From Candidatus Anderseniibacteriota bacterium (lineage in GTDB: Bacteria > Patescibacteriota > Andersenbacteria > UBA10190), in NCBI GenBank assembly GCA_040876835.1, contig JBBDOX010000014.1, forward strand, positions 1 to 60,583: a DNA stretch of 60,583 nt, in the 5' to 3' direction. Of this stretch, positions 1 through 60,583 are shown in pieces (positions within the stretch are counted from its first letter, which is position 1; every line of letters begins with the position of its first letter). The position numbers were made by a program, and so were the translations under genes. The notes beneath the pieces were generated by a model. That model saw nothing but the letters and a program-made list of their open reading frames with translations, searched no databases and was not told the DNA's origin.

Positions 1-50
1 CAGTTTTAAAGTTTAAAGGCGGCTAAAAGTGTGCAGTTTTAATTTTTAAG

Positions 51-67
51 TGACACGACATGTGTCA
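51..67. promoter_or_regulatory. Inverted repeat TGACAC-gacat-GTGTCA abutting the -35 box; candidate operator for the downstream TrmB-family gene
   Basis: 6+6 nt perfect palindrome read at 51-67, 3 nt before TTGACA at 71. Confidence 0.3.
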
Positions 68-70
68 TAA

Positions 71-99
71 TTGACATTAAGGTACCATTACCGTATATT
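71..99 (+). promoter_or_regulatory. sigma70-type promoter
   Basis: TTGACA(71-76)-17 nt-TATATT(94-99). Confidence 0.45.
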
Positions 100-143
100 C
101 AATCGCCAATTAGCTTTCATACCATATATATTAAAGACACGAT

Positions 144-935
144 ATGGAATTTGTTAAGGAATTAAAGAAGCTGGGATTGAAGGATAAGGAAGCTGCTGTG
201 TATTTAGCGTGTTTAGAATTAGGCCCTTCCCCGGTTCAGCAGGTGTCCAGGAAGGCGCGGGTCGTGAGAGCAACGACATATGTGATACTTGAATCCCTCA
301 TGCAGATGGGGCTAGTTACGAAGTTTAAAGAGGGTAAGAAAACCCTCTTTTCTGCCGAACCACCCAGACAGTTGACGCGTCTTCTTGAGAAGCAGAAAAA
401 AGAGCTCGAAGAGAAGGAATACCAGCTGGATGAGGTGCTACCGGAACTACAGGTAATTATGAAAACGGCAGGTGACCGGCCCTCGGTGCGGTATTTTGAA
501 GGTAAGGAGGGTCTTCATGCTATTCGACAGGAGATTGTGATGTATTCTCAAGCTGGAGATACGGTATATAATTTCACGCCCTATGATCATTTGTTAGCTA
601 TATTTCCGGAAGATGAACCGGTGTATTTGCGTCAGCGTGTTGCGAAAGGCGTTAATTCAAAAACTTTAATTACGACTAAATCCGAAAAACTTAAACAAGA
701 AATGTTTACTGAGGCTAAACACGAAAGAAGCGAACGCCGCTTTATTTCGCCAGAAATGTTCCCAAGTACAAGTGGAATGACGATTTACAGGAACCGCATT
801 GCTATCGGAACGTTTAGCGGAAAGTTGATGGGAGTAGTGATCGAAAGTGATCCCATGTCAGACATGATGAAGAGGATGTTTGAGATTGCCTGGATCGGGG
901 CAGGAATTTTAGAAGACAACAAAGGAAAAAATTAG
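144..935 (+). CDS. TrmB-family transcriptional regulator
   Basis: 263-aa ORF; N-terminal winged-helix segment LKKLGLKDKEAAVYLACLELGPSPVQQVSRKARVVRATTYVILESLMQMGLV is typical of the TrmB family. Confidence 0.75.
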   Translation: MEFVKELKKLGLKDKEAAVYLACLELGPSPVQQVSRKARVVRATTYVILESLMQMGLVTKFKEGKKTLFSAEPPRQLTRLLEKQKKELEEKEYQLDEVLPELQVIMKTAGDRPSVRYFEGKEGLHAIRQEIVMYSQAGDTVYNFTPYDHLLAIFPEDEPVYLRQRVAKGVNSKTLITTKSEKLKQEMFTEAKHERSERRFISPEMFPSTSGMTIYRNRIAIGTFSGKLMGVVIESDPMSDMMKRMFEIAWIGAGILEDNKGKN

Positions 936-942
936 AGTTATC

Positions 943-971
943 TTGACTTTTTGAGCGTAAGTACTTAAAGT
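943..971 (+). promoter_or_regulatory. sigma70-type promoter driving the non-coding locus
   Basis: TTGACT(943-948)-17 nt-TAAAGT(966-971), starting 8 nt after the TrmB-gene stop codon. Confidence 0.5.
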
Positions 972-977
972 GATGTT

Positions 978-1492
978 TGCACGTGGGGGTCACGTGTGGC
1001 GTAAGCCTTCAGTTTTGACCTCTTGAAAAGGAGGTGTGCAATGGGGCTCGATCCCATGCGGAGCTGAAGCTGTCCACCTGGGTTTGGTTCCGGAAGGAAT
1101 CGGTCATGCCGATCAGGAAGTTATGCGGCAAAGGTGCGGCCGACGCCCTGACTCATTAAGTGGATAGTTCGCTATCCGATGAGAAGGGGCTCGGCCAAAC
1201 CGCACCACTTGACCTGTCCAGGCGCAATCGTTCATTGATCTTTGAAACAAAAGGGTACAATTGATACCCAGGTGGGCAGCGAAAGCTGTCCTGAGCCCGC
1301 AAGCGCGTCTCGCTTCACGACTCTTCATCTAAGGTCGACCCACGAGGTCAGACCGCCCTTTATCGGGAAGCGTGAACGAGCTTCGGGCTCAAATACACTC
1401 TCCGTCTTACGACGGACCTTAAGGCCTGCTACGCAGAGCGCAATTTGATCACCGGATCACTTTGTATGCTCACGTACAGGCCTTACTTCTTT
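978..1492 (+). ncRNA. Unclassified structured RNA candidate, about 0.5 kb
   Basis: No credible ORF. Hairpins at 980-996, GUAA-capped 998-1007 and 1041-1057. A 74-nt hairpin at 1133-1206 is capped by UUCG (1168-1171). A GAAA-capped stem lies at 1275-1290. Further hairpins at 1378-1390 (UUCGG loop) and 1402-1415. A 14-bp long-range complement joins 1070-1083 to 1266-1279. Bounded by a promoter and a terminator. Confidence 0.55.
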
Positions 1493-1495
1493 TTT
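1420..1495 (+). terminator. Intrinsic terminator of the non-coding locus
   Basis: 13-bp stem taaggcctgctacg(1420-1433)/cgtacaggcctta(1473-1485) followed by cttctttttt (1486-1495). Confidence 0.55.
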
Positions 1496-1522
1496 GACAT
1501 TTCTGTTCGTGTTCAATACTGT
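1494..1522 (+). promoter_or_regulatory. Possible pth promoter
   Basis: TTGACA(1494-1499)-17 nt-TACTGT(1517-1522); the -10 box is weak. Confidence 0.3.
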
Positions 1523-1638
1523 TAAAGGTCCTTCGGGTATCTTCTGTATGCCCCCGCCCGTCTTAAGGTTACGAGCTTGGAGCCAACCCCTCCTATGCTT
1601 CAAGCTTTCACTGACCTAAAGTGGGTGGGGTTATGCAG

Positions 1639-1671
1639 AAGAAAGGCGGCTCCTACGAGAGCCGCTTTCTT
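1639..1671 (+). promoter_or_regulatory. Stable hairpin in the pth 5' leader, function unknown
   Basis: About 13-bp stem aagaaaggcggctc/gagccgctttctt with one bulge, ending 30 nt before the pth ATG; no U-run on either strand. Confidence 0.35.
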
Positions 1672-1700
1672 GTAGAAAGAATCACGTCTATCATGCAGAT

Positions 1701-2264
1701 ATGAATAAAGTTGTATTTGTAGGCTTGGGAAATCCCGGTAAAAAGTTTGAGCACACTCGCCACAACGTTGGCATTGATATTCTGCGTGTGTGGGTGGAGA
1801 TGATGAAAGGGCGAGGCGCGACTGTAAGTAACTGGAAAGAAGAACAAGCATTCAATGCTGAGATTGCAGAAGTTGCTCTACCTCCTGTTCAAGTTGAGTG
1901 TATATTCCCCCTGACCTTTATGAATGATGCCGGACGGGCCGTAGGAGCACATGCCGCATTTTACAACATCACTCCTCAGAATATACTGATCATTCATGAC
2001 GATCTGGAACTGCCTTTGGGAGAAGTGAGTATTAAGGAAGAGGGGAGTGCCCATGGACACAACGGCGTGCGTTCTATTCACCAACAACTTAGCACGGATA
2101 AGATACGTCGATTACGAATTGGCATTGGGCGTCCTCTAGCTCAGGTGCCCGTTGAGGAGTACGTGCTTCAGCAATTCACTACTGAAGAGCAGCCGGGCAT
2201 TACACAAAGTATTCATCAGGCAGCCTTGCTCCTGGAGGAGCAAGCAAAGATACTAGCCCTTTAG
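1701..2264 (+). CDS. pth: Peptidyl-tRNA hydrolase
   Basis: VFVGLGNPGKKFEHTRHNVG N-terminal signature; 187 aa. Confidence 0.9.
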   Translation: MNKVVFVGLGNPGKKFEHTRHNVGIDILRVWVEMMKGRGATVSNWKEEQAFNAEIAEVALPPVQVECIFPLTFMNDAGRAVGAHAAFYNITPQNILIIHDDLELPLGEVSIKEEGSAHGHNGVRSIHQQLSTDKIRRLRIGIGRPLAQVPVEEYVLQQFTTEEQPGITQSIHQAALLLEEQAKILAL

Positions 2265-2271
2265 CCGGAGT

Positions 2272-3819
2272 TTATTCCCCTGCCGCGTCTTGTCCCAGGA
2301 TAATCAGGATATCGGCGGAGGTTTCTTTTTCGCCATCAGGAAGCGTGCTGCCAGCTGAGGCTTCTAGGGACTCAGCAATCTTTTGTCCGGCATCGGCCTG
2401 AGTAGTTTGCAGTACATACACAGTTGTTTCCTGTTGCGTCTGATCACTGGCATTGCCGATGGCTAGAACTTCATACCCGTCTTCGGTAAGTTTGTCTGAG
2501 GTTTTTTGAGCAAGCCCGGGGACTTTGGTGCCATTACGAATCTCTACTTTCGCGGTGGGCAACTTCTTTTCTTCAGCTGCCTGAGTAGAAGATGGTTCCT
2601 CGGTAGTTTCAGACGCTGGCTGGCTTGTAGGCTGAATACGCTTGCTGACATCATCCGAGAAGATGTTGGCAGCGATAGATTGAATTTCGGAAAAGTCTCC
2701 AGTGCGAGTGCGCAGAACAGAGGCAGGTGTGCTGCCAAGGACCTCAGTTCCACCTACAAGTACTCCATTAGGACCGGTGGTTAGAACAACGGAATGAACA
2801 TTTTGAGAGTCTAGCTGGCGAGCAAGTTCAAAGAATCGTTTCATTTCCCATATCTGCAGATCAGTGCGAATATTGTCGGATAAGGCATTCAAAATATCGT
2901 TAACGGCGCGGAAATCAAATGCGGTGTTTACTGAGAATACTTTTTCTCGCATTGCCAATAGTACTTGCTGTTGACGGGCAGCGCGTCTAAAGTCGCCGCC
3001 TTCCGGCCCTTCCACATATCGAGCACGCACATAAGCAAGAGCTCGTTCACCATTCATTTTCTCAGTGCCAGCCGGGAAGGCGATTTTGTGCCAATAATCC
3101 TCAAAGGAGTTATCGATAGTAATTGTTACACCGCCAACAGTATCGACGATAGATTTAAAGGCATCGAAATCAATACGGGTGTAATAATGAATGGGTAACC
3201 CAGTGATGCTCTCCACACTTTGACGTAAAACTTCTGGTCCTTGCCCTGATTTCTTACTTTCACCATACGCATGAACAGCATTTATTTTGGAATAATATTG
3301 TTCGCCGGGAACCTGAACGTAGAGGTCGCGGGGAATTGATAGAAGAGCGACAGCATTTGTTTCGGGTCGAATACTAGCAATCATAATTGTATCGGCCAGA
3401 TTTTCGCCGGAATGCCCCTCACCACCCACAGCCATCAACAGTATATTGATGCGACCATCCTGTTCTCCTGCTAGAAATTCTCCCGAGCTGAAGAGAAGGT
3501 CCTTGAGTTGACCTAAAAGAGACTGTTCGGCAGTGCTGATTCGGTTCCCGGCAGCCAAGATTTTGTATCCAAATATTCCTCCACTGAGTACAACTGCCAG
3601 AAAGACTAATAGGGCAATTTTTCTTCCCCAATGGTGGGAGCGCTGAATGCCAGCCCGGGCCTTTTTTGGCCGTACCGTTCGTCGTCCAGAAGGGCTTACG
3701 GGGCGTGCGGAACGCTCCGCAGGGGCAACATGCGGCTGGGCGGGATCAAGGTGATAGCGACGGCGAACTTCTCGCAAGACGTTTTTTTCAGGAGAAGAGT
3801 TAGAGGGCGTATTTTTCAT
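2272..3819 (-). CDS. LytR-CpsA-Psr (LCP) family cell-envelope phosphotransferase
   Basis: Basic N-terminus plus one TM helix; LCP core INILLMAVGGEG...TIMIASIRP...LLSIPRDLYV...ALAYVRARY. Confidence 0.8.
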   Translation of the reverse strand: MKNTPSNSSPEKNVLREVRRRYHLDPAQPHVAPAERSARPVSPSGRRTVRPKKARAGIQRSHHWGRKIALLVFLAVVLSGGIFGYKILAAGNRISTAEQSLLGQLKDLLFSSGEFLAGEQDGRINILLMAVGGEGHSGENLADTIMIASIRPETNAVALLSIPRDLYVQVPGEQYYSKINAVHAYGESKKSGQGPEVLRQSVESITGLPIHYYTRIDFDAFKSIVDTVGGVTITIDNSFEDYWHKIAFPAGTEKMNGERALAYVRARYVEGPEGGDFRRAARQQQVLLAMREKVFSVNTAFDFRAVNDILNALSDNIRTDLQIWEMKRFFELARQLDSQNVHSVVLTTGPNGVLVGGTEVLGSTPASVLRTRTGDFSEIQSIAANIFSDDVSKRIQPTSQPASETTEEPSSTQAAEEKKLPTAKVEIRNGTKVPGLAQKTSDKLTEDGYEVLAIGNASDQTQQETTVYVLQTTQADAGQKIAESLEASAGSTLPDGEKETSADILIILGQDAAGE

Positions 3820-3906
3820 ATAATTAAAACAGTTATCCCTGTGTACTGCAGGGCTCCTTTGCCGTCAAAAGCATATGGGCGGTAGTATACCTCCAATTGA
3901 AAATGG

Positions 3907-3935
3907 TTGCTAATATATTGGCGACTTCCTACAAT
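3907..3935 (+). promoter_or_regulatory. sigma70-type promoter placed for a leaderless lepB mRNA
   Basis: TTGCTA(3907-3912)-17 nt-TACAAT(3930-3935); the ATG lies 8 nt downstream and no SD is present. Confidence 0.4.
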
Positions 3936-3943
3936 GCATACGT

Positions 3944-4573
3944 ATGACTCCTGATGAAACACATAACCCCTCTGCCGGAAAGGCGATCGGACGATTCTTT
4001 TGGGAACTAATTAAGGCCTTTTTAATCGCGGTAGTTATCATTGTTCCTATCCGGTATTTCCTAGTGCAGCCGTTTTTTGTGCGAGGAGCATCGATGGAGC
4101 CGAACTTTGAAGACGGGGAGTATTTGATCATTGATCAGCTATCCTATCGTTTTCGAGAACCGCGTCGGGGAGAAGTGGTAGTGTTCCGGTATCCACGACA
4201 GCCCTCTCAGTTTTTTATTAAGAGAATTATTGGTTTGCCCGGAGAGCGGGTGCAAATCTCTGATGGCACGGTTGTGATTTACAATGACAGGCATCAACAG
4301 GGAGTGGTGCTCGATGAATCAACATATCTGGAGCCCACTGTACGGACAGGTGGTCAGGTAGATCTTCAGTTAGGCACTGAGGAATATTTTGTTCTGGGTG
4401 ATAATCGCCCGGCAAGTTCCGATTCTCGCTCCTGGGGAGAGCTAGGTGCAGACAGCATTGTTGGTCGCACCTGGATCCGGGCCTACCCGTTTGATCAATT
4501 CGACATTTTTCAGGTTGATGTGCCTGGATTTATAGCTATTCCACAGTCCAATGTTCAAGAAGGAGTGCTCTAG
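3944..4573 (+). CDS. lepB: Signal peptidase I
   Basis: GASMEPN serine box, FIKRIIGLPGE lysine box, VLGDNRPASSDSR. Confidence 0.9.
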   Translation: MTPDETHNPSAGKAIGRFFWELIKAFLIAVVIIVPIRYFLVQPFFVRGASMEPNFEDGEYLIIDQLSYRFREPRRGEVVVFRYPRQPSQFFIKRIIGLPGERVQISDGTVVIYNDRHQQGVVLDESTYLEPTVRTGGQVDLQLGTEEYFVLGDNRPASSDSRSWGELGADSIVGRTWIRAYPFDQFDIFQVDVPGFIAIPQSNVQEGVL

Positions 4574-4661
4574 TATCGGATGAATCCGGGACGCAGTCGT
4601 AAGAAGAAAATGGGTTTCTATTTGATTTTCTGGGTCAAAGTGCTATATGGTGGGACGTATT

Positions 4662-5981
4662 ATGCCAGATAAAGAAACAACAAAAAAAGGTCCAACTGTT
4701 AGTTTTCCACTTAGCAGTCCTCGCGGCACCCAGGATATCCTGCCTCAGGAACAGAAGTACTGGGAGTATGTTACAGAAACCGCTGAGCTCTTTTTGCGCG
4801 GATGGCACTTTCAGCCGATTGAACTTCCTATCTTTGAGGAGCTGGCGTTGTTTCAGCGGGCTGTCGGCGGCGATACGGACATTGTTCAAAAAGAGATGTT
4901 TGAGCTTAAAGTACGTGGCAAAGGAGCTCACTACGCTCTCCGACCAGAAGGAACAGCTTCGATGGTGCGGGCCTATATTGAGCATGGGATGAGGAGCTGG
5001 CCGCGGCCGGTAAAGGTATTTACAATCGGACCATTCTTCCGTTATGAACGTCCTCAGGCTGGCCGACTGCGACAATTTCATCAGGTTGATATGGAAGTCT
5101 TTGGTTCAGCCGCCCCGATCACTGATGTTGAAGTAATTTATATTCTTCACCTGCTGTTCCGTCAGCTGGGATTGGAGGATTATGTTGTGCACTTGAATAC
5201 ACTAGGTGTGCCGAAGGAGCGCAAGGAATATATTAAGCTGCTCAAGGATCACTATCGACGTAACAAAACTAAGATGTGCCGTGACTGTAAAGTGCGACTG
5301 ACAACCAACCCATTGCGTCTGCTGGATTGTAAGGAAGAAAAGTGTCAGCAGCTGGCCAATACTGCTCCTCGTCTGCTGGATCACATTTCTGAAGAGTCAA
5401 AGAAGCATTTTGATTATGTAATGAACACTCTTGAACAGCTGCAGGTACCGTTTCAGGTTACGCCGGGATTGGTGCGAGGACTTGATTACTACACGCATAC
5501 GGTCTTTGAATTTGTACCTAAGGTGGTTGACGGACAGGCCCATGCGACCTTCGCCTCGGGTGGAAGATACGACTTGCTGGTGAAGGAGCTAGGCGGTCGT
5601 GAAACATCAGCAGTGGGAGCGGCGATTGGTATAGAGCGGGTAGTGGAGAGAATCAAGGAGGAAGGAATTGAACTTACTGTTACCGACCAGCCCCGGATCT
5701 ATATCGCTCAGTTGGGTGATCAGGCTAAGGTTGTGGCATTGCAAATCATGAAAGAGCTGCGGGAAGCAGATATTCCTTTTGCTGAAAGTATTGATCGTGA
5801 CGGAATGCAGGCTCAGCTTAAGATGGCCGACCGGCTCAAGGTGGACTGGGCTCTTATTCTGGGACAGAAAGAAGTTATCGACAGCACCGTGATTTTGCGA
5901 AACATGGAGAGTGGGATGCAGGAAGTTGTTGATCGGGAAAAACTGGTATCTGAACTCCAGCGTCGCCTAAATCTCATTTAG
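4662..5981 (+). CDS. hisS: Histidine--tRNA ligase
   Basis: PRGTQDILP, YALRPEGT, FRYERPQAGRLRQFHQ class II motifs. The ORF opens at GTG 4647; ATG 4662 is preferred. Confidence 0.9.
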   Translation: MPDKETTKKGPTVSFPLSSPRGTQDILPQEQKYWEYVTETAELFLRGWHFQPIELPIFEELALFQRAVGGDTDIVQKEMFELKVRGKGAHYALRPEGTASMVRAYIEHGMRSWPRPVKVFTIGPFFRYERPQAGRLRQFHQVDMEVFGSAAPITDVEVIYILHLLFRQLGLEDYVVHLNTLGVPKERKEYIKLLKDHYRRNKTKMCRDCKVRLTTNPLRLLDCKEEKCQQLANTAPRLLDHISEESKKHFDYVMNTLEQLQVPFQVTPGLVRGLDYYTHTVFEFVPKVVDGQAHATFASGGRYDLLVKELGGRETSAVGAAIGIERVVERIKEEGIELTVTDQPRIYIAQLGDQAKVVALQIMKELREADIPFAESIDRDGMQAQLKMADRLKVDWALILGQKEVIDSTVILRNMESGMQEVVDREKLVSELQRRLNLI

Positions 5982-5989
5982 CGTGATTC

Positions 5990-6379
5990 TTGCTGTACTG
6001 GCCGAACCGGCAGTACAATACAGGAGTGACTGAAGGATCAACTATTTTTTCGCAAATTATTGACGGCACAACTCCGGCTGACATCGTTTACGATGGAGGT
6101 GACACGTTATTTTTTCGCGACATCGCTCCCAAGGCGCCGGTACATATCGTGGCGATTACTAAAAAGGCAATTTCATCTCTGCAGGATATGACTGAGGAAG
6201 ATACAGTGTTGTTGGGAAAGCTCATGCACGATATTACAACCGTCGCTGACGCGCAAGGGTTAAAAGAGGGTGGATACAGAGTTATTACAAATGTGGGTAA
6301 TGATGCCGGACAAGAAGTAAAGCATTTACATTTTCATATTCTGGGTGGTGAGCCGCTCGGACCGCTACGATGTCAGTAA
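5990..6379 (+). CDS. HIT-family (histidine triad) nucleotide hydrolase
   Basis: HLHFHILGG triad. The ORF opens at TTG 5990; GTG 6026 would give a typical 117-aa HIT protein. Confidence 0.85.
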   Translation: MLYWPNRQYNTGVTEGSTIFSQIIDGTTPADIVYDGGDTLFFRDIAPKAPVHIVAITKKAISSLQDMTEEDTVLLGKLMHDITTVADAQGLKEGGYRVITNVGNDAGQEVKHLHFHILGGEPLGPLRCQ

Positions 6380-6765
6380 TATCCTTTGTACAGCGCGCAG
6401 TTATATTTATTCTACTTTTTTCTCCAGTATCAACTTGGGCTCAGACACCACTTGTTCCCTGCAGCGGGTTAGATTGTAAGGTGAGCCATATTTTCGATCT
6501 CTTAGTTAATATCTATAACTATTTACTTGCTTTGGCCGCTTTAGTGGCAATGCTAATGCTTGTCTGGGGCGGAATACAAATGCTGATATTCTATTTTGAC
6601 GAAAGCCCCGTGACTGCGCTGGAAGGAGCGAAGAACACCATTCGAAGAGCTATTTTTGGGCTCGTTATCATTCTGATGGCATATTTGATTGTAAATACGA
6701 TTTTGGGCGCCCTGGGCCTAAGTGATGCAACTATTACTAATATCTTCAGCAAAGGGCAGTTCTAA
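6370..6765 (+). CDS. Small secreted membrane protein, TrbC/VirB2-like (T4SS-pilin-like) as commonly seen in CPR genomes
   Basis: Signal peptide ending WAQ, then two hydrophobic helices LLALAALVAMLMLVWGG ... GAKNTIRRAIFGLVIILMAYLIV. Confidence 0.55.
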   Translation: MSVISFVQRAVIFILLFSPVSTWAQTPLVPCSGLDCKVSHIFDLLVNIYNYLLALAALVAMLMLVWGGIQMLIFYFDESPVTALEGAKNTIRRAIFGLVIILMAYLIVNTILGALGLSDATITNIFSKGQF

Positions 6766-6901
6766 AGCATACAAGCATCCTTGACCACACAGGCGAGGTG
6801 TGGCAAGTTATTGACTAGGTACTGGGACGTGGTTCTTCTGGGGTCTGAGATGTTTAGCAGGTACGCCGCAGTATCGGATTATCCGTCATTTATTTTCAAA
6901 G

Positions 6902-6945
6902 GGAGGTGATTTTGGTTTGTTCCTCTTTTTAAAGAGGAAAAACCA
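6902..6945 (+). promoter_or_regulatory. rpsU translation-initiation element: a perfect 9-nt SD followed by a 13-bp hairpin that bridges it to the AUG
   Basis: GGAGGTGAT (6902-6910) is the exact complement of the canonical 16S 3' end. Hairpin at 6913-6945. Six nt then lead to ATG 6952. Confidence 0.4.
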
Positions 6946-6951
6946 CACAAT

Positions 6952-7203
6952 ATGGTAGAAGTACGTAAGCGCGATAACGAAACGAGCGACAGTCTCATTC
7001 GTCGTTTTTCACGTAAGGTTCAGCAAAGCGGAGTGTTGCTGCAGGCTCGTAAGGTGCAGTACTACCAACGCAAAAAGAGCAAGCGAAAAGTTCGCGAAGA
7101 AGCGCAGCGCCGCGGCGAGCTTCAGGCAGAACGGGATCGCTTGATTAAGCTTGGTGAAATTGATGAATTCACATATCCTGGTCGCCCACCTAAGCGACGC
7201 TAA
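6952..7203 (+). CDS. rpsU: 30S ribosomal protein bS21
   Basis: VEVRKRDNETSDSLIRRFSRKVQQSGVL...RKKSKRK. Confidence 0.9.
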   Translation: MVEVRKRDNETSDSLIRRFSRKVQQSGVLLQARKVQYYQRKKSKRKVREEAQRRGELQAERDRLIKLGEIDEFTYPGRPPKRR

Positions 7204-7223
7204 TAATCCCGGGAAGTAGCAAC

Positions 7224-7270
7224 AAACAGCTGACGAGTATAAGTGCGTCAGCTGTTTTGTATGTTTTTTC
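7224..7270 (+). terminator. Intrinsic terminator after rpsU
   Basis: 12-bp stem aaacagctgacg/cgtcagctgttt followed by tgtatgtttttt. Confidence 0.7.
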
Positions 7271-7323
7271 ATTTTTGGCTAAGTACCTTATAATATAAAA
7301 GACGTTAACCAAGTAACTAACCT

Positions 7324-8148
7324 ATGGCCGTACCCCCTCCTAATCTTCCGTTGTCAGCTGACGACTCTTCAGATCCTATGCAAGCACTTCCAGGAGGAGC
7401 CGAAGGCTCCATGCCTCGAGCTGCCGATAGTGCTTCCGGGCCAGCAACCCCTATTGGAACTCCCCCAGGGGGAGGACAGGACATTCCCGATCCTTTTGCA
7501 GCTCCACCCTCAATGAATCCGACTGCAATGAATCAGTCCCCAGCAGCAGGATCCGGATTTTCTCCACCTATGCCTCCAGTTGAAACAGAAGCTTCCCCTA
7601 TTGCTCCTCCAGTTTTTCAAAAACCTACTCCGCGCGGCAAGAGTAAGCGCTGGCTTGTGTTAATCGTAGGTGGATTGATTGTAGTAGCGCTCTTGGTGGC
7701 AATGGGAGTAGTAGCAGCACGGATACTGCTGCCAAAAGACTCTGATCCGGAACCTTCAGCTACAACCGCCCCATCTGAAAGTGATGGAGTTCCTGCTGGT
7801 GTCCCAACAAGCACGCCCCTTCCCGGTGGTGGTGCGGAGCAAACAATTGCGGATCCTGATGGTGATGGTCTGACAAATGCTGAAGAGGAGTTTTATGGGA
7901 CAGACCCCCAGAAGATTGACACAGACGGTGATGGCTTTGGGGATGGAGAAGAAGTTCGCGCCGGATTTGATCCTCTGGACCCTACGGGTAAGCTAGATTC
8001 TGATAACGATGGGTTTTCTGACCCTGATGAACGAGAGTTTGGTAGTGATCCCTTTAACCCGGATACAGATGGCGATGGATTTAGCGATGGAGAAGAAATC
8101 CAGAATGGATTCAACCCTCTGATTCCCTCCCCAGGCGACAAGCTGTAA
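7324..8148 (+). CDS. Membrane-anchored protein with a Pro-rich N-terminus and thrombospondin type-3-like Ca-binding repeats
   Basis: One TM helix ([23 protein letters not shown]), then four DxDxDGxxDxxE units. Confidence 0.6.
7852..8100 (+). repeat. Four in-frame TSP3-like repeat units
   Basis: [12 protein letters not shown] / [12 protein letters not shown] / [12 protein letters not shown] / [12 protein letters not shown]. Confidence 0.7.
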
Positions 8149-8168
8149 TTGGAGTTGTCTCTACATAA

Positions 8169-8591
8169 GTGGATATGCCAGTCACATTGCAGGGTGAGCT
8201 CCCTTTATCAAAGGAGGCAGTTGAACGTTTATGGCAGGCGGTTGTCGATCTGCGATCGATCCAGGATGACTTAGTAGCAGTAGCCTCCGTTAGTGAAGAA
8301 GAGATCCGTGCGCTCAATGCTAAGTATCGTGACAACGACAAAAGCACGAATGTACTGACGTTTTCTTATGGCGAAGGTGAGCATGATGTAGTTATAAGTT
8401 TAGGCGTGGCTCGGCGTGAAGCCCAGGAGCGTAAGACTGCTCTGGAGGACTATGTAGCTCTCCTACTAGTCCATGCTTTTCTACACGCAGCGGGATTGGA
8501 TCATGAGCAGTCAGATACAACAGCTAGGGAAATGAATGAAGCAGAACAGCAAGCGCTGCAAAAGGCTGGATTTGCATCGCTATCATTGTAG
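8169..8591 (+). CDS. ybeY: rRNA maturation endoribonuclease YbeY
   Basis: HAFLHAAGLDHE zinc motif (HxxxHxxxxxH). Confidence 0.85.
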   Translation: MDMPVTLQGELPLSKEAVERLWQAVVDLRSIQDDLVAVASVSEEEIRALNAKYRDNDKSTNVLTFSYGEGEHDVVISLGVARREAQERKTALEDYVALLLVHAFLHAAGLDHEQSDTTAREMNEAEQQALQKAGFASLSL

Positions 8592-8613
8592 AAAATTTGC
8601 TATACTGATCGTT

Positions 8614-9000
8614 ATGAAAGAGTGGCACAAGAGTGGATCGTTTGGAGAAGCTTTACGTTATGCGTGGTCAGGATTTTCTTATGTGATGCGTTCCGAGCCT
8701 AATATTCGCCGCCACTTATATGCGGGACTGCTGGCATTTATTCTTGCCTTCATATTACGGGTGCCAGTGTCACATCTTCTGGTGTTGATTGTAATCTCTG
8801 CAATGGTGTTAGCTTTGGAATTACTTAACACAGCTTTGGAGTTGTTACAGGATTTTGTTCACCCGGAGTACCACGTATCAATTAAGTTAACGAAGGATAT
8901 CACTGCAGCTGCTGTATTGGTTGTTGGGGCCGCAGCCTTGCTTGTCGGAGTAATCATTTTCATCCCGCCCATTATTGCCTTGTTGGCAGGGGGAGCTTAG
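8614..9000 (+). CDS. dgkA: Diacylglycerol/undecaprenol kinase (DgkA family)
   Basis: EPNIRRH, ELLNTALE and DITAAAVL motifs with 3 TM helices. The ORF opens at 8536 inside ybeY; ATG 8614 is preferred. Confidence 0.75.
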   Translation: MKEWHKSGSFGEALRYAWSGFSYVMRSEPNIRRHLYAGLLAFILAFILRVPVSHLLVLIVISAMVLALELLNTALELLQDFVHPEYHVSIKLTKDITAAAVLVVGAAALLVGVIIFIPPIIALLAGGA

Positions 9001-9011
9001 TTGTACAATTC

Positions 9012-10259
9012 ATGAGTATGGCAAAAGCACAGCATATTACCGGTATTGATATTGGCTCAACAACAACACGTGTAATTATTGGTCAGCATGATCATGAAAC
9101 CGGACATCTTTCTATTGTTGGTCTAGGAGAAGCTCCTACCCTGGGAGTCCAGAAAGGCGTTATCTCTGATGTAGATGAGGCAGTCAGTTCCTTAACGCGG
9201 GCACTTGATGCGGCGGAGCGGATGGCGGGGGCTCCTGTTGAGCATGCTTATGTGAGCATTAACGGATCTCATATCGAATCTCAGAACTCTCGAGGTGTTA
9301 TTGCGGTCAGTCGGGCGGATGGCGAAATTACACCGGATGATGTTGACCGGGTAGTGAATGCAGCGCAGGCGATCTCTCTACCTGCCAACCGTGAAATTCT
9401 CCATGTTCTTCCTCAGAACTATGTAGTGGATGGTCAGGAGCATATTCACGATCCTGTAGGAATGACGGGAGTTCGCCTAGAGGTAGAAGCCCATGTTATT
9501 GAGGGATCTGCGCCCTTTATTAAGAACCTTACCAAGGTAGTGAACCAGGCTGGTGTTCATATTGAGGACTTTGTGTTTGCTCCCTTGGCCGCTGCAACGG
9601 CGGTATTGGATAAGCGACAAAAGGAACTTGGCGTTGTTCTGGTTGACCTAGGAGGCGGGACAACGAGTCTGGCTATTTTTGAAGAAAAAATGCTTTTGCA
9701 CACAGCAGTCTTACCGGTGGGGGCATCGCATATCACAAACGATATTGCGATCGGGCTTCGAACTTCTATCGATGTCGCTGAGGCTCTCAAGATGGAGCAT
9801 GGCACAGCGTTACCAGAAGAAGTGAAAGCAAATGAGGATATTACGATTGAGGCTGAAGGTAACGAACAAGAATCTGTCTCACGTAAAGAGGTAGCGAACA
9901 TTATCAGTGCTCGTTTGGAAGAGCTGTTCTCTTTTATTGATAAGGAATTAAAGAATATCGGACGCTCTGGCTTATTGCCGGCTGGTGTTGTGCTTACGGG
10001 CGCAGGAGCGCACATGCCGGGGATAATAGAGGTTGCTAAGAAGCGCCTGCGATTACCCGTACGGATTGGAATACCCCACAAAGAAGTGGTTGGTGTTGTG
10101 GGCAATGTCCAAGATTCCTCCTACGCTACTGGGGTTGGAATGCTGCTGTGGGCAGAGGAGCAGGATCGTTCCAGCTCTCCCCGAGCTAAACTTTCAGTGC
10201 CGAATATTGGTAACAGTGTTCAAAAGGTTCGTGATTGGATGAAGACGTTCCTGCCATAG
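9012..10259 (+). CDS. ftsA: Cell division protein FtsA
   Basis: Actin-fold motifs GIDIGSTTTRVIIG and VLVDLGGGTTSLAIF; located upstream of ftsZ. Confidence 0.9.
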   Translation: MSMAKAQHITGIDIGSTTTRVIIGQHDHETGHLSIVGLGEAPTLGVQKGVISDVDEAVSSLTRALDAAERMAGAPVEHAYVSINGSHIESQNSRGVIAVSRADGEITPDDVDRVVNAAQAISLPANREILHVLPQNYVVDGQEHIHDPVGMTGVRLEVEAHVIEGSAPFIKNLTKVVNQAGVHIEDFVFAPLAAATAVLDKRQKELGVVLVDLGGGTTSLAIFEEKMLLHTAVLPVGASHITNDIAIGLRTSIDVAEALKMEHGTALPEEVKANEDITIEAEGNEQESVSRKEVANIISARLEELFSFIDKELKNIGRSGLLPAGVVLTGAGAHMPGIIEVAKKRLRLPVRIGIPHKEVVGVVGNVQDSSYATGVGMLLWAEEQDRSSSPRAKLSVPNIGNSVQKVRDWMKTFLP

Positions 10260-10436
10260 AGATACAATTCTTTAGCTACTTTCAGCTGTATTCGATCCAC
10301 TTCCAGGTGGGTTTTATTAACTCTCCGTCTTTGCTGTACACTAAGTGTGTACGGAATGAACACCATGAGTGGTTGACATTCCTGATTGTGTTCGTACGCT
10401 TAAGTACAGTTGATCTATTTCCTTATCTACCTAAGT

Positions 10437-11690
10437 ATGCCCTTGAAGAAACCTACGATTGAGAATGTCGCTAACATCAAAGTAATTGGTGTGGGTGGTG
10501 GAGGAAACGCTGCGCTTAATCGCATGGTGGAAGCACGGATTAAGGGAGTGGAGTTTATTGCTATTAATACTGATGCGCAGGCCCTTCATTATTCAGGTGC
10601 TCCGACGAAGCTCCACATTGGTCAGGTAGCAACACGTGGTTTGGGTGCGGGTATGAATCCATCTGTTGGACAGGCTGCGGCCGAGGAGAACAGAGAAGAT
10701 ATTCACGAGCTTCTTAAAGGAGCGGACATGGTGTTCACAACGTGCGGCCTGGGTGGTGGTACCGGCACCGGCGCTCTGCCGGTTATTTCCGAGATTGCTA
10801 AAGAGACTGGCGCTTTAACGGTAGCAGTTGTTACAAAACCATTTTCATTTGAAGGACAGCAGCGCATGACACTTGCTGAGGAAGGGTTGGCAGAGCTGCG
10901 AGATAGAGTGGATGCAGCTGTGGTCATCCCGAACGATCGTCTGCTCCAGATTATTGATAAGAAGACGAGTTTGGTAGATGCCTTCCGGGTGGTGGATGAT
11001 GTCTTACGGCAGGGCGTACAGGGTATTTCTGATTTAATTACGCATCACGGAATGGTAAACGTGGACTTTGCAGATATTCGGGCGATTATGAATAACGCTG
11101 GCTCAGCCCTGATGGGTATCGGGCGAGCAACTGGAGAGAATCGAGCAGTAGAGGCGGCGAGGGCGGCAATTGAGAGTCCGATGCTTGATGTGACGATCGA
11201 TGGCGCTAAGGGAGTAGTCTTTAATATTACTGCTGGGCCTGATTTGCGAATGCATGAAGTTGAAGAGGCGGCTCGAGCAATTACAGAACATGCTGATCCA
11301 AACGCTAAGGTAATCTTTGGGGCCGTTATGGATGCCGATCAAGTTGAAGAGGGCGAGATAAAGATTACGGTAGTGGCTACTGGTTTTGATAAAGCTGAGG
11401 CAGTTGTAAGTCAAAAACAGCGCTACAGCGGTTCTTTGCAATTTCCTCAGCAACAAGAGGTGCGTCCTCTGGGAGTGTTTGGGCAGCCTCACCCCGGCTA
11501 TGTTTCTGAACAACAACCGCAGCCTGCTCGACCCGCTGCGAGTCCATACAGAGTTTCTGCGCCTAAGCAGGAAGCCCCTCGTCCTTCATACGCTTCGCAG
11601 GCGGAAGAGGATGAGGACCTGGAGGTACCAACATTTATTCGTCGAAAAATGCGCGAGCGGCGAGAATCTCGCTCTGACAGAGAAGAATAG
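10437..11690 (+). CDS. ftsZ: Cell division protein FtsZ
   Basis: [17 protein letters not shown] and [13 protein letters not shown] tubulin signature. The ORF opens at 10410; ATG 10437 is preferred. Confidence 0.95.
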
Positions 11691-11699
11691 CAATTCTCC

Positions 11700-11730
11700 A
11701 CATTCCGCCACAATTGGTGGAATGTTCGTT
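11700..11730 (+). terminator. Terminator-like hairpin after ftsZ
   Basis: 10-bp stem acattccgcc/ggtggaatgt followed by tcgtt. Confidence 0.4.
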
Positions 11731-11741
11731 ACTATACATAC

Positions 11742-13169
11742 ATGAAAGCAGTTCTGGTTTTATTTGCTAGCTTCTGGCTTGTCGGTATTGGGGGAGGAGT
11801 ATTTTTTGATTCCGGACTGTTTGTTTTAATCGTAAGTATATGTGCAGTTATTGTGGCCTCCTGGTATCGTTGGCGGATTCCCGTATTGAGTGCAGCGATA
11901 CTACTGGCCGCCTTAGGGTATCTATGGGGCAATACTGCCTTTGCCTCGTTATCTCAACCGTGTGCTTTAGGTAGTCCATTTGAAGGGAAGATTGCATCCG
12001 TATATCGTCGTCAGGCATCTCAGGCTCAGTACATTGTATACAGCAGTGGGTGCATGGCGTTAGTGCGGACAAGTAGATTTCCGGAGTACCACGCTGGCAA
12101 TGATATTCGCGTAGAGGGTAAAGTCCAGCCGGTGCAGGATATCCCGGCGGAGTATGAAGGATATGCACATTACCTGGCTCGACAGGGAGTTAACGCTACG
12201 GTCTTATATCCTCAGATAACGGTGCTGGCAGATTCACAAACTTTTTTAGGGCGATTGCGCAGCAAACTGGAACACCAAGTTATTTCTATCTTTCGAGTAC
12301 CGGAGGCCGGCGTAATCGCCGCGATGCTGTTAGGACAACGAGGAGATATATCTGAAGAATTAACGGAACAGTTTCAGCGAAGTGGAATTTCACATATTTT
12401 GGCGATCTCCGGATTGCATATTTCGCTCTTTGCGGGTGCACTGCTCGTTTTGACTTATATCCTACCAGTATCTCGTTCAGGACGATTTGTACTAGTGGGT
12501 GGAATTCTCTGGGCATATGTTGTCCTTGTTGGCGCGCCTCCTTCAGCTATCCGAGCCGGAATCTTCTGGAGCGTGGCTCTCTTGGCCCTGGCCACTCACC
12601 GACTCGTTAGTCTGCCGACCTTTCTGGTTGTTGCTGTTGTAGGGTTGGTATCTTTCCAGCCGGCTATGATACAGGATGTAGGATTTCAACTATCTGTTAG
12701 TGCAGTTATGGGTATAGGAGCAATGTTATTTATTGTAAGTCCCTGGCAGCAGGTAATGGGACAACATAAAACTGGTGCATCACTTATTACCAGCGTTGCC
12801 GTAGTGTCTCTTGGAGCAACCCTGACGACTTGGCCACTTGTCTCGCTTTATTTCGGGGGAGTACCGCTATTTGGCATTGTAGCCAATATTCTTGTTGTTC
12901 CGGTTGTCCCTGTTCTGGTGGGTGTAAGTGCTGCAGCTTTATTAATGTCAGTAATATTTTTTCCAGCTGCTTCTATAGCCACTTGGATAGTCCACCTGGT
13001 GTGGATATGGGTTAATGGTAGTTCAAGGCTGGTAGCAAATATTCCTTTCGGGTACCTATCCTTTCGGTTGCCACTCCTAGCAGTTGTTGCGTACTACGTT
13101 ATCCTCGTCATTGTTTTTGGTATTGCTGTTCGTTCGCAGGGACGGACTATGAGAGAGCTATGGCAGTAA
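11742..13169 (+). CDS. comEC: ComEC/Rec2 DNA-uptake channel (N-terminal OB-like region plus competence domain only)
   Basis: SGISHILAISGLHISLF competence-domain motif; polytopic membrane protein. Confidence 0.85.
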   Translation: MKAVLVLFASFWLVGIGGGVFFDSGLFVLIVSICAVIVASWYRWRIPVLSAAILLAALGYLWGNTAFASLSQPCALGSPFEGKIASVYRRQASQAQYIVYSSGCMALVRTSRFPEYHAGNDIRVEGKVQPVQDIPAEYEGYAHYLARQGVNATVLYPQITVLADSQTFLGRLRSKLEHQVISIFRVPEAGVIAAMLLGQRGDISEELTEQFQRSGISHILAISGLHISLFAGALLVLTYILPVSRSGRFVLVGGILWAYVVLVGAPPSAIRAGIFWSVALLALATHRLVSLPTFLVVAVVGLVSFQPAMIQDVGFQLSVSAVMGIGAMLFIVSPWQQVMGQHKTGASLITSVAVVSLGATLTTWPLVSLYFGGVPLFGIVANILVVPVVPVLVGVSAAALLMSVIFFPAASIATWIVHLVWIWVNGSSRLVANIPFGYLSFRLPLLAVVAYYVILVIVFGIAVRSQGRTMRELWQ

Positions 13170-14056
13170 AACGGTCAATGCAGTGGCTTGTTATGGTAGC
13201 TCTCGCCTGTGTAGTGCTTGTGGGCTGGCAACTTCAATCCATTGATAATCGAGTGGTATTTCTTGATGTGGGACAGGGAGATGCAATTTTACTTCAAGAT
13301 GGGAGGCGTCAAATACTGATTGATGGAGGAGCGGGTAATGCTGTTTTGGAACCGTTAGCAGCGCAAATGCCGTGGTTCGACCGCACGATTGATGTGGTGG
13401 TGTTATCACACCCCCAGCAGGACCACGTGGAAGGATTAGTTCATGTTTTCCAGCGCTATGATGTAGGGTTGGTGCTTTTACCGGATGCTTCATACAGCAG
13501 TCAGCTTCAGGAAAGCTGGTTGAATGCAGTTGAGGGGGCAGGTGTTCCGTATCGCTTTTCGTGGTATGGGCAACAGCTGCACGTAGGGGACTTCGCGGTT
13601 AAGGTACTGGGACCGATTGATAGCTCCCAGTCACAAGCGATAATTGCAAAGGATGTAAACAATGCTTCAACAATCATGCGCGTTGATGTGCACGGTCTGT
13701 CACTTCTGCTCACCGGAGATGCCGAAGAGCCGGTGGAGCGTCTGCTTGTACAAACTGTTCCTTCTGAGCTTCTGGATGTTGATGTCCTGAAAGCTGGTCA
13801 TCACGGTAGTAAGACGTCGAATAGTACGCAGCTACTGGCCGCGACAAGTCCGCACTCGGTAGTAATTTCAGTAGGAGGGGATAACAGGTTTGGACATCCG
13901 AGTCCGGAGGTTCTGGAACGCTTGCAGGGGTTGTCAGTATTTCGCACAGATGAGGATGGGTCAGTACAGTTTGTCCACGACGTTAGAGGCTGGAGGGTTT
14001 CCTGTCTGAACAAGACCGAGTTGCGTATTTGGCAAAAATCATGTACACAGGATTGA
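13160..14056 (+). CDS. Membrane-anchored MBL-fold hydrolase corresponding to the ComEC C-terminal domain
   Basis: VFLDVGQGDAILL, LSHPQQDHVEGL, LLLTGDAE, KAGHHGSKTS. Overlaps comEC by 10 nt in another frame. Confidence 0.8.
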   Translation: MAVKRSMQWLVMVALACVVLVGWQLQSIDNRVVFLDVGQGDAILLQDGRRQILIDGGAGNAVLEPLAAQMPWFDRTIDVVVLSHPQQDHVEGLVHVFQRYDVGLVLLPDASYSSQLQESWLNAVEGAGVPYRFSWYGQQLHVGDFAVKVLGPIDSSQSQAIIAKDVNNASTIMRVDVHGLSLLLTGDAEEPVERLLVQTVPSELLDVDVLKAGHHGSKTSNSTQLLAATSPHSVVISVGGDNRFGHPSPEVLERLQGLSVFRTDEDGSVQFVHDVRGWRVSCLNKTELRIWQKSCTQD

Positions 14057-14102
14057 AAATCTTGACCGCGAGGGTTTTTTGAATTCTAATGTAGGTAAGC
14101 AT

Positions 14103-14684
14103 ATGATTGAACAAACACTAGCCATTATTAAACCAGACGGAGTGCAGCGCGGATTGGTTGGAGAAATCCTCGACCGGTTTGAGCGAGCTGGGCTCAAAGT
14201 TGTGGCTATGAAGATGGTCTGGCCAAGCAAGGAAATTGTAGGCCAGCACTATCAGCAGGACGAGACGTATTATAAAACAGTCTGGGTCAAAGCCAAGGCT
14301 GGGGCGGAAGAACGTGGAGTCGAATTTACTGAAAGCCCGCAGGAGCTGGGAGATCGTATTCGGGAAGCGAATATGCGATACCTTGCTACCGGACCTGTCG
14401 TAGCAATGGTGCTAGAAGGTAATACTGCCATTCAAACAGTGCGCAACATCATTGGAGGTACGAATCCGCTTTCAGCTGATATTGGAACAATTCGCGGCGA
14501 CTTAACGATTGATGACTTTTCGCAGGCTGATGTTGAGAGCCGAGCTGTACGCAATTTGATGCATGCATCCAGCGAACCCGATGAAGCAACGCGAGAAATC
14601 AGTCTGTGGTTTACCGAAGAAGAGCTTTACCAGTACCAGACTGTCATGGACAAAGTGCTCCACGATCCATCTTGGGGAGCGTAA
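14103..14684 (+). CDS. ndk: Nucleoside-diphosphate kinase with internal insertions
   Basis: LAIIKPDGVQRGLVGEILDRFERAGLKVVAMK, GPVVAMVLEG, NLMHAS. The ORF opens at TTG 14079. Confidence 0.8.
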   Translation: MIEQTLAIIKPDGVQRGLVGEILDRFERAGLKVVAMKMVWPSKEIVGQHYQQDETYYKTVWVKAKAGAEERGVEFTESPQELGDRIREANMRYLATGPVVAMVLEGNTAIQTVRNIIGGTNPLSADIGTIRGDLTIDDFSQADVESRAVRNLMHASSEPDEATREISLWFTEEELYQYQTVMDKVLHDPSWGA

Positions 14685-14685
14685 C

Positions 14686-14715
14686 AAAAAATCAGCCCAC
14701 AGAGGCTGATTTTTG
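14686..14715. terminator. Intrinsic terminator (A-run/hairpin/T-run) after ndk
   Basis: aaaaaatcagcc-cacaga-ggctgattttt. Confidence 0.7.
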
Positions 14716-14764
14716 TAAGCTAGGATAGGGTAACCTAGGTGGTTGTTTGTGATACATTAAGATT

Positions 14765-15676
14765 ATGGGATTAGAGGATAATTTTTTTGAAAACCCCGGT
14801 CCTTCGCGAGGCAAGGATTTAAGTGAACCACAAGAAAGTCTTATTAGTGTTGATGCTCCGGAACGGGAGGTCGAAGGTGGTTTAAGCTTGCATTTTGACG
14901 AAAGAGGTAATCTCTCTCACTCGGATTCGGGAACTGCGTCGAAAGGACCAGATTCTCGTCAGAGTGGTATCTATTCCGAGGCCGGGTCCTTCCAAAACGA
15001 GGATTTTTTTGATGACGAGAAAGTATTGACTGAAGCGGTACCTGGAGGCACGGAACAAACTGAGCTAGCGGCATTAGAGCAAAGTCCACTGGTGAACGAG
15101 ACGGTTGCGACTAATGAAAATCAAGATGAATTATACAAGCAGTTTGAACAAGCGGCTAAGCTGGGGCGTAGTCTTTTTAACGAATCGCGTCAGAGGACAG
15201 ATGGGGCACTAGCGGCCTATCTTGATCCGAGGGGCTTTAATGACGAGGATGTAAAGGCGCTAGGAAAACAAGAACTATTGTCTCCTGAGAGTGTAGCCGA
15301 AGCTGAACGGGCATCGTTAGCTTTAGCCCTACAGTCAGCAGATCAAATTACTCAGGCGAGACTACCTCAGCAGCAGTCAGAGCACGTATTGAAACGACGT
15401 ACCCTTGAGGTTGAAATTGATAGTTTAGGAAAAGTTGATGGCATGCTTGGTGCTGGGTTTCGGAAAGCACAATCTTGGATACGGGAAGGTAGAGCTAGTG
15501 AAGTTGTTCAAGAAGCGCGTAAGGTAATAGCTCGCAGTCAGAAGATTAGTCCAGATAAAATCACTGCGAGTGATAAGCAAATCCTGGAGTGGGTACAAAA
15601 CACAATTCATGCTGCTGGCAGACGCGTGCGACAACATAGAACAAAGGGCACCCAGCTTCTTCGGGGTGGAAGGTAG
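14765..15676 (+). CDS. Hypothetical protein: acidic low-complexity N-terminal half, helical basic C-terminal half
   Basis: 303-aa ORF with host-like codon usage; no recognisable motif. Confidence 0.5.
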   Translation: MGLEDNFFENPGPSRGKDLSEPQESLISVDAPEREVEGGLSLHFDERGNLSHSDSGTASKGPDSRQSGIYSEAGSFQNEDFFDDEKVLTEAVPGGTEQTELAALEQSPLVNETVATNENQDELYKQFEQAAKLGRSLFNESRQRTDGALAAYLDPRGFNDEDVKALGKQELLSPESVAEAERASLALALQSADQITQARLPQQQSEHVLKRRTLEVEIDSLGKVDGMLGAGFRKAQSWIREGRASEVVQEARKVIARSQKISPDKITASDKQILEWVQNTIHAAGRRVRQHRTKGTQLLRGGR

Positions 15677-15751
15677 TTAGAATGGCGAAGAGTTTCATGA
15701 TCTGTGTTGGGGGGCGTAAGAAAGTTAGATATTACAAGCAGTGAGTATGAA

Positions 15752-15785
15752 AATACCCCAGGTGGCCGGAGTCAGCTGGGGTATT
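15752..15785. terminator. Terminator-like hairpin
   Basis: 10-bp stem aataccccag/ctggggtatt. A U-run exists only on the minus-strand reading. Confidence 0.35.
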
Positions 15786-15894
15786 CTGAGGGCAGCTCTA
15801 GTTCACTTTGGAGCGCTTCTTGCTGTTTCTAAGCTGCTCTGTTTCGAGCAATCTACAAGCAAAGGCGCCTTTGGAAAAAAATATGCTATCATAA

Positions 15895-16683
15895 TTGCAT
15901 GAATGCACTATGTCTGTAGCGAGAATATTAGTGCGAATATTGTGGGTTTTGACACTTCTGCTAGTTGGTGGATTCCCATACGTAATCGACCGAGGCTTCT
16001 TGCTCACTGATATTCAAGGAATTATTTTGTTGCTACTTCTTGTAAGTGTACTGCTTACAAATTTTGGGATGTTTGATGGAGTATATAATGCCAGTAACAA
16101 GAGACGAGCACTTACGCTTGGTATTAGCGGCTTCATGGGTGGGCTTACCTTTGGTATTGCATGGTTGAGCGGTAGTTACGGAACGCCATTGATTCTGGTG
16201 GTCGGTATTTTTGGAATTGTAGCTTCTTATCTTTTCGCTCTCATTGTTAATAAGGTGCTAGATAAATACCCTAAGAGCTTCAGTGCAGTGTTTTTAGTGG
16301 TGATTGTTGTGGCTGTCGTTCCTCTGGTGGCTAGTATTGTCTATACCCATCGAGCTTGGCTTGTTGTTCACCCTGAGCGAGCGGCAGAGCAGTTATGCAC
16401 GCTAACAGGAGTACGGATAATTGTACCGCCCGGAGGTGGACGAGAAGCGGAACCATTTTCAGGGCCACGATACAAGATTCCTACGGACCAGGCTTTTTGT
16501 AATCTTGTGTATCAAACAGTGCATCAACCAATTGTAAAGAAGTTTCAGGCACTAAAAGGGACACCGGAATTTGATAGTTGGTGCAATGACTTTCGTACGC
16601 TAGACCGTTTTGGCACAGCTTCAATTGACGGATTATCCGTTAACTCAAAACGGCTTGTAACGAAGTGTGGGCTACTCAATTAG
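15895..16683 (+). CDS. Hypothetical polytopic membrane protein with a Cys-containing soluble C-terminal domain
   Basis: About 5 predicted TM helices in residues 1-160. An alternative ATG at 15910 is possible. Confidence 0.55.
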   Translation: MHECTMSVARILVRILWVLTLLLVGGFPYVIDRGFLLTDIQGIILLLLLVSVLLTNFGMFDGVYNASNKRRALTLGISGFMGGLTFGIAWLSGSYGTPLILVVGIFGIVASYLFALIVNKVLDKYPKSFSAVFLVVIVVAVVPLVASIVYTHRAWLVVHPERAAEQLCTLTGVRIIVPPGGGREAEPFSGPRYKIPTDQAFCNLVYQTVHQPIVKKFQALKGTPEFDSWCNDFRTLDRFGTASIDGLSVNSKRLVTKCGLLN

Positions 16684-16826
16684 CTGAACAGGTTTTCACT
16701 AACCAGTTCACTGCTCCTGCTGGCCTGTCAGAAAAAGATTGGAATATTCAACTAAGTCCTGCTTTGCCCCCAAGCTTAGTCTAATAGCCGGCAGGGGAGC
16801 GGCAAAAGCAGTAATGTTTCTGTTTG

Positions 16827-16897
16827 TCGGGATGCCGGTGCTCGAAACCGGTTTACATGACCCCCAGCCATGTGTAATACCCATATACCACATCCCG
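16827..16897 (-). tRNA. tRNA-Pro (anticodon GGG), CCA not encoded
   Basis: Manual fold: acceptor CGGGATG/CATCCCG, anticodon stem CATGG/TCATG with loop CTGGGGG, T-arm CCGGT-TTCGAGC-ACCGG. C1-G72, A73 and G37 fit bacterial tRNA-Pro. Confidence 0.8.
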
Positions 16898-16905
16898 TCT
16901 CCTAC

Positions 16906-16933
16906 ACATTAGCGGGAATGAGTAACTTAGCAA
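16906..16933 (-). promoter_or_regulatory. Promoter for tRNA-Pro
   Basis: Minus strand TTGCTA-16 nt-TAATGT, with 8 nt to the tRNA 5' end. Confidence 0.4.
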
Positions 16934-16935
16934 GC

Positions 16936-16965
16936 AAAAAACAGCTCTTGCATGAGCTGTTTTTG
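16936..16965. terminator. Bidirectional intrinsic terminator downstream of rpmB
   Basis: aaaaacagctc-ttgcat-gagctgttttt. Confidence 0.7.
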
Positions 16966-16974
16966 TATTCGCGG

Positions 16975-17163
16975 TTATTTCGCTGCTTTTACTTTGGTGC
17001 GGATGCAGGGCTGGCACGCCAGGACCTTTCTTCCTTCGTGCGCAACTTTCTGTAGATTCGGTTTGAACCGGCGAATAGATGTAACGTTATAATGACCACG
17101 TAAAAGCTTGCGGGTGTGTCCGACTTGATTGCCTTTGCCACAGATTGCACATTCTCGAGCCAT
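16975..17163 (-). CDS. rpmB: 50S ribosomal protein bL28
   Basis: MARECAICGKGNQVGHTRKLLRGHYNVTSIRRFKPNLQKV. Confidence 0.9.
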   Translation of the reverse strand: MARECAICGKGNQVGHTRKLLRGHYNVTSIRRFKPNLQKVAHEGRKVLACQPCIRTKVKAAK

Positions 17164-17256
17164 AGATGTCTTTTAGGAATAGATAATTGGTACCAGAAAG
17201 AGAGATTTCTGGCAAGATCCTTTTGCGCTTCCTTCATTGCTTGGTAGACTGAAGGC

Positions 17257-17898
17257 ATGATGTTTCAGTTATTGCCACCAGTTGTTGATCCTGGACTCCA
17301 GATCGGGGCACTGATTTTAGGGCTGGCACTGGCGATCATTTTGCATGAGGTGGCCCATGGGTGGGCAGCGCTTTATTTAGGGGACCCGACAGCCAAATAC
17401 GCTGGGCGCTTATCACTCAACCCCATTAAGCATGTTGATTTGATGGGAACGATTATCGTCCCGCTTCTGCTTATCGTCTCTGGTACGGGATTCGTCTTTG
17501 GATGGGCCAAGCCGGTACCGGTCAACTATTTTAACTTACGGCACGGGAAATGGGGACCGGTTCTAGTTGCTCTGGCTGGTCCGGCAACTAATTTTCTGCT
17601 GGTGGTCGTTTTCGGACTGGCGGCTCGTCTATCTCCAGAAGGCACCGCCCTGCCATATCTGTTTTCAACTATTGCCATTGTTAATGCGGTTCTGATGTTT
17701 TTCAACCTTATCCCTGTTCCGCCTTTGGATGGTTCAAAAATCCTGTACCTTTTCCTGGAGAAGCGGCCCGATGTTATTCAAATGTTGGAGCGATATGGAT
17801 TCTTCATTCTCCTGTTTTTGTTGGTTATTGGGTCAGGCTTTTTATCGAGGGTGGTATTTGGTCCGGCTTTAAGGCTTGTTCAATTTTTCGTGGGGTAG
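17257..17898 (+). CDS. Site-2 protease family (M50) membrane metalloprotease
   Basis: HEVAHGW HExxH motif inside a TM helix; downstream NLIPVPPLDGSK. Confidence 0.8.
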   Translation: MMFQLLPPVVDPGLQIGALILGLALAIILHEVAHGWAALYLGDPTAKYAGRLSLNPIKHVDLMGTIIVPLLLIVSGTGFVFGWAKPVPVNYFNLRHGKWGPVLVALAGPATNFLLVVVFGLAARLSPEGTALPYLFSTIAIVNAVLMFFNLIPVPPLDGSKILYLFLEKRPDVIQMLERYGFFILLFLLVIGSGFLSRVVFGPALRLVQFFVG

Positions 17899-17906
17899 AG
17901 CACCCT

Positions 17907-17935
17907 TTGACTTTTTTGGCGCTATTTCATATAGT
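17907..17935 (+). promoter_or_regulatory. Promoter of the str operon
   Basis: TTGACT(17907-17912)-17 nt-TATAGT(17930-17935). Confidence 0.55.
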
Positions 17936-17995
17936 AAGGCCCAACGCACCGCTACGCGGTGTCATTGTCTTAAATCAGCTCAATTCTCCTAATTC

Positions 17996-18421
17996 ATGCC
18001 AACCATTAATCAACTTGTTCGAAAAGGACGAAAGCGAAAGAGCCGCAAATCAAAGGCGCCGGCAATGTTGCGTACCTATAACGTATTAAAAGATCGACCA
18101 GTCCCATACAAGAAAGGTTCGCCTTTTAAGCGCGGAGTATGTCTGCAGGTCAAAACAATGACCCCTAAGAAACCAAACTCAGCTCTTCGGAAAGTAGCTC
18201 GTGTTCGTCTGACGAATGGAATGGAAGTGACTGCCTTTATCCCGGGTGAAGGACATAATCTGCAGGAGCACTCGATTGTGATTATTCGCGGCGGACGCCG
18301 CAAGGATCTGCCAGGTGTACGATATCAGGTAGTTCGAGGACTGCTTGATACTGCTGGAGTAGAAGGCCGCAAGCAGGGACGTAGTCGGTACGGCGCTAAG
18401 AAACCTAAGAGCGGAGAGTAA
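17996..18421 (+). CDS. rpsL: 30S ribosomal protein uS12
   Basis: [13 protein letters not shown]...[16 protein letters not shown]. Confidence 0.95.
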
Positions 18422-18426
18422 ACACT

Positions 18427-18903
18427 ATGCCACGCAAGAAACGAGTATATAAGAATAAGAAGCACCTAAAGCCTGATCCTAAGTTCGGGAATCTTGTTCT
18501 GTCCAAGTTTATCAACTACATCATGAAGGATGGTAAGAAATCTGTTGCTCAGAATGTAGTCTATGAGGCGCTGGAGATCGTGTCTGAGAAGACGAAGAAT
18601 GATGCTCTGTCGGTATTTGATGCTGCAATGCGAAACGTTGCTCCAGTACTGGAGGTTAAGGCTCGTCGTGTTGGTGGAGCCAACTATCAGATTGCCCAGG
18701 AAGTTCGACCTGAACGCCGTGAAACACTGGCGATGCGTTGGTTACGCGATGCGGCTCGTAGCCGTGGGGGTAAAACCATGGCCGAAAAACTGGCTGCTGA
18801 GCTGATTGATGCTTCTAACAAAGAAGGCGGAGCAATCAAAAAACGGGATGACGTTCACCGCATGGCCGAGTCCAACCGGGCATTCTCTCACTTCGCCCGT
18901 TAA
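18427..18903 (+). CDS. rpsG: 30S ribosomal protein uS7
   Basis: Position after rpsL; [23 protein letters not shown]. Confidence 0.95.
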
Positions 18904-18929
18904 AATTTAAGCGTAAGCTCTTTTTATCT

Positions 18930-21026
18930 ATGGCTGCAGATAAGTTTCCTCAAGTTACTATTGATAAGGTCCGCAATTTCGGAATTATCGCCCACATTGA
19001 TGCCGGTAAGACCACCATGTCTGAGCGGGTGCTTTTTTATACTGGCTTAACGCATAAAATCGGTGAAGTTCATGAGGGGGAAGCCGTCATGGATTGGATG
19101 GATCAGGAGCGGGAGCGCGGTATTACTATTACTTCTGCAGCTACCACTGCTTTCTGGAAGGACTACCGGTTAAACTTAATCGACACTCCCGGACACGTGG
19201 ACTTTACGATCGAAGTCGAGCGCAGTTTGCGTGTACTCGATGGAGCCGTTGTTGTATTTGATGGCGTAGCTGGAGTGGAGCCACAGAGTGAAACCGTATG
19301 GCGCCAGGCTGATAAATACAAAGTGCCTCGCATGTGTTTTGCGAATAAGCTGGACCGAACAGGAGCTGATTTTTGGAAAGTGGTTGAATCTATTCATCGT
19401 CGTTTGACGAAGAACACTGTAATTCTTACCCTGCCTATTGGAACCGAATCCAATTTCGAGGGCATTATCGACCTTATTACGATGAAGGAGTGGCACTTTG
19501 AAGGAGAGATGGGACAGAATATAATCGAAAAAGACATTCGTGAGGAACTCAAAGAAGAAGCTCAAACTCGCCGCGACCAGATGGTGGAAAAGATTGCCGA
19601 ACTGGATGATGCTCTCACGGAAAAATACCTGGGTGGAGAAGATATTTCAGTTGACGAATTGCATCAGGCTCTGCGTAAGGGAGTTATTGCCAGCCAAATC
19701 GTTCCGATTCTCTGTGGTTCCGCCCTTAAGAATAAGGGCGTACAGCGAATGCTGGATGCGATTGTCCAGTACCTACCAGCGCCAACTGATGTACCAGCTG
19801 TGGTAGGTATAAATCCGGATAACCTTGAAGAAAAACTGGAACGCAAACCTGATCCGAGTGAACCCTTTGCAGCCTTAGCTTTTAAAGTTGCGACTGATCC
19901 GTATGTGGGTCAGCTGACATTCTTCCGCGTCTATTCCGGGACACTCCAAACAGGCTCGTATGTTCTGAACGCTTCCAATGGCAAGCGGGAACGCATTAGC
20001 CGTATCTTGCGCATGCATTCGAACCAGCGGGAAGAAGTAGAAGAAATTAGTGCTGGTGGCATTGGAGCCTTAGTAGGCATGAAAGCTACTACAACAGGGG
20101 ACACTTTGTGTGACCCTGAAAATCCGATTCTGCTGGAACGCATTATTGGAGCTGAACCAGTGATCTCGATTGCGGTTGAACCGAAGACAAAAGCTGACCA
20201 AGAGAAAATGGGTATGGCATTGAAAGCTTTGATGAATGAGGATCCTACTTTGCGAGTGCGAACGGATGAGGAAACCCTGCAGACAATTATGGCCGGTATG
20301 GGAGAACTTCATCTGGAAATTATCGTTGATCGCATGAAGCGCGAGTTTGGGGTTGAAGTAAATGTTGGGAAACCGCAGGTTGCCTACAAAGAAACAATTC
20401 GAAAGACAGTGGAAGTGGAAGGTAAATACATCAAACAGAGCGGTGGTCGTGGTCAGTACGGGCATGTATGGCTGCGTCTGGAGCCGCGTGATCGAGGAGC
20501 GGGTGTGGAATATGAACCGGAAATTAAAGGTGGAGTAATTCCACAGGAATACCTTCCAGCGATTGGTAAAGGTGTTGAAGAAGCAGCCGCTAATGGTGTG
20601 CTGGCTGGATACCCTGTGGTTGATGTAAGGGCGGTTGCCTATGATGGCAGCTACCATGACGTAGACAGCTCTGAAATCGCATTCAAAATCGCGGGAGCGA
20701 TGGCTTTCCGTGAGGGTGTGCGTAGAGCTGATCCTGCCCTTCTCGAGCCGATTATGAAAGTTGAAGTAACTACACCTGAGGAATACATGGGCGATGTAGT
20801 GGGTGACCTTAACTCACGTCGTGGACAGATTGAAAGCCTGGAAGACCGGGTGGGAATCAAGGTAATCAATGCTTTTGTACCACTGGCCGATATGTTTGGA
20901 TATGCCACACAAGTACGTTCGATGAGCCAGGGCCGAGCTAACTATAGTATGCAATTTGATCACTACCAGGAAGTACCGAAGAATATCCAAGAGCAGCTAA
21001 TAGGTGCAGTAGCCAAGAAAGAGTAA
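18930..21026 (+). CDS. fusA: Elongation factor G
   Basis: [22 protein letters not shown] GTPase motifs; 698 aa. Confidence 0.95.
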
Positions 21027-21027
21027 G

Positions 21028-21057
21028 AAAAAATCCTTAGCACGGCGTACTAAGGAT
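21028..21057 (-). terminator. Intrinsic terminator of the minus-strand gene 21050-21589, abutting the fusA stop
   Basis: 8-bp stem atccttag/ctaaggat. A U-run occurs only on the minus strand (plus-strand A-run at 21028-21033). Confidence 0.55.
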
Positions 21058-21589
21058 CCGGAAGGTCTGAGCTCTCACCGTAGTAGGAGCCGACCCTGTT
21101 TTTTGGATGCCACGGACAGCTCTGCTCGATGGGATTGATGCACCACCACAAGTCTTCTCCGTTGGGGCATCGGATCTTGTCGGTGCCGGCAAAAGAGAAG
21201 CCAAGGGATCGCAAAACTTTCTTGTGCAGGAAAGATTCATCCTGTTCGACCAATCGAACGATGCAGGGCTTAAATTGGTACTGCCAAATGATCCAGCGGA
21301 TCAGTCGCGCAGTAGCAACTTCCTGAGGCTTGGTTGCGAAGATGGCGTTGGAGAACAGGAAGGGAATGAAGCACTCCTCCGGAGTGTCTTCAACGATTGC
21401 GGCGCTTACGATTTGCCGCCTCTGGGTCACTGCCAGACAGAGGTCTTCTACTCGCAGTGCGAACTCCACGTCTCCAAGTAGATCAGGAGCCGAGAATTCC
21501 ACTATCTCGCAGACCTTGTCGAAAGCACCCAACGCTGCAGCGCATGGCTTTACGTTCAACCCCTGAATTTTGCCAATGAACAGACTCAC
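21050..21589 (-). CDS. Hypothetical protein with weak GNAT-acetyltransferase-like secondary-structure pattern; G/C-ending codons
   Basis: GTG start preceded by GAGGAGG (21595-21601) at 5-nt spacing. C-terminal FLHKKVLRSLGFSFAG resembles a GNAT alpha4-beta6 segment; this is a low-confidence family call. Confidence 0.5.
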   Translation of the reverse strand: MSLFIGKIQGLNVKPCAAALGAFDKVCEIVEFSAPDLLGDVEFALRVEDLCLAVTQRRQIVSAAIVEDTPEECFIPFLFSNAIFATKPQEVATARLIRWIIWQYQFKPCIVRLVEQDESFLHKKVLRSLGFSFAGTDKIRCPNGEDLWWCINPIEQSCPWHPKNRVGSYYGESSDLPDP

Positions 21590-21714
21590 TTGAACCTCCT
21601 CATGTTCAGGACAGTGTAGAGGAAGGAGAAGGGGGATTCTTCTAGACGTGTTGTACTGTGAAGAAAGCAGTTTGGCAAGGCCTTGAAGCCGCCGGTGAGC
21701 TGGGTTAGGATTCT

Positions 21715-22116
21715 ATGATGTCCAAATATCCACTTCGTGATGAGCTTGTGCCAGCTTTGAATGTCCTTCGGCAGCTTGGAGGGTCGATTACCTTTGTGGG
21801 TGATGATGGTGAAGAGTATGTTATTGCCCGCAAGGCAGACATGGCAGCGGAGCAGGAAACGCAGCTCACACTCCCCTCGGCCTCGGCGGTATCGGCCGCT
21901 ATCCGCCGAAATGTTGATAATATAGAGGAGGATGTGCTGGAACGTATCAATCAGGATATTGCCTTGAGTGTCGGGCACGGAGAGGAAGACTTTGGTCACA
22001 TGAGCGAGGAAATGGATGAGGCCGGGGATGAAATGTTTGATGGTCCCACGCCTCCACCCATCCGAGTACGGTTCGAACCGTTAAGAGGAGATCTCTCGCC
22101 TGATCTTCAGGAATAG
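21715..22116 (+). CDS. Hypothetical strongly acidic protein; the N-terminus faintly resembles a Phd/YefM antitoxin fold
   Basis: 133-aa ORF divergent from 21050-21589. LRQLGGSITFVGDDGEEYVIARKAD followed by a D/E-rich tail. Confidence 0.45.
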   Translation: MMSKYPLRDELVPALNVLRQLGGSITFVGDDGEEYVIARKADMAAEQETQLTLPSASAVSAAIRRNVDNIEEDVLERINQDIALSVGHGEEDFGHMSEEMDEAGDEMFDGPTPPPIRVRFEPLRGDLSPDLQE

Positions 22117-22130
22117 GCAAAGCAATATTG

Positions 22131-22159
22131 TTGACGGGCGTATTTCTTTGTATTATAAA
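22131..22159 (+). promoter_or_regulatory. Dedicated tuf promoter
   Basis: TTGACG(22131-22136)-17 nt-TATAAA(22154-22159). Confidence 0.5.
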
Positions 22160-22254
22160 CAAGTAAACCTCAGGCGGTCTGTGTCTCAACTCTAAACAGA
22201 CTGGGTAAAACGCCGGAGAGGGTTTTATCATTATTAAATCAATAACTGAGCACT

Positions 22255-23448
22255 ATGGCTGAAAAGTTTGAACGATCAAAGCCGCATGTCAACGTGGGTA
22301 CGATTGGACACGTTGATCACGGTAAAACAACGCTGACGGCAGCTATCCTGTACGTCATGGGAATGAAGGGTGGAGCAAAGAAGGTAATGAAAGTCGATGA
22401 GATCGACTCGGCTCCTGAAGAAAAGGCGCGTGGTATTACTATTTCTACAACGCACTGTGAGTATGAATCTGAAAACCGACACTACGCTCACGTAGATTGT
22501 CCGGGACATGCTGATTACATTAAGAATATGATTACTGGTGCGGCCCAGATGGATGGAGCAATTATTGTTGTATCCGCCACCGATGGTCCGATGCCTCAGA
22601 CTCGAGAACACATCCTGCTTGCTCGCCAGATCGGCGTGCCAGCTTTAGTTGTCTTCCTGAATAAGGTAGATGCAGTGGATGATCCAGAGCTTGTTGATTT
22701 GGTTGAAGAAGAAGTTCGTGAACTTCTAACCAAGTACGAATATGACGGAGCAGCAGCTAAGGTTATCCGTGGCAGTGCTTTGAAAGCCCTGGATGCCAAG
22801 ACTCCAGAAGATGAAGCGGCTAAGCCAATCGTTGATCTGATTGCAGCTCTGGATGAAGCAATTCCAGAGCCAGTTCGTGAAACTGATAAGCCATTCTTGA
22901 TGCCAGTTGAAGACGTATTCTCAATCGAAGGTCGCGGTACAGTTGTAACCGGCCGCATTGAGCGCGGTATTGTAAAAGTTAACGATGAAATTGAAATCGT
23001 GGGACTGCGCGATATGCAGAAAACTGTTGTAACTGGAATCGAAATGTTTAACAAGCAGCTCGACCAGGGACAGGCCGGAGATAACGCAGGTGTACTGCTG
23101 CGAGGATTGAAGAAGGAAGACGTAGAGCGCGGACAGGTACTGGCTGCTCCAAAGTCAATCACCCCCCACAAAAAGTTTGAGTCTGAAGTGTACATCTTGA
23201 CCAAAGAAGAAGGTGGACGACACACTCCATTCTTCAAAGGGTACAAGCCTCAGTTCTATGTTCGAACTACTGATGTAACTGGTGAGGTTGAATTACCAGA
23301 AGGATCAGAGATGGTTATGCCTGGTGATACTGTGAGCCTTAAGGTCAGTCTGGGAGCTCCCGTAGCTATGGAAGACGGTATGCGCTTCGCGATTCGCGAA
23401 GGCGGTAGGACTGTTGGTGCGGGTGTTGTAGCGAAGATTATTGAGTAA
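22255..23448 (+). CDS. tuf: Elongation factor Tu
   Basis: [22 protein letters not shown]. Confidence 0.97.
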
Positions 23449-23472
23449 CTTACTCTAACTTCTGTACTTTGA

Positions 23473-23826
23473 ATGGCTACTAAGCAACAAACGAAAGAAA
23501 AGCAGGAAGAAGTGGCGCTGACACCACGCATTCGTATCAAGCTTAAAGCGTATGACCACAAGCTGGTTGACCAGTCTGCCAAGCAGATTCTGGATGCTGT
23601 TGAGCGCGACGGAGCGAAGGTGGCTGGCCCAGTTCCCCTGCCAACTTCGAAGAAAAAATATACAGTTAACCGATCAACGTTTGTACATAAGAATGCGCGT
23701 GATCAATATGAGATCCGGGTTCATAAGCGTTTGATTGACATCGTACAGACTACTTCGCGCACTGTTGATACTCTGATGAGTCTCAACCTGCCAGCTGGAG
23801 TTGATGTCTCGATGAAGATGACCTAA
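23473..23826 (+). CDS. rpsJ: 30S ribosomal protein uS10
   Basis: [21 protein letters not shown]; about 15-aa N-terminal extension. Confidence 0.95.
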
Positions 23827-23845
23827 AGCCAATACTCAATTGGTC

Positions 23846-23882
23846 AAAAGCAGCTCTCGTTTGCGGGAGCTGCTTTTGCTTT
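23846..23882 (+). terminator. Intrinsic terminator directly after rpsJ
   Basis: 11-bp stem aaaagcagctc/gagctgctttt followed by gcttt. Confidence 0.65.
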
Positions 23883-23949
23883 AGAGGTTCTGGTAGAGGT
23901 ATACAAAGGATAGGCGTATACGTGTCCTTTTGGGAAAGAAGGAAGCTAC

Positions 23950-24273
23950 ATGAACATGGTTGTTCGGGAACTGCTTCGCGAGTTGTGGCGGGTGCCTTAC
24001 GCACTGACTACCACCATCACAGAAGACCCCTGGGGGTACCTGTCTTGGCCGATGAAGATTACTACAGTTTGCCTCGGGTATCTTTTGAGGGGGTTGAGGT
24101 GGGTTGTGGTGATCTACGCCGCGCTGTTTTTCCTGGCAGTGTTTCCTCCGCCCGGCAGGCCGCTGGCAGCAATGCTGGCTGCACTGGTGATGCTTTGGAT
24201 AGTTGGCGTGGGGCTCCTGTTGAAGGCCGGGCTCACCGTGGAGCGGAAAAACCAACACAATCTCCGGGAATAA
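23950..24273 (+). CDS. Hypothetical small membrane protein (2 TM helices), GC-rich
   Basis: GAAGGAAG SD 4 nt upstream of the ATG and its own terminator. Chosen over the overlapping ORFs 23922-24335(+) and 23881-24258(-). Confidence 0.45.
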   Translation: MNMVVRELLRELWRVPYALTTTITEDPWGYLSWPMKITTVCLGYLLRGLRWVVVIYAALFFLAVFPPPGRPLAAMLAALVMLWIVGVGLLLKAGLTVERKNQHNLRE

Positions 24274-24283
24274 CCCCCCTTAC

Positions 24284-24306
24284 ACCGCCCCAAAAGGCGG
24301 TTTTTA
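24284..24306 (+). terminator. Intrinsic terminator after the small membrane ORF
   Basis: accgcc-ccaaaa-ggcggt followed by ttttt. Confidence 0.55.
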
Positions 24307-24307
24307 C

Positions 24308-24336
24308 TTGCGCTTTTTTTTGTTCTGTTTTATGAT
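24308..24336 (+). promoter_or_regulatory. Promoter for rplC and the downstream ribosomal protein genes
   Basis: TTGCGC(24308-24313)-17 nt-TATGAT(24331-24336); about 120-nt structured leader. Confidence 0.5.
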
Positions 24337-24461
24337 GCTTTATACCTGCAAACACCAAACGCAGGACGTTTAGACACTAAGTCTTTCAATGCAGAAAGAT
24401 TTTTCTTTATTCCTAATGGAGAACGTACCTCGAGTAATCGGGGAGACCGCTTCTTCTCAAT

Positions 24462-25079
24462 GTGATGAAAGTGCTGCTCGGGAGAAAAATTGGTATGTCA
24501 CAAGTGTTTGCGGAAAACGGCAAAGCCATTCCCGTAACCCTGATTGCGGCTGAGCCGAATACTGCTCTCATTCATCGCACGGAAGAAAAGGACGGGTATG
24601 CTGCTGTTCAACTCGCTTTACCTCGCAAAAAAGATGTAAAACAAGATGAAAAGAAGCAAACCCCTTCCGTCCTGAAGCGAATGTATGCTATGCGCAAGGA
24701 GTTCAAAGGAACGTTTACGGCTGAGCAATCCACCTTTACCGTTGAGCAGTTTGAGCCGGGTGATGTTGTTGAGGTTTCGGGCATGTCAAAAGGCAAAGGA
24801 TTTGCTGGTGTAGTAAAGCGTCACCACTTCAAAGGTGGACCAGCTAGCCATGGACATCGTCATGTGCTGCGTCGTCCAGGATCGATTGGAAGCCGTTTTC
24901 CTCAACATGTGTTAAAAGGAATGCGCATGGCTGGTCGCATGGGATATGATCGGGTGACGGTTAAGAACCTGACGATTGTAGCGGTTGATAAGGACAGAAA
25001 TCTGTTGGCAGTAAAAGGAGCGGTACCGGGAACAAAAGGTACGGTTCTTGAGATTCGTCAGGTAGAAGAAGCAAAGTAA
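24462..25079 (+). CDS. rplC: 50S ribosomal protein uL3
   Basis: GRKIGMSQVF, GKGFAGVVKRHHFKGGPASHG. Start is GTG 24462 or ATG 24465. Confidence 0.95.
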   Translation: MMKVLLGRKIGMSQVFAENGKAIPVTLIAAEPNTALIHRTEEKDGYAAVQLALPRKKDVKQDEKKQTPSVLKRMYAMRKEFKGTFTAEQSTFTVEQFEPGDVVEVSGMSKGKGFAGVVKRHHFKGGPASHGHRHVLRRPGSIGSRFPQHVLKGMRMAGRMGYDRVTVKNLTIVAVDKDRNLLAVKGAVPGTKGTVLEIRQVEEAK

Positions 25080-25080
25080 T

Positions 25081-25755
25081 ATGGCCTCAAAGTCTACAAA
25101 GAAAACCGCTGATAAGAATGCTGCTGACAAGCTGCCGGTTCACACCTTGGGCCAGAAAAAGGAAGGCTCAGCGGATGTTCCTGCGTTTATGCAAACGGTG
25201 GTCAGTCCGGAAGCTATCGCTCAGGTGATGCATGTTGCCCGCCGCCGGTCCCGGGTGCGTAGAGCGCATACCAAGGAGCGAGCTGAAGTGCGCGGCGGAG
25301 GCCGCAAGCCCTGGAAACAAAAAGGAACCGGTCGTTCTCGACACGGGTCCAGCCGTTCTCCGCTGTGGGTCGGTGGTGGTACAACCTTTGGTCCCCGAGC
25401 GCATAAGGAGCGTGTCCCAGTGACTCCTGTTAAAGAACGCGGCCGGGCTTTAGCCGGAGCATTTGCTCTGCACGTGCAGCAGGGGACGATGGCTCTGCTT
25501 AAGGTCAGCAAATTGCCGGAAAAAACGAAAGATTTTGTCGCTCAAGCTGAATATCCGTCTGGCCTTTTGATTGTTGTTGATGAAACACACAAAGCATTAT
25601 CTCGTGTAGCGCGTAACGTCACTGGTGTTCGAGTGATGAATGCCAATATTGTCATTGTCCGGGACCTGGTTGAAGCAAATCAGGTGTGGGTGGATGAAGA
25701 TGCCTTACCGGCGCTTCAGGCACGTACAAAATTTCATGTAGTATCAGCTGAATAA
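25081..25755 (+). CDS. rplD: 50S ribosomal protein uL4
   Basis: GGGRKPWKQKGTGRSRHGS. Confidence 0.95.
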   Translation: MASKSTKKTADKNAADKLPVHTLGQKKEGSADVPAFMQTVVSPEAIAQVMHVARRRSRVRRAHTKERAEVRGGGRKPWKQKGTGRSRHGSSRSPLWVGGGTTFGPRAHKERVPVTPVKERGRALAGAFALHVQQGTMALLKVSKLPEKTKDFVAQAEYPSGLLIVVDETHKALSRVARNVTGVRVMNANIVIVRDLVEANQVWVDEDALPALQARTKFHVVSAE

Positions 25756-25760
25756 CTCCT

Positions 25761-26162
25761 ATGTCACTTCTATCACTATCGAAAAAAATACTCTCCCGCG
25801 AAAAGGCTCAAAAAAGCACCGGGAAAACAACTGCCAAAAAGACTGTAAAGAATACCGAAAAGAAAAGTAAAAAGACTGACAAGACGGCTTCTGTTTTAGC
25901 TGGACGCCTGGGGATGAGCCCTGTTCTTAGTGAGAAGGGTATAAGATTGCAGGAGCAGAATCTGTTGGTTGTTCGAGTAAAGCCTTCGGCTACAAAGCAA
26001 CAGATTGCGCAGGCTATTGAAGAGGAGTTTGGTCAGAAGCCTCTATCTGTACGTACAGCCCGCATGAATCCGAAAACCCGCCGCCGGGGAATGTCTTCGG
26101 GACGGACCAATCACTGGAAGAAGGCGTACGTAAAGATGAAAGATATTAAGTCAATTATTTAG
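25761..26162 (+). CDS. rplW: 50S ribosomal protein uL23 with a Lys-rich N-terminal extension
   Basis: Operon position; core VVRVKPSATKQQIAQAIEEEFG. Confidence 0.9.
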   Translation: MSLLSLSKKILSREKAQKSTGKTTAKKTVKNTEKKSKKTDKTASVLAGRLGMSPVLSEKGIRLQEQNLLVVRVKPSATKQQIAQAIEEEFGQKPLSVRTARMNPKTRRRGMSSGRTNHWKKAYVKMKDIKSII

Positions 26163-26175
26163 CAGGACGTGTTAT

Positions 26176-27018
26176 ATGCCGATTAAGATATACAAAAAGA
26201 ATCGTGCGGCTCGTAAGAACGCTTCGATCGTTGATCGTTCCGAGCTGGCTGGAAAACCGGTCATTAAGTCTTTGCTGTACGGCCGCAGACGTATATCCGG
26301 ACGAGGATCAGCAGGAAAAATTACTACTCGTCACCGCGGTGGCGGAGCCAAGAAGCTATTCCGAACAATTGAGTTTGGCCAGCCGAAGCTTGGTGTTCCG
26401 GCTATGGTAGAACGACTAGAGTATGATCCAAACCGTTCAGCGCATATTGCTCTGCTGCTTTACAAAGATGGAGTGCGACAGTATGTGCTAGCGTGGGAGG
26501 GAATCAAAGTTGGACATGAAATACTAGTTCAGGAGCAGACTCCTGAAAAGCCAGGTAATCGAATGCAGTTGCAGCACATTACTCCGGGGTTGGAAGTCTT
26601 TAATGTCGAAATGCAGCCGGGTCGCGGCGGCAGACTGTTCCGCGCCGCCGGAACGTATGGAATTGTAATGGATATTCAGGGCGATTACGCACAGCTCAAG
26701 ATGCCTTCCGGTGAGGTTCGCTTGATTCCCAAGGGGGCCTATGCAACACTGGGCAAGACCAGTAATCCCGACCACCGGCTAGCACGGATCGGGTCGGCTG
26801 GGCGAAGTCGACGACTTGGTCGACGTCCTCAAGTACGCGGTAAGGTAATGAACCCCGTTGACCATCCTCATGGCGGAGGTGAAGGAGCTCAGCCGATTGG
26901 TTTGAAGCACCCGAAAACGAAGTGGGGTAAACCAGCCCTAGGCGTAAAAACGCGTCGTGCTGGCAAATATTCCGATCGTCTTATTTTACAACGTCGTTCA
27001 TCTAAGAAACGAAGCTAA
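26176..27018 (+). CDS. rplB: 50S ribosomal protein uL2
   Basis: [16 protein letters not shown]. Confidence 0.97.
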
Positions 27019-27023
27019 CACCT

Positions 27024-27329
27024 ATGGCACGATCACTAAAGAAAGAACCGTATATCGACCCTAAGCTGCTCAAAAAAGTGCAGAAGCTTAAGAGTGGAGA
27101 CCGTACGGTTATTAAGACCTGGTCACGCAGATCTACGATTTTCCCGGAAATGGTGGGCTTTCGCTTTGGGGTACATAATGGCCGGGAACATATTCAAGTT
27201 ATTGTTACAGAGGATATGGTTGGGCATAAGCTCGGTGAATTTTCTCCTACCCGTAAATTTGTCCGGCATGGTGGTCGACTGCAGAAAGAAGCAGAAGCTG
27301 CAGCTGCCGCTGGAACTACTTCGAAGTAA
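27024..27329 (+). CDS. rpsS: 30S ribosomal protein uS19
   Basis: [26 protein letters not shown]. Confidence 0.95.
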
Positions 27330-27332
27330 TAT

Positions 27333-27941
27333 ATGAAAGTACGCGCTACACATCGAAATGCCCGCATGGCTCCTCGGAAAATCCGTCCGATGGCGCGTAT
27401 GCTGCGCAACATGCCTGTTGCGGCGGCTCAGAATCAGCTGATGTTTATGCCTGGCAAGGGAGCTGACATTGTGCTGGAAACTTTAAAAAGCGCAGTGGCT
27501 AATGCTACGCATAATCACCAGCTGGACCAGGATAGTTTAACTATTGCCGAAATTCGAATTGATGAAGGGTTGGTCATGAAGCGCTGGCAACCGATCGCTA
27601 AGGGAATGGCTCACCCACTTTTAAAGCGCAATTCTCACGTCACTGTTATTGTTGAAGGAAAAGAAGCAGCTAAAAAAGCTAGTGCTGTCAAAAAACAGGC
27701 TAAGGTTGAAACTGTTTCGGCTGATGAGTATGTAAAGCAGGAAGCCAAAGCCCAGGCAGATGAAAAGAAAGAGCAGGAAAAAGCCCAGAAAGGGACGGAA
27801 GACGAGAAAAATCCGGTAGAGGATGGACGTGACGTGAATGCAGTTAAAGGTAAGAAGGAACACGAAGCATTTCAAAAAATGAAGGCGCTGCAACAGGGTG
27901 GTGACAAGAAGAAGACGCATCGTCGTAAGAGCATTGGCTAA
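27333..27941 (+). CDS. rplV: 50S ribosomal protein uL22 with a roughly 90-aa Lys/Glu-rich C-terminal extension
   Basis: MKVRATHRNARMAPRKIRPMARMLRNM; 202 aa, against about 110 aa typical. Confidence 0.93.
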   Translation: MKVRATHRNARMAPRKIRPMARMLRNMPVAAAQNQLMFMPGKGADIVLETLKSAVANATHNHQLDQDSLTIAEIRIDEGLVMKRWQPIAKGMAHPLLKRNSHVTVIVEGKEAAKKASAVKKQAKVETVSADEYVKQEAKAQADEKKEQEKAQKGTEDEKNPVEDGRDVNAVKGKKEHEAFQKMKALQQGGDKKKTHRRKSIG

Positions 27942-27955
27942 TTAAGAACATACCT

Positions 27956-28747
27956 ATGGGACGTAAAACAAATCCAAAGATACTCCGAGTCGGCAATATT
28001 ACCCACAACTGGGACGCGCGTTGGTTTGCTGACAAGGCGGGAGATTTCCGGCAGAAACTACTGCAGGATCTTCGTATCCGCCGCTATCTCAGTAAAGAAA
28101 TGCGCCAGGCTTCTATCTCCCGTGTGGAAATAGCCCGTCAGCCTCGTGAGACTGTCCTAACGATTCACTCTTCCCGTCCGGCAGTTGTTATTGGTCGCGG
28201 AGGATCTGGTATTGAAAAGATTCAAAAAGACCTCAAGCAGATTCTAGGTCCTCAGATCAGAGTTCGAATTAATGTTCAGGAAATTTCCAATCCAGATACT
28301 GATGCTGCGGCCGTGGCCACCCAGGTTATTGATCAGATCGAACGCCGTATGCCATTTCGTCGTATTCTCAAGCAGACAATTCAACGCTCTATGCAAGCTG
28401 GTGCTAAGGGAGTTCGTATCGCTCTGGCTGGCCGCTTGAACGGTGCAGAAATTGCGCGCACAGAATGGCTTTCGGAAGGAAATGTGCCGCTGCATACATT
28501 CCGAGCTGATATTTCATATGCTAACAAGACTGCCTTTACCACCTACGGCACCATTGGTGTAAAGGTCTGGATTAACCGTGGGGAGCTATCGGACAGTGAA
28601 GAGACGCAGGAATCTAAGGTAGTTGAATCTCGGCAGGCGCGCAGACCAGCTGCTGCTCGTCGTCGCAACTCCTTGGCTGAAAAGGTGAACGCGGCTAAGC
28701 CGGCAGCAAATACGCGAACAAAGAACACTACTAAGAAAAGTAAGTAG
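27956..28747 (+). CDS. rpsC: 30S ribosomal protein uS3
   Basis: [13 protein letters not shown]; KH motif [10 protein letters not shown]. Confidence 0.95.
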
Positions 28748-28752
28748 TCAGT

Positions 28753-29166
28753 ATGTTAATTCCACGCAAAGTTAAACATCGCAAACACCAGAAGGGGCGC
28801 GTCCACGGAGTCTCCAAAGGTGCTTTGACGGTTGATTTCGGCCAGTACGGTCTCAAAGCGATGGAGTCTCGTTGGGTAAGTGCTCGTCAGATTGAGGCAG
28901 CACGACGGGCGATGACACGCTATGCCAAGCGTAGCGGTAAGATTTGGATTCGAGTGTTTCCTGATAAGCCAATCACCAAGAAGGGTGCTGAGGTACCCAT
29001 GGGTAAAGGTAAGGGAGCAGTTGATCATTTCGTTGCTCCAGTGCATCGCGGACGCATTCTTTTCGAGATTGACGGAGTTGATGAAACGACCGCTCGTGAG
29101 GCTTTGCGGCTAGCGGCTCATAAAATGCCGATGAAGACAAGTTTTATAAAACGAGATCAGGCCTAA
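28753..29166 (+). CDS. rplP: 50S ribosomal protein uL16
   Basis: [16 protein letters not shown]. Confidence 0.95.
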
Positions 29167-29167
29167 T

Positions 29168-29365
29168 ATGAAATACGAAGAAATAACTCAATTATCTCCC
29201 ACTGAACTTCAGGCTCGTCTGCATGAGAGTCAGTCTTTGTATTACGCCATGAAGGATGAGGTACTTTCGGGTAAAGAGGGGAATTACAAGAAACTTAGCG
29301 CCTTAAAGAAGGACATTGCTCGGCTTCAGACTGCTTTAAAGTCTCAACCGCAATCGGCAGAGTAA
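29168..29365 (+). CDS. rpmC: 50S ribosomal protein uL29
   Basis: 65 aa, located between rplP and rpsQ; helical ELQARLHESQSLYYAMK. Confidence 0.9.
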   Translation: MKYEEITQLSPTELQARLHESQSLYYAMKDEVLSGKEGNYKKLSALKKDIARLQTALKSQPQSAE

Positions 29366-29403
29366 TTTGCAAAAACTGCCAATCTTTAGCATAATCACCA
29401 CTT

Positions 29404-29694
29404 ATGACCGTAACAGACACAAATTCAGTAGCTAAGAAACGCCAGGTAGAAGGCGTGGTTGTGCGACGTTCTGGAGCCAAGACAATAAGTGTTCAGACAG
29501 CAACTACGATCCGGCACCCTCTTTATCGTAAGAGCATGAAGCGCACTAAGCGATACCTGGTTCATGACCCTAAAGAACAGGCAGCCGCCGGAGACACGGT
29601 TATTATCCGTGAAGCTCGCCCGCTATCAGCTCGCAAACGCTGGGTGCTGGTCTCTATTTCTCACAAGGCAAGCGTTGATACCAGCGAGGTATAA
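29404..29694 (+). CDS. rpsQ: 30S ribosomal protein uS17
   Basis: GVVVRRSGAKTISV...YLVHDPKEQAAAGDTVIIREARPLSARKRW. Confidence 0.93.
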   Translation: MTVTDTNSVAKKRQVEGVVVRRSGAKTISVQTATTIRHPLYRKSMKRTKRYLVHDPKEQAAAGDTVIIREARPLSARKRWVLVSISHKASVDTSEV

Positions 29695-29706
29695 AGAAGA
29701 CTGCAT

Positions 29707-30078
29707 ATGATTCACGAACGAAGCATGATAACGGTAGCGGATAACTCAGGAGCCAAACTCCTGCAGGTCATTCGTGTTCTCGGAAATACCGGCCGCCGCT
29801 ATGCATACATTGGCGATATTGTGGTTGCCAGCGTTAAAGTTGCTGAACCTCGCGGCACAGTCAAAAAGAGTGAAGTAGTGCGGGCAGTTGTTGTTCGAGC
29901 TCGTAAAGAGCAGAAGCGAGAAGACGGGTCAGCGATTCGCTTTGATGATAATGCGGCCGTAATTGTGAACAAGGAATCAAAAGAGCCGGTGGCGACCCGC
30001 GTGTTCGGACCCATTGCCCGGGAGGTACGTAATCGTGGTTTTCAAAAAATTGTATCTTTAGCTCCCGAAGTTTGGTAA
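29707..30078 (+). CDS. rplN: 50S ribosomal protein uL14
   Basis: [17 protein letters not shown]. Confidence 0.95.
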
Positions 30079-30084
30079 CTCTAT

Positions 30085-30414
30085 ATGACGAACCTGATTC
30101 CAAAACTGAAGATCAAGCGAGGCGATACCGTGCGAGTGCTTACTGGCAAAGACCGAGGCAAGCAGGGTAAGGTATTGGCGACTTTGCCGATGCGAGAACG
30201 TGTGGTCATTGAGGGCATAAATATGGTGAAAAAGCACGTACGGGCACGTAAGGCTGGAGAAAAAGGTCAGCGCGTGAGTGTAGCTGCGCCTATCCATATT
30301 TCTAACGTACAGCTGATTGATCCACAGACTAAAAAAGGTACACGTATTGGGATTACACGCGAGAATAACAAACGACAGCGTGTAGCCCGTGCGTCGGGAG
30401 AGATAATCGACTAA
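30085..30414 (+). CDS. rplX: 50S ribosomal protein uL24
   Basis: KOW motif IKRGDTVRVLTGKDRGKQGKV. Confidence 0.93.
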   Translation: MTNLIPKLKIKRGDTVRVLTGKDRGKQGKVLATLPMRERVVIEGINMVKKHVRARKAGEKGQRVSVAAPIHISNVQLIDPQTKKGTRIGITRENNKRQRVARASGEIID

Positions 30415-30424
30415 CAGTACTGAT

Positions 30425-31012
30425 ATGAGCAGATTTGAAGACATATACAAGAAACTGATGAGTCAGATGAACATTGATAATGTTCATGCGGTGCCAGCTA
30501 TTACCAAAGTGGTAGTAAGTGTTGGTGTCGGAAAAAATCGTGATAACAAGCAATACATTGAAGCAGTTGAGCGCGATGTGGCTGCCATTACCGGACAGAA
30601 ACCACACCAGCGTTTGGCTCGTAAAGCGATTGCCGGATTTAATGTTCGGGAGGGAAACCTTGTTGGATATCGGGTAACGCTACGAGGAAAGCGCATGGAA
30701 GACTTTATTCAGCGTTTTGTAAATATCACGCTACCCCGTGTACGTGATTTTCGTGGACTGAAATCGTCCGGTATTGATAGGCAGGGGAACCTTAGTGTTG
30801 GCCTGCGGGAGCACCTAGCTTTCCCAGAAATTCATACTGAAAAGACCGATGTTATCTTCGGAGTCGAGGTAACCTTTGTAACTTCTGCGACTACTGAAGC
30901 TGAAGGCAGAGAACTCTTTGTTGCCCTCGGGTTCCCGTTCCAGGGAGAAGATGAGGCGGAAGAGCTGGATTTGATTGTACCGGGACGCAAAAAAGAACAG
31001 GCAAAAGCTTGA
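30425..31012 (+). CDS. rplE: 50S ribosomal protein uL5
   Basis: Operon position; GFNVREGNLVGYRVTLRGKRMEDF. Confidence 0.93.
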   Translation: MSRFEDIYKKLMSQMNIDNVHAVPAITKVVVSVGVGKNRDNKQYIEAVERDVAAITGQKPHQRLARKAIAGFNVREGNLVGYRVTLRGKRMEDFIQRFVNITLPRVRDFRGLKSSGIDRQGNLSVGLREHLAFPEIHTEKTDVIFGVEVTFVTSATTEAEGRELFVALGFPFQGEDEAEELDLIVPGRKKEQAKA

Positions 31013-31047
31013 TTATTCCCTGATTTAAAGTATTCTGTAACTTCATT

Positions 31048-31233
31048 ATGGCTAAGAAATCACAAATCGCTCGGGCAGCCAAGAAGCCGAAATTCTCCAC
31101 TCGGATTGTGCGGCGCTGCCAACTTTGCGGTCGTCCCCGGGGTTATCTACGCGATTTTGGATTATGTCGTATTTGTTTTAGAGAAAACGCCGAGGAAGGC
31201 AATATTCCCGGCATTCGTAAATCATCTTGGTAA
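31048..31233 (+). CDS. rpsZ: 30S ribosomal protein uS14, zinc-binding (type Z)
   Basis: 61 aa; [20 protein letters not shown]. Confidence 0.93.
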
Positions 31234-31234
31234 T

Positions 31235-31618
31235 ATGGATACTGTAGCAAACATGTTAACGAGTTTAGTCAACGCGCAGCGAGCTGATAAGAAGCGCGTG
31301 GCTGTGCCATACTCTGCATTTAATCATCGCCTGCTGCAGATGCTGCAGGAAAAAGGCTTCATTGCCAGTGTGCGGGTTCAGGAAAGCCCTCGTTCAAAGC
31401 TGGTAGTAACGTTACTATACGATGATCGAACACCTAAGATTTCAGGCGTAAAGCGTTTAAGTTCGCCTGGACGACGCTGGTATGCGGCTCACAATGAGAT
31501 CCCGTACTCCTATCAAGGGTTTGGCATGATTGTGCTATCAACCTCGCAGGGGTTGGTAGATCAGGATCGGGCTCGTCGGGAAAAGATCGGCGGAGAGTTA
31601 GTTTGTGCTATCTGGTAA
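31235..31618 (+). CDS. rpsH: 30S ribosomal protein uS8
   Basis: MDTVANMLTSLVNAQRA. The track ORF from 31106 is an upstream read-through artefact. Confidence 0.93.
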   Translation: MDTVANMLTSLVNAQRADKKRVAVPYSAFNHRLLQMLQEKGFIASVRVQESPRSKLVVTLLYDDRTPKISGVKRLSSPGRRWYAAHNEIPYSYQGFGMIVLSTSQGLVDQDRARREKIGGELVCAIW

Positions 31619-31623
31619 TTCCT

Positions 31624-32169
31624 ATGTCACGTATTGGTAAACAACCTATTCCTATTCCCAGCGGTGTCACCGTAGAAGACCGTAGTGGTATTGTGCATGT
31701 CAAAGGACCTAAAGGTGAGATGCAGTATGCCTATCACCCTTCCATCGCCGTGACGATTGCTGACGGTGTTATGACATGTTCTATTGCTCGTCCCAGCAAG
31801 CAGTCTGGAGCGCTATGGGGTACAACTCGTGCTCGACTAGCCAACCTGGTGCAGGGTGTGAATGAAGGATTTAGCAAACAGCTCGAGTTACACGGCGTAG
31901 GATATCGCGCTGCGCTGCAGGGCCGTGACTTACAGCTTAGCGTTGGTTTCTCTCATCCAGTCATTATTAAGGCCCCGGAAGGAGTAACCTTTACCGTTGT
32001 GAAGGAAGTTATCACGATTGAGGGAGTAGACATTGAAACTATCGGACAGGTTACAGCTGATATTCGAAAGGTTCGGCCGCCCGAACCATATAAAGGTAAA
32101 GGAATTCGCTACGTGGGCGAAAAGGTTCGTCGTAAGGTCGGTAAGGTTGTTGGAGCTTCAGCAGGATAA
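31624..32169 (+). CDS. rplF: 50S ribosomal protein uL6
   Basis: [15 protein letters not shown]. Confidence 0.93.
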
Positions 32170-32171
32170 TT

Positions 32172-32504
32172 ATGAATCACACTGAACGAAAAAATAGGCA
32201 TCGTAGAATCCGCGCTAAGGTACATGGCACGGCCGAAAAACCGCGCGCGTCTGTCTTTCGCGGCAATCGAGTTATTACGGTTCAGCTAGTTGATGATGTT
32301 GCCGGTAAAACGCTAGCGGCAGTTTCGGCTTCCGGAACTGGTAAAAGTAAAATGGACGCGGCTCAGGAGGTAGGCAAACAGATTGCGCAGCAAGCTAAAG
32401 AAAAAGGGATTACACATATTGTTTTTGATCGAGGCGGCTTTCGCTATCAGGGTCGCGTGAAAGCTATTGCATCTGCAATGCGCGAAGCAGGACTTGAATT
32501 TTAG
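32172..32504 (+). CDS. rplR: 50S ribosomal protein uL18
   Basis: [27 protein letters not shown]...[14 protein letters not shown]. Confidence 0.93.
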
Positions 32505-32513
32505 ATTACACCT

Positions 32514-33011
32514 ATGTCAGATACAGCCACACAGACCAAGCCAGGAGTACGCCGCCGTTTCAACCGGGGGGACTTAAAGAAATCGCAATTTGATCATGAG
32601 GTACTAGAAGTATCCCGCGTCGTGCGCGTGGTAAAAGGCGGACGCCGATTTAGATTCCGAGCCAGTGTAGTAGTGGGAGACCGGGCTGGAAAAGTCGGAT
32701 TTGGAACTGGAAAAAGCCGAGATGTGCAAACCGCTATCCAGAAAGCTCAGGCCCAGGCTGAAAAACGCATGGTAAAGATTCCCTTGACCGAAGGAACTAT
32801 TCTTCATGAGGTTATGGCTTCTTTTAAGGGAGCTAAGGTCCGATTGCGCCCCGCTCGTCCGGGAACCGGACTGATTGCCGGCTCTGTAGTTCGCACTGTG
32901 GCTGATTTGGCCGGTGTGAAAGATTTGGTGTCTAAGACCTACGGATCATCCAATCGTATTAATAATGTGTGGGCCACTATTAAAGCGTTTCAATCAATAA
33001 AGACTAAATAG
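32514..33011 (+). CDS. rpsE: 30S ribosomal protein uS5
   Basis: RVVRVVKGGRRFRFRASVVVGD...GTGLIAG. Confidence 0.93.
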   Translation: MSDTATQTKPGVRRRFNRGDLKKSQFDHEVLEVSRVVRVVKGGRRFRFRASVVVGDRAGKVGFGTGKSRDVQTAIQKAQAQAEKRMVKIPLTEGTILHEVMASFKGAKVRLRPARPGTGLIAGSVVRTVADLAGVKDLVSKTYGSSNRINNVWATIKAFQSIKTK

Positions 33012-33016
33012 TTGCT

Positions 33017-33466
33017 ATGCCGATTCAGCTACCGAAAATTGTACGAGGGAAAAAGCGCCTGGGCCGAGGTATCGGCAGCCGTGGGGCTAAATCCGGACAG
33101 GGTCAAAAGGGTCAAAAGTCTCGAGCTGGATACAGTTCAAAGGCTGGTTTTGAAGGTGGACAGACCCCACTGTACATGCGATTGCCAAAAGGACGTGGAA
33201 GCAAACAGAAGTTTCGCCCTCAAGGCACCAAGCCCATTGCTGTTTCGGTGAGTCACCTGAACGGTTTCAAGGAAGGAGCCATTGTTGGACCTGGGCAGCT
33301 ACGAAAGGCAGGGTTCCTTCAGGGAAGAATTCAGCAGGTGAAATTCATTGGAGCAGGGCCTGTTCATCATAAGGTAACAGTACGAACTCACGGTATTACG
33401 TCTGGAGCTAAAACCGCTATTGAAAAAGCCGGAGGAAAAGTGGAAATTATCAGTCAGGCCAAGTAA
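33017..33466 (+). CDS. rplO: 50S ribosomal protein uL15
   Basis: RGKKRLGRGIGSRGAKSGQGQKGQKSR; starts 5 nt after rpsE. Confidence 0.93.
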   Translation: MPIQLPKIVRGKKRLGRGIGSRGAKSGQGQKGQKSRAGYSSKAGFEGGQTPLYMRLPKGRGSKQKFRPQGTKPIAVSVSHLNGFKEGAIVGPGQLRKAGFLQGRIQQVKFIGAGPVHHKVTVRTHGITSGAKTAIEKAGGKVEIISQAK

Positions 33467-33511
33467 AGTTAGGAAAAGTACGTAAAGAACGTACTTCTTA
33501 TATCACGCTGT

Positions 33512-34816
33512 ATGATTAATTGGCGCAAAGCACTTCAGATATTTCGAGTTCCGGAGCTGCGAAAAAAGATTGTTATTGTTTTGGGACTGCTTATTGTCTT
33601 TCGCGTGGCGGCAGTTATTCCAGTACCTGGAGTGCCAACCGAAAGCCTTAAGGCCCTCTTTTCCGGCAATCAACTGTTTGGACTACTGGATATCTTTTCC
33701 GGCGGCGGTCTTTCCAATCTTTCAATCATGATGCTGGGGGTGGGGCCATATATTACTGCCTCTATCGTCATGCAGCTTATGACTATGATCGTGCCTCGTC
33801 TGGAAGAGATGCAAAAGGAAGAGGGAGAGGCTGGGCGACAGAAGATTAATCAATGGACGCGTCTGCTGACTGTTCCGCTGGCTGCTCTTCAAGGGTTTGC
33901 ATTCTTGAATTTATTGCAGCGGGGAGGAGCTCAGGGAGCAAGTGCCGGGCTGGGGGTAACGTTTACTCCCTGGGAGCTGGTAGTGACGCTGATTGCCGTG
34001 ACAGCGGGGACGCTATTTGTAATGTGGCTGGGAGAGCTTATAACCGAGCAGGGTATCGGCAATGGAATCTCGCTCATTATCTTTGTTGGTATTATCTCGC
34101 AGTTGCCACAGGCGACGGCGCAAATTATTGCCACCTGGACCCCTGATCAATTCTTTACCTATGGAATGTTTTTGGTCGTAGCAATCATTGTTATTGCCGG
34201 AGTGGTGCTGGTATCGGAAGGTCAGCGTGCTATTCCGATTAGTTATGCCAGACAGGTACGCGGTAATCGTACGGCTGGCGGGGTACAGACACATTTGCCG
34301 CTGCGTGTTAATCAGGCCGGGGTTATCCCTATCATTTTTGCTCTGTCGGTCATGCTGTTCCCTGGAGTAATAGCAAACTTCTTTCTAGCAGCTCCGAACG
34401 CAACCGTGGCTAATGCTGCCAGTTTCGTGGTGGGCTTGTTCCAGGATCAGCGTTTTTATGGCTTGGCATATTTTGTTCTGGTAGTGGCCTTCACCTTTTT
34501 CTATACTCAACTTACGTTTGACCCCAAGCAGATTGCGGAAAATGTTCAAAAGCAAGGTGGATTCATTCCCGGTATTCGCCCTGGGAAGCAAACCGAAAAT
34601 TACCTGCGATATGTTTTGAATCGCATTACTTTAACTGGAGCCCTTTTCTTGGGCGGTATTGCCGTACTGCCTCTGATCGTTCAGGCCCTGACTAATGTTT
34701 CAACTCTGACAATTGGCGGAACGGCTTTGCTGATTGTTGTCTCGGTGGTTCTGGAAACCATGAAGCAGATTGAGTCCCAACTGACGATGCGCGAGTATGA
34801 AGGCTTTCTAGGGTAA
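33512..34816 (+). CDS. secY: Preprotein translocase subunit SecY
   Basis: 10-TM pattern; GVGPYITASIVMQL, GELITEQGIGNGISLII. Confidence 0.95.
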   Translation: MINWRKALQIFRVPELRKKIVIVLGLLIVFRVAAVIPVPGVPTESLKALFSGNQLFGLLDIFSGGGLSNLSIMMLGVGPYITASIVMQLMTMIVPRLEEMQKEEGEAGRQKINQWTRLLTVPLAALQGFAFLNLLQRGGAQGASAGLGVTFTPWELVVTLIAVTAGTLFVMWLGELITEQGIGNGISLIIFVGIISQLPQATAQIIATWTPDQFFTYGMFLVVAIIVIAGVVLVSEGQRAIPISYARQVRGNRTAGGVQTHLPLRVNQAGVIPIIFALSVMLFPGVIANFFLAAPNATVANAASFVVGLFQDQRFYGLAYFVLVVAFTFFYTQLTFDPKQIAENVQKQGGFIPGIRPGKQTENYLRYVLNRITLTGALFLGGIAVLPLIVQALTNVSTLTIGGTALLIVVSVVLETMKQIESQLTMREYEGFLG

Positions 34817-34820
34817 ATAT

Positions 34821-35492
34821 ATGCCAGAGTTACCAAAGGTACTTTACGTTATGGGCCCGCCAGGAGCAGGTAAAGGGACGCAGGCTGAGCTGCTGGCCCA
34901 TGAACTGGAGTATCATCGTTTCAGCACGGGGGACGCTTTCCGGGCGATGGCCCGACAGGATACACCACTCGGACACAGAGTTAACGAGATTATCCACGGG
35001 CAGGGTAAACTGATGCCGCCGGAGGATGCGGCAGAAGTGGTAAAAACAGCTGTCAAAATACATATGGAGGCAGGTAATGGTCTCATTTTTGATGGCTCTC
35101 CTCGCACGATCGAAGAAGCAAAAATGATTGATGACTTTTTTGTCGAACAGGGATACGGCAACCCGCTAGCCATTTATCTCCACGTGGACCGGGATGAAAT
35201 GATTCGACGTAACAGTCAGCGTCGTTTTTGTTTAGACGTAGACAATGACTTTCCAGTTGTAACTGAGCAAGACGTTCAGCGATGTGTTGGCATGGGTGGT
35301 CGGGTGGGGGTTCGGGCTGACGATGAACCCGAAAAGTTTGCTACCCGCTGGGACGAGTTTCAAAAACATACTTACCCGGTTATCAAACGGTATTTAGCTG
35401 AAGGCATTGCCCATCAGCTGAACGGTATGCAGCCTATCCAGGACGTGCATAAAGATGTAATGGAGCTGATCAAACAGCTCAAGCAACAATGA
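34821..35492 (+). CDS. adk: Adenylate kinase
   Basis: GPPGAGKGTQ P-loop; operon position. Confidence 0.9.
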   Translation: MPELPKVLYVMGPPGAGKGTQAELLAHELEYHRFSTGDAFRAMARQDTPLGHRVNEIIHGQGKLMPPEDAAEVVKTAVKIHMEAGNGLIFDGSPRTIEEAKMIDDFFVEQGYGNPLAIYLHVDRDEMIRRNSQRRFCLDVDNDFPVVTEQDVQRCVGMGGRVGVRADDEPEKFATRWDEFQKHTYPVIKRYLAEGIAHQLNGMQPIQDVHKDVMELIKQLKQQ

Positions 35493-36256
35493 TTCGGTTA
35501 AAAACCAAAGAGGAAATTGCAATGTTGCATGAGGGGGGCAAGATTTTAGCGCATATTTTGGATGAACTCGAAGCGACAGTGAAACCGGGGGCAACGGGAA
35601 ATGAATTAGAGGCAATTGCCCAGAAGCTTGTTAGTCAATACAGCGTTACAGCTGCTTTTTACGGCTATCGCGGTAAGGGTCATCCACCATATCCGGCGGC
35701 TACATGTATTTCAGTTAATGAAGCAGTGGTGCATGGTGTCCCAACGGAGAAGCCATTTGAGGAAGGCGACCTGGTCGGGATTGATATGGGTATAGTCTAT
35801 CACGGGCTGTATTTAGATAGCGCGCGGACGGTTGCGGCGGGTAAGTTATCTGCGGAAGCTCAACAGTTATTAGATATAACCAAAGAATCTTTACAGCGCG
35901 GAATTGCAGCGGCCCAGGTGGGTAATACGACCGGACATATTGGAGAGGCAATTCAGACATACATTGAAAGTCAGGGCAGTCAGTATGGTATCGTGACACA
36001 ACTGGTGGGACACGGCGTGGGCTATGACGTTCATGAAGATCCCCAGGTACCGAATTACGGTACTGCTGGTGAGGGACCAAAACTCAAAGAAGGGTTAGTC
36101 ATTGCAATTGAACCAATGGTAACTATTGGAGATCCAACCGTGGAAACTGCCGCTGATGAATGGACGATTGTTACACAGACCGGGGGCCTAGCTGCACATC
36201 AGGAGCACACCGTGGCAGTAACTGCCGATGGGCCTCTCATATTAACCAGCTCTTGA
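35489..36256 (+). CDS. map: Type I methionine aminopeptidase
   Basis: VVHGVP, DLVGIDMG, HGVGYDVHE; ATGA overlap with adk. Confidence 0.92.
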   Translation: MIRLKTKEEIAMLHEGGKILAHILDELEATVKPGATGNELEAIAQKLVSQYSVTAAFYGYRGKGHPPYPAATCISVNEAVVHGVPTEKPFEEGDLVGIDMGIVYHGLYLDSARTVAAGKLSAEAQQLLDITKESLQRGIAAAQVGNTTGHIGEAIQTYIESQGSQYGIVTQLVGHGVGYDVHEDPQVPNYGTAGEGPKLKEGLVIAIEPMVTIGDPTVETAADEWTIVTQTGGLAAHQEHTVAVTADGPLILTSS

Positions 36257-36290
36257 AGAGTATAAAGCTTCCTTCCATTTAACGAACGCT

Positions 36291-36689
36291 ATGTATTTAT
36301 CGCTTGACTATGGAAACCGGTATATCGGGATTGCAGCTACGGATTCTGACGGCCGGATTCCGTACCGGTACGGGGTGATCGATCAGAAAAACCAGGACCC
36401 ATTTAATGTATTGGCGGAAATTATTGCTAAAGAGCATGTAACCCACATATTGGTCGGGGTACCCATAAGTCTGGACGGGAATGAAACAGAACAGACACAT
36501 AAGACCCTGGAATTTATTGAAAAATTGAGGGCGGTTGTTGATCCCGATATAGACATTGAAGGGGTAGATGAAACCCTTACCTCAATTGAGGCCCAGCAGG
36601 TGCTTAGGCACGAAGGGGGAGACCCTAAGCAAGAGCACTCGGAAGCAGCTCGGCTGATACTTTCTGATTACTTGAAAACAGTTGCGTAA
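36291..36689 (+). CDS. ruvX: YqgF/RuvX putative pre-16S rRNA nuclease
   Basis: YLSLDYGNRYIGIA...HILVGVPISLDGNETEQ. Confidence 0.8.
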   Translation: MYLSLDYGNRYIGIAATDSDGRIPYRYGVIDQKNQDPFNVLAEIIAKEHVTHILVGVPISLDGNETEQTHKTLEFIEKLRAVVDPDIDIEGVDETLTSIEAQQVLRHEGGDPKQEHSEAARLILSDYLKTVA

Positions 36690-36708
36690 TACCGCACGCT
36701 ATCTTGCT

Positions 36709-37416
36709 ATGCAGACAGAAAACACCCCCCGCCATATCGCGATCATCCCTGACGGAAACCGTCGCTGGGCAAAAGAAAAGGGCTTGTCTACGTACGAAGG
36801 GCATCAGCAGGGAATTGAGACATTCCGTTCGGTTTTAAATCGGGCGGCTGACCGCGGCGTCCAGTTTGTATCAATGTGGGGGATGTCGATTGATAATTTC
36901 AAGAAACGGGATCCCAGAGAAATAGCCGGGTTGTTAAAACTTTTTCATACCAAGTTTACGGAACTGCAGACTGATAAGGATATTCATGATCGGAAGATAA
37001 AGATTCAGGTATTAGGACGGTGGAAGGAAATATTTCCGAAACCTGTTCGCAGTGCTATCGAGGGCGCTATTGCCGCTACCGCTAACTATGATTCATATAC
37101 CTGCACCTTTTTATTGGCGTACAACGGAACAGACGAAATGGTTCAGGCAGTCCAGCAGATTGTTAACGAGGAAGGACCAGATACAGAAGTCACACCTAAG
37201 ATGATTAAAGAGCGTTTGCTCACCAGGGATTTGCCTTCAGTTGATCTGTTAATTCGGACAGGCGGGGAGCCACATAACAGCGCGGGGTTCATGATGTGGG
37301 ACGTAGCTGATGCTCAGCTTTTCTTTACAGAAACTCTATGGCCAGCGTTTTCACCAGAAGATTTGGACAATGCAGTGGAAGAATACGCGGGGCGGGAGCG
37401 GAGACGAGGGAAATAG
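36709..37416 (+). CDS. uppS: Undecaprenyl-diphosphate synthase (cis-prenyltransferase)
   Basis: PRHIAIIPDGNRRWA, IRTGGEPHNSAGFMMW. The ORF opens at 36682. Confidence 0.9.
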   Translation: MQTENTPRHIAIIPDGNRRWAKEKGLSTYEGHQQGIETFRSVLNRAADRGVQFVSMWGMSIDNFKKRDPREIAGLLKLFHTKFTELQTDKDIHDRKIKIQVLGRWKEIFPKPVRSAIEGAIAATANYDSYTCTFLLAYNGTDEMVQAVQQIVNEEGPDTEVTPKMIKERLLTRDLPSVDLLIRTGGEPHNSAGFMMWDVADAQLFFTETLWPAFSPEDLDNAVEEYAGRERRRGK

Positions 37417-37419
37417 CGT

Positions 37420-38412
37420 GTGAGAAAACTCCTCCTCATAGGCGGCACTGGTATTATCGGTAAAGCTGCGATTCGGGAGGCTTATGCCCGCGGTGGCTAT
37501 GAAGTAACCACTATTAGTCTGGAGTATGAAGAGTCTTATCCCGACACTGTAGTGCAAGTTATTGCTGACAGGCGAGACAGGGGTGGGTTTCAAAAGGCAA
37601 TGGTGAGTCTTCTCAATCAAGAGTGGGACATTGTATTTGATATATTCAGTTTTGATGGTTTAGATGCCGAGCAAACGTATACATTATTTGGCAAAATAGC
37701 CAAGCATATAGTGACTATTAGCACCGCGCTTGTATACGATCGCTCGAAACCAACTAGCCAGCTAATCACAGAAGAACACTCTCTATCCCCGAGAGGTACA
37801 TTGGGTGGCTATGTTGATCACAAGTTAGAATTGGAACATTTCTGGTTGCAAGCTGGAGATGTTAATTGGACGATACTGCGTCCATATCACATCATAGGTG
37901 CCAATACGTTAATAGGATGTCTCCCGCTTCATAATCGAGATCCAAATATTGTTAAAAGGGTTAAAGAGGGAGGCGTACTGGAGCTGTGTAATAGCGGCAA
38001 TGTCGATCTCACATTTATAAATCCAAGAGATATCGCTAAGGCCTTTTTCGCAGTGGCTGGGAATCCCACTACATACGGTAAGGCTTATAATTTGGTACAT
38101 CCAGAAATCATAAGCGCTAAGAATTACTATGAGTTACTGGGAGAGCTTCTTGGTAAAGAGGTGGTAATAAAACCAAAACCAATTAAAGAAATTTGGGATG
38201 AAGGGTTAGGTTGGGAGCTTACAACACTTCCACACCGCTATTCTGCAGAAGCTTTGAAGAATGACACTGGTTATGTTGCTAGCGTCTCGTTGCGTGAATC
38301 TTTGACCGAGGCGCTTGTTGATTATCCGCCAATAGAAGGAGAGCTAGAAGAAATCCCAATACATCAGAGAATGAATATTCTTCCGAAGCCAAAGCTTGTA
38401 AATTTAATTTAG
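37420..38412 (+). CDS. NAD-dependent epimerase/dehydratase (extended SDR) family protein
   Basis: LLIGGTGIIGKAA Rossmann motif; GTG start. Confidence 0.7.
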   Translation: MRKLLLIGGTGIIGKAAIREAYARGGYEVTTISLEYEESYPDTVVQVIADRRDRGGFQKAMVSLLNQEWDIVFDIFSFDGLDAEQTYTLFGKIAKHIVTISTALVYDRSKPTSQLITEEHSLSPRGTLGGYVDHKLELEHFWLQAGDVNWTILRPYHIIGANTLIGCLPLHNRDPNIVKRVKEGGVLELCNSGNVDLTFINPRDIAKAFFAVAGNPTTYGKAYNLVHPEIISAKNYYELLGELLGKEVVIKPKPIKEIWDEGLGWELTTLPHRYSAEALKNDTGYVASVSLRESLTEALVDYPPIEGELEEIPIHQRMNILPKPKLVNLI

Positions 38413-38426
38413 CAGTACAGTCTTCT

Positions 38427-39479
38427 TTATATCGTCATCGGCAACTTCTGCCCTCGTAAAAACGCTGCTGCTTCTTCCGGCGGTGTCGGATTTATTTCCA
38501 GCCCTGTTCCCAGTTCAAAGCCGGCCCAGACAGTTAAGCGAGGCACGATTTGAATGTGCCAGCGGAAATTCGGGAACTCGTCTTTGTTACACACAAACCC
38601 CTGATCATCACAGGGGGCAGAATGAATATAGTAGTTATACGGGGGATCATTGAGGCCAGCGTATAGTTTGCCTAACGCCTGATGCATAATTTCAGCCAGC
38701 GCTTCTCGCTCTTCGGGGCCGATACTGTCAAAGAATGGATTCGATTTGCGCGGCATCACCCACATTTCAAAGGGAGCGCGGGAGGCAAACGGACAGAAAA
38801 CAGTGAAGTGTTCATTCTCCAGAACAATTCGCTTTTGTTCGGATCGCTCGTATTCCAGCAACACCGTAAATGCCCGCTTGTTGTTCTTGTCAGCAAATTG
38901 CTGGGCTCCATGAAGCAGAGCAGAAATATCTGTCGGCAACACCGGGACAGTAAAAATCTGAAAGTGGGGATGTTCCAGGGAGGCCCCCGCCTCCTTGCCG
39001 TGATTGCGGATAATCTGAATATAATTTACTGATGGCTTTACGCGCAGCTGGCGATAGCGCAGCACTAGCGCTTCCAGCTCGAGTGACAGCATCGCAGGAG
39101 GAACAAGTGCTTCGTGCTGGTTATGCCAGCGCGTAGCCAGCAACTCATGGTAGCCTACTGCTTCAGTGGATCGGTACGGACCGTTCATCCATGTCTTAAA
39201 TTCATCTTTAGGACGAAATGCCGGAAATTTATTACCAAAGATGTGAACCTGCCAGTGCTCGGGATCATCGGGTAATCGCAACACGTCGGGCTCCTGTGGG
39301 TACTTACCGAGATTACAAAAGGGGCAGTCCTCCTTGTATCGCGGCAGACGGGCGGGCGACATTTTTGTTTCATTAAAGTCATCCGGGCGTTTACTGCGCT
39401 CGGTGGCGATGACTACCCAGTTTTCGCTGATTGGATCCTGCCGCAGCTCGCCGGCACTACTGTTTGTCTGCTGTGTCAT
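38427..39479 (-). CDS. galT: Galactose-1-phosphate uridylyltransferase family protein
   Basis: CPFC zinc motif and SLEHPHFQIF (HxHxQ) active site. Confidence 0.8.
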   Translation of the reverse strand: MTQQTNSSAGELRQDPISENWVVIATERSKRPDDFNETKMSPARLPRYKEDCPFCNLGKYPQEPDVLRLPDDPEHWQVHIFGNKFPAFRPKDEFKTWMNGPYRSTEAVGYHELLATRWHNQHEALVPPAMLSLELEALVLRYRQLRVKPSVNYIQIIRNHGKEAGASLEHPHFQIFTVPVLPTDISALLHGAQQFADKNNKRAFTVLLEYERSEQKRIVLENEHFTVFCPFASRAPFEMWVMPRKSNPFFDSIGPEEREALAEIMHQALGKLYAGLNDPPYNYYIHSAPCDDQGFVCNKDEFPNFRWHIQIVPRLTVWAGFELGTGLEINPTPPEEAAAFLRGQKLPMTI

Positions 39480-40203
39480 ACACGCCTTTCCACATGTTCA
39501 TGCGCACTTGCACGACCTCTTTAAGTACATCTATGTATGCTTTCGTTGAAACTTTACTGTTAGGATCATTAATCCAGCGGATAGGCTGTTCGGATATCTT
39601 GTAATCCAGGCGTCGTGCCACGGCTAATGCCTCAACGTCAAATCCCCAACGGTCAATTGTAAGGCGCGGAAAGATATCATCAGAAGCTTTAGCAGTGAAG
39701 ACTTTAAAGCCGGCTTGAGTATCCTTAATGCCGGGTACGGCCCAGAACTGAATCCAGAGATTGCCCAGGTCGCCTAAAAGCTCCTTCCATTTAGCCTGGT
39801 GAACATCGATCTGAGCACCCTCAACGTCGCGGGATCCAATTACAGCGTCGTACCCCTGTGAGAATATTGGTAAGAACTTGGCAAAGTGATCAACTGTCGT
39901 AGAGTTATCAGCGTCCATAAAGAGACGATACTGACCGGTAGTATGGGTCATGCCGTACCGCACGGCGTAGCCCTTGCCGTGGTTTTTACCATATTGTAGG
40001 AGACGAACACGGCGATCAGTAATGGAAACTGCGCGCACCAGATCCGCCGTCTTGTCTTTAGAGCCGTCATCAACTACGGCTATCTCCCAGGTGTATTCCT
40101 GTTTATTAAGATAGGTGGTTACAGCCTTGAGAGTATGCGGCAGTCGCTGTTCCTCATTGTATGCCGGAATAACAACTGATAAAAAAATAGGATTGCTGAC
40201 CAT
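39457..40203 (-). CDS. Family 2 glycosyltransferase (polyprenyl-phosphate glycosyltransferase-like)
   Basis: LSVVIPAYNEE, VVDDGSKDKT, MDADNS (DxD). Confidence 0.8.
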   Translation of the reverse strand: MVSNPIFLSVVIPAYNEEQRLPHTLKAVTTYLNKQEYTWEIAVVDDGSKDKTADLVRAVSITDRRVRLLQYGKNHGKGYAVRYGMTHTTGQYRLFMDADNSTTVDHFAKFLPIFSQGYDAVIGSRDVEGAQIDVHQAKWKELLGDLGNLWIQFWAVPGIKDTQAGFKVFTAKASDDIFPRLTIDRWGFDVEALAVARRLDYKISEQPIRWINDPNSKVSTKAYIDVLKEVVQVRMNMWKGVYDTADKQ

Positions 40204-40239
40204 AGCCTTAGTATAGCGTAGAAAATCCGACCCGACTAT

Positions 40240-41094
40240 TTACGCGCTGGTATTCTTGCGTGGAGAAGCAGGCGCAGGAGAGGCCACGTGGCTATCGGTA
40301 GCCAGCTGTTCCAGTCCGAGTACGGCTAAAAAGCCCAAGACTGCGAATATGACGACTAAAACTAGAGAAGTATCAGCCGCTGTTATCTCATGCACAGCCA
40401 GGCGGAGAGAACCGATGATAACACCGATCAGAAAAGCTAGAGTAAGGGATTCGTAAGTAGCTAGTAGGCGCTTGAGGAAGTGTGCAAAACTGAAAAGGCC
40501 GACAGCGCATCCGAGCGAGAACACAATCAGTGTGGCAAACTCCCAGTTCTTTATGGCCGTTAGAACATACTCGTACTGTCCGAGAAATAGAAGAAGAAAA
40601 GATCCAGAGATTCCGGGTAGAATCATAGCCATAATCGCCACCATTCCGGAAAAGAATATAACAGGTAACGTATGGATCCCTTCAATTGGATTAAGTCCGA
40701 CAAACAGGTAGGCACATATGGCACCGATAAGGAGAGCAATTGCCTCACCTGCGCCTTTTCGCTTAAGTTTTCGGAAAAGAATATATCCAGAAACCGCAAT
40801 CAGTCCAAAGAAAAAGGCGAAGGTTGGACCCGAGTACTGTTCGAGTGCAATATGTACGATGCGCGAGAGAAGTAAAATTGAAGTCCCAATACCCAACCCC
40901 AGGGGGATAAAGAATGACCAGTTGATTGTTTTAATGGGATGACGGAGACGGACATCGGCAATTGCACCCAGAAGCTTTTCATAGATTCCCAGAATAAGCG
41001 CCATTGTCCCACCCGACACTCCCGGAACCACATCAGCTGCGCCCATAATGATACCCTTGAAGTATGTTTTCCACGCCTTATCCATACAGCCCAT
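40240..41094 (-). CDS. DUF368 family membrane protein (PopT-type undecaprenyl-phosphate translocase family)
   Basis: GAADVVPGVSGGTMALILGIYE and a second PGISGSFLLL repeat. An alternative ATG at 41085 is possible. Confidence 0.8.
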   Translation of the reverse strand: MGCMDKAWKTYFKGIIMGAADVVPGVSGGTMALILGIYEKLLGAIADVRLRHPIKTINWSFFIPLGLGIGTSILLLSRIVHIALEQYSGPTFAFFFGLIAVSGYILFRKLKRKGAGEAIALLIGAICAYLFVGLNPIEGIHTLPVIFFSGMVAIMAMILPGISGSFLLLFLGQYEYVLTAIKNWEFATLIVFSLGCAVGLFSFAHFLKRLLATYESLTLAFLIGVIIGSLRLAVHEITAADTSLVLVVIFAVLGFLAVLGLEQLATDSHVASPAPASPRKNTSA

Positions 41095-41112
41095 AATACG
41101 CGAGCTTGTCTT

Positions 41113-41156
41113 AAAAAGAAAAACCGCCGCATCGATTTTGATTCGAGGGGGGCGGT
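41113..41156 (-). terminator. Intrinsic terminator of gene 41163-41957
   Basis: Stem accgcc/ggcggt with an inner tcga stem. Minus-strand reading is followed by tttttcttttt. Confidence 0.6.
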
Positions 41157-41162
41157 AGCACC

Positions 41163-41957
41163 TTACTGTCCACTGGCCAGCTGAAGAGCAGTGATGACTG
41201 TGTAGGTCTGCTTCTCAGGTGCATCTCCCTTGCTGCCTTTCTGCCAGACCTGGTCTGTGAAAACCGTGGTGTTCTTCACATGTTCGGAAGTGGCTTCTGG
41301 GTATCGCAGGAGGGAGTAGAGGGTGAGCAGAGCCTGGATGTCTTTGTTGGCCCGCTGGGTCCAGGCGTCCTGGTGGCGTGTGACCGTGTAGGTGCACGTC
41401 CGATCACTTTGTGAGACGAATGTCATCGTGATCAGAGTAGTCTGGGCCCGCTGAGCGAACATCTGCTTCAGGGAGGAGTCAGGACAAACATCCTGCAAGT
41501 AGATCGTCAGCAGGTCTTCCCGCGACTTGTACCAGACTGCCTGATATGCTGTCCGGGCGTCTTCATCGATCTGGGCCGCAACTGGTTGCAGGGCGGCGTT
41601 TCCGACCCACAGCTCACCTGTTGCGTTGACTTGTTTTGCCATAGCCTCGCTGCTTGCCCGGATGACGATTGTCTTCACAGGCTGCGTGTACTTTGGCACG
41701 GCGTTGCCAGTGGAGAGAGTCACTGACGGAAGAGGTGCTTCGGGTTGAGGAAACTCAGCCGCGGTTTCCTCCAAGGTCCAGCCCACTTGAGTCAGGATCA
41801 CATGGTTGATCAGTTCGTGGTTCTCCAGATAGACCACGGACGGGATCAGGATGGCCATGAAGATCCACGTTCCCTTGCCGGGACTCCAGCCTGAAATGAG
41901 GAGGATCCTGTTCCAGACGCGATGGCGGATGTTGAATCGTCGCATGGGCATCTCCAT
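41163..41957 (-). CDS. Hypothetical N-terminally membrane-anchored protein; strongly G/C-ending codons
   Basis: 264-aa ORF with no recognisable motif. The likely start is the third ATG (41945), preceded by GGAG. Confidence 0.55.
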   Translation of the reverse strand: MEMPMRRFNIRHRVWNRILLISGWSPGKGTWIFMAILIPSVVYLENHELINHVILTQVGWTLEETAAEFPQPEAPLPSVTLSTGNAVPKYTQPVKTIVIRASSEAMAKQVNATGELWVGNAALQPVAAQIDEDARTAYQAVWYKSREDLLTIYLQDVCPDSSLKQMFAQRAQTTLITMTFVSQSDRTCTYTVTRHQDAWTQRANKDIQALLTLYSLLRYPEATSEHVKNTTVFTDQVWQKGSKGDAPEKQTYTVITALQLASGQ

Positions 41958-42065
41958 CAGAGGTGAGAGGGAGAGGAGAGAAGTGGCCGAACGGCCGAGA
42001 AGGGTGAGTTGAGAAGTGTACTTCTTTTACCGTAGACCCACGCCTGATTTGCCTGCAAGCGCATT

Positions 42066-42094
42066 TTGTGTCGAATGGAAGCAACGTATATACT
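42066..42094 (+). promoter_or_regulatory. Promoter positioned for a leaderless tpiA mRNA
   Basis: TTGTGT(42066-42071)-17 nt-TATACT(42089-42094)-6 nt-ATG(42101). Confidence 0.45.
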
Positions 42095-42100
42095 GCAGGT

Positions 42101-42868
42101 ATGACAAAGCAGAAATTGGTTGTAGGGAACTGGAAGATGGAATTGTCGAATAAGGCGACAGCGGAAATTACTCGAGCAATGAAAAACTTGGCAGCTGGTC
42201 AGAAATTTAAGGCCCAAGTAGTGGTGTGCCCGTCTTATCCTGACCTTCTAACGGTATCAACAGCGCTAAAAGGGACCGGGATTGAAATAGGAGCTCAGAA
42301 CATTCACGGTGAAGAGCGCGGACCATATACTGGACAAGTATCAGTAGTGCAGATCCAGTCGTATGTGCAGTGGTGTATCGTGGGCCATTCCGAAGTGCGA
42401 GCTCAAACAGGAGAAGACGATGCAGCTGTAACGGCTAAGGCGCAGTTATTATTTGCTCACAACATTACTCCGATTGTGTGTATTGGAGAGACGGCGGAAG
42501 AAAGAGATGGCGAGCAGACCGTCGAAAAAATCACGCACCAGGTCCAGACACTTCTGGCCACTATTCCGCGAACATCTTTTACAAAAATGGTTATCGCGTA
42601 TGAGCCGATCTGGGCTATTGGCACTGGTGTTACGCCAGAGCCTATCCAAGTATCAGAAATAGTTCTACTTATCCGTAAGCTCATCGCCGGTCGTTTTGAC
42701 AAAGCGGCAGCAGACCGAGTGCATATGTTGTATGGTGGTAGTGTGACGGCGGATAACATTGGCCAGTATGTGACTGAACCGGGAGTAGATGGAGTGCTGG
42801 TTGGCGGAGCCTCGACTCACCCGCGTGATTTCTTCCGGATTATTGAAGTCGTTCAATCCCCGACCTGA
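42101..42868 (+). CDS. tpiA: Triosephosphate isomerase
   Basis: KLVVGNWKM, VGHSEVR, AYEPIWAIGTG. The ORF opens at GTG 42068. Confidence 0.93.
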   Translation: MTKQKLVVGNWKMELSNKATAEITRAMKNLAAGQKFKAQVVVCPSYPDLLTVSTALKGTGIEIGAQNIHGEERGPYTGQVSVVQIQSYVQWCIVGHSEVRAQTGEDDAAVTAKAQLLFAHNITPIVCIGETAEERDGEQTVEKITHQVQTLLATIPRTSFTKMVIAYEPIWAIGTGVTPEPIQVSEIVLLIRKLIAGRFDKAAADRVHMLYGGSVTADNIGQYVTEPGVDGVLVGGASTHPRDFFRIIEVVQSPT

Positions 42869-42869
42869 T

Positions 42870-43742
42870 ATGCTTGTAAGGCCTCATCAGTTATTTTATG
42901 ACGCCCTGAAGGCCGATTACGCCATCGGTGCGTTTAACGTATCAAACATGGAGTTGGCCCAGGCCGTAGCTGCGGGCGCTGCGGCATGCAATTCTCCCGT
43001 GATCATTCAGACCTCTGAAGGAGCAATTGAATATGCCAGCCTTTCCATGATCAGTGAAATTATTAAAACCATGGCAGATGGGACAAGTGCGCCTGTTGTT
43101 ATGCACCTGGATCACGGCAAAAGCTTCAAGATGGCAAAGCAGTGTATTGAAGCCGGGTATACCTCAGTCATGATTGACATATCAACCAGTAATTTTGAGG
43201 AGAACATTCGAGTCACAAAGGAAGTAGTAGACTATGCCCATAGCCGCAAAGTATGGGTAGAGGCGGAGCTAGGAGCAATTGTAGGGAAAGAGGGAATCAA
43301 AGATCTTCACGGCAAGGGAACTCCGGATTCGTTTTTAACTCGTCCGGATCAGGCGCGGGAGTTCATTGAACGGACAAGCGTAGATGCACTCGCCGTATCA
43401 GTAGGAACAATTCATGGAGCATTTACCGGACAGGAATACATCCGCTTTGAACTGCTGCAGCAGATTCAAGAAGCGATTCCAAACATTCCGCTAGTTCTTC
43501 ACGGCGCTTCCGGCATTGCCGATGATCACCTAAGACAGGCAGTGGCAACACATGTCTGCAAAGTGAATGTTGATACAGAGCTGCGTATTGCCTTTGAAAA
43601 TGCGGTAAAGGCATACTTCACCGAACAGCACGACAGTGTTGATCCCCGAAAGATTATCGGTCCGGCGAGGGATGCGGTACAACAGGTGGTAGAACAGAAA
43701 ATAAAACTATTTGGTTCAAGTAATATGGCTAAGGTATACTAA
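42870..43742 (+). CDS. fba: Class II fructose-bisphosphate aldolase
   Basis: YAIGAFNV, HLDHG, VEAELG, SVGTIHG, LVLHGASG. The track ORF from 42789 overlaps tpiA. Confidence 0.9.
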   Translation: MLVRPHQLFYDALKADYAIGAFNVSNMELAQAVAAGAAACNSPVIIQTSEGAIEYASLSMISEIIKTMADGTSAPVVMHLDHGKSFKMAKQCIEAGYTSVMIDISTSNFEENIRVTKEVVDYAHSRKVWVEAELGAIVGKEGIKDLHGKGTPDSFLTRPDQAREFIERTSVDALAVSVGTIHGAFTGQEYIRFELLQQIQEAIPNIPLVLHGASGIADDHLRQAVATHVCKVNVDTELRIAFENAVKAYFTEQHDSVDPRKIIGPARDAVQQVVEQKIKLFGSSNMAKVY

Positions 43743-43753
43743 CCCCCACACAT

Positions 43754-44734
43754 ATGTATGATGTAATCGCTATTGGAGACACAACGCAGGATATCTTTTT
43801 GAAGATGAGTGAGGCTAGCCTGCAGTGCGATTTGGACGGAAAGAATTGTAAGATCTGCTTTGATTACGCTGATAAGATTGCGGTGGAGCAGAAAACAGAT
43901 ATTCCAGCAGTCGGTAATGCAGCTAATAATGCCATCGGGGTCAGCCGCTTGGGCTTAAAATCAGCTCTGTATACAGTTGTAGGCGACGATGATCAGGGTC
44001 ACAAGGCGCAGGAGGTTTTACAGAAAAATGGTGTTGATCCGGTATATGTGACGCACGACAAAGAGCATGGCACAAACCTTTCCATCGTTATTAACTACAA
44101 ATCAGAGCGCACGATATTTGTGTATCACGAACCGCGAGCCTATAAGCTGCCAGCCTTTGCTGAGACAAAATGGATCTACCTTACTTCCGCCTCTGGTGGC
44201 GGCGTAGATGCGTTGCATGAGCAGACGCTGGCGTATGTTCAGGCAAACCCGAGTGTTCAGATGGCCTTTAATCCGGGTACGCATCAAATTCATCTGGGAC
44301 GGGATGGGTTGCTGCCGTTGTTAAAAGAAACAGACATTCTGTTTTTGAATCGGGAAGAAAGTGCTGATGTCTTAGGAGTCAATACGACAGATATTAAAGA
44401 GCTAGCGCGTGGGTTTCATGATATCGGTGTGAAAATTATGGTTATCACCGATGGACCTGGCGGATCATATGTATCTGACGGCAAGCAGATATGGTACGCA
44501 GGTATTTTTGACGGACCGGTCCTGGAGCGTACTGGAGCAGGTGACAGTTACGGATCAGCCTTCCTCAGCGCTTTTATCAAAGGTAACGACATTCCAACAG
44601 CGATGTCGTGGGGGAACGCCAACTCTACGTCTGTTGTGCAGTATATTGGCGCTCGGGAGGGACTGCTGACTGAGGAGGCGCTTCATAAAATGATTGAAGA
44701 AAACGCAGCGGTAAAACCATCCCTTTACTCTTAA
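43754..44734 (+). CDS. PfkB-family carbohydrate kinase
   Basis: N-terminal GD..QD box, NAANNA, C-terminal TGAGDSYGSAF. Confidence 0.8.
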   Translation: MYDVIAIGDTTQDIFLKMSEASLQCDLDGKNCKICFDYADKIAVEQKTDIPAVGNAANNAIGVSRLGLKSALYTVVGDDDQGHKAQEVLQKNGVDPVYVTHDKEHGTNLSIVINYKSERTIFVYHEPRAYKLPAFAETKWIYLTSASGGGVDALHEQTLAYVQANPSVQMAFNPGTHQIHLGRDGLLPLLKETDILFLNREESADVLGVNTTDIKELARGFHDIGVKIMVITDGPGGSYVSDGKQIWYAGIFDGPVLERTGAGDSYGSAFLSAFIKGNDIPTAMSWGNANSTSVVQYIGAREGLLTEEALHKMIEENAAVKPSLYS

Positions 44735-44752
44735 TTCCTTTTTAGTAAGTGT

Positions 44753-45766
44753 ATGTCTGAGAAAGTGAAAGTTGCAATTAACGGATTTGGTCGAATTGGT
44801 CGGGCCGCCTTTAAAATTGCTTTGGCCAACGATGATGTAGATATTGTGGCGATTAACGATTTAGGAAACCTCGAAAACCTGGCGTATTTATTGCGGTACG
44901 ATACAGTCTATGGTCGCTATGCTCAGGAGATTGAGCTTCAGGAGGGGAAAATGATTGTGGGCGGACATGAAGTGGCAGTGTTTCAGGAAAAAGACCCCGC
45001 CGCTATTCCCTGGGGAGATCTGGGCGTGGATGTTGTTATTGAATCAACTGGAGTCTTTACAGAAGAAGAAGGAGCCCGCGGGCATCTGACTGGGGGAGCC
45101 AGAAAAGTAATTATTTCCGCTCCAACGAAAAGCGAGGGGCTGTCGACGGTGGTACTTGGGGTTAATGATAAGGAATTGGCTGGCAAGGATATTATTTCCA
45201 ATGCCTCCTGCACGACCAACTGTGCTGCTCCTGTTATGGCAGTTCTGCATAACGTGTTTGGTGTAGAAAAGGCTCTGTTGACTACGGCTCATGCATATAC
45301 CGCAACACAAAGTATTGTAGATGGACCGGCTAAGGATGATTTTCGTCGCGGCCGGGCAGCAGCTCAGAACATTATTCCAGCCTCAACAGGAGCGGCGATC
45401 GCAGCAACCAAGGCGCTACCTGACTTAGCCGGGAAATTCGATGGCGTTTCATTGCGTGTGCCGGTTCCGATTGTTTCTAATGCCGATATCGTCGCTTTAC
45501 TCAAAAAGGATGTGACGGTAGAAGAAGTAAATGACGCTTTTAGGGAGGCAGTTAGCAATCCCATATATCGCGGAGTTGTAGCTGTGACGGAAGAGGACAA
45601 TGTTTCTAGCGACTTTATCGGTGACCCACATTCGGCTATCGTTGATATTCAGATGACCCGGGTTGTCGGCGGTAATCTGGTTAAAGTGATGGCCTGGTAC
45701 GACAATGAGTGGGCTTACTCCAATCGGCTCATAGAGCAGGTGGTTGAGATAGGGAGAGAGGAATAA
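44753..45766 (+). CDS. gap: Glyceraldehyde-3-phosphate dehydrogenase
   Basis: VAINGFGRIGR, SNASCTTNC. Confidence 0.95.
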   Translation: MSEKVKVAINGFGRIGRAAFKIALANDDVDIVAINDLGNLENLAYLLRYDTVYGRYAQEIELQEGKMIVGGHEVAVFQEKDPAAIPWGDLGVDVVIESTGVFTEEEGARGHLTGGARKVIISAPTKSEGLSTVVLGVNDKELAGKDIISNASCTTNCAAPVMAVLHNVFGVEKALLTTAHAYTATQSIVDGPAKDDFRRGRAAAQNIIPASTGAAIAATKALPDLAGKFDGVSLRVPVPIVSNADIVALLKKDVTVEEVNDAFREAVSNPIYRGVVAVTEEDNVSSDFIGDPHSAIVDIQMTRVVGGNLVKVMAWYDNEWAYSNRLIEQVVEIGREE

Positions 45767-45781
45767 AGCGAGTTACCCGTT

Positions 45782-46981
45782 ATGCCTACCCATAATTCTG
45801 GCAATAACGGCCATATTTTACGAACACTGGACGACCTTCCGATCGACGGAAAGCGAGTAATCGTGCGAGTTGATTTTAACATCAATGTCGGCACAGATGG
45901 GGTCATAGACGAAAATGAAGACTACCGTATTGAGGCGGCTCTACCTACCATTTATGAACTACAGCAGCGGCGTTGCAAAGTCCTCGTCTTAACGCATCTG
46001 GGCCGACCTGGGGAAGAGGACGGAAATTTTGACGTCACTCCCATCCGTCATCGTTTTGAGGACTTACTAAAAGAAGATGTACGGGAGTTGGCGAAGTTAT
46101 CAGGGAACGGAGTCGAGGCTGTTGTGACGAGTATGGAGCCGGGTAGTGTGGCTATGTATCCAAATATTCGGATTGAAGATCGGGAAATGTCTGTCAATCA
46201 GCGGTTCGGCCAGGAGCTGGCGGCTGTGGCCGAGGCTTATGTCAACGAGGCCTTCAGTGTATCTCACCGGACGCATACTTCAGTGGCACTGTTGCCGCAG
46301 CTCCTACCTAGTTGTGCAGGCCGACGCACGACGATGGAAGTGGAAAAGTTGCTAAAGTTAAAAAGGAATCCTCAGCATCCGTACGTGGCTATCGTCAGCG
46401 GAGCAAAGATTACGACCAAGGTCGGGATGCTACGTCAGTTGCTGGCTAAAGTTGATACGCTGTGTGTCGGCGGACAAATCGGCAACGTATTTGTGGCGGC
46501 TAAAGGTTTATGGAAGCACCATCCATTCGATGTGGATGAAATCGTGGTTGCGAAAGCAATACTGGATGCCGCCGGGGGAAAGCTCTTAATACCAGTTGAC
46601 GTTGTTATTGGGGGTTCTAAAGGAGAAAACAAACAGGTGGTCAGTGTTGATCAGATTCCGGAAGATGCCGGAGGGTTGTGGGATATAGGGCCACAATCAA
46701 CGCAGGCTATTATTAACGCATGCTCCACTGCTAAGTCGGTGATGTGGAATGGGCCGCTGGGGATGTTTGAAGTGGAGGCTTATGCTGACAGTACGCACCA
46801 ACTAGTCACTGAACTATCCAAGATGTCCGCCTATCGCGTGGTGGGTGGTGGCGACACTGCACATGCGCTAGAGCTATATAGGGCTACTAAGAAATATGAT
46901 CATGTATCAGTCGGGGGCGGGGCAATGGTTGCGTTCCTGGAAGGTAAACGTATGCCGGGCTTAGAGCCGCTGATGAGTTGA
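45782..46981 (+). CDS. pgk: Phosphoglycerate kinase
   Basis: RVDFNINV, AFSVSHR, VGGGDTA. Confidence 0.93.
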   Translation: MPTHNSGNNGHILRTLDDLPIDGKRVIVRVDFNINVGTDGVIDENEDYRIEAALPTIYELQQRRCKVLVLTHLGRPGEEDGNFDVTPIRHRFEDLLKEDVRELAKLSGNGVEAVVTSMEPGSVAMYPNIRIEDREMSVNQRFGQELAAVAEAYVNEAFSVSHRTHTSVALLPQLLPSCAGRRTTMEVEKLLKLKRNPQHPYVAIVSGAKITTKVGMLRQLLAKVDTLCVGGQIGNVFVAAKGLWKHHPFDVDEIVVAKAILDAAGGKLLIPVDVVIGGSKGENKQVVSVDQIPEDAGGLWDIGPQSTQAIINACSTAKSVMWNGPLGMFEVEAYADSTHQLVTELSKMSAYRVVGGGDTAHALELYRATKKYDHVSVGGGAMVAFLEGKRMPGLEPLMS

Positions 46982-47082
46982 CAAAATAATAGAAAAGTTC
47001 TATTAAAAAAGTGGTACTTTTCTTTCTATTGAGCAACGAGAGTTTTTCCATTCACGAGTGCGGGACCTTTCCTGCGGCTTTT

Positions 47083-48162
47083 TCATTTCAACTTCTCAAT
47101 TTTCACTCCAACTAACCGTAAGAGTTCATGCTGGGGGTTTTCACGACTATCAAAGAAAGGAAGTAATAACTGCAAGGTTCGTGTGCGTAACGTTGCTGCA
47201 TCTGCGGTTGGTTGAGCTAGTGTTGTCTGCCGAGAGCGGGTGGTAAAATTTGAAAAACGGGCAGTAATACCAAGTGTGCGAAATGATTTGAAGCCGTCTT
47301 CGTGTAAGCGTTCGATTAAATAGTCACAGATGGAGAACATCTGGGGGATTAAGATACTAGCCTCCAAGGTGTCTTCACGTAATGTAATTTGCTCACTTAT
47401 GGATTTAGCGCGTGAATATTCGTACAGAGGAGAGGCATCGATACCGCGTACTTTGTTATAGAGATCACTACCCCATTTACCTAACAGGCTTTCTAGTTCC
47501 TCTGCCCCATACTGCTGCGCATCAGCTACGGTGCGAATATCGCACCGAGCTAGAAGCAGTTGTGTTTTCGGACCGACTCCGGGGATGGCGCGAATAGAAA
47601 GAGGCGCAAGGCGCGCTTGTGCCTCTGCTTCAGTGATTATTACCAGCCCATCAGGCTTATTCATGTCGGAACCTATCTTGGCTACCAGTTTGTTTGGTCC
47701 AATACCCACAGAGCACGTGAGCTGTTCTTTTTCATAAATTGCCTGCTTTATCTGCTTGGCAGTATTCTCCGCCGTTAATAGCGATCGGTGATTAGAGAGA
47801 TCAAAATATGCCTCATCCACACTGCGCTGCTGCATAGTAGGAGTGTGCTGCTTTATAACTTCCATGATTGATTTGGAAATTCGGCTGTATGTTTGAAAGC
47901 TTCCGGGCAAAAATACAGCCGCGGGCTTTCCCTGTTGTAATGCATATTGCGACAGACGCCACGCTTTGGTTATAGCCATAGCAGAATGAATGCCGTATTC
48001 GCGGGCTTTGTAGTTGGCAGTGGAAACGACTCCTCGTCCACGACCTTCTCGGGGGTCGGACCCTACGACGATCGGCATACCGGAAAACTGCGGATTATTC
48101 CGTTCTTCAATGGCTGCAAAGAATGCATCCATGTCTAGATGTCCGATGATTCGTGAAGGCAT
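47083..48162 (-). CDS. dinB: DNA polymerase IV (Y-family)
   Basis: IIGHLDMDAFFAAIEE, SVDEAYFDL. The ORF opens at TTG 48201; ATG 48162 is preferred. Confidence 0.9.
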   Translation of the reverse strand: MPSRIIGHLDMDAFFAAIEERNNPQFSGMPIVVGSDPREGRGRGVVSTANYKAREYGIHSAMAITKAWRLSQYALQQGKPAAVFLPGSFQTYSRISKSIMEVIKQHTPTMQQRSVDEAYFDLSNHRSLLTAENTAKQIKQAIYEKEQLTCSVGIGPNKLVAKIGSDMNKPDGLVIITEAEAQARLAPLSIRAIPGVGPKTQLLLARCDIRTVADAQQYGAEELESLLGKWGSDLYNKVRGIDASPLYEYSRAKSISEQITLREDTLEASILIPQMFSICDYLIERLHEDGFKSFRTLGITARFSNFTTRSRQTTLAQPTADAATLRTRTLQLLLPFFDSRENPQHELLRLVGVKIEKLK

Positions 48163-48290
48163 GTTCGTGTTTAGTTCTAGTATACCTCTTTCCTCAAACA
48201 ACGGGTATGGAAGTCTTTTGCCGTACCGCCCTAAACCCTATGTATACGCATATATATAAAGTATTCGAGGTGTAGTGGTATACTGAATCC

Positions 48291-49637
48291 GTGGCTAAGA
48301 TAGAACACATTACAGCGCAAGAAGTGCTTGATTCCCGTGGTAATCCGACAGTGCAGGCGCTTGTAAGTTGCGAGGGCGGTTACGTTGGTAGCGCTATGCT
48401 CCCATCCGGTGCCTCAACTGGTAAATATGAAGCGCATGAACTGAGAGATGGAGACCCTAAGCGATATGGTGGTAAAGGAGTACTAGCGGCGGTGGCGAAT
48501 GTAAAAAATCAAATTCATGCCGCTCTGCTGGGAAAAGATACCGCTAACCAGACCAAACTTGATAAGACGCTGCTGGAACTAGACGGCACTCCTGATAAAT
48601 CCCGTTTAGGCGCTAACGCTATTTTGGCCGTGTCGCTGGCCTGTGCTCGAGCTGAAGCTGACTCTCAGGGCCTTCCTCTCTATTTATATCTCCAGCAACT
48701 ATTTCCCAAGCGAAAGCCCGTGATGCCGGTACCGCAGATGAATCTCATTAACGGCGGGCGACACGCCAGTAATGGCCTATCAATTCAGGAGTATCACGTT
48801 CTGCCTATTGGTTCGACAAACTTTGCAGAAGCCTTGCGCATGGGAGTGGAAATTCATCACGCATTACGGAATATTTTAGTGCAGGAAGGTTTTCAGGTAG
48901 AGGTTGGAGACGAAGGAGGCTTTGCCCCTAAGCTTAAATCAAGCGAAGAGGCATTTACCTTTTTAACCCGGGCCATTGAGCAGGCAGGATACGTGCCGGG
49001 CGTTGATGCATACTTAGGCATTGATGCGGCCGCGTCTGAATTCTATGACTCGGAAAAGCAGGTATATATGCTGGATGGTACGGCGCTGGCAGCCAACGAT
49101 CTTGCTTACCAATACAAAACCTGGCGAGAGCGCTACCCGTTAATATCAATTGAGGATCCGTTTACCGAGGACGCCTGGAGTGACTGGCAGCAGTTCATGA
49201 AGAACAACGGGCGGTATATACAGGTGGTGGGTGATGATCTGTATGTGACCAACACTACGCGCATTAGAGAAGGAATTGTGCGGGGGGCTACCAATGCGGT
49301 GCTCATTAAGCCCAACCAGATCGGCACACTTAGCGAAACGCTCCAGGCGATTCTCATCTCTCAAGAGGCCCAGCAGAATACAGTTATCTCTCATCGGTCG
49401 GGAGAAACGGAAGATCACTTTATTTCTGACCTCGCGGTAGCGGTTAGCGCCGGACAGATTAAAACGGGAGCACCGATACGTTCAGACCGAACGGCTAAGT
49501 ATAACCGGCTATTGCAGATTGAGGATGAACTGGGAGAAATACGTTTAAGTCACAACCTGCAGCCCTTCCTTGAGCACCAGAGGCCGGCTTATGAAGCGGC
49601 CGCCGGAGTAGAGGTGCATGCCGGCCGGGCACTGTGA
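48291..49637 (+). CDS. eno: Enolase
   Basis: ITAQEVLDSRGNPTV, SHRSGETED; GTG start. Confidence 0.95.
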   Translation: MAKIEHITAQEVLDSRGNPTVQALVSCEGGYVGSAMLPSGASTGKYEAHELRDGDPKRYGGKGVLAAVANVKNQIHAALLGKDTANQTKLDKTLLELDGTPDKSRLGANAILAVSLACARAEADSQGLPLYLYLQQLFPKRKPVMPVPQMNLINGGRHASNGLSIQEYHVLPIGSTNFAEALRMGVEIHHALRNILVQEGFQVEVGDEGGFAPKLKSSEEAFTFLTRAIEQAGYVPGVDAYLGIDAAASEFYDSEKQVYMLDGTALAANDLAYQYKTWRERYPLISIEDPFTEDAWSDWQQFMKNNGRYIQVVGDDLYVTNTTRIREGIVRGATNAVLIKPNQIGTLSETLQAILISQEAQQNTVISHRSGETEDHFISDLAVAVSAGQIKTGAPIRSDRTAKYNRLLQIEDELGEIRLSHNLQPFLEHQRPAYEAAAGVEVHAGRAL

Positions 49638-49664
49638 TATACTATTTTCCATTAACCATCCTTC

Positions 49665-50096
49665 ATGAGTGATCAGGGGCACAACGCAATATGGGAACAC
49701 CGGCAGGCGGAGCTCTGGGACCGGATTTTTCAGGTTACGCAGGACGTCGTAACGCTCGCTGATGTACTGGATGATTCGGTGGGAGCGAATGTGATGAGGC
49801 AAGAGATGGTGAAGTCAGCCATGGGTGTAGGCAAATATCTGGTGCGGGGTACCGCGGCAGATAACGAGAAGGATTTTGAAAAGTATGTGGTGGAAGCACG
49901 TATGAAAGCGATCGAAACTGATTACTGGCTGCGACTGGCATACATTGTCCAGCAGCGTGAAGATGTACAGCGTGATCTGTCCAGTATTATCACTCAGTAC
50001 TCGGGAATCATAGATTTATTGTACAAAATGGCTCGACATGTTAATCGCAAACACGATTTTTCACAGCATGCCCGAGGGCCCAAAGTGAACTTGTGA
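49665..50096 (+). CDS. Four-helix-bundle protein (23S rRNA intervening-sequence protein / Avd-like family)
   Basis: Helical 143-aa ORF; MVKSAMGVGKYLVRGTAADNEKDFEKYVVEARMKAIETDYWLRLA resembles that family's central motif. Confidence 0.55.
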   Translation: MSDQGHNAIWEHRQAELWDRIFQVTQDVVTLADVLDDSVGANVMRQEMVKSAMGVGKYLVRGTAADNEKDFEKYVVEARMKAIETDYWLRLAYIVQQREDVQRDLSSIITQYSGIIDLLYKMARHVNRKHDFSQHARGPKVNL

Positions 50097-51778
50097 AGAG
50101 CGAATGGCAGGTGCGACCTGGAGGGGAAAGTCGAGTATCAACACTCGCCGATTTAGAGCATTTGCTGTATCAGCAGCGCAGTCTTGATGCAGCTGCGCGC
50201 GAAGCTTTTTTACAGCCCGTATATACGCGCGATATTCACGATCCACACCTGCTGTATGGGATGCAGGAGGCGGTTGATCGGATTTACCGTACCGTTGAAA
50301 AGGATGAACGCATCTTGGTATACGGCGACTACGACGTGGATGGCATCAGCTCTACCGCTATTATGGTTTCGGCTTTACAGGATATCGGGGCCAATGTTAC
50401 GCCTTACCTGCCGCATCGGACTGATGACGGCTACGGTGTGAACCGAGCAGTGCTTGAAAAACTGGAACGCGAGTTTGATCTGCTGATTACGGTTGATTGC
50501 GGTGTGAGTAACGTGGAGGAAATTAACTGGTTAGCTAGTAAGGGTAAGGATACGATTGTAGTGGATCATCATGAGCTACCCAAGGAGCTTCCCGCCGCTC
50601 GAGCTATTCTCCATCCGCGTCATCCAAAGGGATCCTACCCCTGGCCGAGTCTGTGTGGAGCGGGTATGAGCTGGAAATTATCCCAGGCACTGCTGCGCGA
50701 TGAGCGTTCTCCTTATGCAAAAGATCCTGATCGGGAAAAGTGGCTGCTGGATTTAGCGCTGCTAGGAACAATTGGGGATGTTATGCCGCTACTGGGAGAA
50801 AATCGGGTAATTGTAAAATTCGGGATTGAAGTTCTGCGTCGGACACGCAGGCCAGGATTGCAAGCGCTACTTGATGGCGCCAACCTATCACGCGGGTCCT
50901 TACGGGTGCAGGACATTGCTTTTCGAGTTATTCCTCTCATTAACGCTGCCGGACGCATTGATCATCCTCAGGCTGCGCTCGATCTTCTACTAGCGCCGAA
51001 TATGACGCGAGCTATTCAGTGCGCGACAGAGCTGATGTCTTTAAATAAAGAACGGCAAGCGATAACGCGGCGCATTGTCCAGGAGGCCGAACGTCAGGTA
51101 GACCCTCGCTCCTCGATTGTGTTTGCAGCTGATACCACCTGGCCGGCGGGAATTGTGGGGCTGGTGGCCGGACAATTGGCCTCTAAATTTTCTCGTCCCG
51201 CCTTCATCCTTGGTGGTAACGGCAAACATGCTGTGGGTTCGGCCCGTACAGCAAACAGGATTAATATTCTGGAAGGATTGCGAACGGCAGAGGAGTATAC
51301 GCTTAAATTAGGTGGCCACATTCAGGCCGCAGGATTTTCTGTGGAAGAGACAAATATTGCAGCGTTTCGAGAGCAATTGCAGGTATATTTTGATAAGTTG
51401 CCGGAACCAGCTGGCGCTGGCAAAACATTTACGGCTGATGCACTGGTGGACCCAGCCCTGCTAAGTTGGGAGACAAATCGGTTGCTGGAGCAATTTGCTC
51501 CATTTGGCGAAGCCAATCCTGCCCCATTATTTGTTCTGGAGAATATGTCAGTTCTGGACGTGCGCCCTGTGGGGAAAGAAGGCAAACACGTAAAGCTGAC
51601 TCTGGCTACTCAAGCGGGCCGTGTGGATGCGATTGGGTTTGGATTAGGGGATCGCTTGGGGAGCATTGATAAAGAAGTTGATGTGCTGGGTAGCTTGGAA
51701 ACAAATGAGTTCCGAGGATCAGTGCGACTGCAGTTAAGTCTTAAGGATGTGAATACAGAACAAGTACTGGTGCGGTAG
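50093..51778 (+). CDS. recJ: Single-stranded-DNA-specific exonuclease RecJ
   Basis: ILVYGDYDVDGISS, ITVDCG, VVDHH (DHH), GGHIQAAG (DHHA1). Confidence 0.9.
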   Translation: MKSEWQVRPGGESRVSTLADLEHLLYQQRSLDAAAREAFLQPVYTRDIHDPHLLYGMQEAVDRIYRTVEKDERILVYGDYDVDGISSTAIMVSALQDIGANVTPYLPHRTDDGYGVNRAVLEKLEREFDLLITVDCGVSNVEEINWLASKGKDTIVVDHHELPKELPAARAILHPRHPKGSYPWPSLCGAGMSWKLSQALLRDERSPYAKDPDREKWLLDLALLGTIGDVMPLLGENRVIVKFGIEVLRRTRRPGLQALLDGANLSRGSLRVQDIAFRVIPLINAAGRIDHPQAALDLLLAPNMTRAIQCATELMSLNKERQAITRRIVQEAERQVDPRSSIVFAADTTWPAGIVGLVAGQLASKFSRPAFILGGNGKHAVGSARTANRINILEGLRTAEEYTLKLGGHIQAAGFSVEETNIAAFREQLQVYFDKLPEPAGAGKTFTADALVDPALLSWETNRLLEQFAPFGEANPAPLFVLENMSVLDVRPVGKEGKHVKLTLATQAGRVDAIGFGLGDRLGSIDKEVDVLGSLETNEFRGSVRLQLSLKDVNTEQVLVR

Positions 51779-51821
51779 TACCGTAAGGGGTGGTTATGAT
51801 ATGCTGTTTGTATAAGCACTA

Positions 51822-52361
51822 ATGAATTGTTCTATGGCGCGTAAAAACTCATTTATTACACATGATTGGGGAACGATAATTACTATTGTAGTAGGATTAT
51901 TGTTAGTTTTTGGAGCAGTTGTATTTTACCCTTACGAGGGAGCAGTTGCTGATAACGAATATACTCAAGAACATTACGTCTCCTGGCTTACCTTTATTGC
52001 GGGGTTCTTTATCGTCGGAGTAGGAGGATGTATACATGCGCTTCGTAGAGCAGGTTTAGCTACAAGTAAAACGAATGTCGATGTTGTTCTTTTGAGTAAG
52101 CGGGCATCCGCTGTTCTTGGAGGAGTAGTGGTGAGTATGCTCGTATCAAAAGGGCTGCACGTATTGCTTGCCGAAGCTGGTCTTCTGGAAGAGCGGTTTA
52201 TAAGCGCCTTTATATTTCTTGGTCTTCCTTTATTAATCCATTATGTAGGGTTCCGGTTTGCTTTGAAAAAGAAATACCTTTGGTTTGGCATGGCTTTTGT
52301 GCTTACGTACTTAGCCTGGCTTGCATATGGATTTGGTAGTGTCATACAGAGCTTGTCCTAA
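51822..52361 (+). CDS. Hypothetical membrane protein (about 5 TM helices)
   Basis: Hydrophobic 179-aa ORF; no motif recognised. Confidence 0.5.
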   Translation: MNCSMARKNSFITHDWGTIITIVVGLLLVFGAVVFYPYEGAVADNEYTQEHYVSWLTFIAGFFIVGVGGCIHALRRAGLATSKTNVDVVLLSKRASAVLGGVVVSMLVSKGLHVLLAEAGLLEERFISAFIFLGLPLLIHYVGFRFALKKKYLWFGMAFVLTYLAWLAYGFGSVIQSLS

Positions 52362-52769
52362 GTGTCAGATATACAAGCCATACTGCATACTGACGGAGGC
52401 GCGCGCGGCAATCCAGGACCGGCAGGAATTGGATATGTTTTGGTTATTGAAGATGATGCCAAAATTGAACATGGAGAATACATTGGTGAGAAAACAAACA
52501 ACTACGCGGAGTATATGGCCCTTATTAAAGGACTAGAGCGAGCTCATCAAGAGAAAGTGACAGACATTAAATGTTATCTGGATAGTGAGTTGGTGGTTAA
52601 ACAACTGAAGGGTCAGTATCGGGTTAAGCATCCGGATTTAAAGCCGCTGTTTGAACAGGTAAAAGAGGTGGCCGAAGATTTTAATACAATTTCATATACA
52701 CATATTCCACGAGCCAAGAACAAGGGAGCGGATAAGCTGGTGAACTGGGCGCTGGATAAGGCGAAATAA
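52362..52769 (+). CDS. rnhA: Ribonuclease HI
   Basis: LHTDGGARGNPGPAGIGYVL, NNYAEYMALIKGLE, PRAKNKGADKL; GTG start. Confidence 0.85.
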   Translation: MSDIQAILHTDGGARGNPGPAGIGYVLVIEDDAKIEHGEYIGEKTNNYAEYMALIKGLERAHQEKVTDIKCYLDSELVVKQLKGQYRVKHPDLKPLFEQVKEVAEDFNTISYTHIPRAKNKGADKLVNWALDKAK

Positions 52770-52789
52770 AAAACGGCCTGGCAGACAGC

Positions 52790-53278
52790 TCAGGCTTGTT
52801 CGCGGGAAAAGCTTTTGTGGAGCTCTTCCTGAATAGCAGTGTGCAGCTTCTCTGCCAGGTATTCGATGAGAACATCGGGCCTGACAGTCACTTTCCGAAA
52901 GCGAGGATCTCGAAACATGAGGTTGAAACCTTCGCTTTCATGCCCCCGGACGTCCGTACGGAACAGAATGACCGGCTTGCCAAGGTTCAATGCCGCTTCC
53001 GCTTCGAGAGCAGTGCCGTCATCGGCGATGGGACCGTCGAAGTTGGCGACCAGGACGTCGCTCCTCTCAATCTCCGACCGGCAGGTTTGCCATACGAGAT
53101 CTGGATCCTGCGGTGCACCCAAGCTTTGGGGGAGATGGACCGTGTAGGAATGGATAGTCTGCAGAGCTTTCTTCAGATCGCAGTTGAAGCGTTGATCAGC
53201 CATTCCAAAGAGTGGACCTGCCAAGTAAACACGCGTCTGCGGCTCGTGGACCCCATTCATCCCGAAGATGGTCTGCAT
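52790..53278 (-). CDS. Nucleoside 2-deoxyribosyltransferase-like protein; G/C-ending codons
   Basis: VYLAGPLF ... SDVLVANFDGPIADDGTALEAEAALNLGKPVILFRTD matches the family pattern. Confidence 0.6.
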   Translation of the reverse strand: MQTIFGMNGVHEPQTRVYLAGPLFGMADQRFNCDLKKALQTIHSYTVHLPQSLGAPQDPDLVWQTCRSEIERSDVLVANFDGPIADDGTALEAEAALNLGKPVILFRTDVRGHESEGFNLMFRDPRFRKVTVRPDVLIEYLAEKLHTAIQEELHKSFSREQA

Positions 53279-53408
53279 GTTAAAGGTGCCTCTTCTTTGC
53301 TGTTGTGGTGATAACAGAAGAGCATTACATCATACTCTTCTATTAATTAATCTATCAAGGATTTGAGTGTAAATGAAAAAGCACGCACAGCCTTGGCTGT
53401 AAACGTGC

Positions 53409-53996
53409 CTAGATTCTATTCCATGCGACGTAGGAGGGAATTGCTCCTCCCAACTCCCACGTCTGGAAGATTTTCATTCCGCGGCACCAAAGCTGCGTGG
53501 AGTTAGGACAGCACTCGATGCCACGTGTTTCCACGTGGACCACAGTGCCACCGAGCTTTTCCCATGCCCAATGGACACGGGGCACGTGATCGGTATAGCC
53601 AACTAAGCTAGCTTCCGTACCCCACTCGTGTTGAACGCAGACCTCCTTAGCGTGCTTAAGCGAATCTGCCGAGTGGTAGTGGATTCCCTCCACTTTCTCA
53701 TTCGGCCCAGGTAGATACACCACCTGATCCATGTTCACGGTCCCGAGATCGCGGATCGCTTCGTACACTTCCTTCTGAGCAATGATTGGCTTGCCCGTTG
53801 CCTGATGCAACTCAGCAGCTGCACGAGCAATCTGTTTGTTACTCCTGCCCGGCTCTCCGTTGGGGCCGATGCCAAACGTAAGAGCGATGATCACATCAGC
53901 CCTCTTTGCCTTATACAGGCTGTACGGAGGTGTATAGATGTACCAGCGCCACCAGTACTGTGGCACAAGAACAAGCCTATGCGGTTGAAAGGACAT
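53409..53996 (-). CDS. Hypothetical protein, DUF218/YdcF-like pattern; G/C-ending codons
   Basis: GGAGGAG SD (53999-54005). ADVIIALTFG...ARAAAELHQATGKPIIAQ ... LVGYTDHVPRVHWAWEKLG resembles DUF218; this is a low-confidence family call. Confidence 0.5.
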   Translation of the reverse strand: MSFQPHRLVLVPQYWWRWYIYTPPYSLYKAKRADVIIALTFGIGPNGEPGRSNKQIARAAAELHQATGKPIIAQKEVYEAIRDLGTVNMDQVVYLPGPNEKVEGIHYHSADSLKHAKEVCVQHEWGTEASLVGYTDHVPRVHWAWEKLGGTVVHVETRGIECCPNSTQLWCRGMKIFQTWELGGAIPSYVAWNRI

Positions 53997-54060
53997 GTCT
54001 CCTCCATTATTCTGGGGTTGTTGAAACTTTAGAGACTTTGCACACCTTACATAGGAATCC

Positions 54061-54088
54061 TTGACACGTCAATAATTTGTAGTATTAT
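54061..54088 (+). promoter_or_regulatory. rnpB promoter
   Basis: TTGACA(54061-54066)-16 nt-TATTAT(54083-54088). Confidence 0.55.
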
Positions 54089-54094
54089 GTTCAG

Positions 54095-54513
54095 GCAAGA
54101 TAGGTGAACGATTGCTCTGCGTGAATAGCGTGGAGAGGAAAGTCCGGACACCTAGTTGTTTACAACTATCAAGGGTGGCAGATAACGTCTGCCGGGCGTA
54201 AGCCTAGGGACTGGAAAGGTGCTTTTAGAAGGATACTCTTCACGTGAATATCTTTCTTTAAAATCCGAGTACGGCGAAGAGCGCAACAGAAACATACCGC
54301 CTGCATTTTGCAGGTAAGGATGAAATCGTGAGGTAAGAGCTCACGCGGGCGCATGGAAACATGCGCGCGGGGCAAACCCCACCCGGTGCAACTCCAAGCA
54401 GTGCTTGTCTTATTAAGACGGGCCGGTAGGAGGCAATGAGATGCGTAGCGATGCGTATCATAAGATAGATGATCGTTTTCAAAGACAGAATCCGGCTTAC
54501 AGCTTATCTTGTA
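54095..54513 (+). ncRNA. rnpB: RNase P RNA, bacterial type A
   Basis: GAGGAAAGTCCGGAC, GCAACAGAAACATACCGCC, GGTAAGAGCTCAC, GCAAACCCCACCCGGTGCAA, ACAGAATCCGGCTTA. P1 pairing caagatagg / cttatcttg. Confidence 0.9.
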
Positions 54514-54515
54514 CC

Positions 54516-54545
54516 AAACACCCCTCACGGGGTGTTTGTGTTTTC
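54516..54545 (+). terminator. Intrinsic terminator after rnpB
   Basis: aaacacccc-tcac-ggggtgttt followed by gtgtttt. Confidence 0.7.
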
Positions 54546-54684
54546 TGTATGGTTGCGGGAGAGTACTGCGCCCTCATATACTTACAGGCAGATGCAAGCC
54601 CCTGTTGACAAAGTAGTATAATATTGGCAAGATACCATCTTCGTTTATTCTCGAACCTAGTTTCTTAATTCCTGTTTTTCGTCC

Positions 54685-56109
54685 ATGAAACGATCAGAAT
54701 TATTTTTTGGTGCCATCCTCGTTCCGCTCGACTTCATCGCTCTGCTTATCGCAGGGGCGTTGGCATACTACTTACGTACGAGCGGACCGATTCAGGAACT
54801 GCGTCCTGCCACCTTTGAACTTGATCTGCCCCTGACTGAATATATACAGCTGGTGGCTGTAGTGGCGGCAGTTATTATTATCATTTTTGCGGTGCAGGGA
54901 TTGTATACCCTACAAGTTACTCGTAAGGCACTCGACGAGTTTACCAAGATTTTTTCGGGGATCTCTATTGGAATCATGTTGGTTGTCTTGTACATCTTCT
55001 TGAGTGCCGAACTGTTTCAGTCACGCTTTATTTTACTGGCAGCTTACGGCTTTGCCATTATCATGGTTTCTTTCGGACGATATTTTGTGAAACGCATGCA
55101 ACAGGTACTGCTACGGCGCGGGATGGGAGTTCATCGAGTTGTACTGGCCGGTAACGGAAAATTTGCCACACAGTTAACAGAGCTGTTTAAGCGTCGGCCG
55201 GACCTGGGTTACAAGGTCGTCGGAGACATTGAGACCATTACCTGGAGTGCCCTGGAAGATGTCTATCGCCGGCAGGGGATTGATGAGGTAATTCAGACGA
55301 ATCCCAACATGACTGAAACGGACAATGTGGTAGTGCTGGATTTCTGCGAACAGTACAAGGTGGATTACAAGTATATTCCTAACACGTTTGAAGCTCATTC
55401 TGTAAACGTACGGTTTCGCCAGGTTGGACCGATTCCGCTGCTAGAGCTGCAACGCACTCCGCTAGAAGGCTGGGGCCGTATTGCCAAGCGGACAACGGAT
55501 ATCATTGGGGCGGCACTAGGGATTACGTTCCTCTCTCCAGTCTTCCTGGTTACGACGTTACTTATTAAGCGAGAGTCTCCAGGGCCCGTCTTTTATCGTC
55601 AGATTCGAATTGGAAAGAATATGAAGCCGTTTGAAATCTTTAAGTTTCGCAGTATGTACCTGGAATACTGTGTGGGAGCACGCTACGGCGGTAAGGCGGC
55701 GGAGAAAAAATATGAGGAGCTGCGTCAGCGTATGAATGAACGCAAAGACGGCCCGCTGTTTAAAATGAAAGATGATCCGCGGATTACCAAAGTCGGACGT
55801 GCCATTCGCAGACTTCGCATTGATGAGCTTCCTCAGCTGTTCAATGTATTAGTCGGCGACATGAGTTTATTCGGTCCCCGTCCGCATTTGCCGGAGGAAG
55901 TGCAGAAGTATGATAAGCATCATCGTAAACTGTTTACGCTTAAGCCCGGTATGTCAGGAATGGCCCAAGTAGCAGGCAATGCCGGACTGCCATTTAAAGA
56001 AGAAGCGCGTCTCGATATTGCCTATATCGAAAACTGGTCGCTATGGCTGGATATTGTGTTACTACTCAAAACGTTGCGCATTGTGTTTACGGATAAGAAC
56101 GCGGTTTGA
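54685..56109 (+). CDS. Polyprenyl-phosphate sugar phosphotransferase (WbaP/bacterial sugar transferase family)
   Basis: N-terminal TM bundle; C-terminal PGPVFYRQIRIGKN, FKFRSM, DELPQLFNVLVGDMSLFGPRP. Confidence 0.88.
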   Translation: MKRSELFFGAILVPLDFIALLIAGALAYYLRTSGPIQELRPATFELDLPLTEYIQLVAVVAAVIIIIFAVQGLYTLQVTRKALDEFTKIFSGISIGIMLVVLYIFLSAELFQSRFILLAAYGFAIIMVSFGRYFVKRMQQVLLRRGMGVHRVVLAGNGKFATQLTELFKRRPDLGYKVVGDIETITWSALEDVYRRQGIDEVIQTNPNMTETDNVVVLDFCEQYKVDYKYIPNTFEAHSVNVRFRQVGPIPLLELQRTPLEGWGRIAKRTTDIIGAALGITFLSPVFLVTTLLIKRESPGPVFYRQIRIGKNMKPFEIFKFRSMYLEYCVGARYGGKAAEKKYEELRQRMNERKDGPLFKMKDDPRITKVGRAIRRLRIDELPQLFNVLVGDMSLFGPRPHLPEEVQKYDKHHRKLFTLKPGMSGMAQVAGNAGLPFKEEARLDIAYIENWSLWLDIVLLLKTLRIVFTDKNAV

Positions 56110-56195
56110 CACATATACATAAAAGCACAAACTTTTTTGGAAATCTGCCCAGCTTGCTCACAAGGACGAAATGGCATTAAAACCACAACGATACT

Positions 56196-58838
56196 ATGTT
56201 CAATACAAAACTTGAATTTCCACTTCATTGGTTTTCACACCGTAAAGCTAAGCAGTACATACTTTCACCCGACGGTAGAGCTGTGAGTTTTGTCTTACTT
56301 GTGGTCATCACCTTTTTTATTACCAGATGGATTTTTGCGGGGGCGTGGTTCAACAATGACTTAGTAATTATTACTACACCATTGGAAAATTTATATGCTC
56401 ATCTTCAACGTTCAGGCCAATCGCCACTTTGGGCACCGGAACTAGCGGGCGGGTATCCACTGTTTGCTACAGGACAGCTCGGGTTTTGGTATCCGCCCCA
56501 CATGCTATTGCGACAGTTTTTACCTGCAGTATGGACACTTAACTTATCTATGCTGCTTCATAGTCTCTTAGCCGCAGCGGGAGCCTTTATTTTCTTTAGA
56601 ATAAATAAGGTTAATAGAAGTGCGGGAGTTGTTGGTGCATTACTTTTACCTCTTGGGGGCGCATTTATAGGAAAGTATGAAATGGTTAATTTAATACTTC
56701 CATTTACTTGGGTTCCTCTTCTTCTATTATTTCTTCAACTTTTTATTGAGCGAGGACGGCTCGCTTTCCTTTTTTATTGGATCATAGCAAACACCTTATG
56801 TGTTTTAATGGGGCATCCTCAAATGACAGTCCAAATCTTCATCTTAGAAGCAATTTTTGTATTAGGCTCTCTTGCTCTGGACTGGAAACGATGGTTGCGA
56901 GCCCTTGTGGTTTTGACTGGAGCCTTTCTTGTAGTTGGTTTAGCGTCTTTCTACTTGTTACCTATTATTGACAACTTCTCCGTCACTGATAGAGCCCAAG
57001 GTATTGGTGCAGACAAAGATGGATTATTTGAATTCAGCTTTACTCTCGAGGCACTAAAGGGAATAATCTTGCCACATCCGTTTGGACATGGTGACCAATA
57101 TCAAGGACCAAAAAATGAAGCCGAACTTTCTAGTTACCTTGGCCCATTTGCCATTCTTTTTGCACTCTTTGGATTATTCGTGGGTAGAAAAAAGTTTCCT
57201 ACCATGTGGCTGTTTTCTGTATTCATGCTGGTTATTGGTATATCGCTTGCATTAGGCGGTGACTCTCCCATATATCGTTGGCTGGTCAATGTTGGTTGGC
57301 GGTACTTTAACGCTCCAGCTCGCTTCTTTTTGCTTGCTAATTTTGGATTAGTATTTTTAGCAGCTATTGGTTTCCATTTCATAGCAAGCAAAATTACTCG
57401 TAATTATATGCAGAAAATTGTTATAGGGTTACTGACTGCAGGAACTATCATTCCCGTATTTTGGGTAGGTTGGTCCTGGTATGATGGGGTGCCTTGGAAA
57501 TATACAAAAGAGCCAATAGCTATAAACATTCTGAAACAGCAGGATGGTCTAGTTCGGGTTTTTTCAAAGGACCGGTTATCCGATATTGCTCCTAACAATA
57601 ATTTCGGCATTATGTTGTGGGACCCCGTTTGCTCAACTTGCTTATATCGACAGACGTTTGTATCTCCATTTGCTGTTATACAAGGCATTAATCTCAAACT
57701 CTCTCATGTTACCGAAGCGGGAACCTTGACCATGAGGCTTTTCAGTAGCGGAGGAGAACAATTACGTGAGACTTCATTACCTGCCCATAATGTTATTGAT
57801 AGTGAGTGGAGCACGTTTTCTTTTCAGCCGCTAGATAATGTACTTAATCAATCATTATATTTTGAAATTACATCTGACATAATAAAGAAGCAGGCGCCAC
57901 GTCTTGCTATTCATACAAATCCCAACGATGAACAATATGATCCTACTGGTTTGCTCTTCTCCTGCAAAAACGGTTTTTGCGAGCCAATCAAGGCAGATTC
58001 GCAAACGGTAGATGCGGCTTTTGCAATACTTACTTCACAAACTAGAGCGATAAAAGGGTACGAACTACTTACACCTTACATACCAGCAGGTTATGGAATT
58101 GGCAGCGCTCAATGGACAGGCTCTCTAGGCATTCTCGATGTTCAAAACTACCTAAAGCCATTTGGTGAGAGAGGCTCAGGATCCGCTTGGCAAGAAAATC
58201 GTTCATTAGTAAACCGTTTTCCTATCACTCACGTCATCGGTCTTTTCCCACCGCATCGAGGCGCAACAAACTTAGTTGATTTTACGGAAATTTCCTCAAT
58301 TCCGATTGATGATAAGTTTATCCGTCTATATCAGAACAATGAGGCTTTCCCAAGGGTATATTTTGTTGAAAACGTGAAGGCAATTTCTGGCAGCTTAGAG
58401 CAACGAATTGCATTATCAAAAATTAATCCCCAAGATGAGAAAACTGTGGTAGCTGATATACCCAGTGATACTGATTATGCTTCGGGCGGTGTTATTAATT
58501 CCGTTTACGACAAGCGAAGCCGAGTTATAATTCAAACCAGCAACTTATCTGATGGTTTTCTAGTAATGCGAGATATTCTATTGCCTGGTTGGACGGCGAT
58601 AGTTGATAACAATGCAGTTCCGATTCATTTAACCGATAGCCTGTTTCGTGGAATTTCCGTGCCGGCCGGAGAGCACAAAGTGATATTTGAATATAAGCCA
58701 AGTTGGGTAAAGATTGCCACCTCGTTAGGGATTATATCCTTAGTTATCCTTACCGTTCTGGGATATTTTAGCCTCAGGGGAGCTACTGTGTGGCGCTTGC
58801 CGCAGCGAATTAGAGATAGCCGAAAGAGGTTTATATAG
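56196..58838 (+). CDS. YfhO-family polytopic membrane protein (putative lipid-linked glycosyl transferase)
   Basis: 880 aa with many TM helices. N-terminal SPLWAPELAGGYPLF motif and a large extracytoplasmic C-terminal half with a final TM helix. Confidence 0.65.
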   Translation: MFNTKLEFPLHWFSHRKAKQYILSPDGRAVSFVLLVVITFFITRWIFAGAWFNNDLVIITTPLENLYAHLQRSGQSPLWAPELAGGYPLFATGQLGFWYPPHMLLRQFLPAVWTLNLSMLLHSLLAAAGAFIFFRINKVNRSAGVVGALLLPLGGAFIGKYEMVNLILPFTWVPLLLLFLQLFIERGRLAFLFYWIIANTLCVLMGHPQMTVQIFILEAIFVLGSLALDWKRWLRALVVLTGAFLVVGLASFYLLPIIDNFSVTDRAQGIGADKDGLFEFSFTLEALKGIILPHPFGHGDQYQGPKNEAELSSYLGPFAILFALFGLFVGRKKFPTMWLFSVFMLVIGISLALGGDSPIYRWLVNVGWRYFNAPARFFLLANFGLVFLAAIGFHFIASKITRNYMQKIVIGLLTAGTIIPVFWVGWSWYDGVPWKYTKEPIAINILKQQDGLVRVFSKDRLSDIAPNNNFGIMLWDPVCSTCLYRQTFVSPFAVIQGINLKLSHVTEAGTLTMRLFSSGGEQLRETSLPAHNVIDSEWSTFSFQPLDNVLNQSLYFEITSDIIKKQAPRLAIHTNPNDEQYDPTGLLFSCKNGFCEPIKADSQTVDAAFAILTSQTRAIKGYELLTPYIPAGYGIGSAQWTGSLGILDVQNYLKPFGERGSGSAWQENRSLVNRFPITHVIGLFPPHRGATNLVDFTEISSIPIDDKFIRLYQNNEAFPRVYFVENVKAISGSLEQRIALSKINPQDEKTVVADIPSDTDYASGGVINSVYDKRSRVIIQTSNLSDGFLVMRDILLPGWTAIVDNNAVPIHLTDSLFRGISVPAGEHKVIFEYKPSWVKIATSLGIISLVILTVLGYFSLRGATVWRLPQRIRDSRKRFI

Positions 58839-58879
58839 GCATGTAAAGATCGCACCTATTGTGTACTGATAGAATATAA

Positions 58880-58901
58880 GCTGATACGTCAGTGTATCAG
58901 C
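58880..58901. terminator. Hairpin between the convergent genes
   Basis: 8-bp stem gctgatac/gtatcagc; no clean U-run. Confidence 0.35.
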
Positions 58902-58907
58902 GCTCTA

Positions 58908-60583
58908 TTACCAGATAAGCTTCCGCAAGAGTCCGTACCACATTATAGCTATAATACTTCCCAACACCGTTATCCATGCTCCCCACCACATTATTTGTGG
59001 CTGATACTCTAATACAAGTGTTTGTGTACCTTCGGAAATCGGAACTGATACTAGTCCATTGAATGATTCTGGTTGAATGTCCCCAGTGCTTTTCCATCCA
59101 GCATCATAGTTTTGATTCAGTACAATTCGATCTTTAGTCGATGTCGTCGCAGCGATAGTCAATATTCCTGGTTTTAAACTGTATTCGAGAATTTTTCCTC
59201 CATTGACTAGCCATACCTCGCCATTATAGGGCTTCAGAGGATCAGAGCTATCAAATGCCCGCGTATGCGGATCTGGTTGATAGTGGCGGCACAGATCATT
59301 TGTTCCCATGTTTTCTAAATACGAAATGTATCCTACTTTGTAATACTTCCCATCCAAGACATCTTTCTTTGTGTATGACGCTGATGTCCGTTGAAATTGT
59401 TCACTGCGAGCAACTGCCGGCAGCGGAAGTGTAAATTTTTGAGAAAAAAGCTGCAGATCATACATTACCAGATCAACTGCTGCGATAAGGAGAATAATAC
59501 CAAGGCCGAGACGAACGGTGCGACCCCAACGTATTCGTTGAGTGCGTTGCCACAAGACCTGCGCCGCATATGCGGCCAAAAGAGATATCCCTATAACCGG
59601 AAAAATCATCAGTCGGCTTGGCATTCGGAGAAGGTCTACCACTGAAGCAAACAGACCATCAGTTGCCGGAATATGTGTAAAAACTAGCACGAGTAATACC
59701 AAAGATGCCAGTAGCGTTCCACCATATAAGGAGGGAGCTGGTAATAATTTTCTGCGCGTCCACACCATTATCCCTCCGGTCAATGCCAAGAGAAAGGGAA
59801 TAACACCCATATAATTTGCAAATTCTGACCACCGATAGTTAATTCCGTCTTGTTCAAGCGCAGGCAGGTGCTTTCGTGTCAATAACATGTCAGGAAGTAA
59901 GGAAAGTGAGGGAACTAACCCCAAACGAGAACTTTGAATATCTAGTTGGTCCAATACTGGCAACAGTTTTACTGCTCCTAGAATAACTGCGAATAAAAGA
60001 ACGAGGGCAAGCGTAGTCAACGGATGAATTACCCTTTTCTTGTAAGATATAGTCGCAGCAATAATAGTCAGAAACATGGCGGAATAAAACACAAGGTGCA
60101 TTGTCCCACTCCCAAATATCCAAGCCGCCATAAGCCCCGCAACGGGAATAAAGGCGGGGCGGGTGAAGCTTTTCAGCGTGAACAGTATAAACCAAGGAAC
60201 CCACGCCGCTCCTATCCAAACAACATATCCCTCCGCTAAATGCTGCGAGAGGTATGCGGTGAATGATACGAGGAAAGCAAACACTATTGCCCCAAGAGTG
60301 TTTAATCGTAGGGATGTTTTTGCCAGGACGCCAAATCCAATAAAGCTTAAAGCAAGCGCAGCGGTGTAGGAGAGCTTGAGGGCAACTGGGGCTGAAAAAG
60401 GCAAGGTAAGAATGGCAAGGGGTTGAAATAACCACTGTTCAATATCTCCCCATAATGGAGCACCTCCGCACATATATGGCTGCCAGAGCGGCAATCGTCC
60501 GTCTATAAGCTGTTCTCGAGCTGTGGCGAAAAAAATAAGTCCTCTGTTTATATCTCCGTGAGCACTAATACTATTAAGGGGCA
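58908..60583 (-). CDS. YfhO-like polytopic membrane protein, 5' end beyond the window
   Basis: The frame stays open upstream of the track start (TTG 60494) through to position 60583. PLWQPYMCGGAPLW parallels the motif in the convergent paralogue. Confidence 0.6.
   Translation of the reverse strand, partial: PLNSISAHGDINRGLIFFATAREQLIDGRLPLWQPYMCGGAPLWGDIEQWLFQPLAILTLPFSAPVALKLSYTAALALSFIGFGVLAKTSLRLNTLGAIVFAFLVSFTAYLSQHLAEGYVVWIGAAWVPWFILFTLKSFTRPAFIPVAGLMAAWIFGSGTMHLVFYSAMFLTIIAATISYKKRVIHPLTTLALVLLFAVILGAVKLLPVLDQLDIQSSRLGLVPSLSLLPDMLLTRKHLPALEQDGINYRWSEFANYMGVIPFLLALTGGIMVWTRRKLLPAPSLYGGTLLASLVLLVLVFTHIPATDGLFASVVDLLRMPSRLMIFPVIGISLLAAYAAQVLWQRTQRIRWGRTVRLGLGIILLIAAVDLVMYDLQLFSQKFTLPLPAVARSEQFQRTSASYTKKDVLDGKYYKVGYISYLENMGTNDLCRHYQPDPHTRAFDSSDPLKPYNGEVWLVNGGKILEYSLKPGILTIAATTSTKDRIVLNQNYDAGWKSTGDIQPESFNGLVSVPISEGTQTLVLEYQPQIMWWGAWITVLGSIIAIMWYGLLRKLIW

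What the first reader, a model, noticed from the sequence alone, without database searches (positions are those of the whole stretch)
943..1495. Free-standing ~0.5-kb highly structured non-coding locus with its own promoter and terminator, not assignable to a known RNA class
Between the TrmB-family gene and pth lies about 750 nt with no credible ORF.

Transcription signals:
- A near-consensus promoter (TTGACT-N17-TAAAGT, 943-971) starts 8 nt after the upstream stop codon.
- A long-stem intrinsic terminator (1420-1485 plus a U-run) closes the unit.

Structural elements, including hairpins capped by classic stable loops:
- GUAA loop (998-1007).
- UUCG loop on a 74-nt composite hairpin (1133-1206).
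- GAAA loop (1275-1290).
- UUCGG loop (1378-1390), plus a further hairpin at 1402-1415.
- A 14-bp long-range pairing joins 1070-1083 to 1266-1279.

Segment 1266-1280 can pair either with that distal partner or with the local GAAA hairpin. The motif gctgtcc occurs at both 1069-1075 and 1285-1291. This gives mutually exclusive folds, which looks switch-like.

RNase P RNA is elsewhere in the window. I found no tmRNA ends or tag, no canonical SRP domain IV, no T-box or B12-box, and no group II domain V.
Basis: seen in the sequence. Interest (0 to 1): 0.72.

Follow-up and report, generated by a model that had tools for sequence, protein, structure and literature searches.

The report
Hyper-structured RNA with masked mini-ORF
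A ~520-base, very tightly folded RNA gene sits between the same two genes across a class of ultra-small bacteria; its only conserved part is a hidden, very strong ribosome-binding site plus a 3-9 codon reading frame, in a genome that otherwise hardly uses such sites, so it more likely engages ribosomes than binds a ligand.

Summary
Window 943-1495 has no credible ORF, a promoter-like site, a strong intrinsic terminator and exceptional predicted structure (z about -8 to -9; other gaps +2.3 to -3.6). It has no Rfam, tRNA or tmRNA match.

The same TrmB-to-pth spacer occurs in 26 non-redundant Andersenbacteria-type (Patescibacteria) contigs. It is not one RNA:
- **Unit 1** is the finding.
- **Unit 3** (window 1525-1658) lies downstream with its own conserved promoter. 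It is a covariation-supported hairpin RNA with an invariant exposed CCCCUCC loop.

The body of unit 1 cannot be aligned between relatives, yet it is hyper-structured in all 14 relatives tested.
- a purine-only extended Shine-Dalgarno tract, usually base-paired;
- an AUG-GG start;
- a frame-specific stop, giving a mini-ORF of 2-11 codons (exactly 3 in 15 of 26 loci).

This genome is otherwise nearly SD-free. The two strongest anti-SD-binding sites in 60 kb are the rpsU (bS21) leader and this mini-ORF.

Best reading (confidence about 0.4): an autonomous riboregulator that engages ribosomes through the anti-SD sequence. A ligand riboswitch is not supported. Rivals are a pth leader or attenuator, a protein-binding SD-ASD mimic, and a partner of the CCUCC-loop RNA. 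Function is untested.

The parts
943..971 (+). Promoter-like site of unit 1 (TTGACT-N17-TAAAGT). The predicted transcription start is near 978.
   Evidence: Reported by the consensus scan. Comparable -35/-10 pairs, or -10 boxes, lie within ~10-160 nt of the TrmB stop codon in relatives. Predicted only.
978..1495 (+). Unit 1, the RNA of the finding: a predicted ~517-nt transcript.
   Evidence: z is -9.05 / -8.0 on the + strand against -6.2 / -6.0 on the - strand. There is no Rfam hit. Equivalent units in 14 relatives give z of -3.3 to -10.3, with a lower MFE on the + strand in 13 of 14.
1017..1035 (+). SD-masking hairpin GACCUCUU-gaaa-AGGAGGU, an intramolecular anti-SD-like / SD duplex.
   Evidence: Folds at -9.3 kcal/mol, z -3.3. 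The SD pairing probability is 0.99 here and averages 0.80 over 26 loci.
1025..1040 (+). Extended Shine-Dalgarno tract GAAAAGGAGGUGUGCA (core GGAGG at 1030-1034).
   Evidence: It is the second strongest site in the whole 60.6-kb window, on both strands, for pairing with a canonical 16S 3' tail (-18.0 kcal/mol). A purine-only tract is conserved at -14 to -9 in 26 loci.
1041..1067 (+). Mini-ORF AUG GGG CUC GAU CCC AUG CGG AGC UGA (MGLDPMRS*). Bases 1041-1057 also form the hairpin AUGGGG/CCCAU.
   Evidence: Conserved SD, AUG-GG and a frame-specific stop occur in 26 of 26 loci. The hairpin folds at -9.1 kcal/mol.
1069..1083 (+). 5' strand of the 15-bp long-range clamp. It begins 2 nt after the mini-ORF stop codon.
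   Evidence: Paired with 1266-1280 in the MFE and centroid. The clamp melts when a ribosome footprint is imposed at the stop codon. It is window-specific and cannot be tested by covariation.
1133..1206 (+). 74-nt composite hairpin with a UUCG loop.
   Evidence: Folds at -42 kcal/mol, z -6.7.
1266..1291 (+). 3' strand of the clamp (1266-1280) overlapping the alternative GAAA hairpin (1274-1291).
   Evidence: -12.8 kcal/mol, z -5.0.
1292..1416 (+). 3' domain: a long irregular helix 1292-1391 (UUCGG loop at 1378-1390) plus the hairpin 1402-1415.
   Evidence: MFE folds. The domain is unchanged by the ribosome-footprint constraints.
1420..1495 (+). Intrinsic terminator of unit 1: a 66-nt hairpin followed by ACUUCUUUUUU.
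   Evidence: Folds at -33.1 kcal/mol, z -7.1. A hairpin plus T-run ends unit 1 in the relatives. It is unaffected by ribosome constraints in 25 of 26 loci.
1494..1522 (+). Promoter-like site of unit 3 (TTGACA-N17-TACTGT), directly after the unit-1 T-run.
   Evidence: The same arrangement is seen in more than 20 loci.
1525..1658 (+). Unit 3, a conserved RNA outside the finding's coordinates. It has an 18-bp basal stem and an apical hairpin with the loop CAACCCCUCCUAU (1584-1596).
   Evidence: Covariance model R1 finds one copy per locus in 24 loci and none elsewhere in the window. 86% of cells are paired against 45-51% for slid controls, there are 118 double-change cells against 36 in shuffles, and 0 of 500 shuffles reach the observed values. 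z is -5.1 (+) against -1.0 (-).
1646..1673 (.). Terminator-like hairpin plus UUUCUUGU between unit 3 and the pth AUG (1701). No promoter-like site follows it.
   Evidence: The scanner calls it on the - strand, and the hairpin is symmetric.

Best explanation
The finding is the first of two tandem, independently transcribed RNA genes that Andersenbacteria-type Patescibacteria keep between a TrmB-family gene and pth. It is an autonomous ~520-nt RNA.

**Selected core.** The core is a translation-initiation-like module: an extended Shine-Dalgarno tract, normally locked in a duplex with an anti-SD-like strand, then AUG-GG and a stop codon after 2-11 codons. The rest is a rapidly evolving body of very stable helices ending in a strong intrinsic terminator.

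**Proposed mechanism.**
1. A 30S or 70S ribosome with an available anti-SD tail binds the unmasked SD. The same signal is used by rpsU in SD-less lineages.
2. The ribosome reads the mini-ORF and stops at once.
3. While bound, it opens the helices that enclose the module. In this window that is the 15-bp clamp 1069-1083/1266-1280, which lets the GAAA hairpin form.

The RNA would therefore report or titrate anti-SD-competent ribosomes. Its likely outputs are its own conformation and stability, and possibly the neighbouring CCUCC-loop RNA and pth.

**Shown.** Conservation of the SD, AUG and frame-specific stop; SD masking; hyper-structure; SD-poor genome context; rank of the SD; fold change under a footprint constraint.

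**Inferred.** That ribosomes bind, that the mini-ORF is translated, and any downstream effect.
For: **Synteny.** The spacer is syntenic and ORF-free in 26 non-redundant loci.

**Conserved core.**
- There is no C and at most one T at positions -14 to -9. UG stands at -4/-3. The start is AUG in 25 of 26 loci (GUG in one), and G at +4/+5 in 19 and 22 of 26.
- A profile of this 38-nt core finds only these sites as its top hits in 813 kb.

**The reading frame matters.**
- The ORF is at most 11 codons in 26 of 26 loci (shuffles: mean 11.1, maximum 19).
- It has exactly 3 sense codons in 15 of 26 (shuffles: mean 1.2, maximum 7).
- The other two frames give 0 loci with exactly 3 codons.
- All three stop codons are used, and codon 3 varies.

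**The SD is masked.** Its pairing probability averages 0.80, and opening the ribosome-binding site costs 9-26 kcal/mol. The 13 nt after the stop codon are about 77% paired, mostly to the SD side.

**The genome is nearly SD-free.**
- Only 2 of 65 ORFs have a GGAGG-type 5-mer near an early ATG.
- GGAGG-N3-10-ATG occurs at chance level.
- In an unbiased scan, the strongest anti-SD partners in 60.6 kb are the rpsU leader (-19.5 kcal/mol) and this SD (-18.0 kcal/mol).
- The strong rpsU SD is conserved and ranks first in 5 distinct Andersenbacteria rpsU loci.

**Precedents.**
- In SD-blind Bacteroidia, extended SDs are read by bS21-less ribosomes (PMC9976891, PMC7797042).
- A translated 3-codon uORF embedded in a stem senses ribosome status in the vmlR leader (PMC9226507).

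**Fold change.** A footprint at the stop codon switches the window's fold from the clamp to the GAAA hairpin.

**Autonomy.** Unit 1 ends in a strong terminator followed by a conserved promoter. It persists where pth is inverted and sits behind lytR.
Against: - There are no expression, ribosome-binding or translation data.
- The 16S 3' tail was assumed to be canonical, because the 16S gene is not in the window.
- The SD is strongly masked, which argues against easy ribosome access.
- The SD is weak in some relatives (-8.0 to -10.7 kcal/mol in L107, L082, L102 and L106). Only 13 of 26 loci reach -13 kcal/mol.
- The AUG is no less paired than average (0.53 against 0.63 overall).
- GGAGG paired with CCUCC-like strands could instead be a purely structural or protein-binding duplex.
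- The clamp-to-hairpin switch is seen in one sequence only and cannot be tested by covariation.
- No output of the proposed sensor has been identified.
- Promoters are consensus matches only. Co-transcription with the TrmB gene, with unit 1 as its 3' UTR, is not excluded.
- The loci are phylogenetically related, so counts over loci overstate independence.
Confidence: 0.4

Rival explanations
1. Unit 1 is a cis-acting leader or attenuator of pth. On this view the whole spacer is a long regulatory 5' region, and the mini-ORF is a leader peptide of the vmlR/lmo0919 type. Ribosomes stalled on it, for example by peptidyl-transferase inhibitors or when peptidyl-tRNA accumulates, would promote read-through of the unit-1 terminator into unit 3 and pth.
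For: - pth follows the RNA cluster in every locus.
- In L082 the pth start lies at most 30 nt after the unit-1 T-run, with no unit 3 and no room for a promoter.
- In the window no promoter-like site lies between unit 3 and pth. In L081, L084, L085 and L090 unit 3 ends about 20 nt before the pth AUG.
- Three-codon uORFs with variable codons, embedded in a stem and followed by an intrinsic terminator, are the hallmark of the vmlR attenuator (PMC9226507).
- From established knowledge: Pth clears the peptidyl-tRNA released by abortive translation of very short ORFs and by macrolide or lincosamide action.
Against: - A conserved promoter directly follows the unit-1 terminator in more than 20 loci.
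- The terminator hairpin is unaffected by ribosome-footprint constraints in 25 of 26 loci, so no competing antiterminator is predicted.
- The stop codon and the terminator are 120-350 nt apart.
- Unit 1 is retained with all its features in 4 lineages where pth is inverted and placed behind lytR, so that no ORF lies downstream on the same strand.
- Unit 3 is absent from 73 pth loci of other phyla.
Confidence: 0.2
2. Unit 1 is a protein-binding mimic and is not translated. The SD/anti-SD-like duplex of unit 1 and the CCCCUCC loop of unit 3 would mimic the mRNA-16S platform helix and the 16S 3' tail. They would bind a platform protein such as bS21, as the P6 SD-ASD mimic of OLE RNA does.
For: - An SD paired to an anti-SD-like strand is the most consistent structural feature of unit 1.
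- Unit 3 shows an invariant, predicted-unpaired CCCCUCC. CCUCC motifs are 74% unpaired, against 33% overall.
- rpsU is present and carries the strongest SD of the contig.
- OLE RNA binds bS21 at an SD-ASD duplex mimic (PMC12054373).
Against: - A duplex mimic explains neither the invariant start codon at a fixed distance nor the frame-specific stop codon with a variable third codon.
- The partner strand lies upstream of the SD in about 40% of loci and downstream in about 60%, so there is no fixed architecture.
- There is no similarity to OLE in Rfam.
- Protein binding cannot be tested with these tools.
Confidence: 0.12
3. The locus is an RNA-RNA pair. Unit 3 would be a trans-acting sRNA whose C-rich apical loop pairs with the GGAGG tract of unit 1, making unit 1 its target or sponge. 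In an SD-free genome that tract would be a specific address rather than a general ribosome-binding site.
For: - The two units are adjacent in 24 of 26 loci.
- The CCCCUCC loop is exposed and the GGAGG tract is conserved.
- GGAGG upstream of start codons is rare in this lineage.
- From established knowledge: C-rich loops that pair with SD regions are the seeds of staphylococcal RNAIII and RsaE.
Against: - By inspection, complementarity does not extend beyond the 5-8 nt SD core, and there is no co-variation between loop and tract.
- The tract is itself sequestered.
- L082 and L098 keep unit 1 without a unit 3 in the spacer.
- The idea does not explain the AUG and the stop codon.
Confidence: 0.1
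4. Unit 1 is a CsrA/RsmA-type sponge. Its GGA motifs, including GGAUG in a hairpin loop downstream of the mini-ORF, would sequester a CsrA-like protein.
For: - GGAUG lies 20-95 nt after the start codon in 18 of 27 loci. In L081, L084, L085 and L090 it sits in the loop of a hairpin whose stems differ in sequence.
- AGGA is enriched, with 139 occurrences against 80 expected.
- csrA is reported among the highly expressed genes of groundwater ultra-small prokaryotes (PMC9938205).
Against: - GGA motifs are mostly base-paired (24% unpaired against 33% overall).
- Their density is about 1 per 49 nt, far below CsrB or RsmZ.
- The window itself has no GGAUG in that position.
- No csrA was found in the 813 kb in hand, which is uninformative for whole genomes.
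Confidence: 0.03
5. The region is a non-functional spacer: a decayed gene, or a stack of terminators and insulators whose structure is incidental.
For: - The body sequence evolves too fast to align.
- Unit number and spacer length vary from 352 to 1146 nt.
Against: - No protein-level signal is found in any frame.
- The core motif, the frame-specific stop and the extreme z-scores are conserved in every locus.
- G+C is higher than in the flanks.
- Energies are strand-asymmetric.
Confidence: 0.05

Closest known systems
Three-codon uORF sensors in ribosome-dependent attenuators (B. subtilis vmlR uORF(MIN); Listeria lmo0919 leader)
   Same: - A strong SD and a 3-codon ORF whose codon identity varies between relatives (MIN, MDN, MDK and MRK there; MGV, MGG, MGN, MGK and others here).
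- The ORF is embedded in a stem-loop.
- It is followed by further hairpins and an intrinsic terminator (PMC9226507).
   Different: - Here no regulated ORF follows in the same unit. A conserved promoter and a second RNA intervene.
- No antiterminator competing with the terminator is predicted.
- The element is 300-520 nt long, against about 220 nt.
- It persists where no downstream gene exists on the same strand.
Extended-SD autoregulation of rpsU by bS21-less, free-ASD ribosomes in SD-blind Bacteroidia
   Same: - The genome is SD-poor.
- There is an exceptionally strong, extended SD (-18 kcal/mol in the window, where < -13 is the published hallmark).
- rpsU of the same genome carries the strongest SD, conserved in 5 relatives (PMC9976891, PMC7797042, PMC13000453).
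   Different: - The SD here heads a 3-9 codon ORF in a non-coding RNA, not a ribosomal protein gene.
- It is masked by structure.
- The lineage is Patescibacteria, and sequestration of the anti-SD tail by bS21, bS18 and bS6 has not been examined there.
- The SD is weak in part of the relatives.
OLE RNA P6 SD-ASD duplex mimic that binds bS21
   Same: Both are large (~0.5-0.6 kb), highly structured non-coding RNAs that contain an intramolecular duplex between an SD-like and an anti-SD-like strand (PMC12054373).
   Different: - There is no sequence or structure similarity to OLE (no Rfam hit).
- The OLE body is highly conserved, whereas this one is not.
- OLE has no start codon or mini-ORF after its SD-like strand.
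Phage lambda bar minigenes and Pth
   Same: Both have a strong SD followed by a 2-3 codon ORF, and both are linked to peptidyl-tRNA hydrolase, here by conserved adjacency. The bar biology is from established knowledge, not from a tool.
   Different: - bar minigenes are known as toxic elements in Pth-limited E. coli, not as chromosomal regulators.
- Here the SD is masked, and no toxicity or tRNA sequestration has been tested.
C-rich-loop regulatory RNAs of Firmicutes (RNAIII hairpins, RsaE/RoxS); this comparison applies to unit 3
   Same: Both show an exposed C-rich (CCCCUCC) hairpin loop able to pair with SD-type purine tracts, in a stand-alone gene with its own promoter and terminator.
   Different: - There is no homology (no Rfam hit).
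- The host genome hardly uses SDs, so the target range would be very narrow.
- In many loci unit 3 doubles as the 5' leader of pth.

Membership tests
Any Rfam 15 family (including OLE, GOLLD, ROOL, HEARO, raiA, 6S, SRP, T-box, riboswitches, group II intron domains) | A covariance-model match at or near the family's gathering score. | tested here: not met
   - Window at gathering thresholds: only RNase P at 54096-54515.
- 850-1750 at E <= 10: three noise hits of 14-16 bits against gathering scores of 48-53.
- 20 homologous loci: no hits.
tmRNA (standard or permuted) | A tRNA-like acceptor/T-arm domain plus a tag reading frame. | tested here: not met
   ARAGORN finds only tRNA-Pro in the window. 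There is no Rfam tmRNA hit.
Riboswitch / ligand-sensing large RNA | A sequence- and structure-conserved aptamer core shared by homologues. | tested here: not met
   Outside the SD/mini-ORF core, unit 1 cannot be aligned between relatives by nhmmer or blastn. Conserved positions are confined to -14 to +11 around the AUG.
uORF-dependent transcription attenuator (vmlR / lmo0919 type) | A short translated uORF with its own SD, embedded in a stem. | tested here: met
   Translation itself was not tested.
uORF-dependent transcription attenuator (vmlR / lmo0919 type) | A ribosome on the uORF frees an antiterminator that competes with the terminator hairpin. | tested here: not met
   Terminator pairs are fully kept under initiation and termination footprints in 25 of 26 loci. 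This is a thermodynamic prediction only; co-transcriptional kinetics were not modelled.
uORF-dependent transcription attenuator (vmlR / lmo0919 type) | The terminator is followed directly by the regulated ORF, with no intervening promoter. | tested here: inconclusive
   Met in L082. Not met in the window and in more than 20 loci, where a conserved promoter and unit 3 follow. Impossible in the 4 loci with inverted pth.
Extended-SD targets of free-ASD ribosomes (rpsU type) | The genome generally lacks SD sequences. | tested here: met
   Only 2 of 65 ORFs carry a GGAGG-type 5-mer near an early ATG. GGAGG-N3-10-ATG occurs at chance level (16 against 14.8 expected). Only 8 of 67 such sites in 220 kb head ORFs of 60 codons or more.
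Extended-SD targets of free-ASD ribosomes (rpsU type) | Exceptionally strong SD-ASD pairing (below -13 kcal/mol), standing out in the genome. | tested here: inconclusive
   In the window the value is -18.0 kcal/mol, ranking second of about 121,000 16-mers behind the rpsU leader. Across relatives the median is -12.8 and 13 of 26 loci reach -13. The ASD sequence was assumed to be canonical.
Extended-SD targets of free-ASD ribosomes (rpsU type) | The anti-SD tail is sequestered by bS21, bS18 and bS6, and is freed in bS21-less ribosomes. | not testable with these tools
   bS21 is encoded at 6952-7203, but the pocket residues and the 16S tail were not examined.
CsrB/RsmZ-type protein sponge | Many GGA motifs exposed in hairpin loops or single strands. 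| tested here: not met
   GGA occurs about once per 49 nt and is 24% unpaired, against 33% overall.
Type I toxin-antitoxin (structured toxin mRNA plus sRNA) | A toxin ORF of roughly 18 or more mostly hydrophobic residues. | tested here: not met
   The conserved ORF is 2-11 codons, and no other ORF is conserved.
OLE-like SD-ASD mimic binding bS21 | An intramolecular SD/anti-SD duplex. | tested here: met
   (window 1017-1035, -9.3 kcal/mol). Binding of bS21 was not tested.
Lambda bar-type minigene | Expression is toxic when Pth is limiting, through accumulation of peptidyl-tRNA. | not testable with these tools
   Only the anatomy (strong SD plus 2-3 sense codons) and the adjacency to pth are shown.

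The most novel reading that the evidence does not exclude
Andersenbacteria, and perhaps other Patescibacteria, may run a Bacteroidia-like 'SD-blind' translation system. The few extended SDs would then be regulatory addresses for ribosomes with a freed anti-SD tail. Besides rpsU, the system would have a dedicated non-coding arm: a hyper-structured RNA whose masked SD plus 3-codon mini-ORF captures or reports such ribosomes, paired with a neighbouring RNA that displays an anti-SD mimic. Together they would be wired to peptidyl-tRNA hydrolase. That would be an RNA-based monitor of ribosome maturation and abortive translation, with no described counterpart.
Probability: 0.15. Interest if true: 0.85.

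Novelty: new variant of a known kind. Interest (0 to 1): 0.66.

Why it matters
If the reading is right, three things follow.
- A stand-alone non-coding RNA would have been selected for a ribosome-binding site and a three-codon frame rather than for an aptamer or a base-pairing seed. Tiny uORF sensors are so far known only as leaders of the genes they control.
- The 'rare strong SD in an SD-less genome' logic, shown experimentally only for rpsU in Bacteroidia, would extend to the Candidate Phyla Radiation and to an RNA target.
- It would open a testable link between specialised ribosomes, minigene-type translation and Pth.

Even on the conservative reading, the locus yields two new lineage-wide RNA families, one with solid covariation support. 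These organisms have almost no described regulatory RNAs.

Tried and rejected
- **Known RNA families.** Rfam at gathering and permissive thresholds, on the window and on 20 relatives, and ARAGORN, gave nothing.
- **Pseudogene.** tblastx against the other spacers, and tblastn with an ORF that a gene caller had placed in the L107 spacer, showed no protein-level conservation.
This was impossible. Neither nhmmer nor blastn aligns 975-1495 with any relative, and the closest TrmB is only 74% identical. MAFFT on six short-type unit-1 sequences aligns only the SD/AUG, a GGAUG loop and the terminator.
- **CsrA sponge.** The GGAUG loops resemble CsrA sites, but GGA motifs are sparse and mostly paired. 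No csrA was found in the sequences in hand.
- **Classical attenuation.** Ribosome-footprint constraints leave the terminator intact.
- **Unit 3 as a general pth leader.** It is absent from 73 pth loci of other phyla and is present where pth is inverted.
- **Extended unit-3 loop / unit-1 SD complementarity.** By inspection nothing extends beyond the SD core.
- **A longer ORF from the upstream out-of-frame AUG (AUGnnAUGG).** Its lengths are not conserved.
- **Literature.** Searches for a described Patescibacteria RNA of this kind, or for a pth leader, found nothing.
- **A covariance model for unit 1.** None was built, because the SD partner lies upstream in some loci and downstream in others.
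Full report
**1. Observation**

The region is as described. Window 936-1700 (765 nt) separates a TrmB-family gene (144-935; PF01978 plus a weak DUF7342 match) from pth (1701-2264; PF01195).

- No ORF exceeds 71 aa.
- The scanner reports TTGACT-N17-TAAAGT at 943-971.
- The hairpin 1420-1485 folds at -33.1 kcal/mol (z -7.1) and is followed by ACUUCUUUUUU.
- The GUAA, UUCG (74 nt; -42 kcal/mol, z -6.7), GAAA (-12.8 kcal/mol, z -5.0) and UUCGG hairpins, and the hairpin at 1402-1415, all appear in the MFE and centroid folds.
- The long-range helix is 15 bp: 1069-1083 with 1266-1280.
- The duplicated gctgtcc makes the two pairings of 1274-1280 mutually exclusive.

As a whole, 975-1495 folds with z = -9.05 on the + strand and -6.2 on the - strand. 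Other intergenic gaps of the same window give z of +2.3 to -3.6, and coding controls give about 0.

Rfam at gathering and at E <= 10, and ARAGORN, give nothing for the region. RNase P is at 54096-54515.

**2. Relatives**

TrmB and Pth homologues place the contig in Candidatus Andersenbacteria (Patescibacteria). The closest TrmB in 5.8 billion proteins is only 74% identical.

Genome, metagenome and contig look-ups gave 26 non-redundant loci with the same context: mfd(-) | TrmB(+) | an ORF-free spacer of 352-1146 nt | pth | lytR.

- pth is on the + strand in most loci.
- In four lineages (L078, L088, L092 and L003) it is inverted and sits directly behind lytR.
- None of 20 loci has an Rfam hit.
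- No frame of the window's spacer shows protein-level similarity to the other spacers in its first ~540 nt.

**3. The spacer is not one RNA**

Only the pth-proximal ~200 nt is similar at the nucleotide level. Reading the spacers shows tandem units, each consisting of a promoter-like site, a structured body, and a hairpin plus T-run.

The last unit ('unit 3', window 1525-1658) starts at a conserved TTGACA-N17-TAnnnT placed directly after the T-run of the preceding unit.

- A covariance model finds exactly one copy in 24 loci. It finds none elsewhere in the 60-kb window and none in 73 pth loci of other phyla.
- Its 18-bp basal stem and 8-bp apical stem are well supported. 86% of cells are paired against 45-51% when partners are slid. 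There are 118 double-change cells against 36 in shuffles. None of 500 shuffles reaches the observed values.
- The apical loop CAACCCCUCCUAU (1584-1596) has an invariant CCCCUCC.

Longer spacers carry one or two further units between unit 1 and unit 3. The window has none. Its unit 1 is simply long (~517 nt), like those of L001, L101, L106, L108 and L109.

**4. What is conserved in the finding itself (unit 1)**

Every locus has the following, about 100-265 nt after the TrmB stop codon:

- a purine-only tract at -14 to -9, with no C and at most one T;
- UG at -4/-3;
- a start codon (AUG in 25 of 26, GUG in one) followed by GG;
- an early in-frame stop.

The peptides are MGV, MGG, MGN, MGK, MGT, MGD, MSG, MVH and similar. 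In the window the ORF is AUG GGG CUC GAU CCC AUG CGG AGC UGA (1041-1067).

The ORF length statistics point to selection on the reading frame.

| Measure | Observed | Composition shuffles |
|---|---|---|
| ORF of 11 codons or fewer | 26 of 26 | mean 11.1, maximum 19 |
| Exactly 3 sense codons | 15 of 26 | mean 1.2, maximum 7 |

The other two frames give 0 loci with exactly 3 codons. All three stop codons occur, and codon 3 varies. This is the signature of selection on a reading frame, not on a sequence motif.

A profile of the 38-nt core retrieves only these sites as its top hits in 813 kb that contain hundreds of real gene starts.

The SD is usually sequestered.
- Its mean pairing probability is 0.80.
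- The partner lies upstream in about 40% of loci and downstream in about 60%.
- In the window the hairpin is GACCUCUU-gaaa-AGGAGGU, at -9.3 kcal/mol.
- The 13 nt after the stop codon are about 77% paired, mostly closing a stem around the module.

A GGAUG motif lies 20-95 nt downstream in 18 of 27 loci. In four related loci it sits in the loop of a hairpin whose stems differ in sequence. The window lacks it.

**5. The body**

Downstream of the module the sequences cannot be aligned. Yet all 14 tested homologues are hyper-structured (z of -3.3 to -10.3), with a lower MFE on the + strand in 13 of 14. What is conserved is 'very stable structure', not a particular fold. That argues against a ligand-binding core.

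**6. Genome context that changes the reading**

This lineage hardly uses Shine-Dalgarno sequences.

- Only 2 of 65 ORFs in the window have a GGAGG-type 5-mer near an early ATG.
- GGAGG-N3-10-ATG occurs at chance level (16 against 14.8).
- In 220 kb of window plus loci, 37 of 67 such sites head ORFs of 11 codons or fewer, and only 8 head ORFs of 60 codons or more, mostly internal ATGs.

I scanned every 16-mer of both strands against a canonical 16S 3' tail. This tail is an assumption, because the 16S gene is not in the window. The strongest site is the leader of rpsU (bS21; gene at 6952-7203, site at 6897-6912, -19.5 kcal/mol). The second strongest is the mini-ORF SD (1025-1040, -18.0 kcal/mol).

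The rpsU SD is conserved and ranks first in five distinct Andersenbacteria rpsU loci, at -15.2 to -19.5 kcal/mol.

This is the published hallmark of SD-blind Bacteroidia. There the anti-SD tail is buried by bS21, bS18 and bS6, and the one extended SD, on rpsU, is read by ribosomes that lack bS21 (PMC9976891, PMC7797042, PMC13000453).

Across relatives the mini-ORF SD is less uniform. The median is -12.8 kcal/mol, 13 of 26 loci reach -13, and a few lie near -8.

**7. Mechanism tests**

- With a ribosome footprint imposed at the stop codon of the window's mini-ORF, the 15-bp clamp opens and the GAAA hairpin forms. A footprint at the start codon opens the SD hairpin.
- The terminator hairpin is unchanged in 25 of 26 loci under either footprint. 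Opening the ribosome-binding site costs 9-26 kcal/mol. The vmlR-type antiterminator logic (PMC9226507) is therefore not predicted, at least thermodynamically.
- The CsrA-sponge idea fails on motif density and exposure.
- CCUCC motifs, by contrast, are mostly unpaired.

**8. Synthesis**

*Shown.*
- A lineage-wide, strand-specific, hyper-structured RNA locus that matches no known family.
- A conserved, masked, strong ribosome-binding site plus a mini-ORF with frame-specific stops.
- An adjacent, covariation-supported RNA with an exposed anti-SD-like loop.
- An SD-poor genome in which rpsU and this mini-ORF hold the two best anti-SD partners.
- Constant adjacency to pth.

*Inferred.*
- Ribosomes with an accessible anti-SD tail bind and briefly translate the mini-ORF and thereby remodel the RNA.
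- The RNA senses or titrates such ribosomes.

I put this at about 0.4.

The main rival, at about 0.2, is a cis-acting pth leader or attenuator. In its favour, pth starts at most 30 nt after the unit-1 T-run in L082, and unit 3 is contiguous with pth in many loci. Against it stand the conserved intervening promoter, the untouched terminators, and the loci with inverted pth.

A protein-binding SD-ASD mimic, as in OLE RNA P6 with bS21 (PMC12054373), and a unit 3/unit 1 RNA pair remain possible. They are not mutually exclusive with the best reading.

**9. Novelty and caveats**

I found no description of this locus in Rfam 15 or in the searched literature. In kind it is a bacterial regulatory RNA with a tiny ORF, which is known. 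The variant is new: it is stand-alone, the body is unconserved, and it sits in an SD-free genome.

Caveats:
- all sequences come from metagenome assemblies;
- promoters are consensus matches only;
- folds are thermodynamic predictions;
- the loci are phylogenetically related, so counts over loci overstate independence;
- the anti-SD sequence was assumed;
- no expression data were available.

Noticed in passing
window 1525-1658 (+); promoter-like site 1494-1522: A second, better conserved RNA ('unit 3') lies just outside the finding. It is a long hairpin with an invariant exposed CCCCUCC (anti-SD-like) loop. There is one copy per locus in 24 Andersenbacteria loci, the covariation support is strong, and it has no Rfam match. 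In many loci it is contiguous with the pth start.
   Followed up: yes
window 6897-6951 (+), upstream of rpsU (6952-7203): The bS21 gene has the strongest anti-SD-complementary site of the whole contig (AAAGGGAGGUGA, -19.5 kcal/mol). It is unpaired and is bridged to the AUG by the hairpin 6913-6947. A possible 6-codon UUG-started uORF lies at 6912-6932. An extended SD upstream of rpsU is conserved in 5 distinct Andersenbacteria loci (L112, L114, L115, L119 and the window).
   Followed up: partly
whole window and loci L001-L111: The lineage appears to be almost free of Shine-Dalgarno sequences. Gene starts are preceded by A/T-rich sequence without GGAGG, and GGAGG-N3-10-ATG occurs at chance level. 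This would make Andersenbacteria a candidate for Bacteroidia-like SD-independent initiation.
   Followed up: partly
window 1693-1704 (+): A tiny ORF, AUG CAG AUA UGA, ends in a UGA that overlaps the pth start codon (AUGA). It is in frame with a 27-codon GUG-started ORF (1621-1704) that begins in the 3' strand of the unit-3 basal stem. L001 has the analogous AUG AUG UAU AUA UGA at its pth start. This may be translational coupling; pth itself has no SD.
   Followed up: no
window 53409-54005 (-), next to RNase P RNA (54096-54515): This is the only long ORF in the window (195 aa, no Pfam family) that is directly preceded by a strong SD (GGAGGAGACAUG).
   Followed up: partly
5' ends of all units, e.g. 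window 1529-1545; L078, L091, L096 and L111 spacers: Each predicted transcription unit begins with a similar pyrimidine-rich box (G-Y-U-C-Y-U-U; in unit 1 often GGA-N2-5-UGUAC/UGUUC-UUU, within a small hairpin). Similar boxes also occur in the middle of the long unit-1 versions (window 1229-1244). This may mean the long versions are fused or processed units.
   Followed up: no
L107 spacer ~480-520 (locus about 4260-4300): One locus carries an extra unit with a unit-3-like loop (ACUCCCCUCCGAACGCU). The CCUCC-loop RNA can therefore be duplicated.
   Followed up: no
window 144-935 and all TrmB loci: The TrmB-family protein is unusually conserved for a transcription factor: 58-74% identity across the class, with 65 invariant positions in 28 sequences. 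It always lies directly upstream of unit 1 and on the same strand, with no terminator between them. It may control the RNA cluster or be co-transcribed with it.
   Followed up: no

Follow-up and report, generated by a model that had tools for sequence, protein, structure and literature searches.

Two translation-initiation and codon-usage regimes side by side in the genome of a CPR/Patescibacteria-like bacterium

The window, the whole 60,583-nucleotide stretch of DNA analyzed here, derives from the 1.02-Mb genome of a CPR/Patescibacteria-like sediment bacterium in which uL30 is absent, and contains 73 genes, 63 on the plus and 10 on the minus strand. A preliminary description had set apart five of these genes, said to carry Shine–Dalgarno (SD) elements and G/C-ending codons, from host genes poor in SD elements. 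Using a custom ORF and codon-score caller, in which starts were picked without upstream information, we determined that these five focal genes are the top five of the window by GC3, within the 92nd–97th percentiles of the genome (the next gene has a GC3 of 0.554; Mann–Whitney p = 7e-8, 73 genes). When the −20 to −4 region was scored for pairing to the 16S rRNA tail, with cut-offs of −6 and −8 kcal/mol, all five reached −6 kcal/mol compared to 7/68 other window genes (Fisher p = 5e-5), and 3/5 compared to 2/68 reached −8 kcal/mol. Overlapping multi-frame ORFs run across the focal genes, as had been noted. In line with the preliminary description, no integrase or transposase family was matched among the 27 window proteins scanned, and no flanking repeats of note were found in the window. 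A further ORF in a GC-rich stretch, 54169–54528(−), was rejected as spurious because it overlaps the RNase P RNA gene.

The first focal gene (21050–21589, minus strand; GC3 0.63, 92nd percentile) encodes a 179-aa GNAT-fold acetyltransferase-like protein and forms an insertion that separates fusA from a small conserved gene preceding tuf. Its SD, GAGGAGG (21595–21601, minus; −12.7 kcal/mol), lies 5 nt upstream of a GTG start, and a terminator-like hairpin at its 3′ end (21031–21059, minus), a 13-pair stem followed by TTTTCTT, sits in the convergent gap with fusA. The core of the AlphaFold model has a pLDDT of 70–86, and 8/8 Foldseek PDB matches at E ≤ 0.001 were acetyltransferases, those with a named family being GNAT. 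For comparison, we made use of partial sequences of a sister species of the same genus (G001, 804 kb) and of a member of the same family with 43% GC (G016, 799 kb). A positional orthologue is present in G001 (36% identity, GC3 0.67, SD AAGGAG) and a remote one in G005; G016, G009 and G004 have no insert at this slot, and the profile was found in 3/41 genomes of the order.

Within the S10 operon, a 107-aa hydrophobic (membrane-like) ORFan (23950–24273, plus strand; GC3 0.70, 97th percentile) is inserted between rpsJ and rplC, 4 nt downstream of the SD-like GAAGGAAG (23938–23945, plus; −9.5 kcal/mol). It is separated from rpsJ by a terminator-like hairpin (23845–23878, plus; inverted repeat with 15-nt arms, then a T-run) and directly followed, still inside the operon, by a second one with TTTTT (24284–24301, plus). 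No family was found for this protein in Pfam, PHROGs or NCBIfam. In G001, the same slot harbors a non-homologous 148-aa hydrophobic (membrane-like) ORF (GC3 0.71, SD AAAGGAGG), and in G005 and G019 it is occupied by other ORFs preceded by an SD. The slot has no content in G009, the 474-bp gap in G004 holds no convincing ORF, and in G016 the aligned portions of rpsJ and rplC are separated by 233 bp.

The third focal gene (41163–41957, minus strand; GC3 0.68, 96th percentile) is an ORFan of 212–264 aa with an uncertain start (41957, 41945, 41858 or 41801). Its SD is ambiguous: in the longest ORF, the motif GGAGAT falls within the opening codons, and the only start it could act on is the third ATG (41945). 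The protein had no match in 40 relatives and no family in Pfam, PHROGs or NCBIfam, and its Atlas model is poor and uninformative.

The remaining two focal genes lie close together on the minus strand. The first of them (52790–53278, minus; GC3 0.64) encodes a 162-aa nucleoside 2-deoxyribosyltransferase-like protein (Pfam PF05014, E = 1.3e-14; PHROG nucleoside deoxyribosyltransferase, 8.9e-10), with a moderate SD-like AAGAGG (53289–53294, minus; 10-nt spacer, −6.7 kcal/mol); the public annotation places the start six codons further in, without an SD. A search of 1.84 billion representatives gave a best relative with 46% identity, and the nearest relatives in 185,579 species genomes do not exceed this value; of the 419 relatives there, the best 80 belong to Planctomycetota, Cyanobacteriota, Bacteroidota and other groups, and none of these 80 is from Patescibacteria. 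In a tree with 80 named relatives, the protein has a very long branch of 2.65 substitutions per site. The second (53409–53996, minus; GC3 0.62, 92nd percentile) encodes a 195-aa DUF218 (YdcF/SanA)-like protein. Upstream of its ATG lie GGAGGAG (53999–54005, minus; −9.3 kcal/mol) and, 76 nt upstream of the gene, the −35-like hexamer TTGACG (54067–54072, minus); just past the stop follows a strong hairpin with a T-run (53376–53408, minus; MFE of the 70 downstream nt −17.1 kcal/mol, stem in the first 28 nt, then TTTTT). A word-indexed search of 5.8 billion proteins returned a single other homologue, at 69% identity. ESM Atlas look-alikes are DUF218-type clusters (features 0.94–0.95, structure TM 0.7–0.83), some of them from CPR lineages, and among the 40 relatives 39 gave no match and none a convincing one.

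Thus, the SD elements ascribed to the five genes are clear in three, moderate in the deoxyribosyltransferase-like gene and ambiguous in the ORFan at 41163–41957. Terminator-like hairpins follow the same three genes with clear SDs, and four of the five genes are indeed on the minus strand; the claims that each stands alone and that four are antisense to the surrounding genes fail for 41163–41957, which closes a minus-strand block of four genes. The collinear G016 region has none of the five. Taken together, these results support the view that the five focal genes belong to a compositionally and architecturally distinct, non-core class.

The SD-poor state of the host genes was borne out genome-wide, as 19.0% of 994 starts reached −6 kcal/mol compared to 20.9% of 4083 internal ATGs. 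In the bulk, which comprises ∼90% of genes and makes no use of SD pairing, the frequency was 119/885, lower than in the internal-ATG controls. Bulk starts are preceded by an A-rich stretch with T (U) at −1 in 55–60%. Moreover, TAnnnT ends at −7 in 16% of 471 bulk operon-first genes, compared to ∼3% at other offsets and 0/98 in the G/C-ending class described below. This −10 box often has the extended form TGnTAnnnT (extended TG in 44/118, −35 TTGAC in only 4/118), and its location exactly at −12 to −7 implies leaderless mRNAs for a sizeable share of operon-first genes. In the window, this regime is exemplified by tuf, rpsJ and rplC through rplO (22255–33466, plus strand), which lack an SD, mostly carry T at −1, show a GC3 of 0.36–0.51, and whose orthologues are collinear in G016. 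The 16S rRNA 3′ end is canonical (...GGATCACCTCCTTTCT), and the anti-SD is intact although the bulk genes lack SD pairing.

The GC3 histogram of the genome shows a main mode at 0.47 and a flat shoulder from 0.56 to 0.80. With a threshold of GC3 ≥ 0.60, the minor class amounts to 99/998 genes (∼10%), some of which may be spurious ORFs given the simple custom caller. Among the 97 with sufficient upstream sequence, 68 reach −6 kcal/mol compared to 119/885 bulk genes (odds ratio 15, p = 7e-32), whereas only 29–31% of internal-ATG controls within the class do so. SD core and start are most often 5–8 nt apart in the class (50/69 genes), and the distribution of this spacer is flat in the bulk; upstream of class genes, G reaches 42–49% from −12 to −8, and C 45% at −1. 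No INTERMEDIATES was seen: SDs are rarest (9%) among genes with GC3 0.50–0.58. TTGACA within −150 to −15 occurs in 32/97 class compared to 46/851 bulk genes (p = 3e-14; reverse-complement control 8/97 and 33/851), 60–150 nt upstream, as is the case for the hexamer of the DUF218-like gene, with a −10 box ∼17 nt further on. TAA stops are used in 18/99 class versus 463/899 bulk genes, and cysteine makes up 1.4% versus 0.5%. The class members are mostly single genes in intergenic slots (68 runs of length 1, 14 of length 2 and 1 of length 3), and 19/55 are antisense to two co-oriented neighbors compared to 89/598 in the bulk (p = 5e-4). The resulting autonomous cassette consists of a canonical sigma-70 promoter (TTGACA, ∼17 nt and TAnnnT), a 30–100-nt leader, an SD 5–8 nt from the start, C at −1, G/C-ending codons, a TAG or TGA stop and a hairpin terminator.

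Such a pattern could in principle arise from chimeric joins, contaminating reads or spurious ORFs, such as antisense frames whose third position mirrors the sense first position. Besides the rejected ORF over the RNase P RNA gene, the acetyltransferase-like gene offers grounds for this concern, as the host-trained model places its coding score in the bottom percentile and a competing ORF on the plus strand (21107–21481) shares its third/first-position register. However, its protein is conserved in two other genomes with a predicted GNAT fold, the SD, spacer, promoter and terminator signals of the class are positioned relative to called starts and stops, and 12/20 of the largest class genes match Pfam families, transporters, DHODH, aminotransferase and transposase among them. 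Independent Logan contigs of 16.6 kb and 6.5 kb, the latter spanning rpsJ, the ORFan and rplC, cross from core through insert to core with 0 differences and even depth (10.7–12), and a second sample yielded identical pieces of both core and inserts, which excludes a chimeric assembly for the two slots tested. The same pattern also occurs in three separately assembled genomes: in G001, 78% of genes with GC3 ≥ 0.65 (n = 27) have an SD compared to 14–15% in the bulk; in G016, 54% of the top 5% by GC3 (n = 37) do so, compared to 12–17% in the three bins of lowest GC3 (588 genes) and 22–33% in the two that directly precede the top group; and TTGACA is enriched in the class of both. An artefact is thus largely refuted and highly improbable, and the observation itself is real and genome-wide.

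How the class arose is less clear-cut. The preliminary description invoked separate acquisitions from higher-GC donors, and distinct, patchy, non-core insertions are what we found. One form of this proposal, several recent and independent transfers from SD-using donors with codon usage and SDs as unameliorated relics, agrees with the outlier composition of the class, whose GC1/GC2/GC3 pattern matches a genome of ∼59% GC, and with its GC-richer flanks (upstream 0.484 versus 0.434, downstream 0.518 versus 0.443). Class genes are absent from most relatives (tblastn matches in G016 for 7/63 and 8/47, compared to 52–68% of bulk genes), 6/22 resolvable slots are empty in G001, and Planctomycetota MAGs are the top named matches for two class genes. 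In contrast, no donor was found: even in libraries of billions of proteins, the class genes searched have closest relatives of 42–69% identity, and wide searches with six class proteins gave none above 69%.

Moreover, synteny holds genome-wide for 12/13 of the high-GC3 genes that form reciprocal best hits with G001, namely the acetyltransferase-like gene and 11 others, with a GC3 of 0.57–0.79. At four-fold sites these pairs are 0.338 identical compared to 0.273 expected at saturation (bulk pairs, 0.354 compared to 0.251), yet their GC4 remains 0.68 and 0.63, and the SDs are retained as well. Many class members are therefore old residents whose composition has not converged on that of the host; such retention at near-saturated sites is at odds with a foreign signature that decays passively, and the signature is more than a relic of recent transfer. 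The absence of SD-bearing intermediates at GC3 0.50–0.58 points the same way, and the AT-rich promoters of host-adapted look, with a perfect TTGACA in one third of class genes, are more uniform than diverse donors would predict. We accordingly regard a purely recent origin as quite unlikely.

The same retention raises the possibility of a lineage-intrinsic, actively maintained accessory regulon, with composition and signals held by selection or biased gene conversion. In addition to the syntenic pairs and the uniform promoter type, homologues occupy 11/22 resolvable G001 slots, and three class genes keep GC3 z-scores of 3.5–6.0 in the 43%-GC genome of G016, two of them, csrA and C16:95003, with a clear SD. 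CsrA binds GGA in SD regions. Since the transcriptome is otherwise SD-free, CsrA could see only class mRNAs and would, in a concrete version of this model, switch the whole class on or off. Consistent with it, csrA (G000:C16:70364-70591; Pfam 1.8e-25) is itself a class member with SD AGGAGG and a GC3 of 0.79, 0.74 and 0.60 across three genomes, CsrA is near-universal in the order (18/19 in f1, 5/5 in f2) compared to 40/401 phylum genomes, and GGA occurs 0.72 versus 0.16 times per gene in −16 to −1 of class and bulk. However, hardly any enrichment is seen for a second GGA further upstream (O/E 1.16), FliW was looked for and not found, no CsrB-like RNA is present in the window at Rfam gathering thresholds, and G249 has CsrA yet no SD class in 400 kb. 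Most class genes are also unshared within the genus (reciprocal best hits in G001 for 11/63 and 11/47, 17–23%, compared to 55–63% of the bulk), and their functions are heterogeneous. Several families are clearly patchy or xenologous: strong matches to the PF07399 antiporter occur in just 3/401 genomes of the phylum and in 0/19 from the bacterium's own taxonomic family, and the DHODH and aminotransferase are just 24–26% identical to low-GC3, SD-less (host-type) G016 genes. Finally, codon choice is opposite to that of ribosomal-protein genes and hence not host-optimal, and genes directly next to class genes have an ordinary GC3, contrary to a regional mutation or conversion effect. An intrinsic regulon of this kind therefore appears improbable.

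Overall, these results lead us to favor, with some reservation, a model in which two gene-expression architectures exist side by side and the focal genes belong to the minor one as horizontally acquired, self-sufficient cassettes; its acquisition component is partly supported. In this scenario of acquired cassettes, class genes would have entered the genome by horizontal acquisition and may have persisted because each comes with the full set of signals that its expression requires, while a host ribosome that still reads SDs would allow their GC-rich, more structured 5′ ends to be translated. The SD-led cargo of the fusA/tuf and rpsJ/rplC slots varies between genera. Mobility genes are few, with one DDE transposase and no integrase among the 20 largest members of the class; the genome encodes ComEC (11742–14056), which makes DNA uptake plausible.

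Genes were called with our own open reading frame and codon-log-odds caller, and 998 genes with a coding density of 89% were predicted in the Candidatus Anderseniibacteriota genome (G000; 18 contigs, 1.02 Mb, about 48.5% GC, completeness rated 100%), whose contig C14 is the entire window. Starts were chosen by coding score and start-codon type, and upstream sequence was never used. The strength of the Shine-Dalgarno (SD) interaction was calculated as the ViennaRNA duplex energy of positions -20 to -4 with the 16S rRNA tail, using internal in-frame ATGs as control. The 3' end of the 16S rRNA is canonical, GGATCACCTCCTTTCT, and an anti-SD is present in G000.

According to the preliminary description, two regimes of translation initiation and codon usage coexist in the window, five SD-bearing genes with G/C-ending codons standing apart from the host genes: focal genes 1 (21050-21589(-)), 2 (53409-53996(-)), 3 (23950-24273(+)), 4 (52790-53278(-)) and 5 (41163-41957(-)). 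Scoring of third-position GC (GC3) and of pairing with the 16S 3' end confirmed this split in the window and extended it to the whole genome, from which the focal genes deviate significantly. Their GC3 values (0.62-0.70) are the top five among the 73 genes of the window, the rest reaching at most 0.554, and fall at the 92nd-97th percentile of the genome; SD pairing of -6 kcal/mol or better precedes 5/5 focal genes vs 7/68 other window genes. At the same threshold, all G000 starts taken together show no excess over internal ATGs (19.0% vs 20.9%). This genome-wide average conceals two gene populations. The GC3 distribution peaks at 0.47, its main mode, with a flat shoulder extending over 0.56-0.80, and SDs follow it: they occur at 9-18% of starts and 19-23% of internal ATGs in the three bins below GC3 0.58 (885 genes), at 60% and 29%, respectively, between 0.58 and 0.65 (47 genes), and at 71% and 31% at 0.65 and above (62 genes). 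Among G000 genes binned by GC3, no SD-bearing intermediates were found at 0.50-0.58. Hereafter, the mostly SD-led minority with GC3 of at least 0.60 (99 of the 998 called genes) is called the class, and the remaining, SD-poor genes the bulk. Of the 69 class genes with an SD core, 50 have it at a distance of 5-8 nt from the start, whereas spacing in the bulk is evenly spread. In the same vein, class genes show a textbook SD in their upstream profile, with 42-49% G at -12 to -8, whereas that of the bulk, internal genes included, lacks G enrichment (SD at 9-18% of starts, at or below control).

A chimeric contig join is contradicted at the two slots tested, both of which are bridged by independent Logan contigs of the likely source run: one of 16.6 kb spans fusA, focal gene 1 and tuf, and one of 6.5 kb spans rpsJ, focal gene 3 and rplC, both evenly covered at a depth of 10.7-12 and with 0 differences. 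Identical low-depth pieces of core and inserts were also present in a second sample. Moreover, the same split is found in the sister species of the same genus (G001) and in a member of the same family (G016), both assembled separately from G000. Pfam families were matched by 12 of the 20 largest class genes and include two Na+/H+ antiporters, EamA, aminotransferase, dihydroorotate dehydrogenase (DHODH), AIR-synthase-like, HD, RNR small chain, sigma-70 and DDE transposase.

Class and host genes are distinct in all layers of expression, namely promoter type, leader, SD, base -1, codons, stop and terminator. In G000, base -1 of bulk genes is T in about 54-60% of cases, in operon-first and internal genes alike, whereas in the class it is C in 45%. 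A T at this position may reflect an extended contact between start codon and initiator tRNA. It is also seen at bulk starts of relatives (57% in G016, about 50% in G034), and within the ribosomal-protein operons ...CCT ATG is frequent, window examples of T at -1 being the starts at 25761, 27024, 27956 and 32514. Among bulk operon-first genes, 16% have an upstream TAnnnT motif whose last base is at -7 and 11% one whose last base is at -8, compared to about 3% at other offsets, and the proportion at -7 is 16-17% across three genomes. These start-proximal -10 boxes are preceded by TG in 44 of 118 cases and by a -35 TTGAC in just 4 of 118. As far as promoter positions can be predicted, this placement is the geometry of leaderless transcription as in GeneMarkS-2 group C. 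By comparison, none of 98 class genes carries a TAnnnT box at the leaderless position, and a perfect TTGACA occurs 15-150 nt upstream of 32/97 class genes vs 46/851 bulk genes (p = 3e-14), usually followed by about 17 nt, a -10 box and a predicted leader of 30-100 nt.

Class genes also have more structured 5' ends (-12.7 vs -8.2 kcal/mol in the bulk), stronger downstream hairpins (-14.4 vs -10.7) and fewer TAA stops (18/99 vs 463/899), and the cysteine content of their proteins is nearly three times that of the bulk. They mostly stand alone (runs of one, two and three class genes number 68, 14 and 1, respectively), and 19/55 vs 89/598 genes lie antisense to two co-oriented neighbours. Since class codon choice runs opposite to that of the ribosomal-protein genes, which shift toward T-ending codons, usage of the host-optimal codons of highly expressed genes was ruled out. 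A regional GC or gene-conversion effect was likewise ruled out, given the ordinary GC3 of adjacent genes.

The focal genes themselves are of mixed character. Focal gene 1 encodes a GNAT-fold protein: the eight Foldseek hits with E <= 0.001 are acetyltransferases without exception, and those with a named family are GNAT. TM-scores are low, at just 0.37-0.47, because the model falls below pLDDT 50 for 75 of 179 residues, the core reaching 70-86. No Pfam or NCBIfam family was found for it at E <= 0.01, hence no match to a GNAT profile or acetyl-CoA motif. A positional orthologue was found in G001 (36% identity), and a remote one in the relative G005; conservation and the GNAT fold of the product ruled out an antisense-frame artefact for this gene. 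Focal gene 4 matches PF05014 (54.8 bits vs a cut-off of 28.8) and is nucleoside 2-deoxyribosyltransferase (NDT)-like, focal gene 2 is DUF218-like by Atlas features and structure with a poor AlphaFold model (mean pLDDT 51), focal gene 3 is a small hydrophobic (membrane-like) ORFan, and focal gene 5 is an ORFan of uncertain start for which the Atlas returned nothing usable. Focal genes 1, 2, 3 and 5 have no match in PHROGs or NCBIfam, and the sole PHROG match is to the NDT family; a phage origin was thus ruled out. Public and alternative starts disagree for two of the five.

Several neighbouring features of the window deserve mention. An RNase P RNA of class A (54096-54515(+), 193 bits) partly explains the GC-rich stretch beside focal gene 2, and the ORF at 54169-54528(-) is spurious because this RNA gene lies there. 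Between fusA and tuf, 21715-22116(+) encodes a small acidic protein of 133 amino acids with host-type composition and no known family, whose position is kept in G001, G016 and four further relatives (G004, G005, G009 and G019). DNA polymerase IV (DinB; 47083-48201(-), GC3 0.44) and a polyprenyl-phosphate-transporter-like gene (40240-41094(-), GC3 0.47) are antisense or non-core, lack an SD and have no match in the G016 region; because both have host-type GC3 and no SD, variable genes do not all belong to the class. An outlier of the opposite kind is 56196-58838(+), encoding 880 amino acids at low GC (GC3 0.35, 1st percentile) with a low coding score and a G016 homologue at a different locus. 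Finally, 7324-8148(+) encodes bacterial TSP3 calcium-binding repeats with very low GC3 (0.36) and high GC2 (0.54).

The preliminary description further proposed that the five genes were acquired separately from higher-GC donors. This proposal is partly supported. The GC3 deviation, a patchy distribution and the status of the focal genes as insertions relative to syntenic relatives speak for it; a missing donor, the lack of amelioration and the lack of linkage to mobility genes, tRNAs or repeats speak against it, and its simple form is disfavoured by the missing donor and the persistence of the class. Comparisons with relatives used partly fetched genomes (804 kb of G001; 799 kb of G016, 43% GC, whose copy lacks about 65 kb). 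The window is collinear with G016 over 17257-56109, and all five focal genes are missing from G016 there; in the slot 52769-54685, G016 instead carries another gene, SD-led and GC-richer. In five additional genomes, the gaps fusA/tuf and rpsJ/rplC vary by genus, some having nothing there and others unrelated SD-led cargo. Genome-wide, homologues in G016 were found for 11-17% of class genes vs 52-68% of the bulk. Strong matches to the antiporter family PF07399 occur in 3 of 401 genomes of the phylum and in 0 of 19 of the taxonomic family to which G000 belongs, with metagenomic relatives of 45-48% identity only, and the SD-led DHODH and aminotransferase of G000 are just 24-26% identical to host-type G016 genes. 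Genes at 144-16683, which have no G016 matches, were rejected as an accessory block since they are core genes (HisRS, FtsA, FtsZ and ComEC among them), and their absence from G016 is uninformative because of the roughly 65 kb lacking from its copy. ComEC, encoded at 11742-14056(+) as two overlapping ORFs (Competence domain, then metallo-beta-lactamase domain), would provide a plausible DNA-uptake route.

Wide protein searches did not identify a donor for the class genes, the best identities being 69%, 62-64%, 46% and 42%, and the best matches with names belong to Planctomycetota, Myxococcota and other CPR. In its tree, the NDT-like protein has a branch of length 2.65 and falls among Planctomycetota, Myxococcota, Cyanobacteriota and others; a single-sequence scan of genome contigs with this protein gave no match, while an eight-row alignment query did find relatives. 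That neither integrase nor flanking repeats are visible, as first described, was borne out by the repeat scan, which found no inverted or direct repeats of note around the focal genes, and by the family scans, in which no integrase family matched the proteins scanned (window proteins and the largest class genes). The mobility genes among the 20 largest class genes amount to one DDE transposase. The single tRNA of the window, at 16826-16897, is not adjacent to a focal gene.

Compositionally deviant, putatively transferred genes are reportedly covered by the amelioration framework of Lawrence and Ochman, whose regression coefficients linking GC1, GC2 and GC3 to genomic GC, said to date from 1997, were used here. 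In the amelioration test, syntenic orthologues did not decay toward host composition, which sets the class apart from this framework, the shared orthologues remaining unameliorated at saturated synonymous sites. Between G000 class genes of GC3 >= 0.62 and G001, 12 of 13 reciprocal best hits are syntenic. In the bin of GC3 >= 0.65, the 11 G000-G001 pairs have a median protein identity of 40% vs 77% in the modal bin of the bulk, and 73% of the G001 partners have an SD. At conserved residues, G000 and G001 agree at 35.4% of four-fold sites in the bulk vs 25.1% at saturation, and at 33.8% in class pairs vs 27.3% at saturation; GC at four-fold sites of the class pairs is nonetheless 0.68 and 0.63. 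Three class genes retain GC3 z-scores of 3.5-6.0 in G016. Where flanks could be resolved in G001 (22 class slots; a further 61 lack resolvable flanks), the slot holds a homologue in 11 cases, a non-homologous gene of high GC3 in 2 and other genes in 3, and is empty in 6. Because a passive relic would have decayed, and because SD-bearing intermediates are missing at GC3 0.50-0.58, either some process maintains the class signature or the genes are renewed time and again. At least 12 class members have persisted in this state in two species with nearly turned-over synonymous sites.

One reading of a maintained state involves CsrA. The csrA gene, located outside the window (G000:C16:70364-70591(-), PF02599, E = 1.8e-25), is itself a class gene with the SD AGGAGG and GC3 of 0.79, 0.74 and 0.60 in three genomes. 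CsrA was detected in 18/19 and 5/5 sampled genomes of two families of the order, f1 and f2, and in 40/401 genomes across the phylum; it is near-universal in family f5 too, with up to four matches per genome in relatives. CsrA/RsmA proteins bind GGA motifs that overlap the SD. At the SD, GGA occurs 0.72 times per class gene vs 0.16 in the bulk, and in an otherwise SD-free transcriptome the class would constitute the sole possible targets of CsrA. Upstream GGA in class leaders is weakly elevated (O/E 1.16), with at least two GGA in -90..-1 in 62% vs 42% in shuffles.

On this basis, the class could represent a second expression system that this CPR order maintains stably, rather than decaying foreign DNA, with CsrA as gatekeeper and with SD and GC3 upheld by selection or biased gene conversion, a proposal that we regard as rather improbable. 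Under such a scheme, leadered SD mRNAs would be chemically marked against a leaderless and SD-free native transcriptome, the class-encoded CsrA would act as a translation-level gatekeeper for a fast-evolving accessory set, in analogy to xenogeneic silencing, and selection for addressability, or biased gene conversion among frequently exchanged genes, would hold SD and GC3 at a high level while synonymous sites diverge to saturation. As in CsrA/RsmA regulons, a canonical csrA is conserved in the order and its potential targets, the SD leaders, appear confined to the class. In contrast to such regulons, FliW was not found in the G000 genome, no CsrB/RsmZ-type small RNA was detected in the window (Rfam at gathering thresholds, RNase P RNA being the sole match), and a second GGA is not clearly enriched.

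The class may be compared with the atypical genes of GeneMarkS-2, which, according to PMC6028130, average 8-9% per genome and are frequently lower in GC. Like these, it is a minority of about 10% with deviant GC3 and codons, shorter, non-core, patchy and placed between conserved neighbours. Unlike these, it deviates upward in GC, and promoter type, leader, SD, base -1 and stop codons also differ from the bulk. The same source assigns prevalent leaderless transcription to group C (Actinobacteria, Deinococcus-Thermus), in which first-in-operon genes have a Pribnow box at a distance of about 10 nt from their start and the remaining genes use an RBS, weak signals to group X, and SD-independent initiation of the Bacteroidota type to group B (PMC6028130). 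The G000 bulk resembles group C, as described there, in its fixed-distance -10 box (TAnnnT ending at -7), but differs in that internal bulk genes lack an SD, which is confined to the atypical class.

In Bacteroidota, SD-independent initiation goes along with a retained anti-SD and an A-rich upstream stretch. G000 likewise combines a canonical anti-SD in its 16S rRNA with an A-rich upstream region and no SD enrichment at native starts; in contrast, it belongs to another phylum and shows a pronounced preference for U at -1 (54-60%), a presumed leaderless component and a sizeable coexisting SD-led class. With integron cassettes and tRNA-linked islands, the class units share the form of single-ORF accessory units in recurrent slots. 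However, they lack attC-like or flanking repeats and an adjacent integrase, and they lie scattered as single units, each preceded by a predicted promoter of its own, rather than as promoterless cassettes in an array.

Compositional outliers are routinely taken as recent transfers heading for amelioration, whereas the G000 class persists. It thus offers a natural system for the expression of SD-dependent genes in an SD-independent, presumably partly leaderless bacterium, for asking what protects foreign-type signals from erosion, and for testing whether acquired genes can be addressed collectively by a CsrA-type regulator. In this lineage, the presence of an SD is a cheap marker of non-core genes, and gene finders with a single start model would misplace starts in one population or the other. 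In 400-kb samples of two genomes from other families (G034, 36% GC; G249, 60% GC), bulk starts also lack SDs and no clear SD class was found. SD-poor initiation may, judging from these start regions, be widespread in the phylum; a literature search turned up no account of Patescibacteria with leaderless or SD-poor initiation.

As regards the organism, uL30 is absent from G000 (whole genome checked), rpsE abutting rplO in the window (32514-33466), and bL9 is encoded. Following the CPR criteria of PMC9297842, G000 is of CPR/Patescibacteria type, outside the bL9-less groups, and is, by its gene content, a member of the CPR lineages that keep bL9. Genome sizes of relatives across the phylum span 0.6-2.0 Mb and are nearly always below 1.5 Mb, and the sequencing runs containing the window DNA are sediment metagenomes only. 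On contig C8 of G000 (C8:1-3278), a sigma-70 family gene (C8:2019-2975, GC3 0.61) and a tRNA-Ile lie within 1.5 kb downstream of the 16S rRNA gene.
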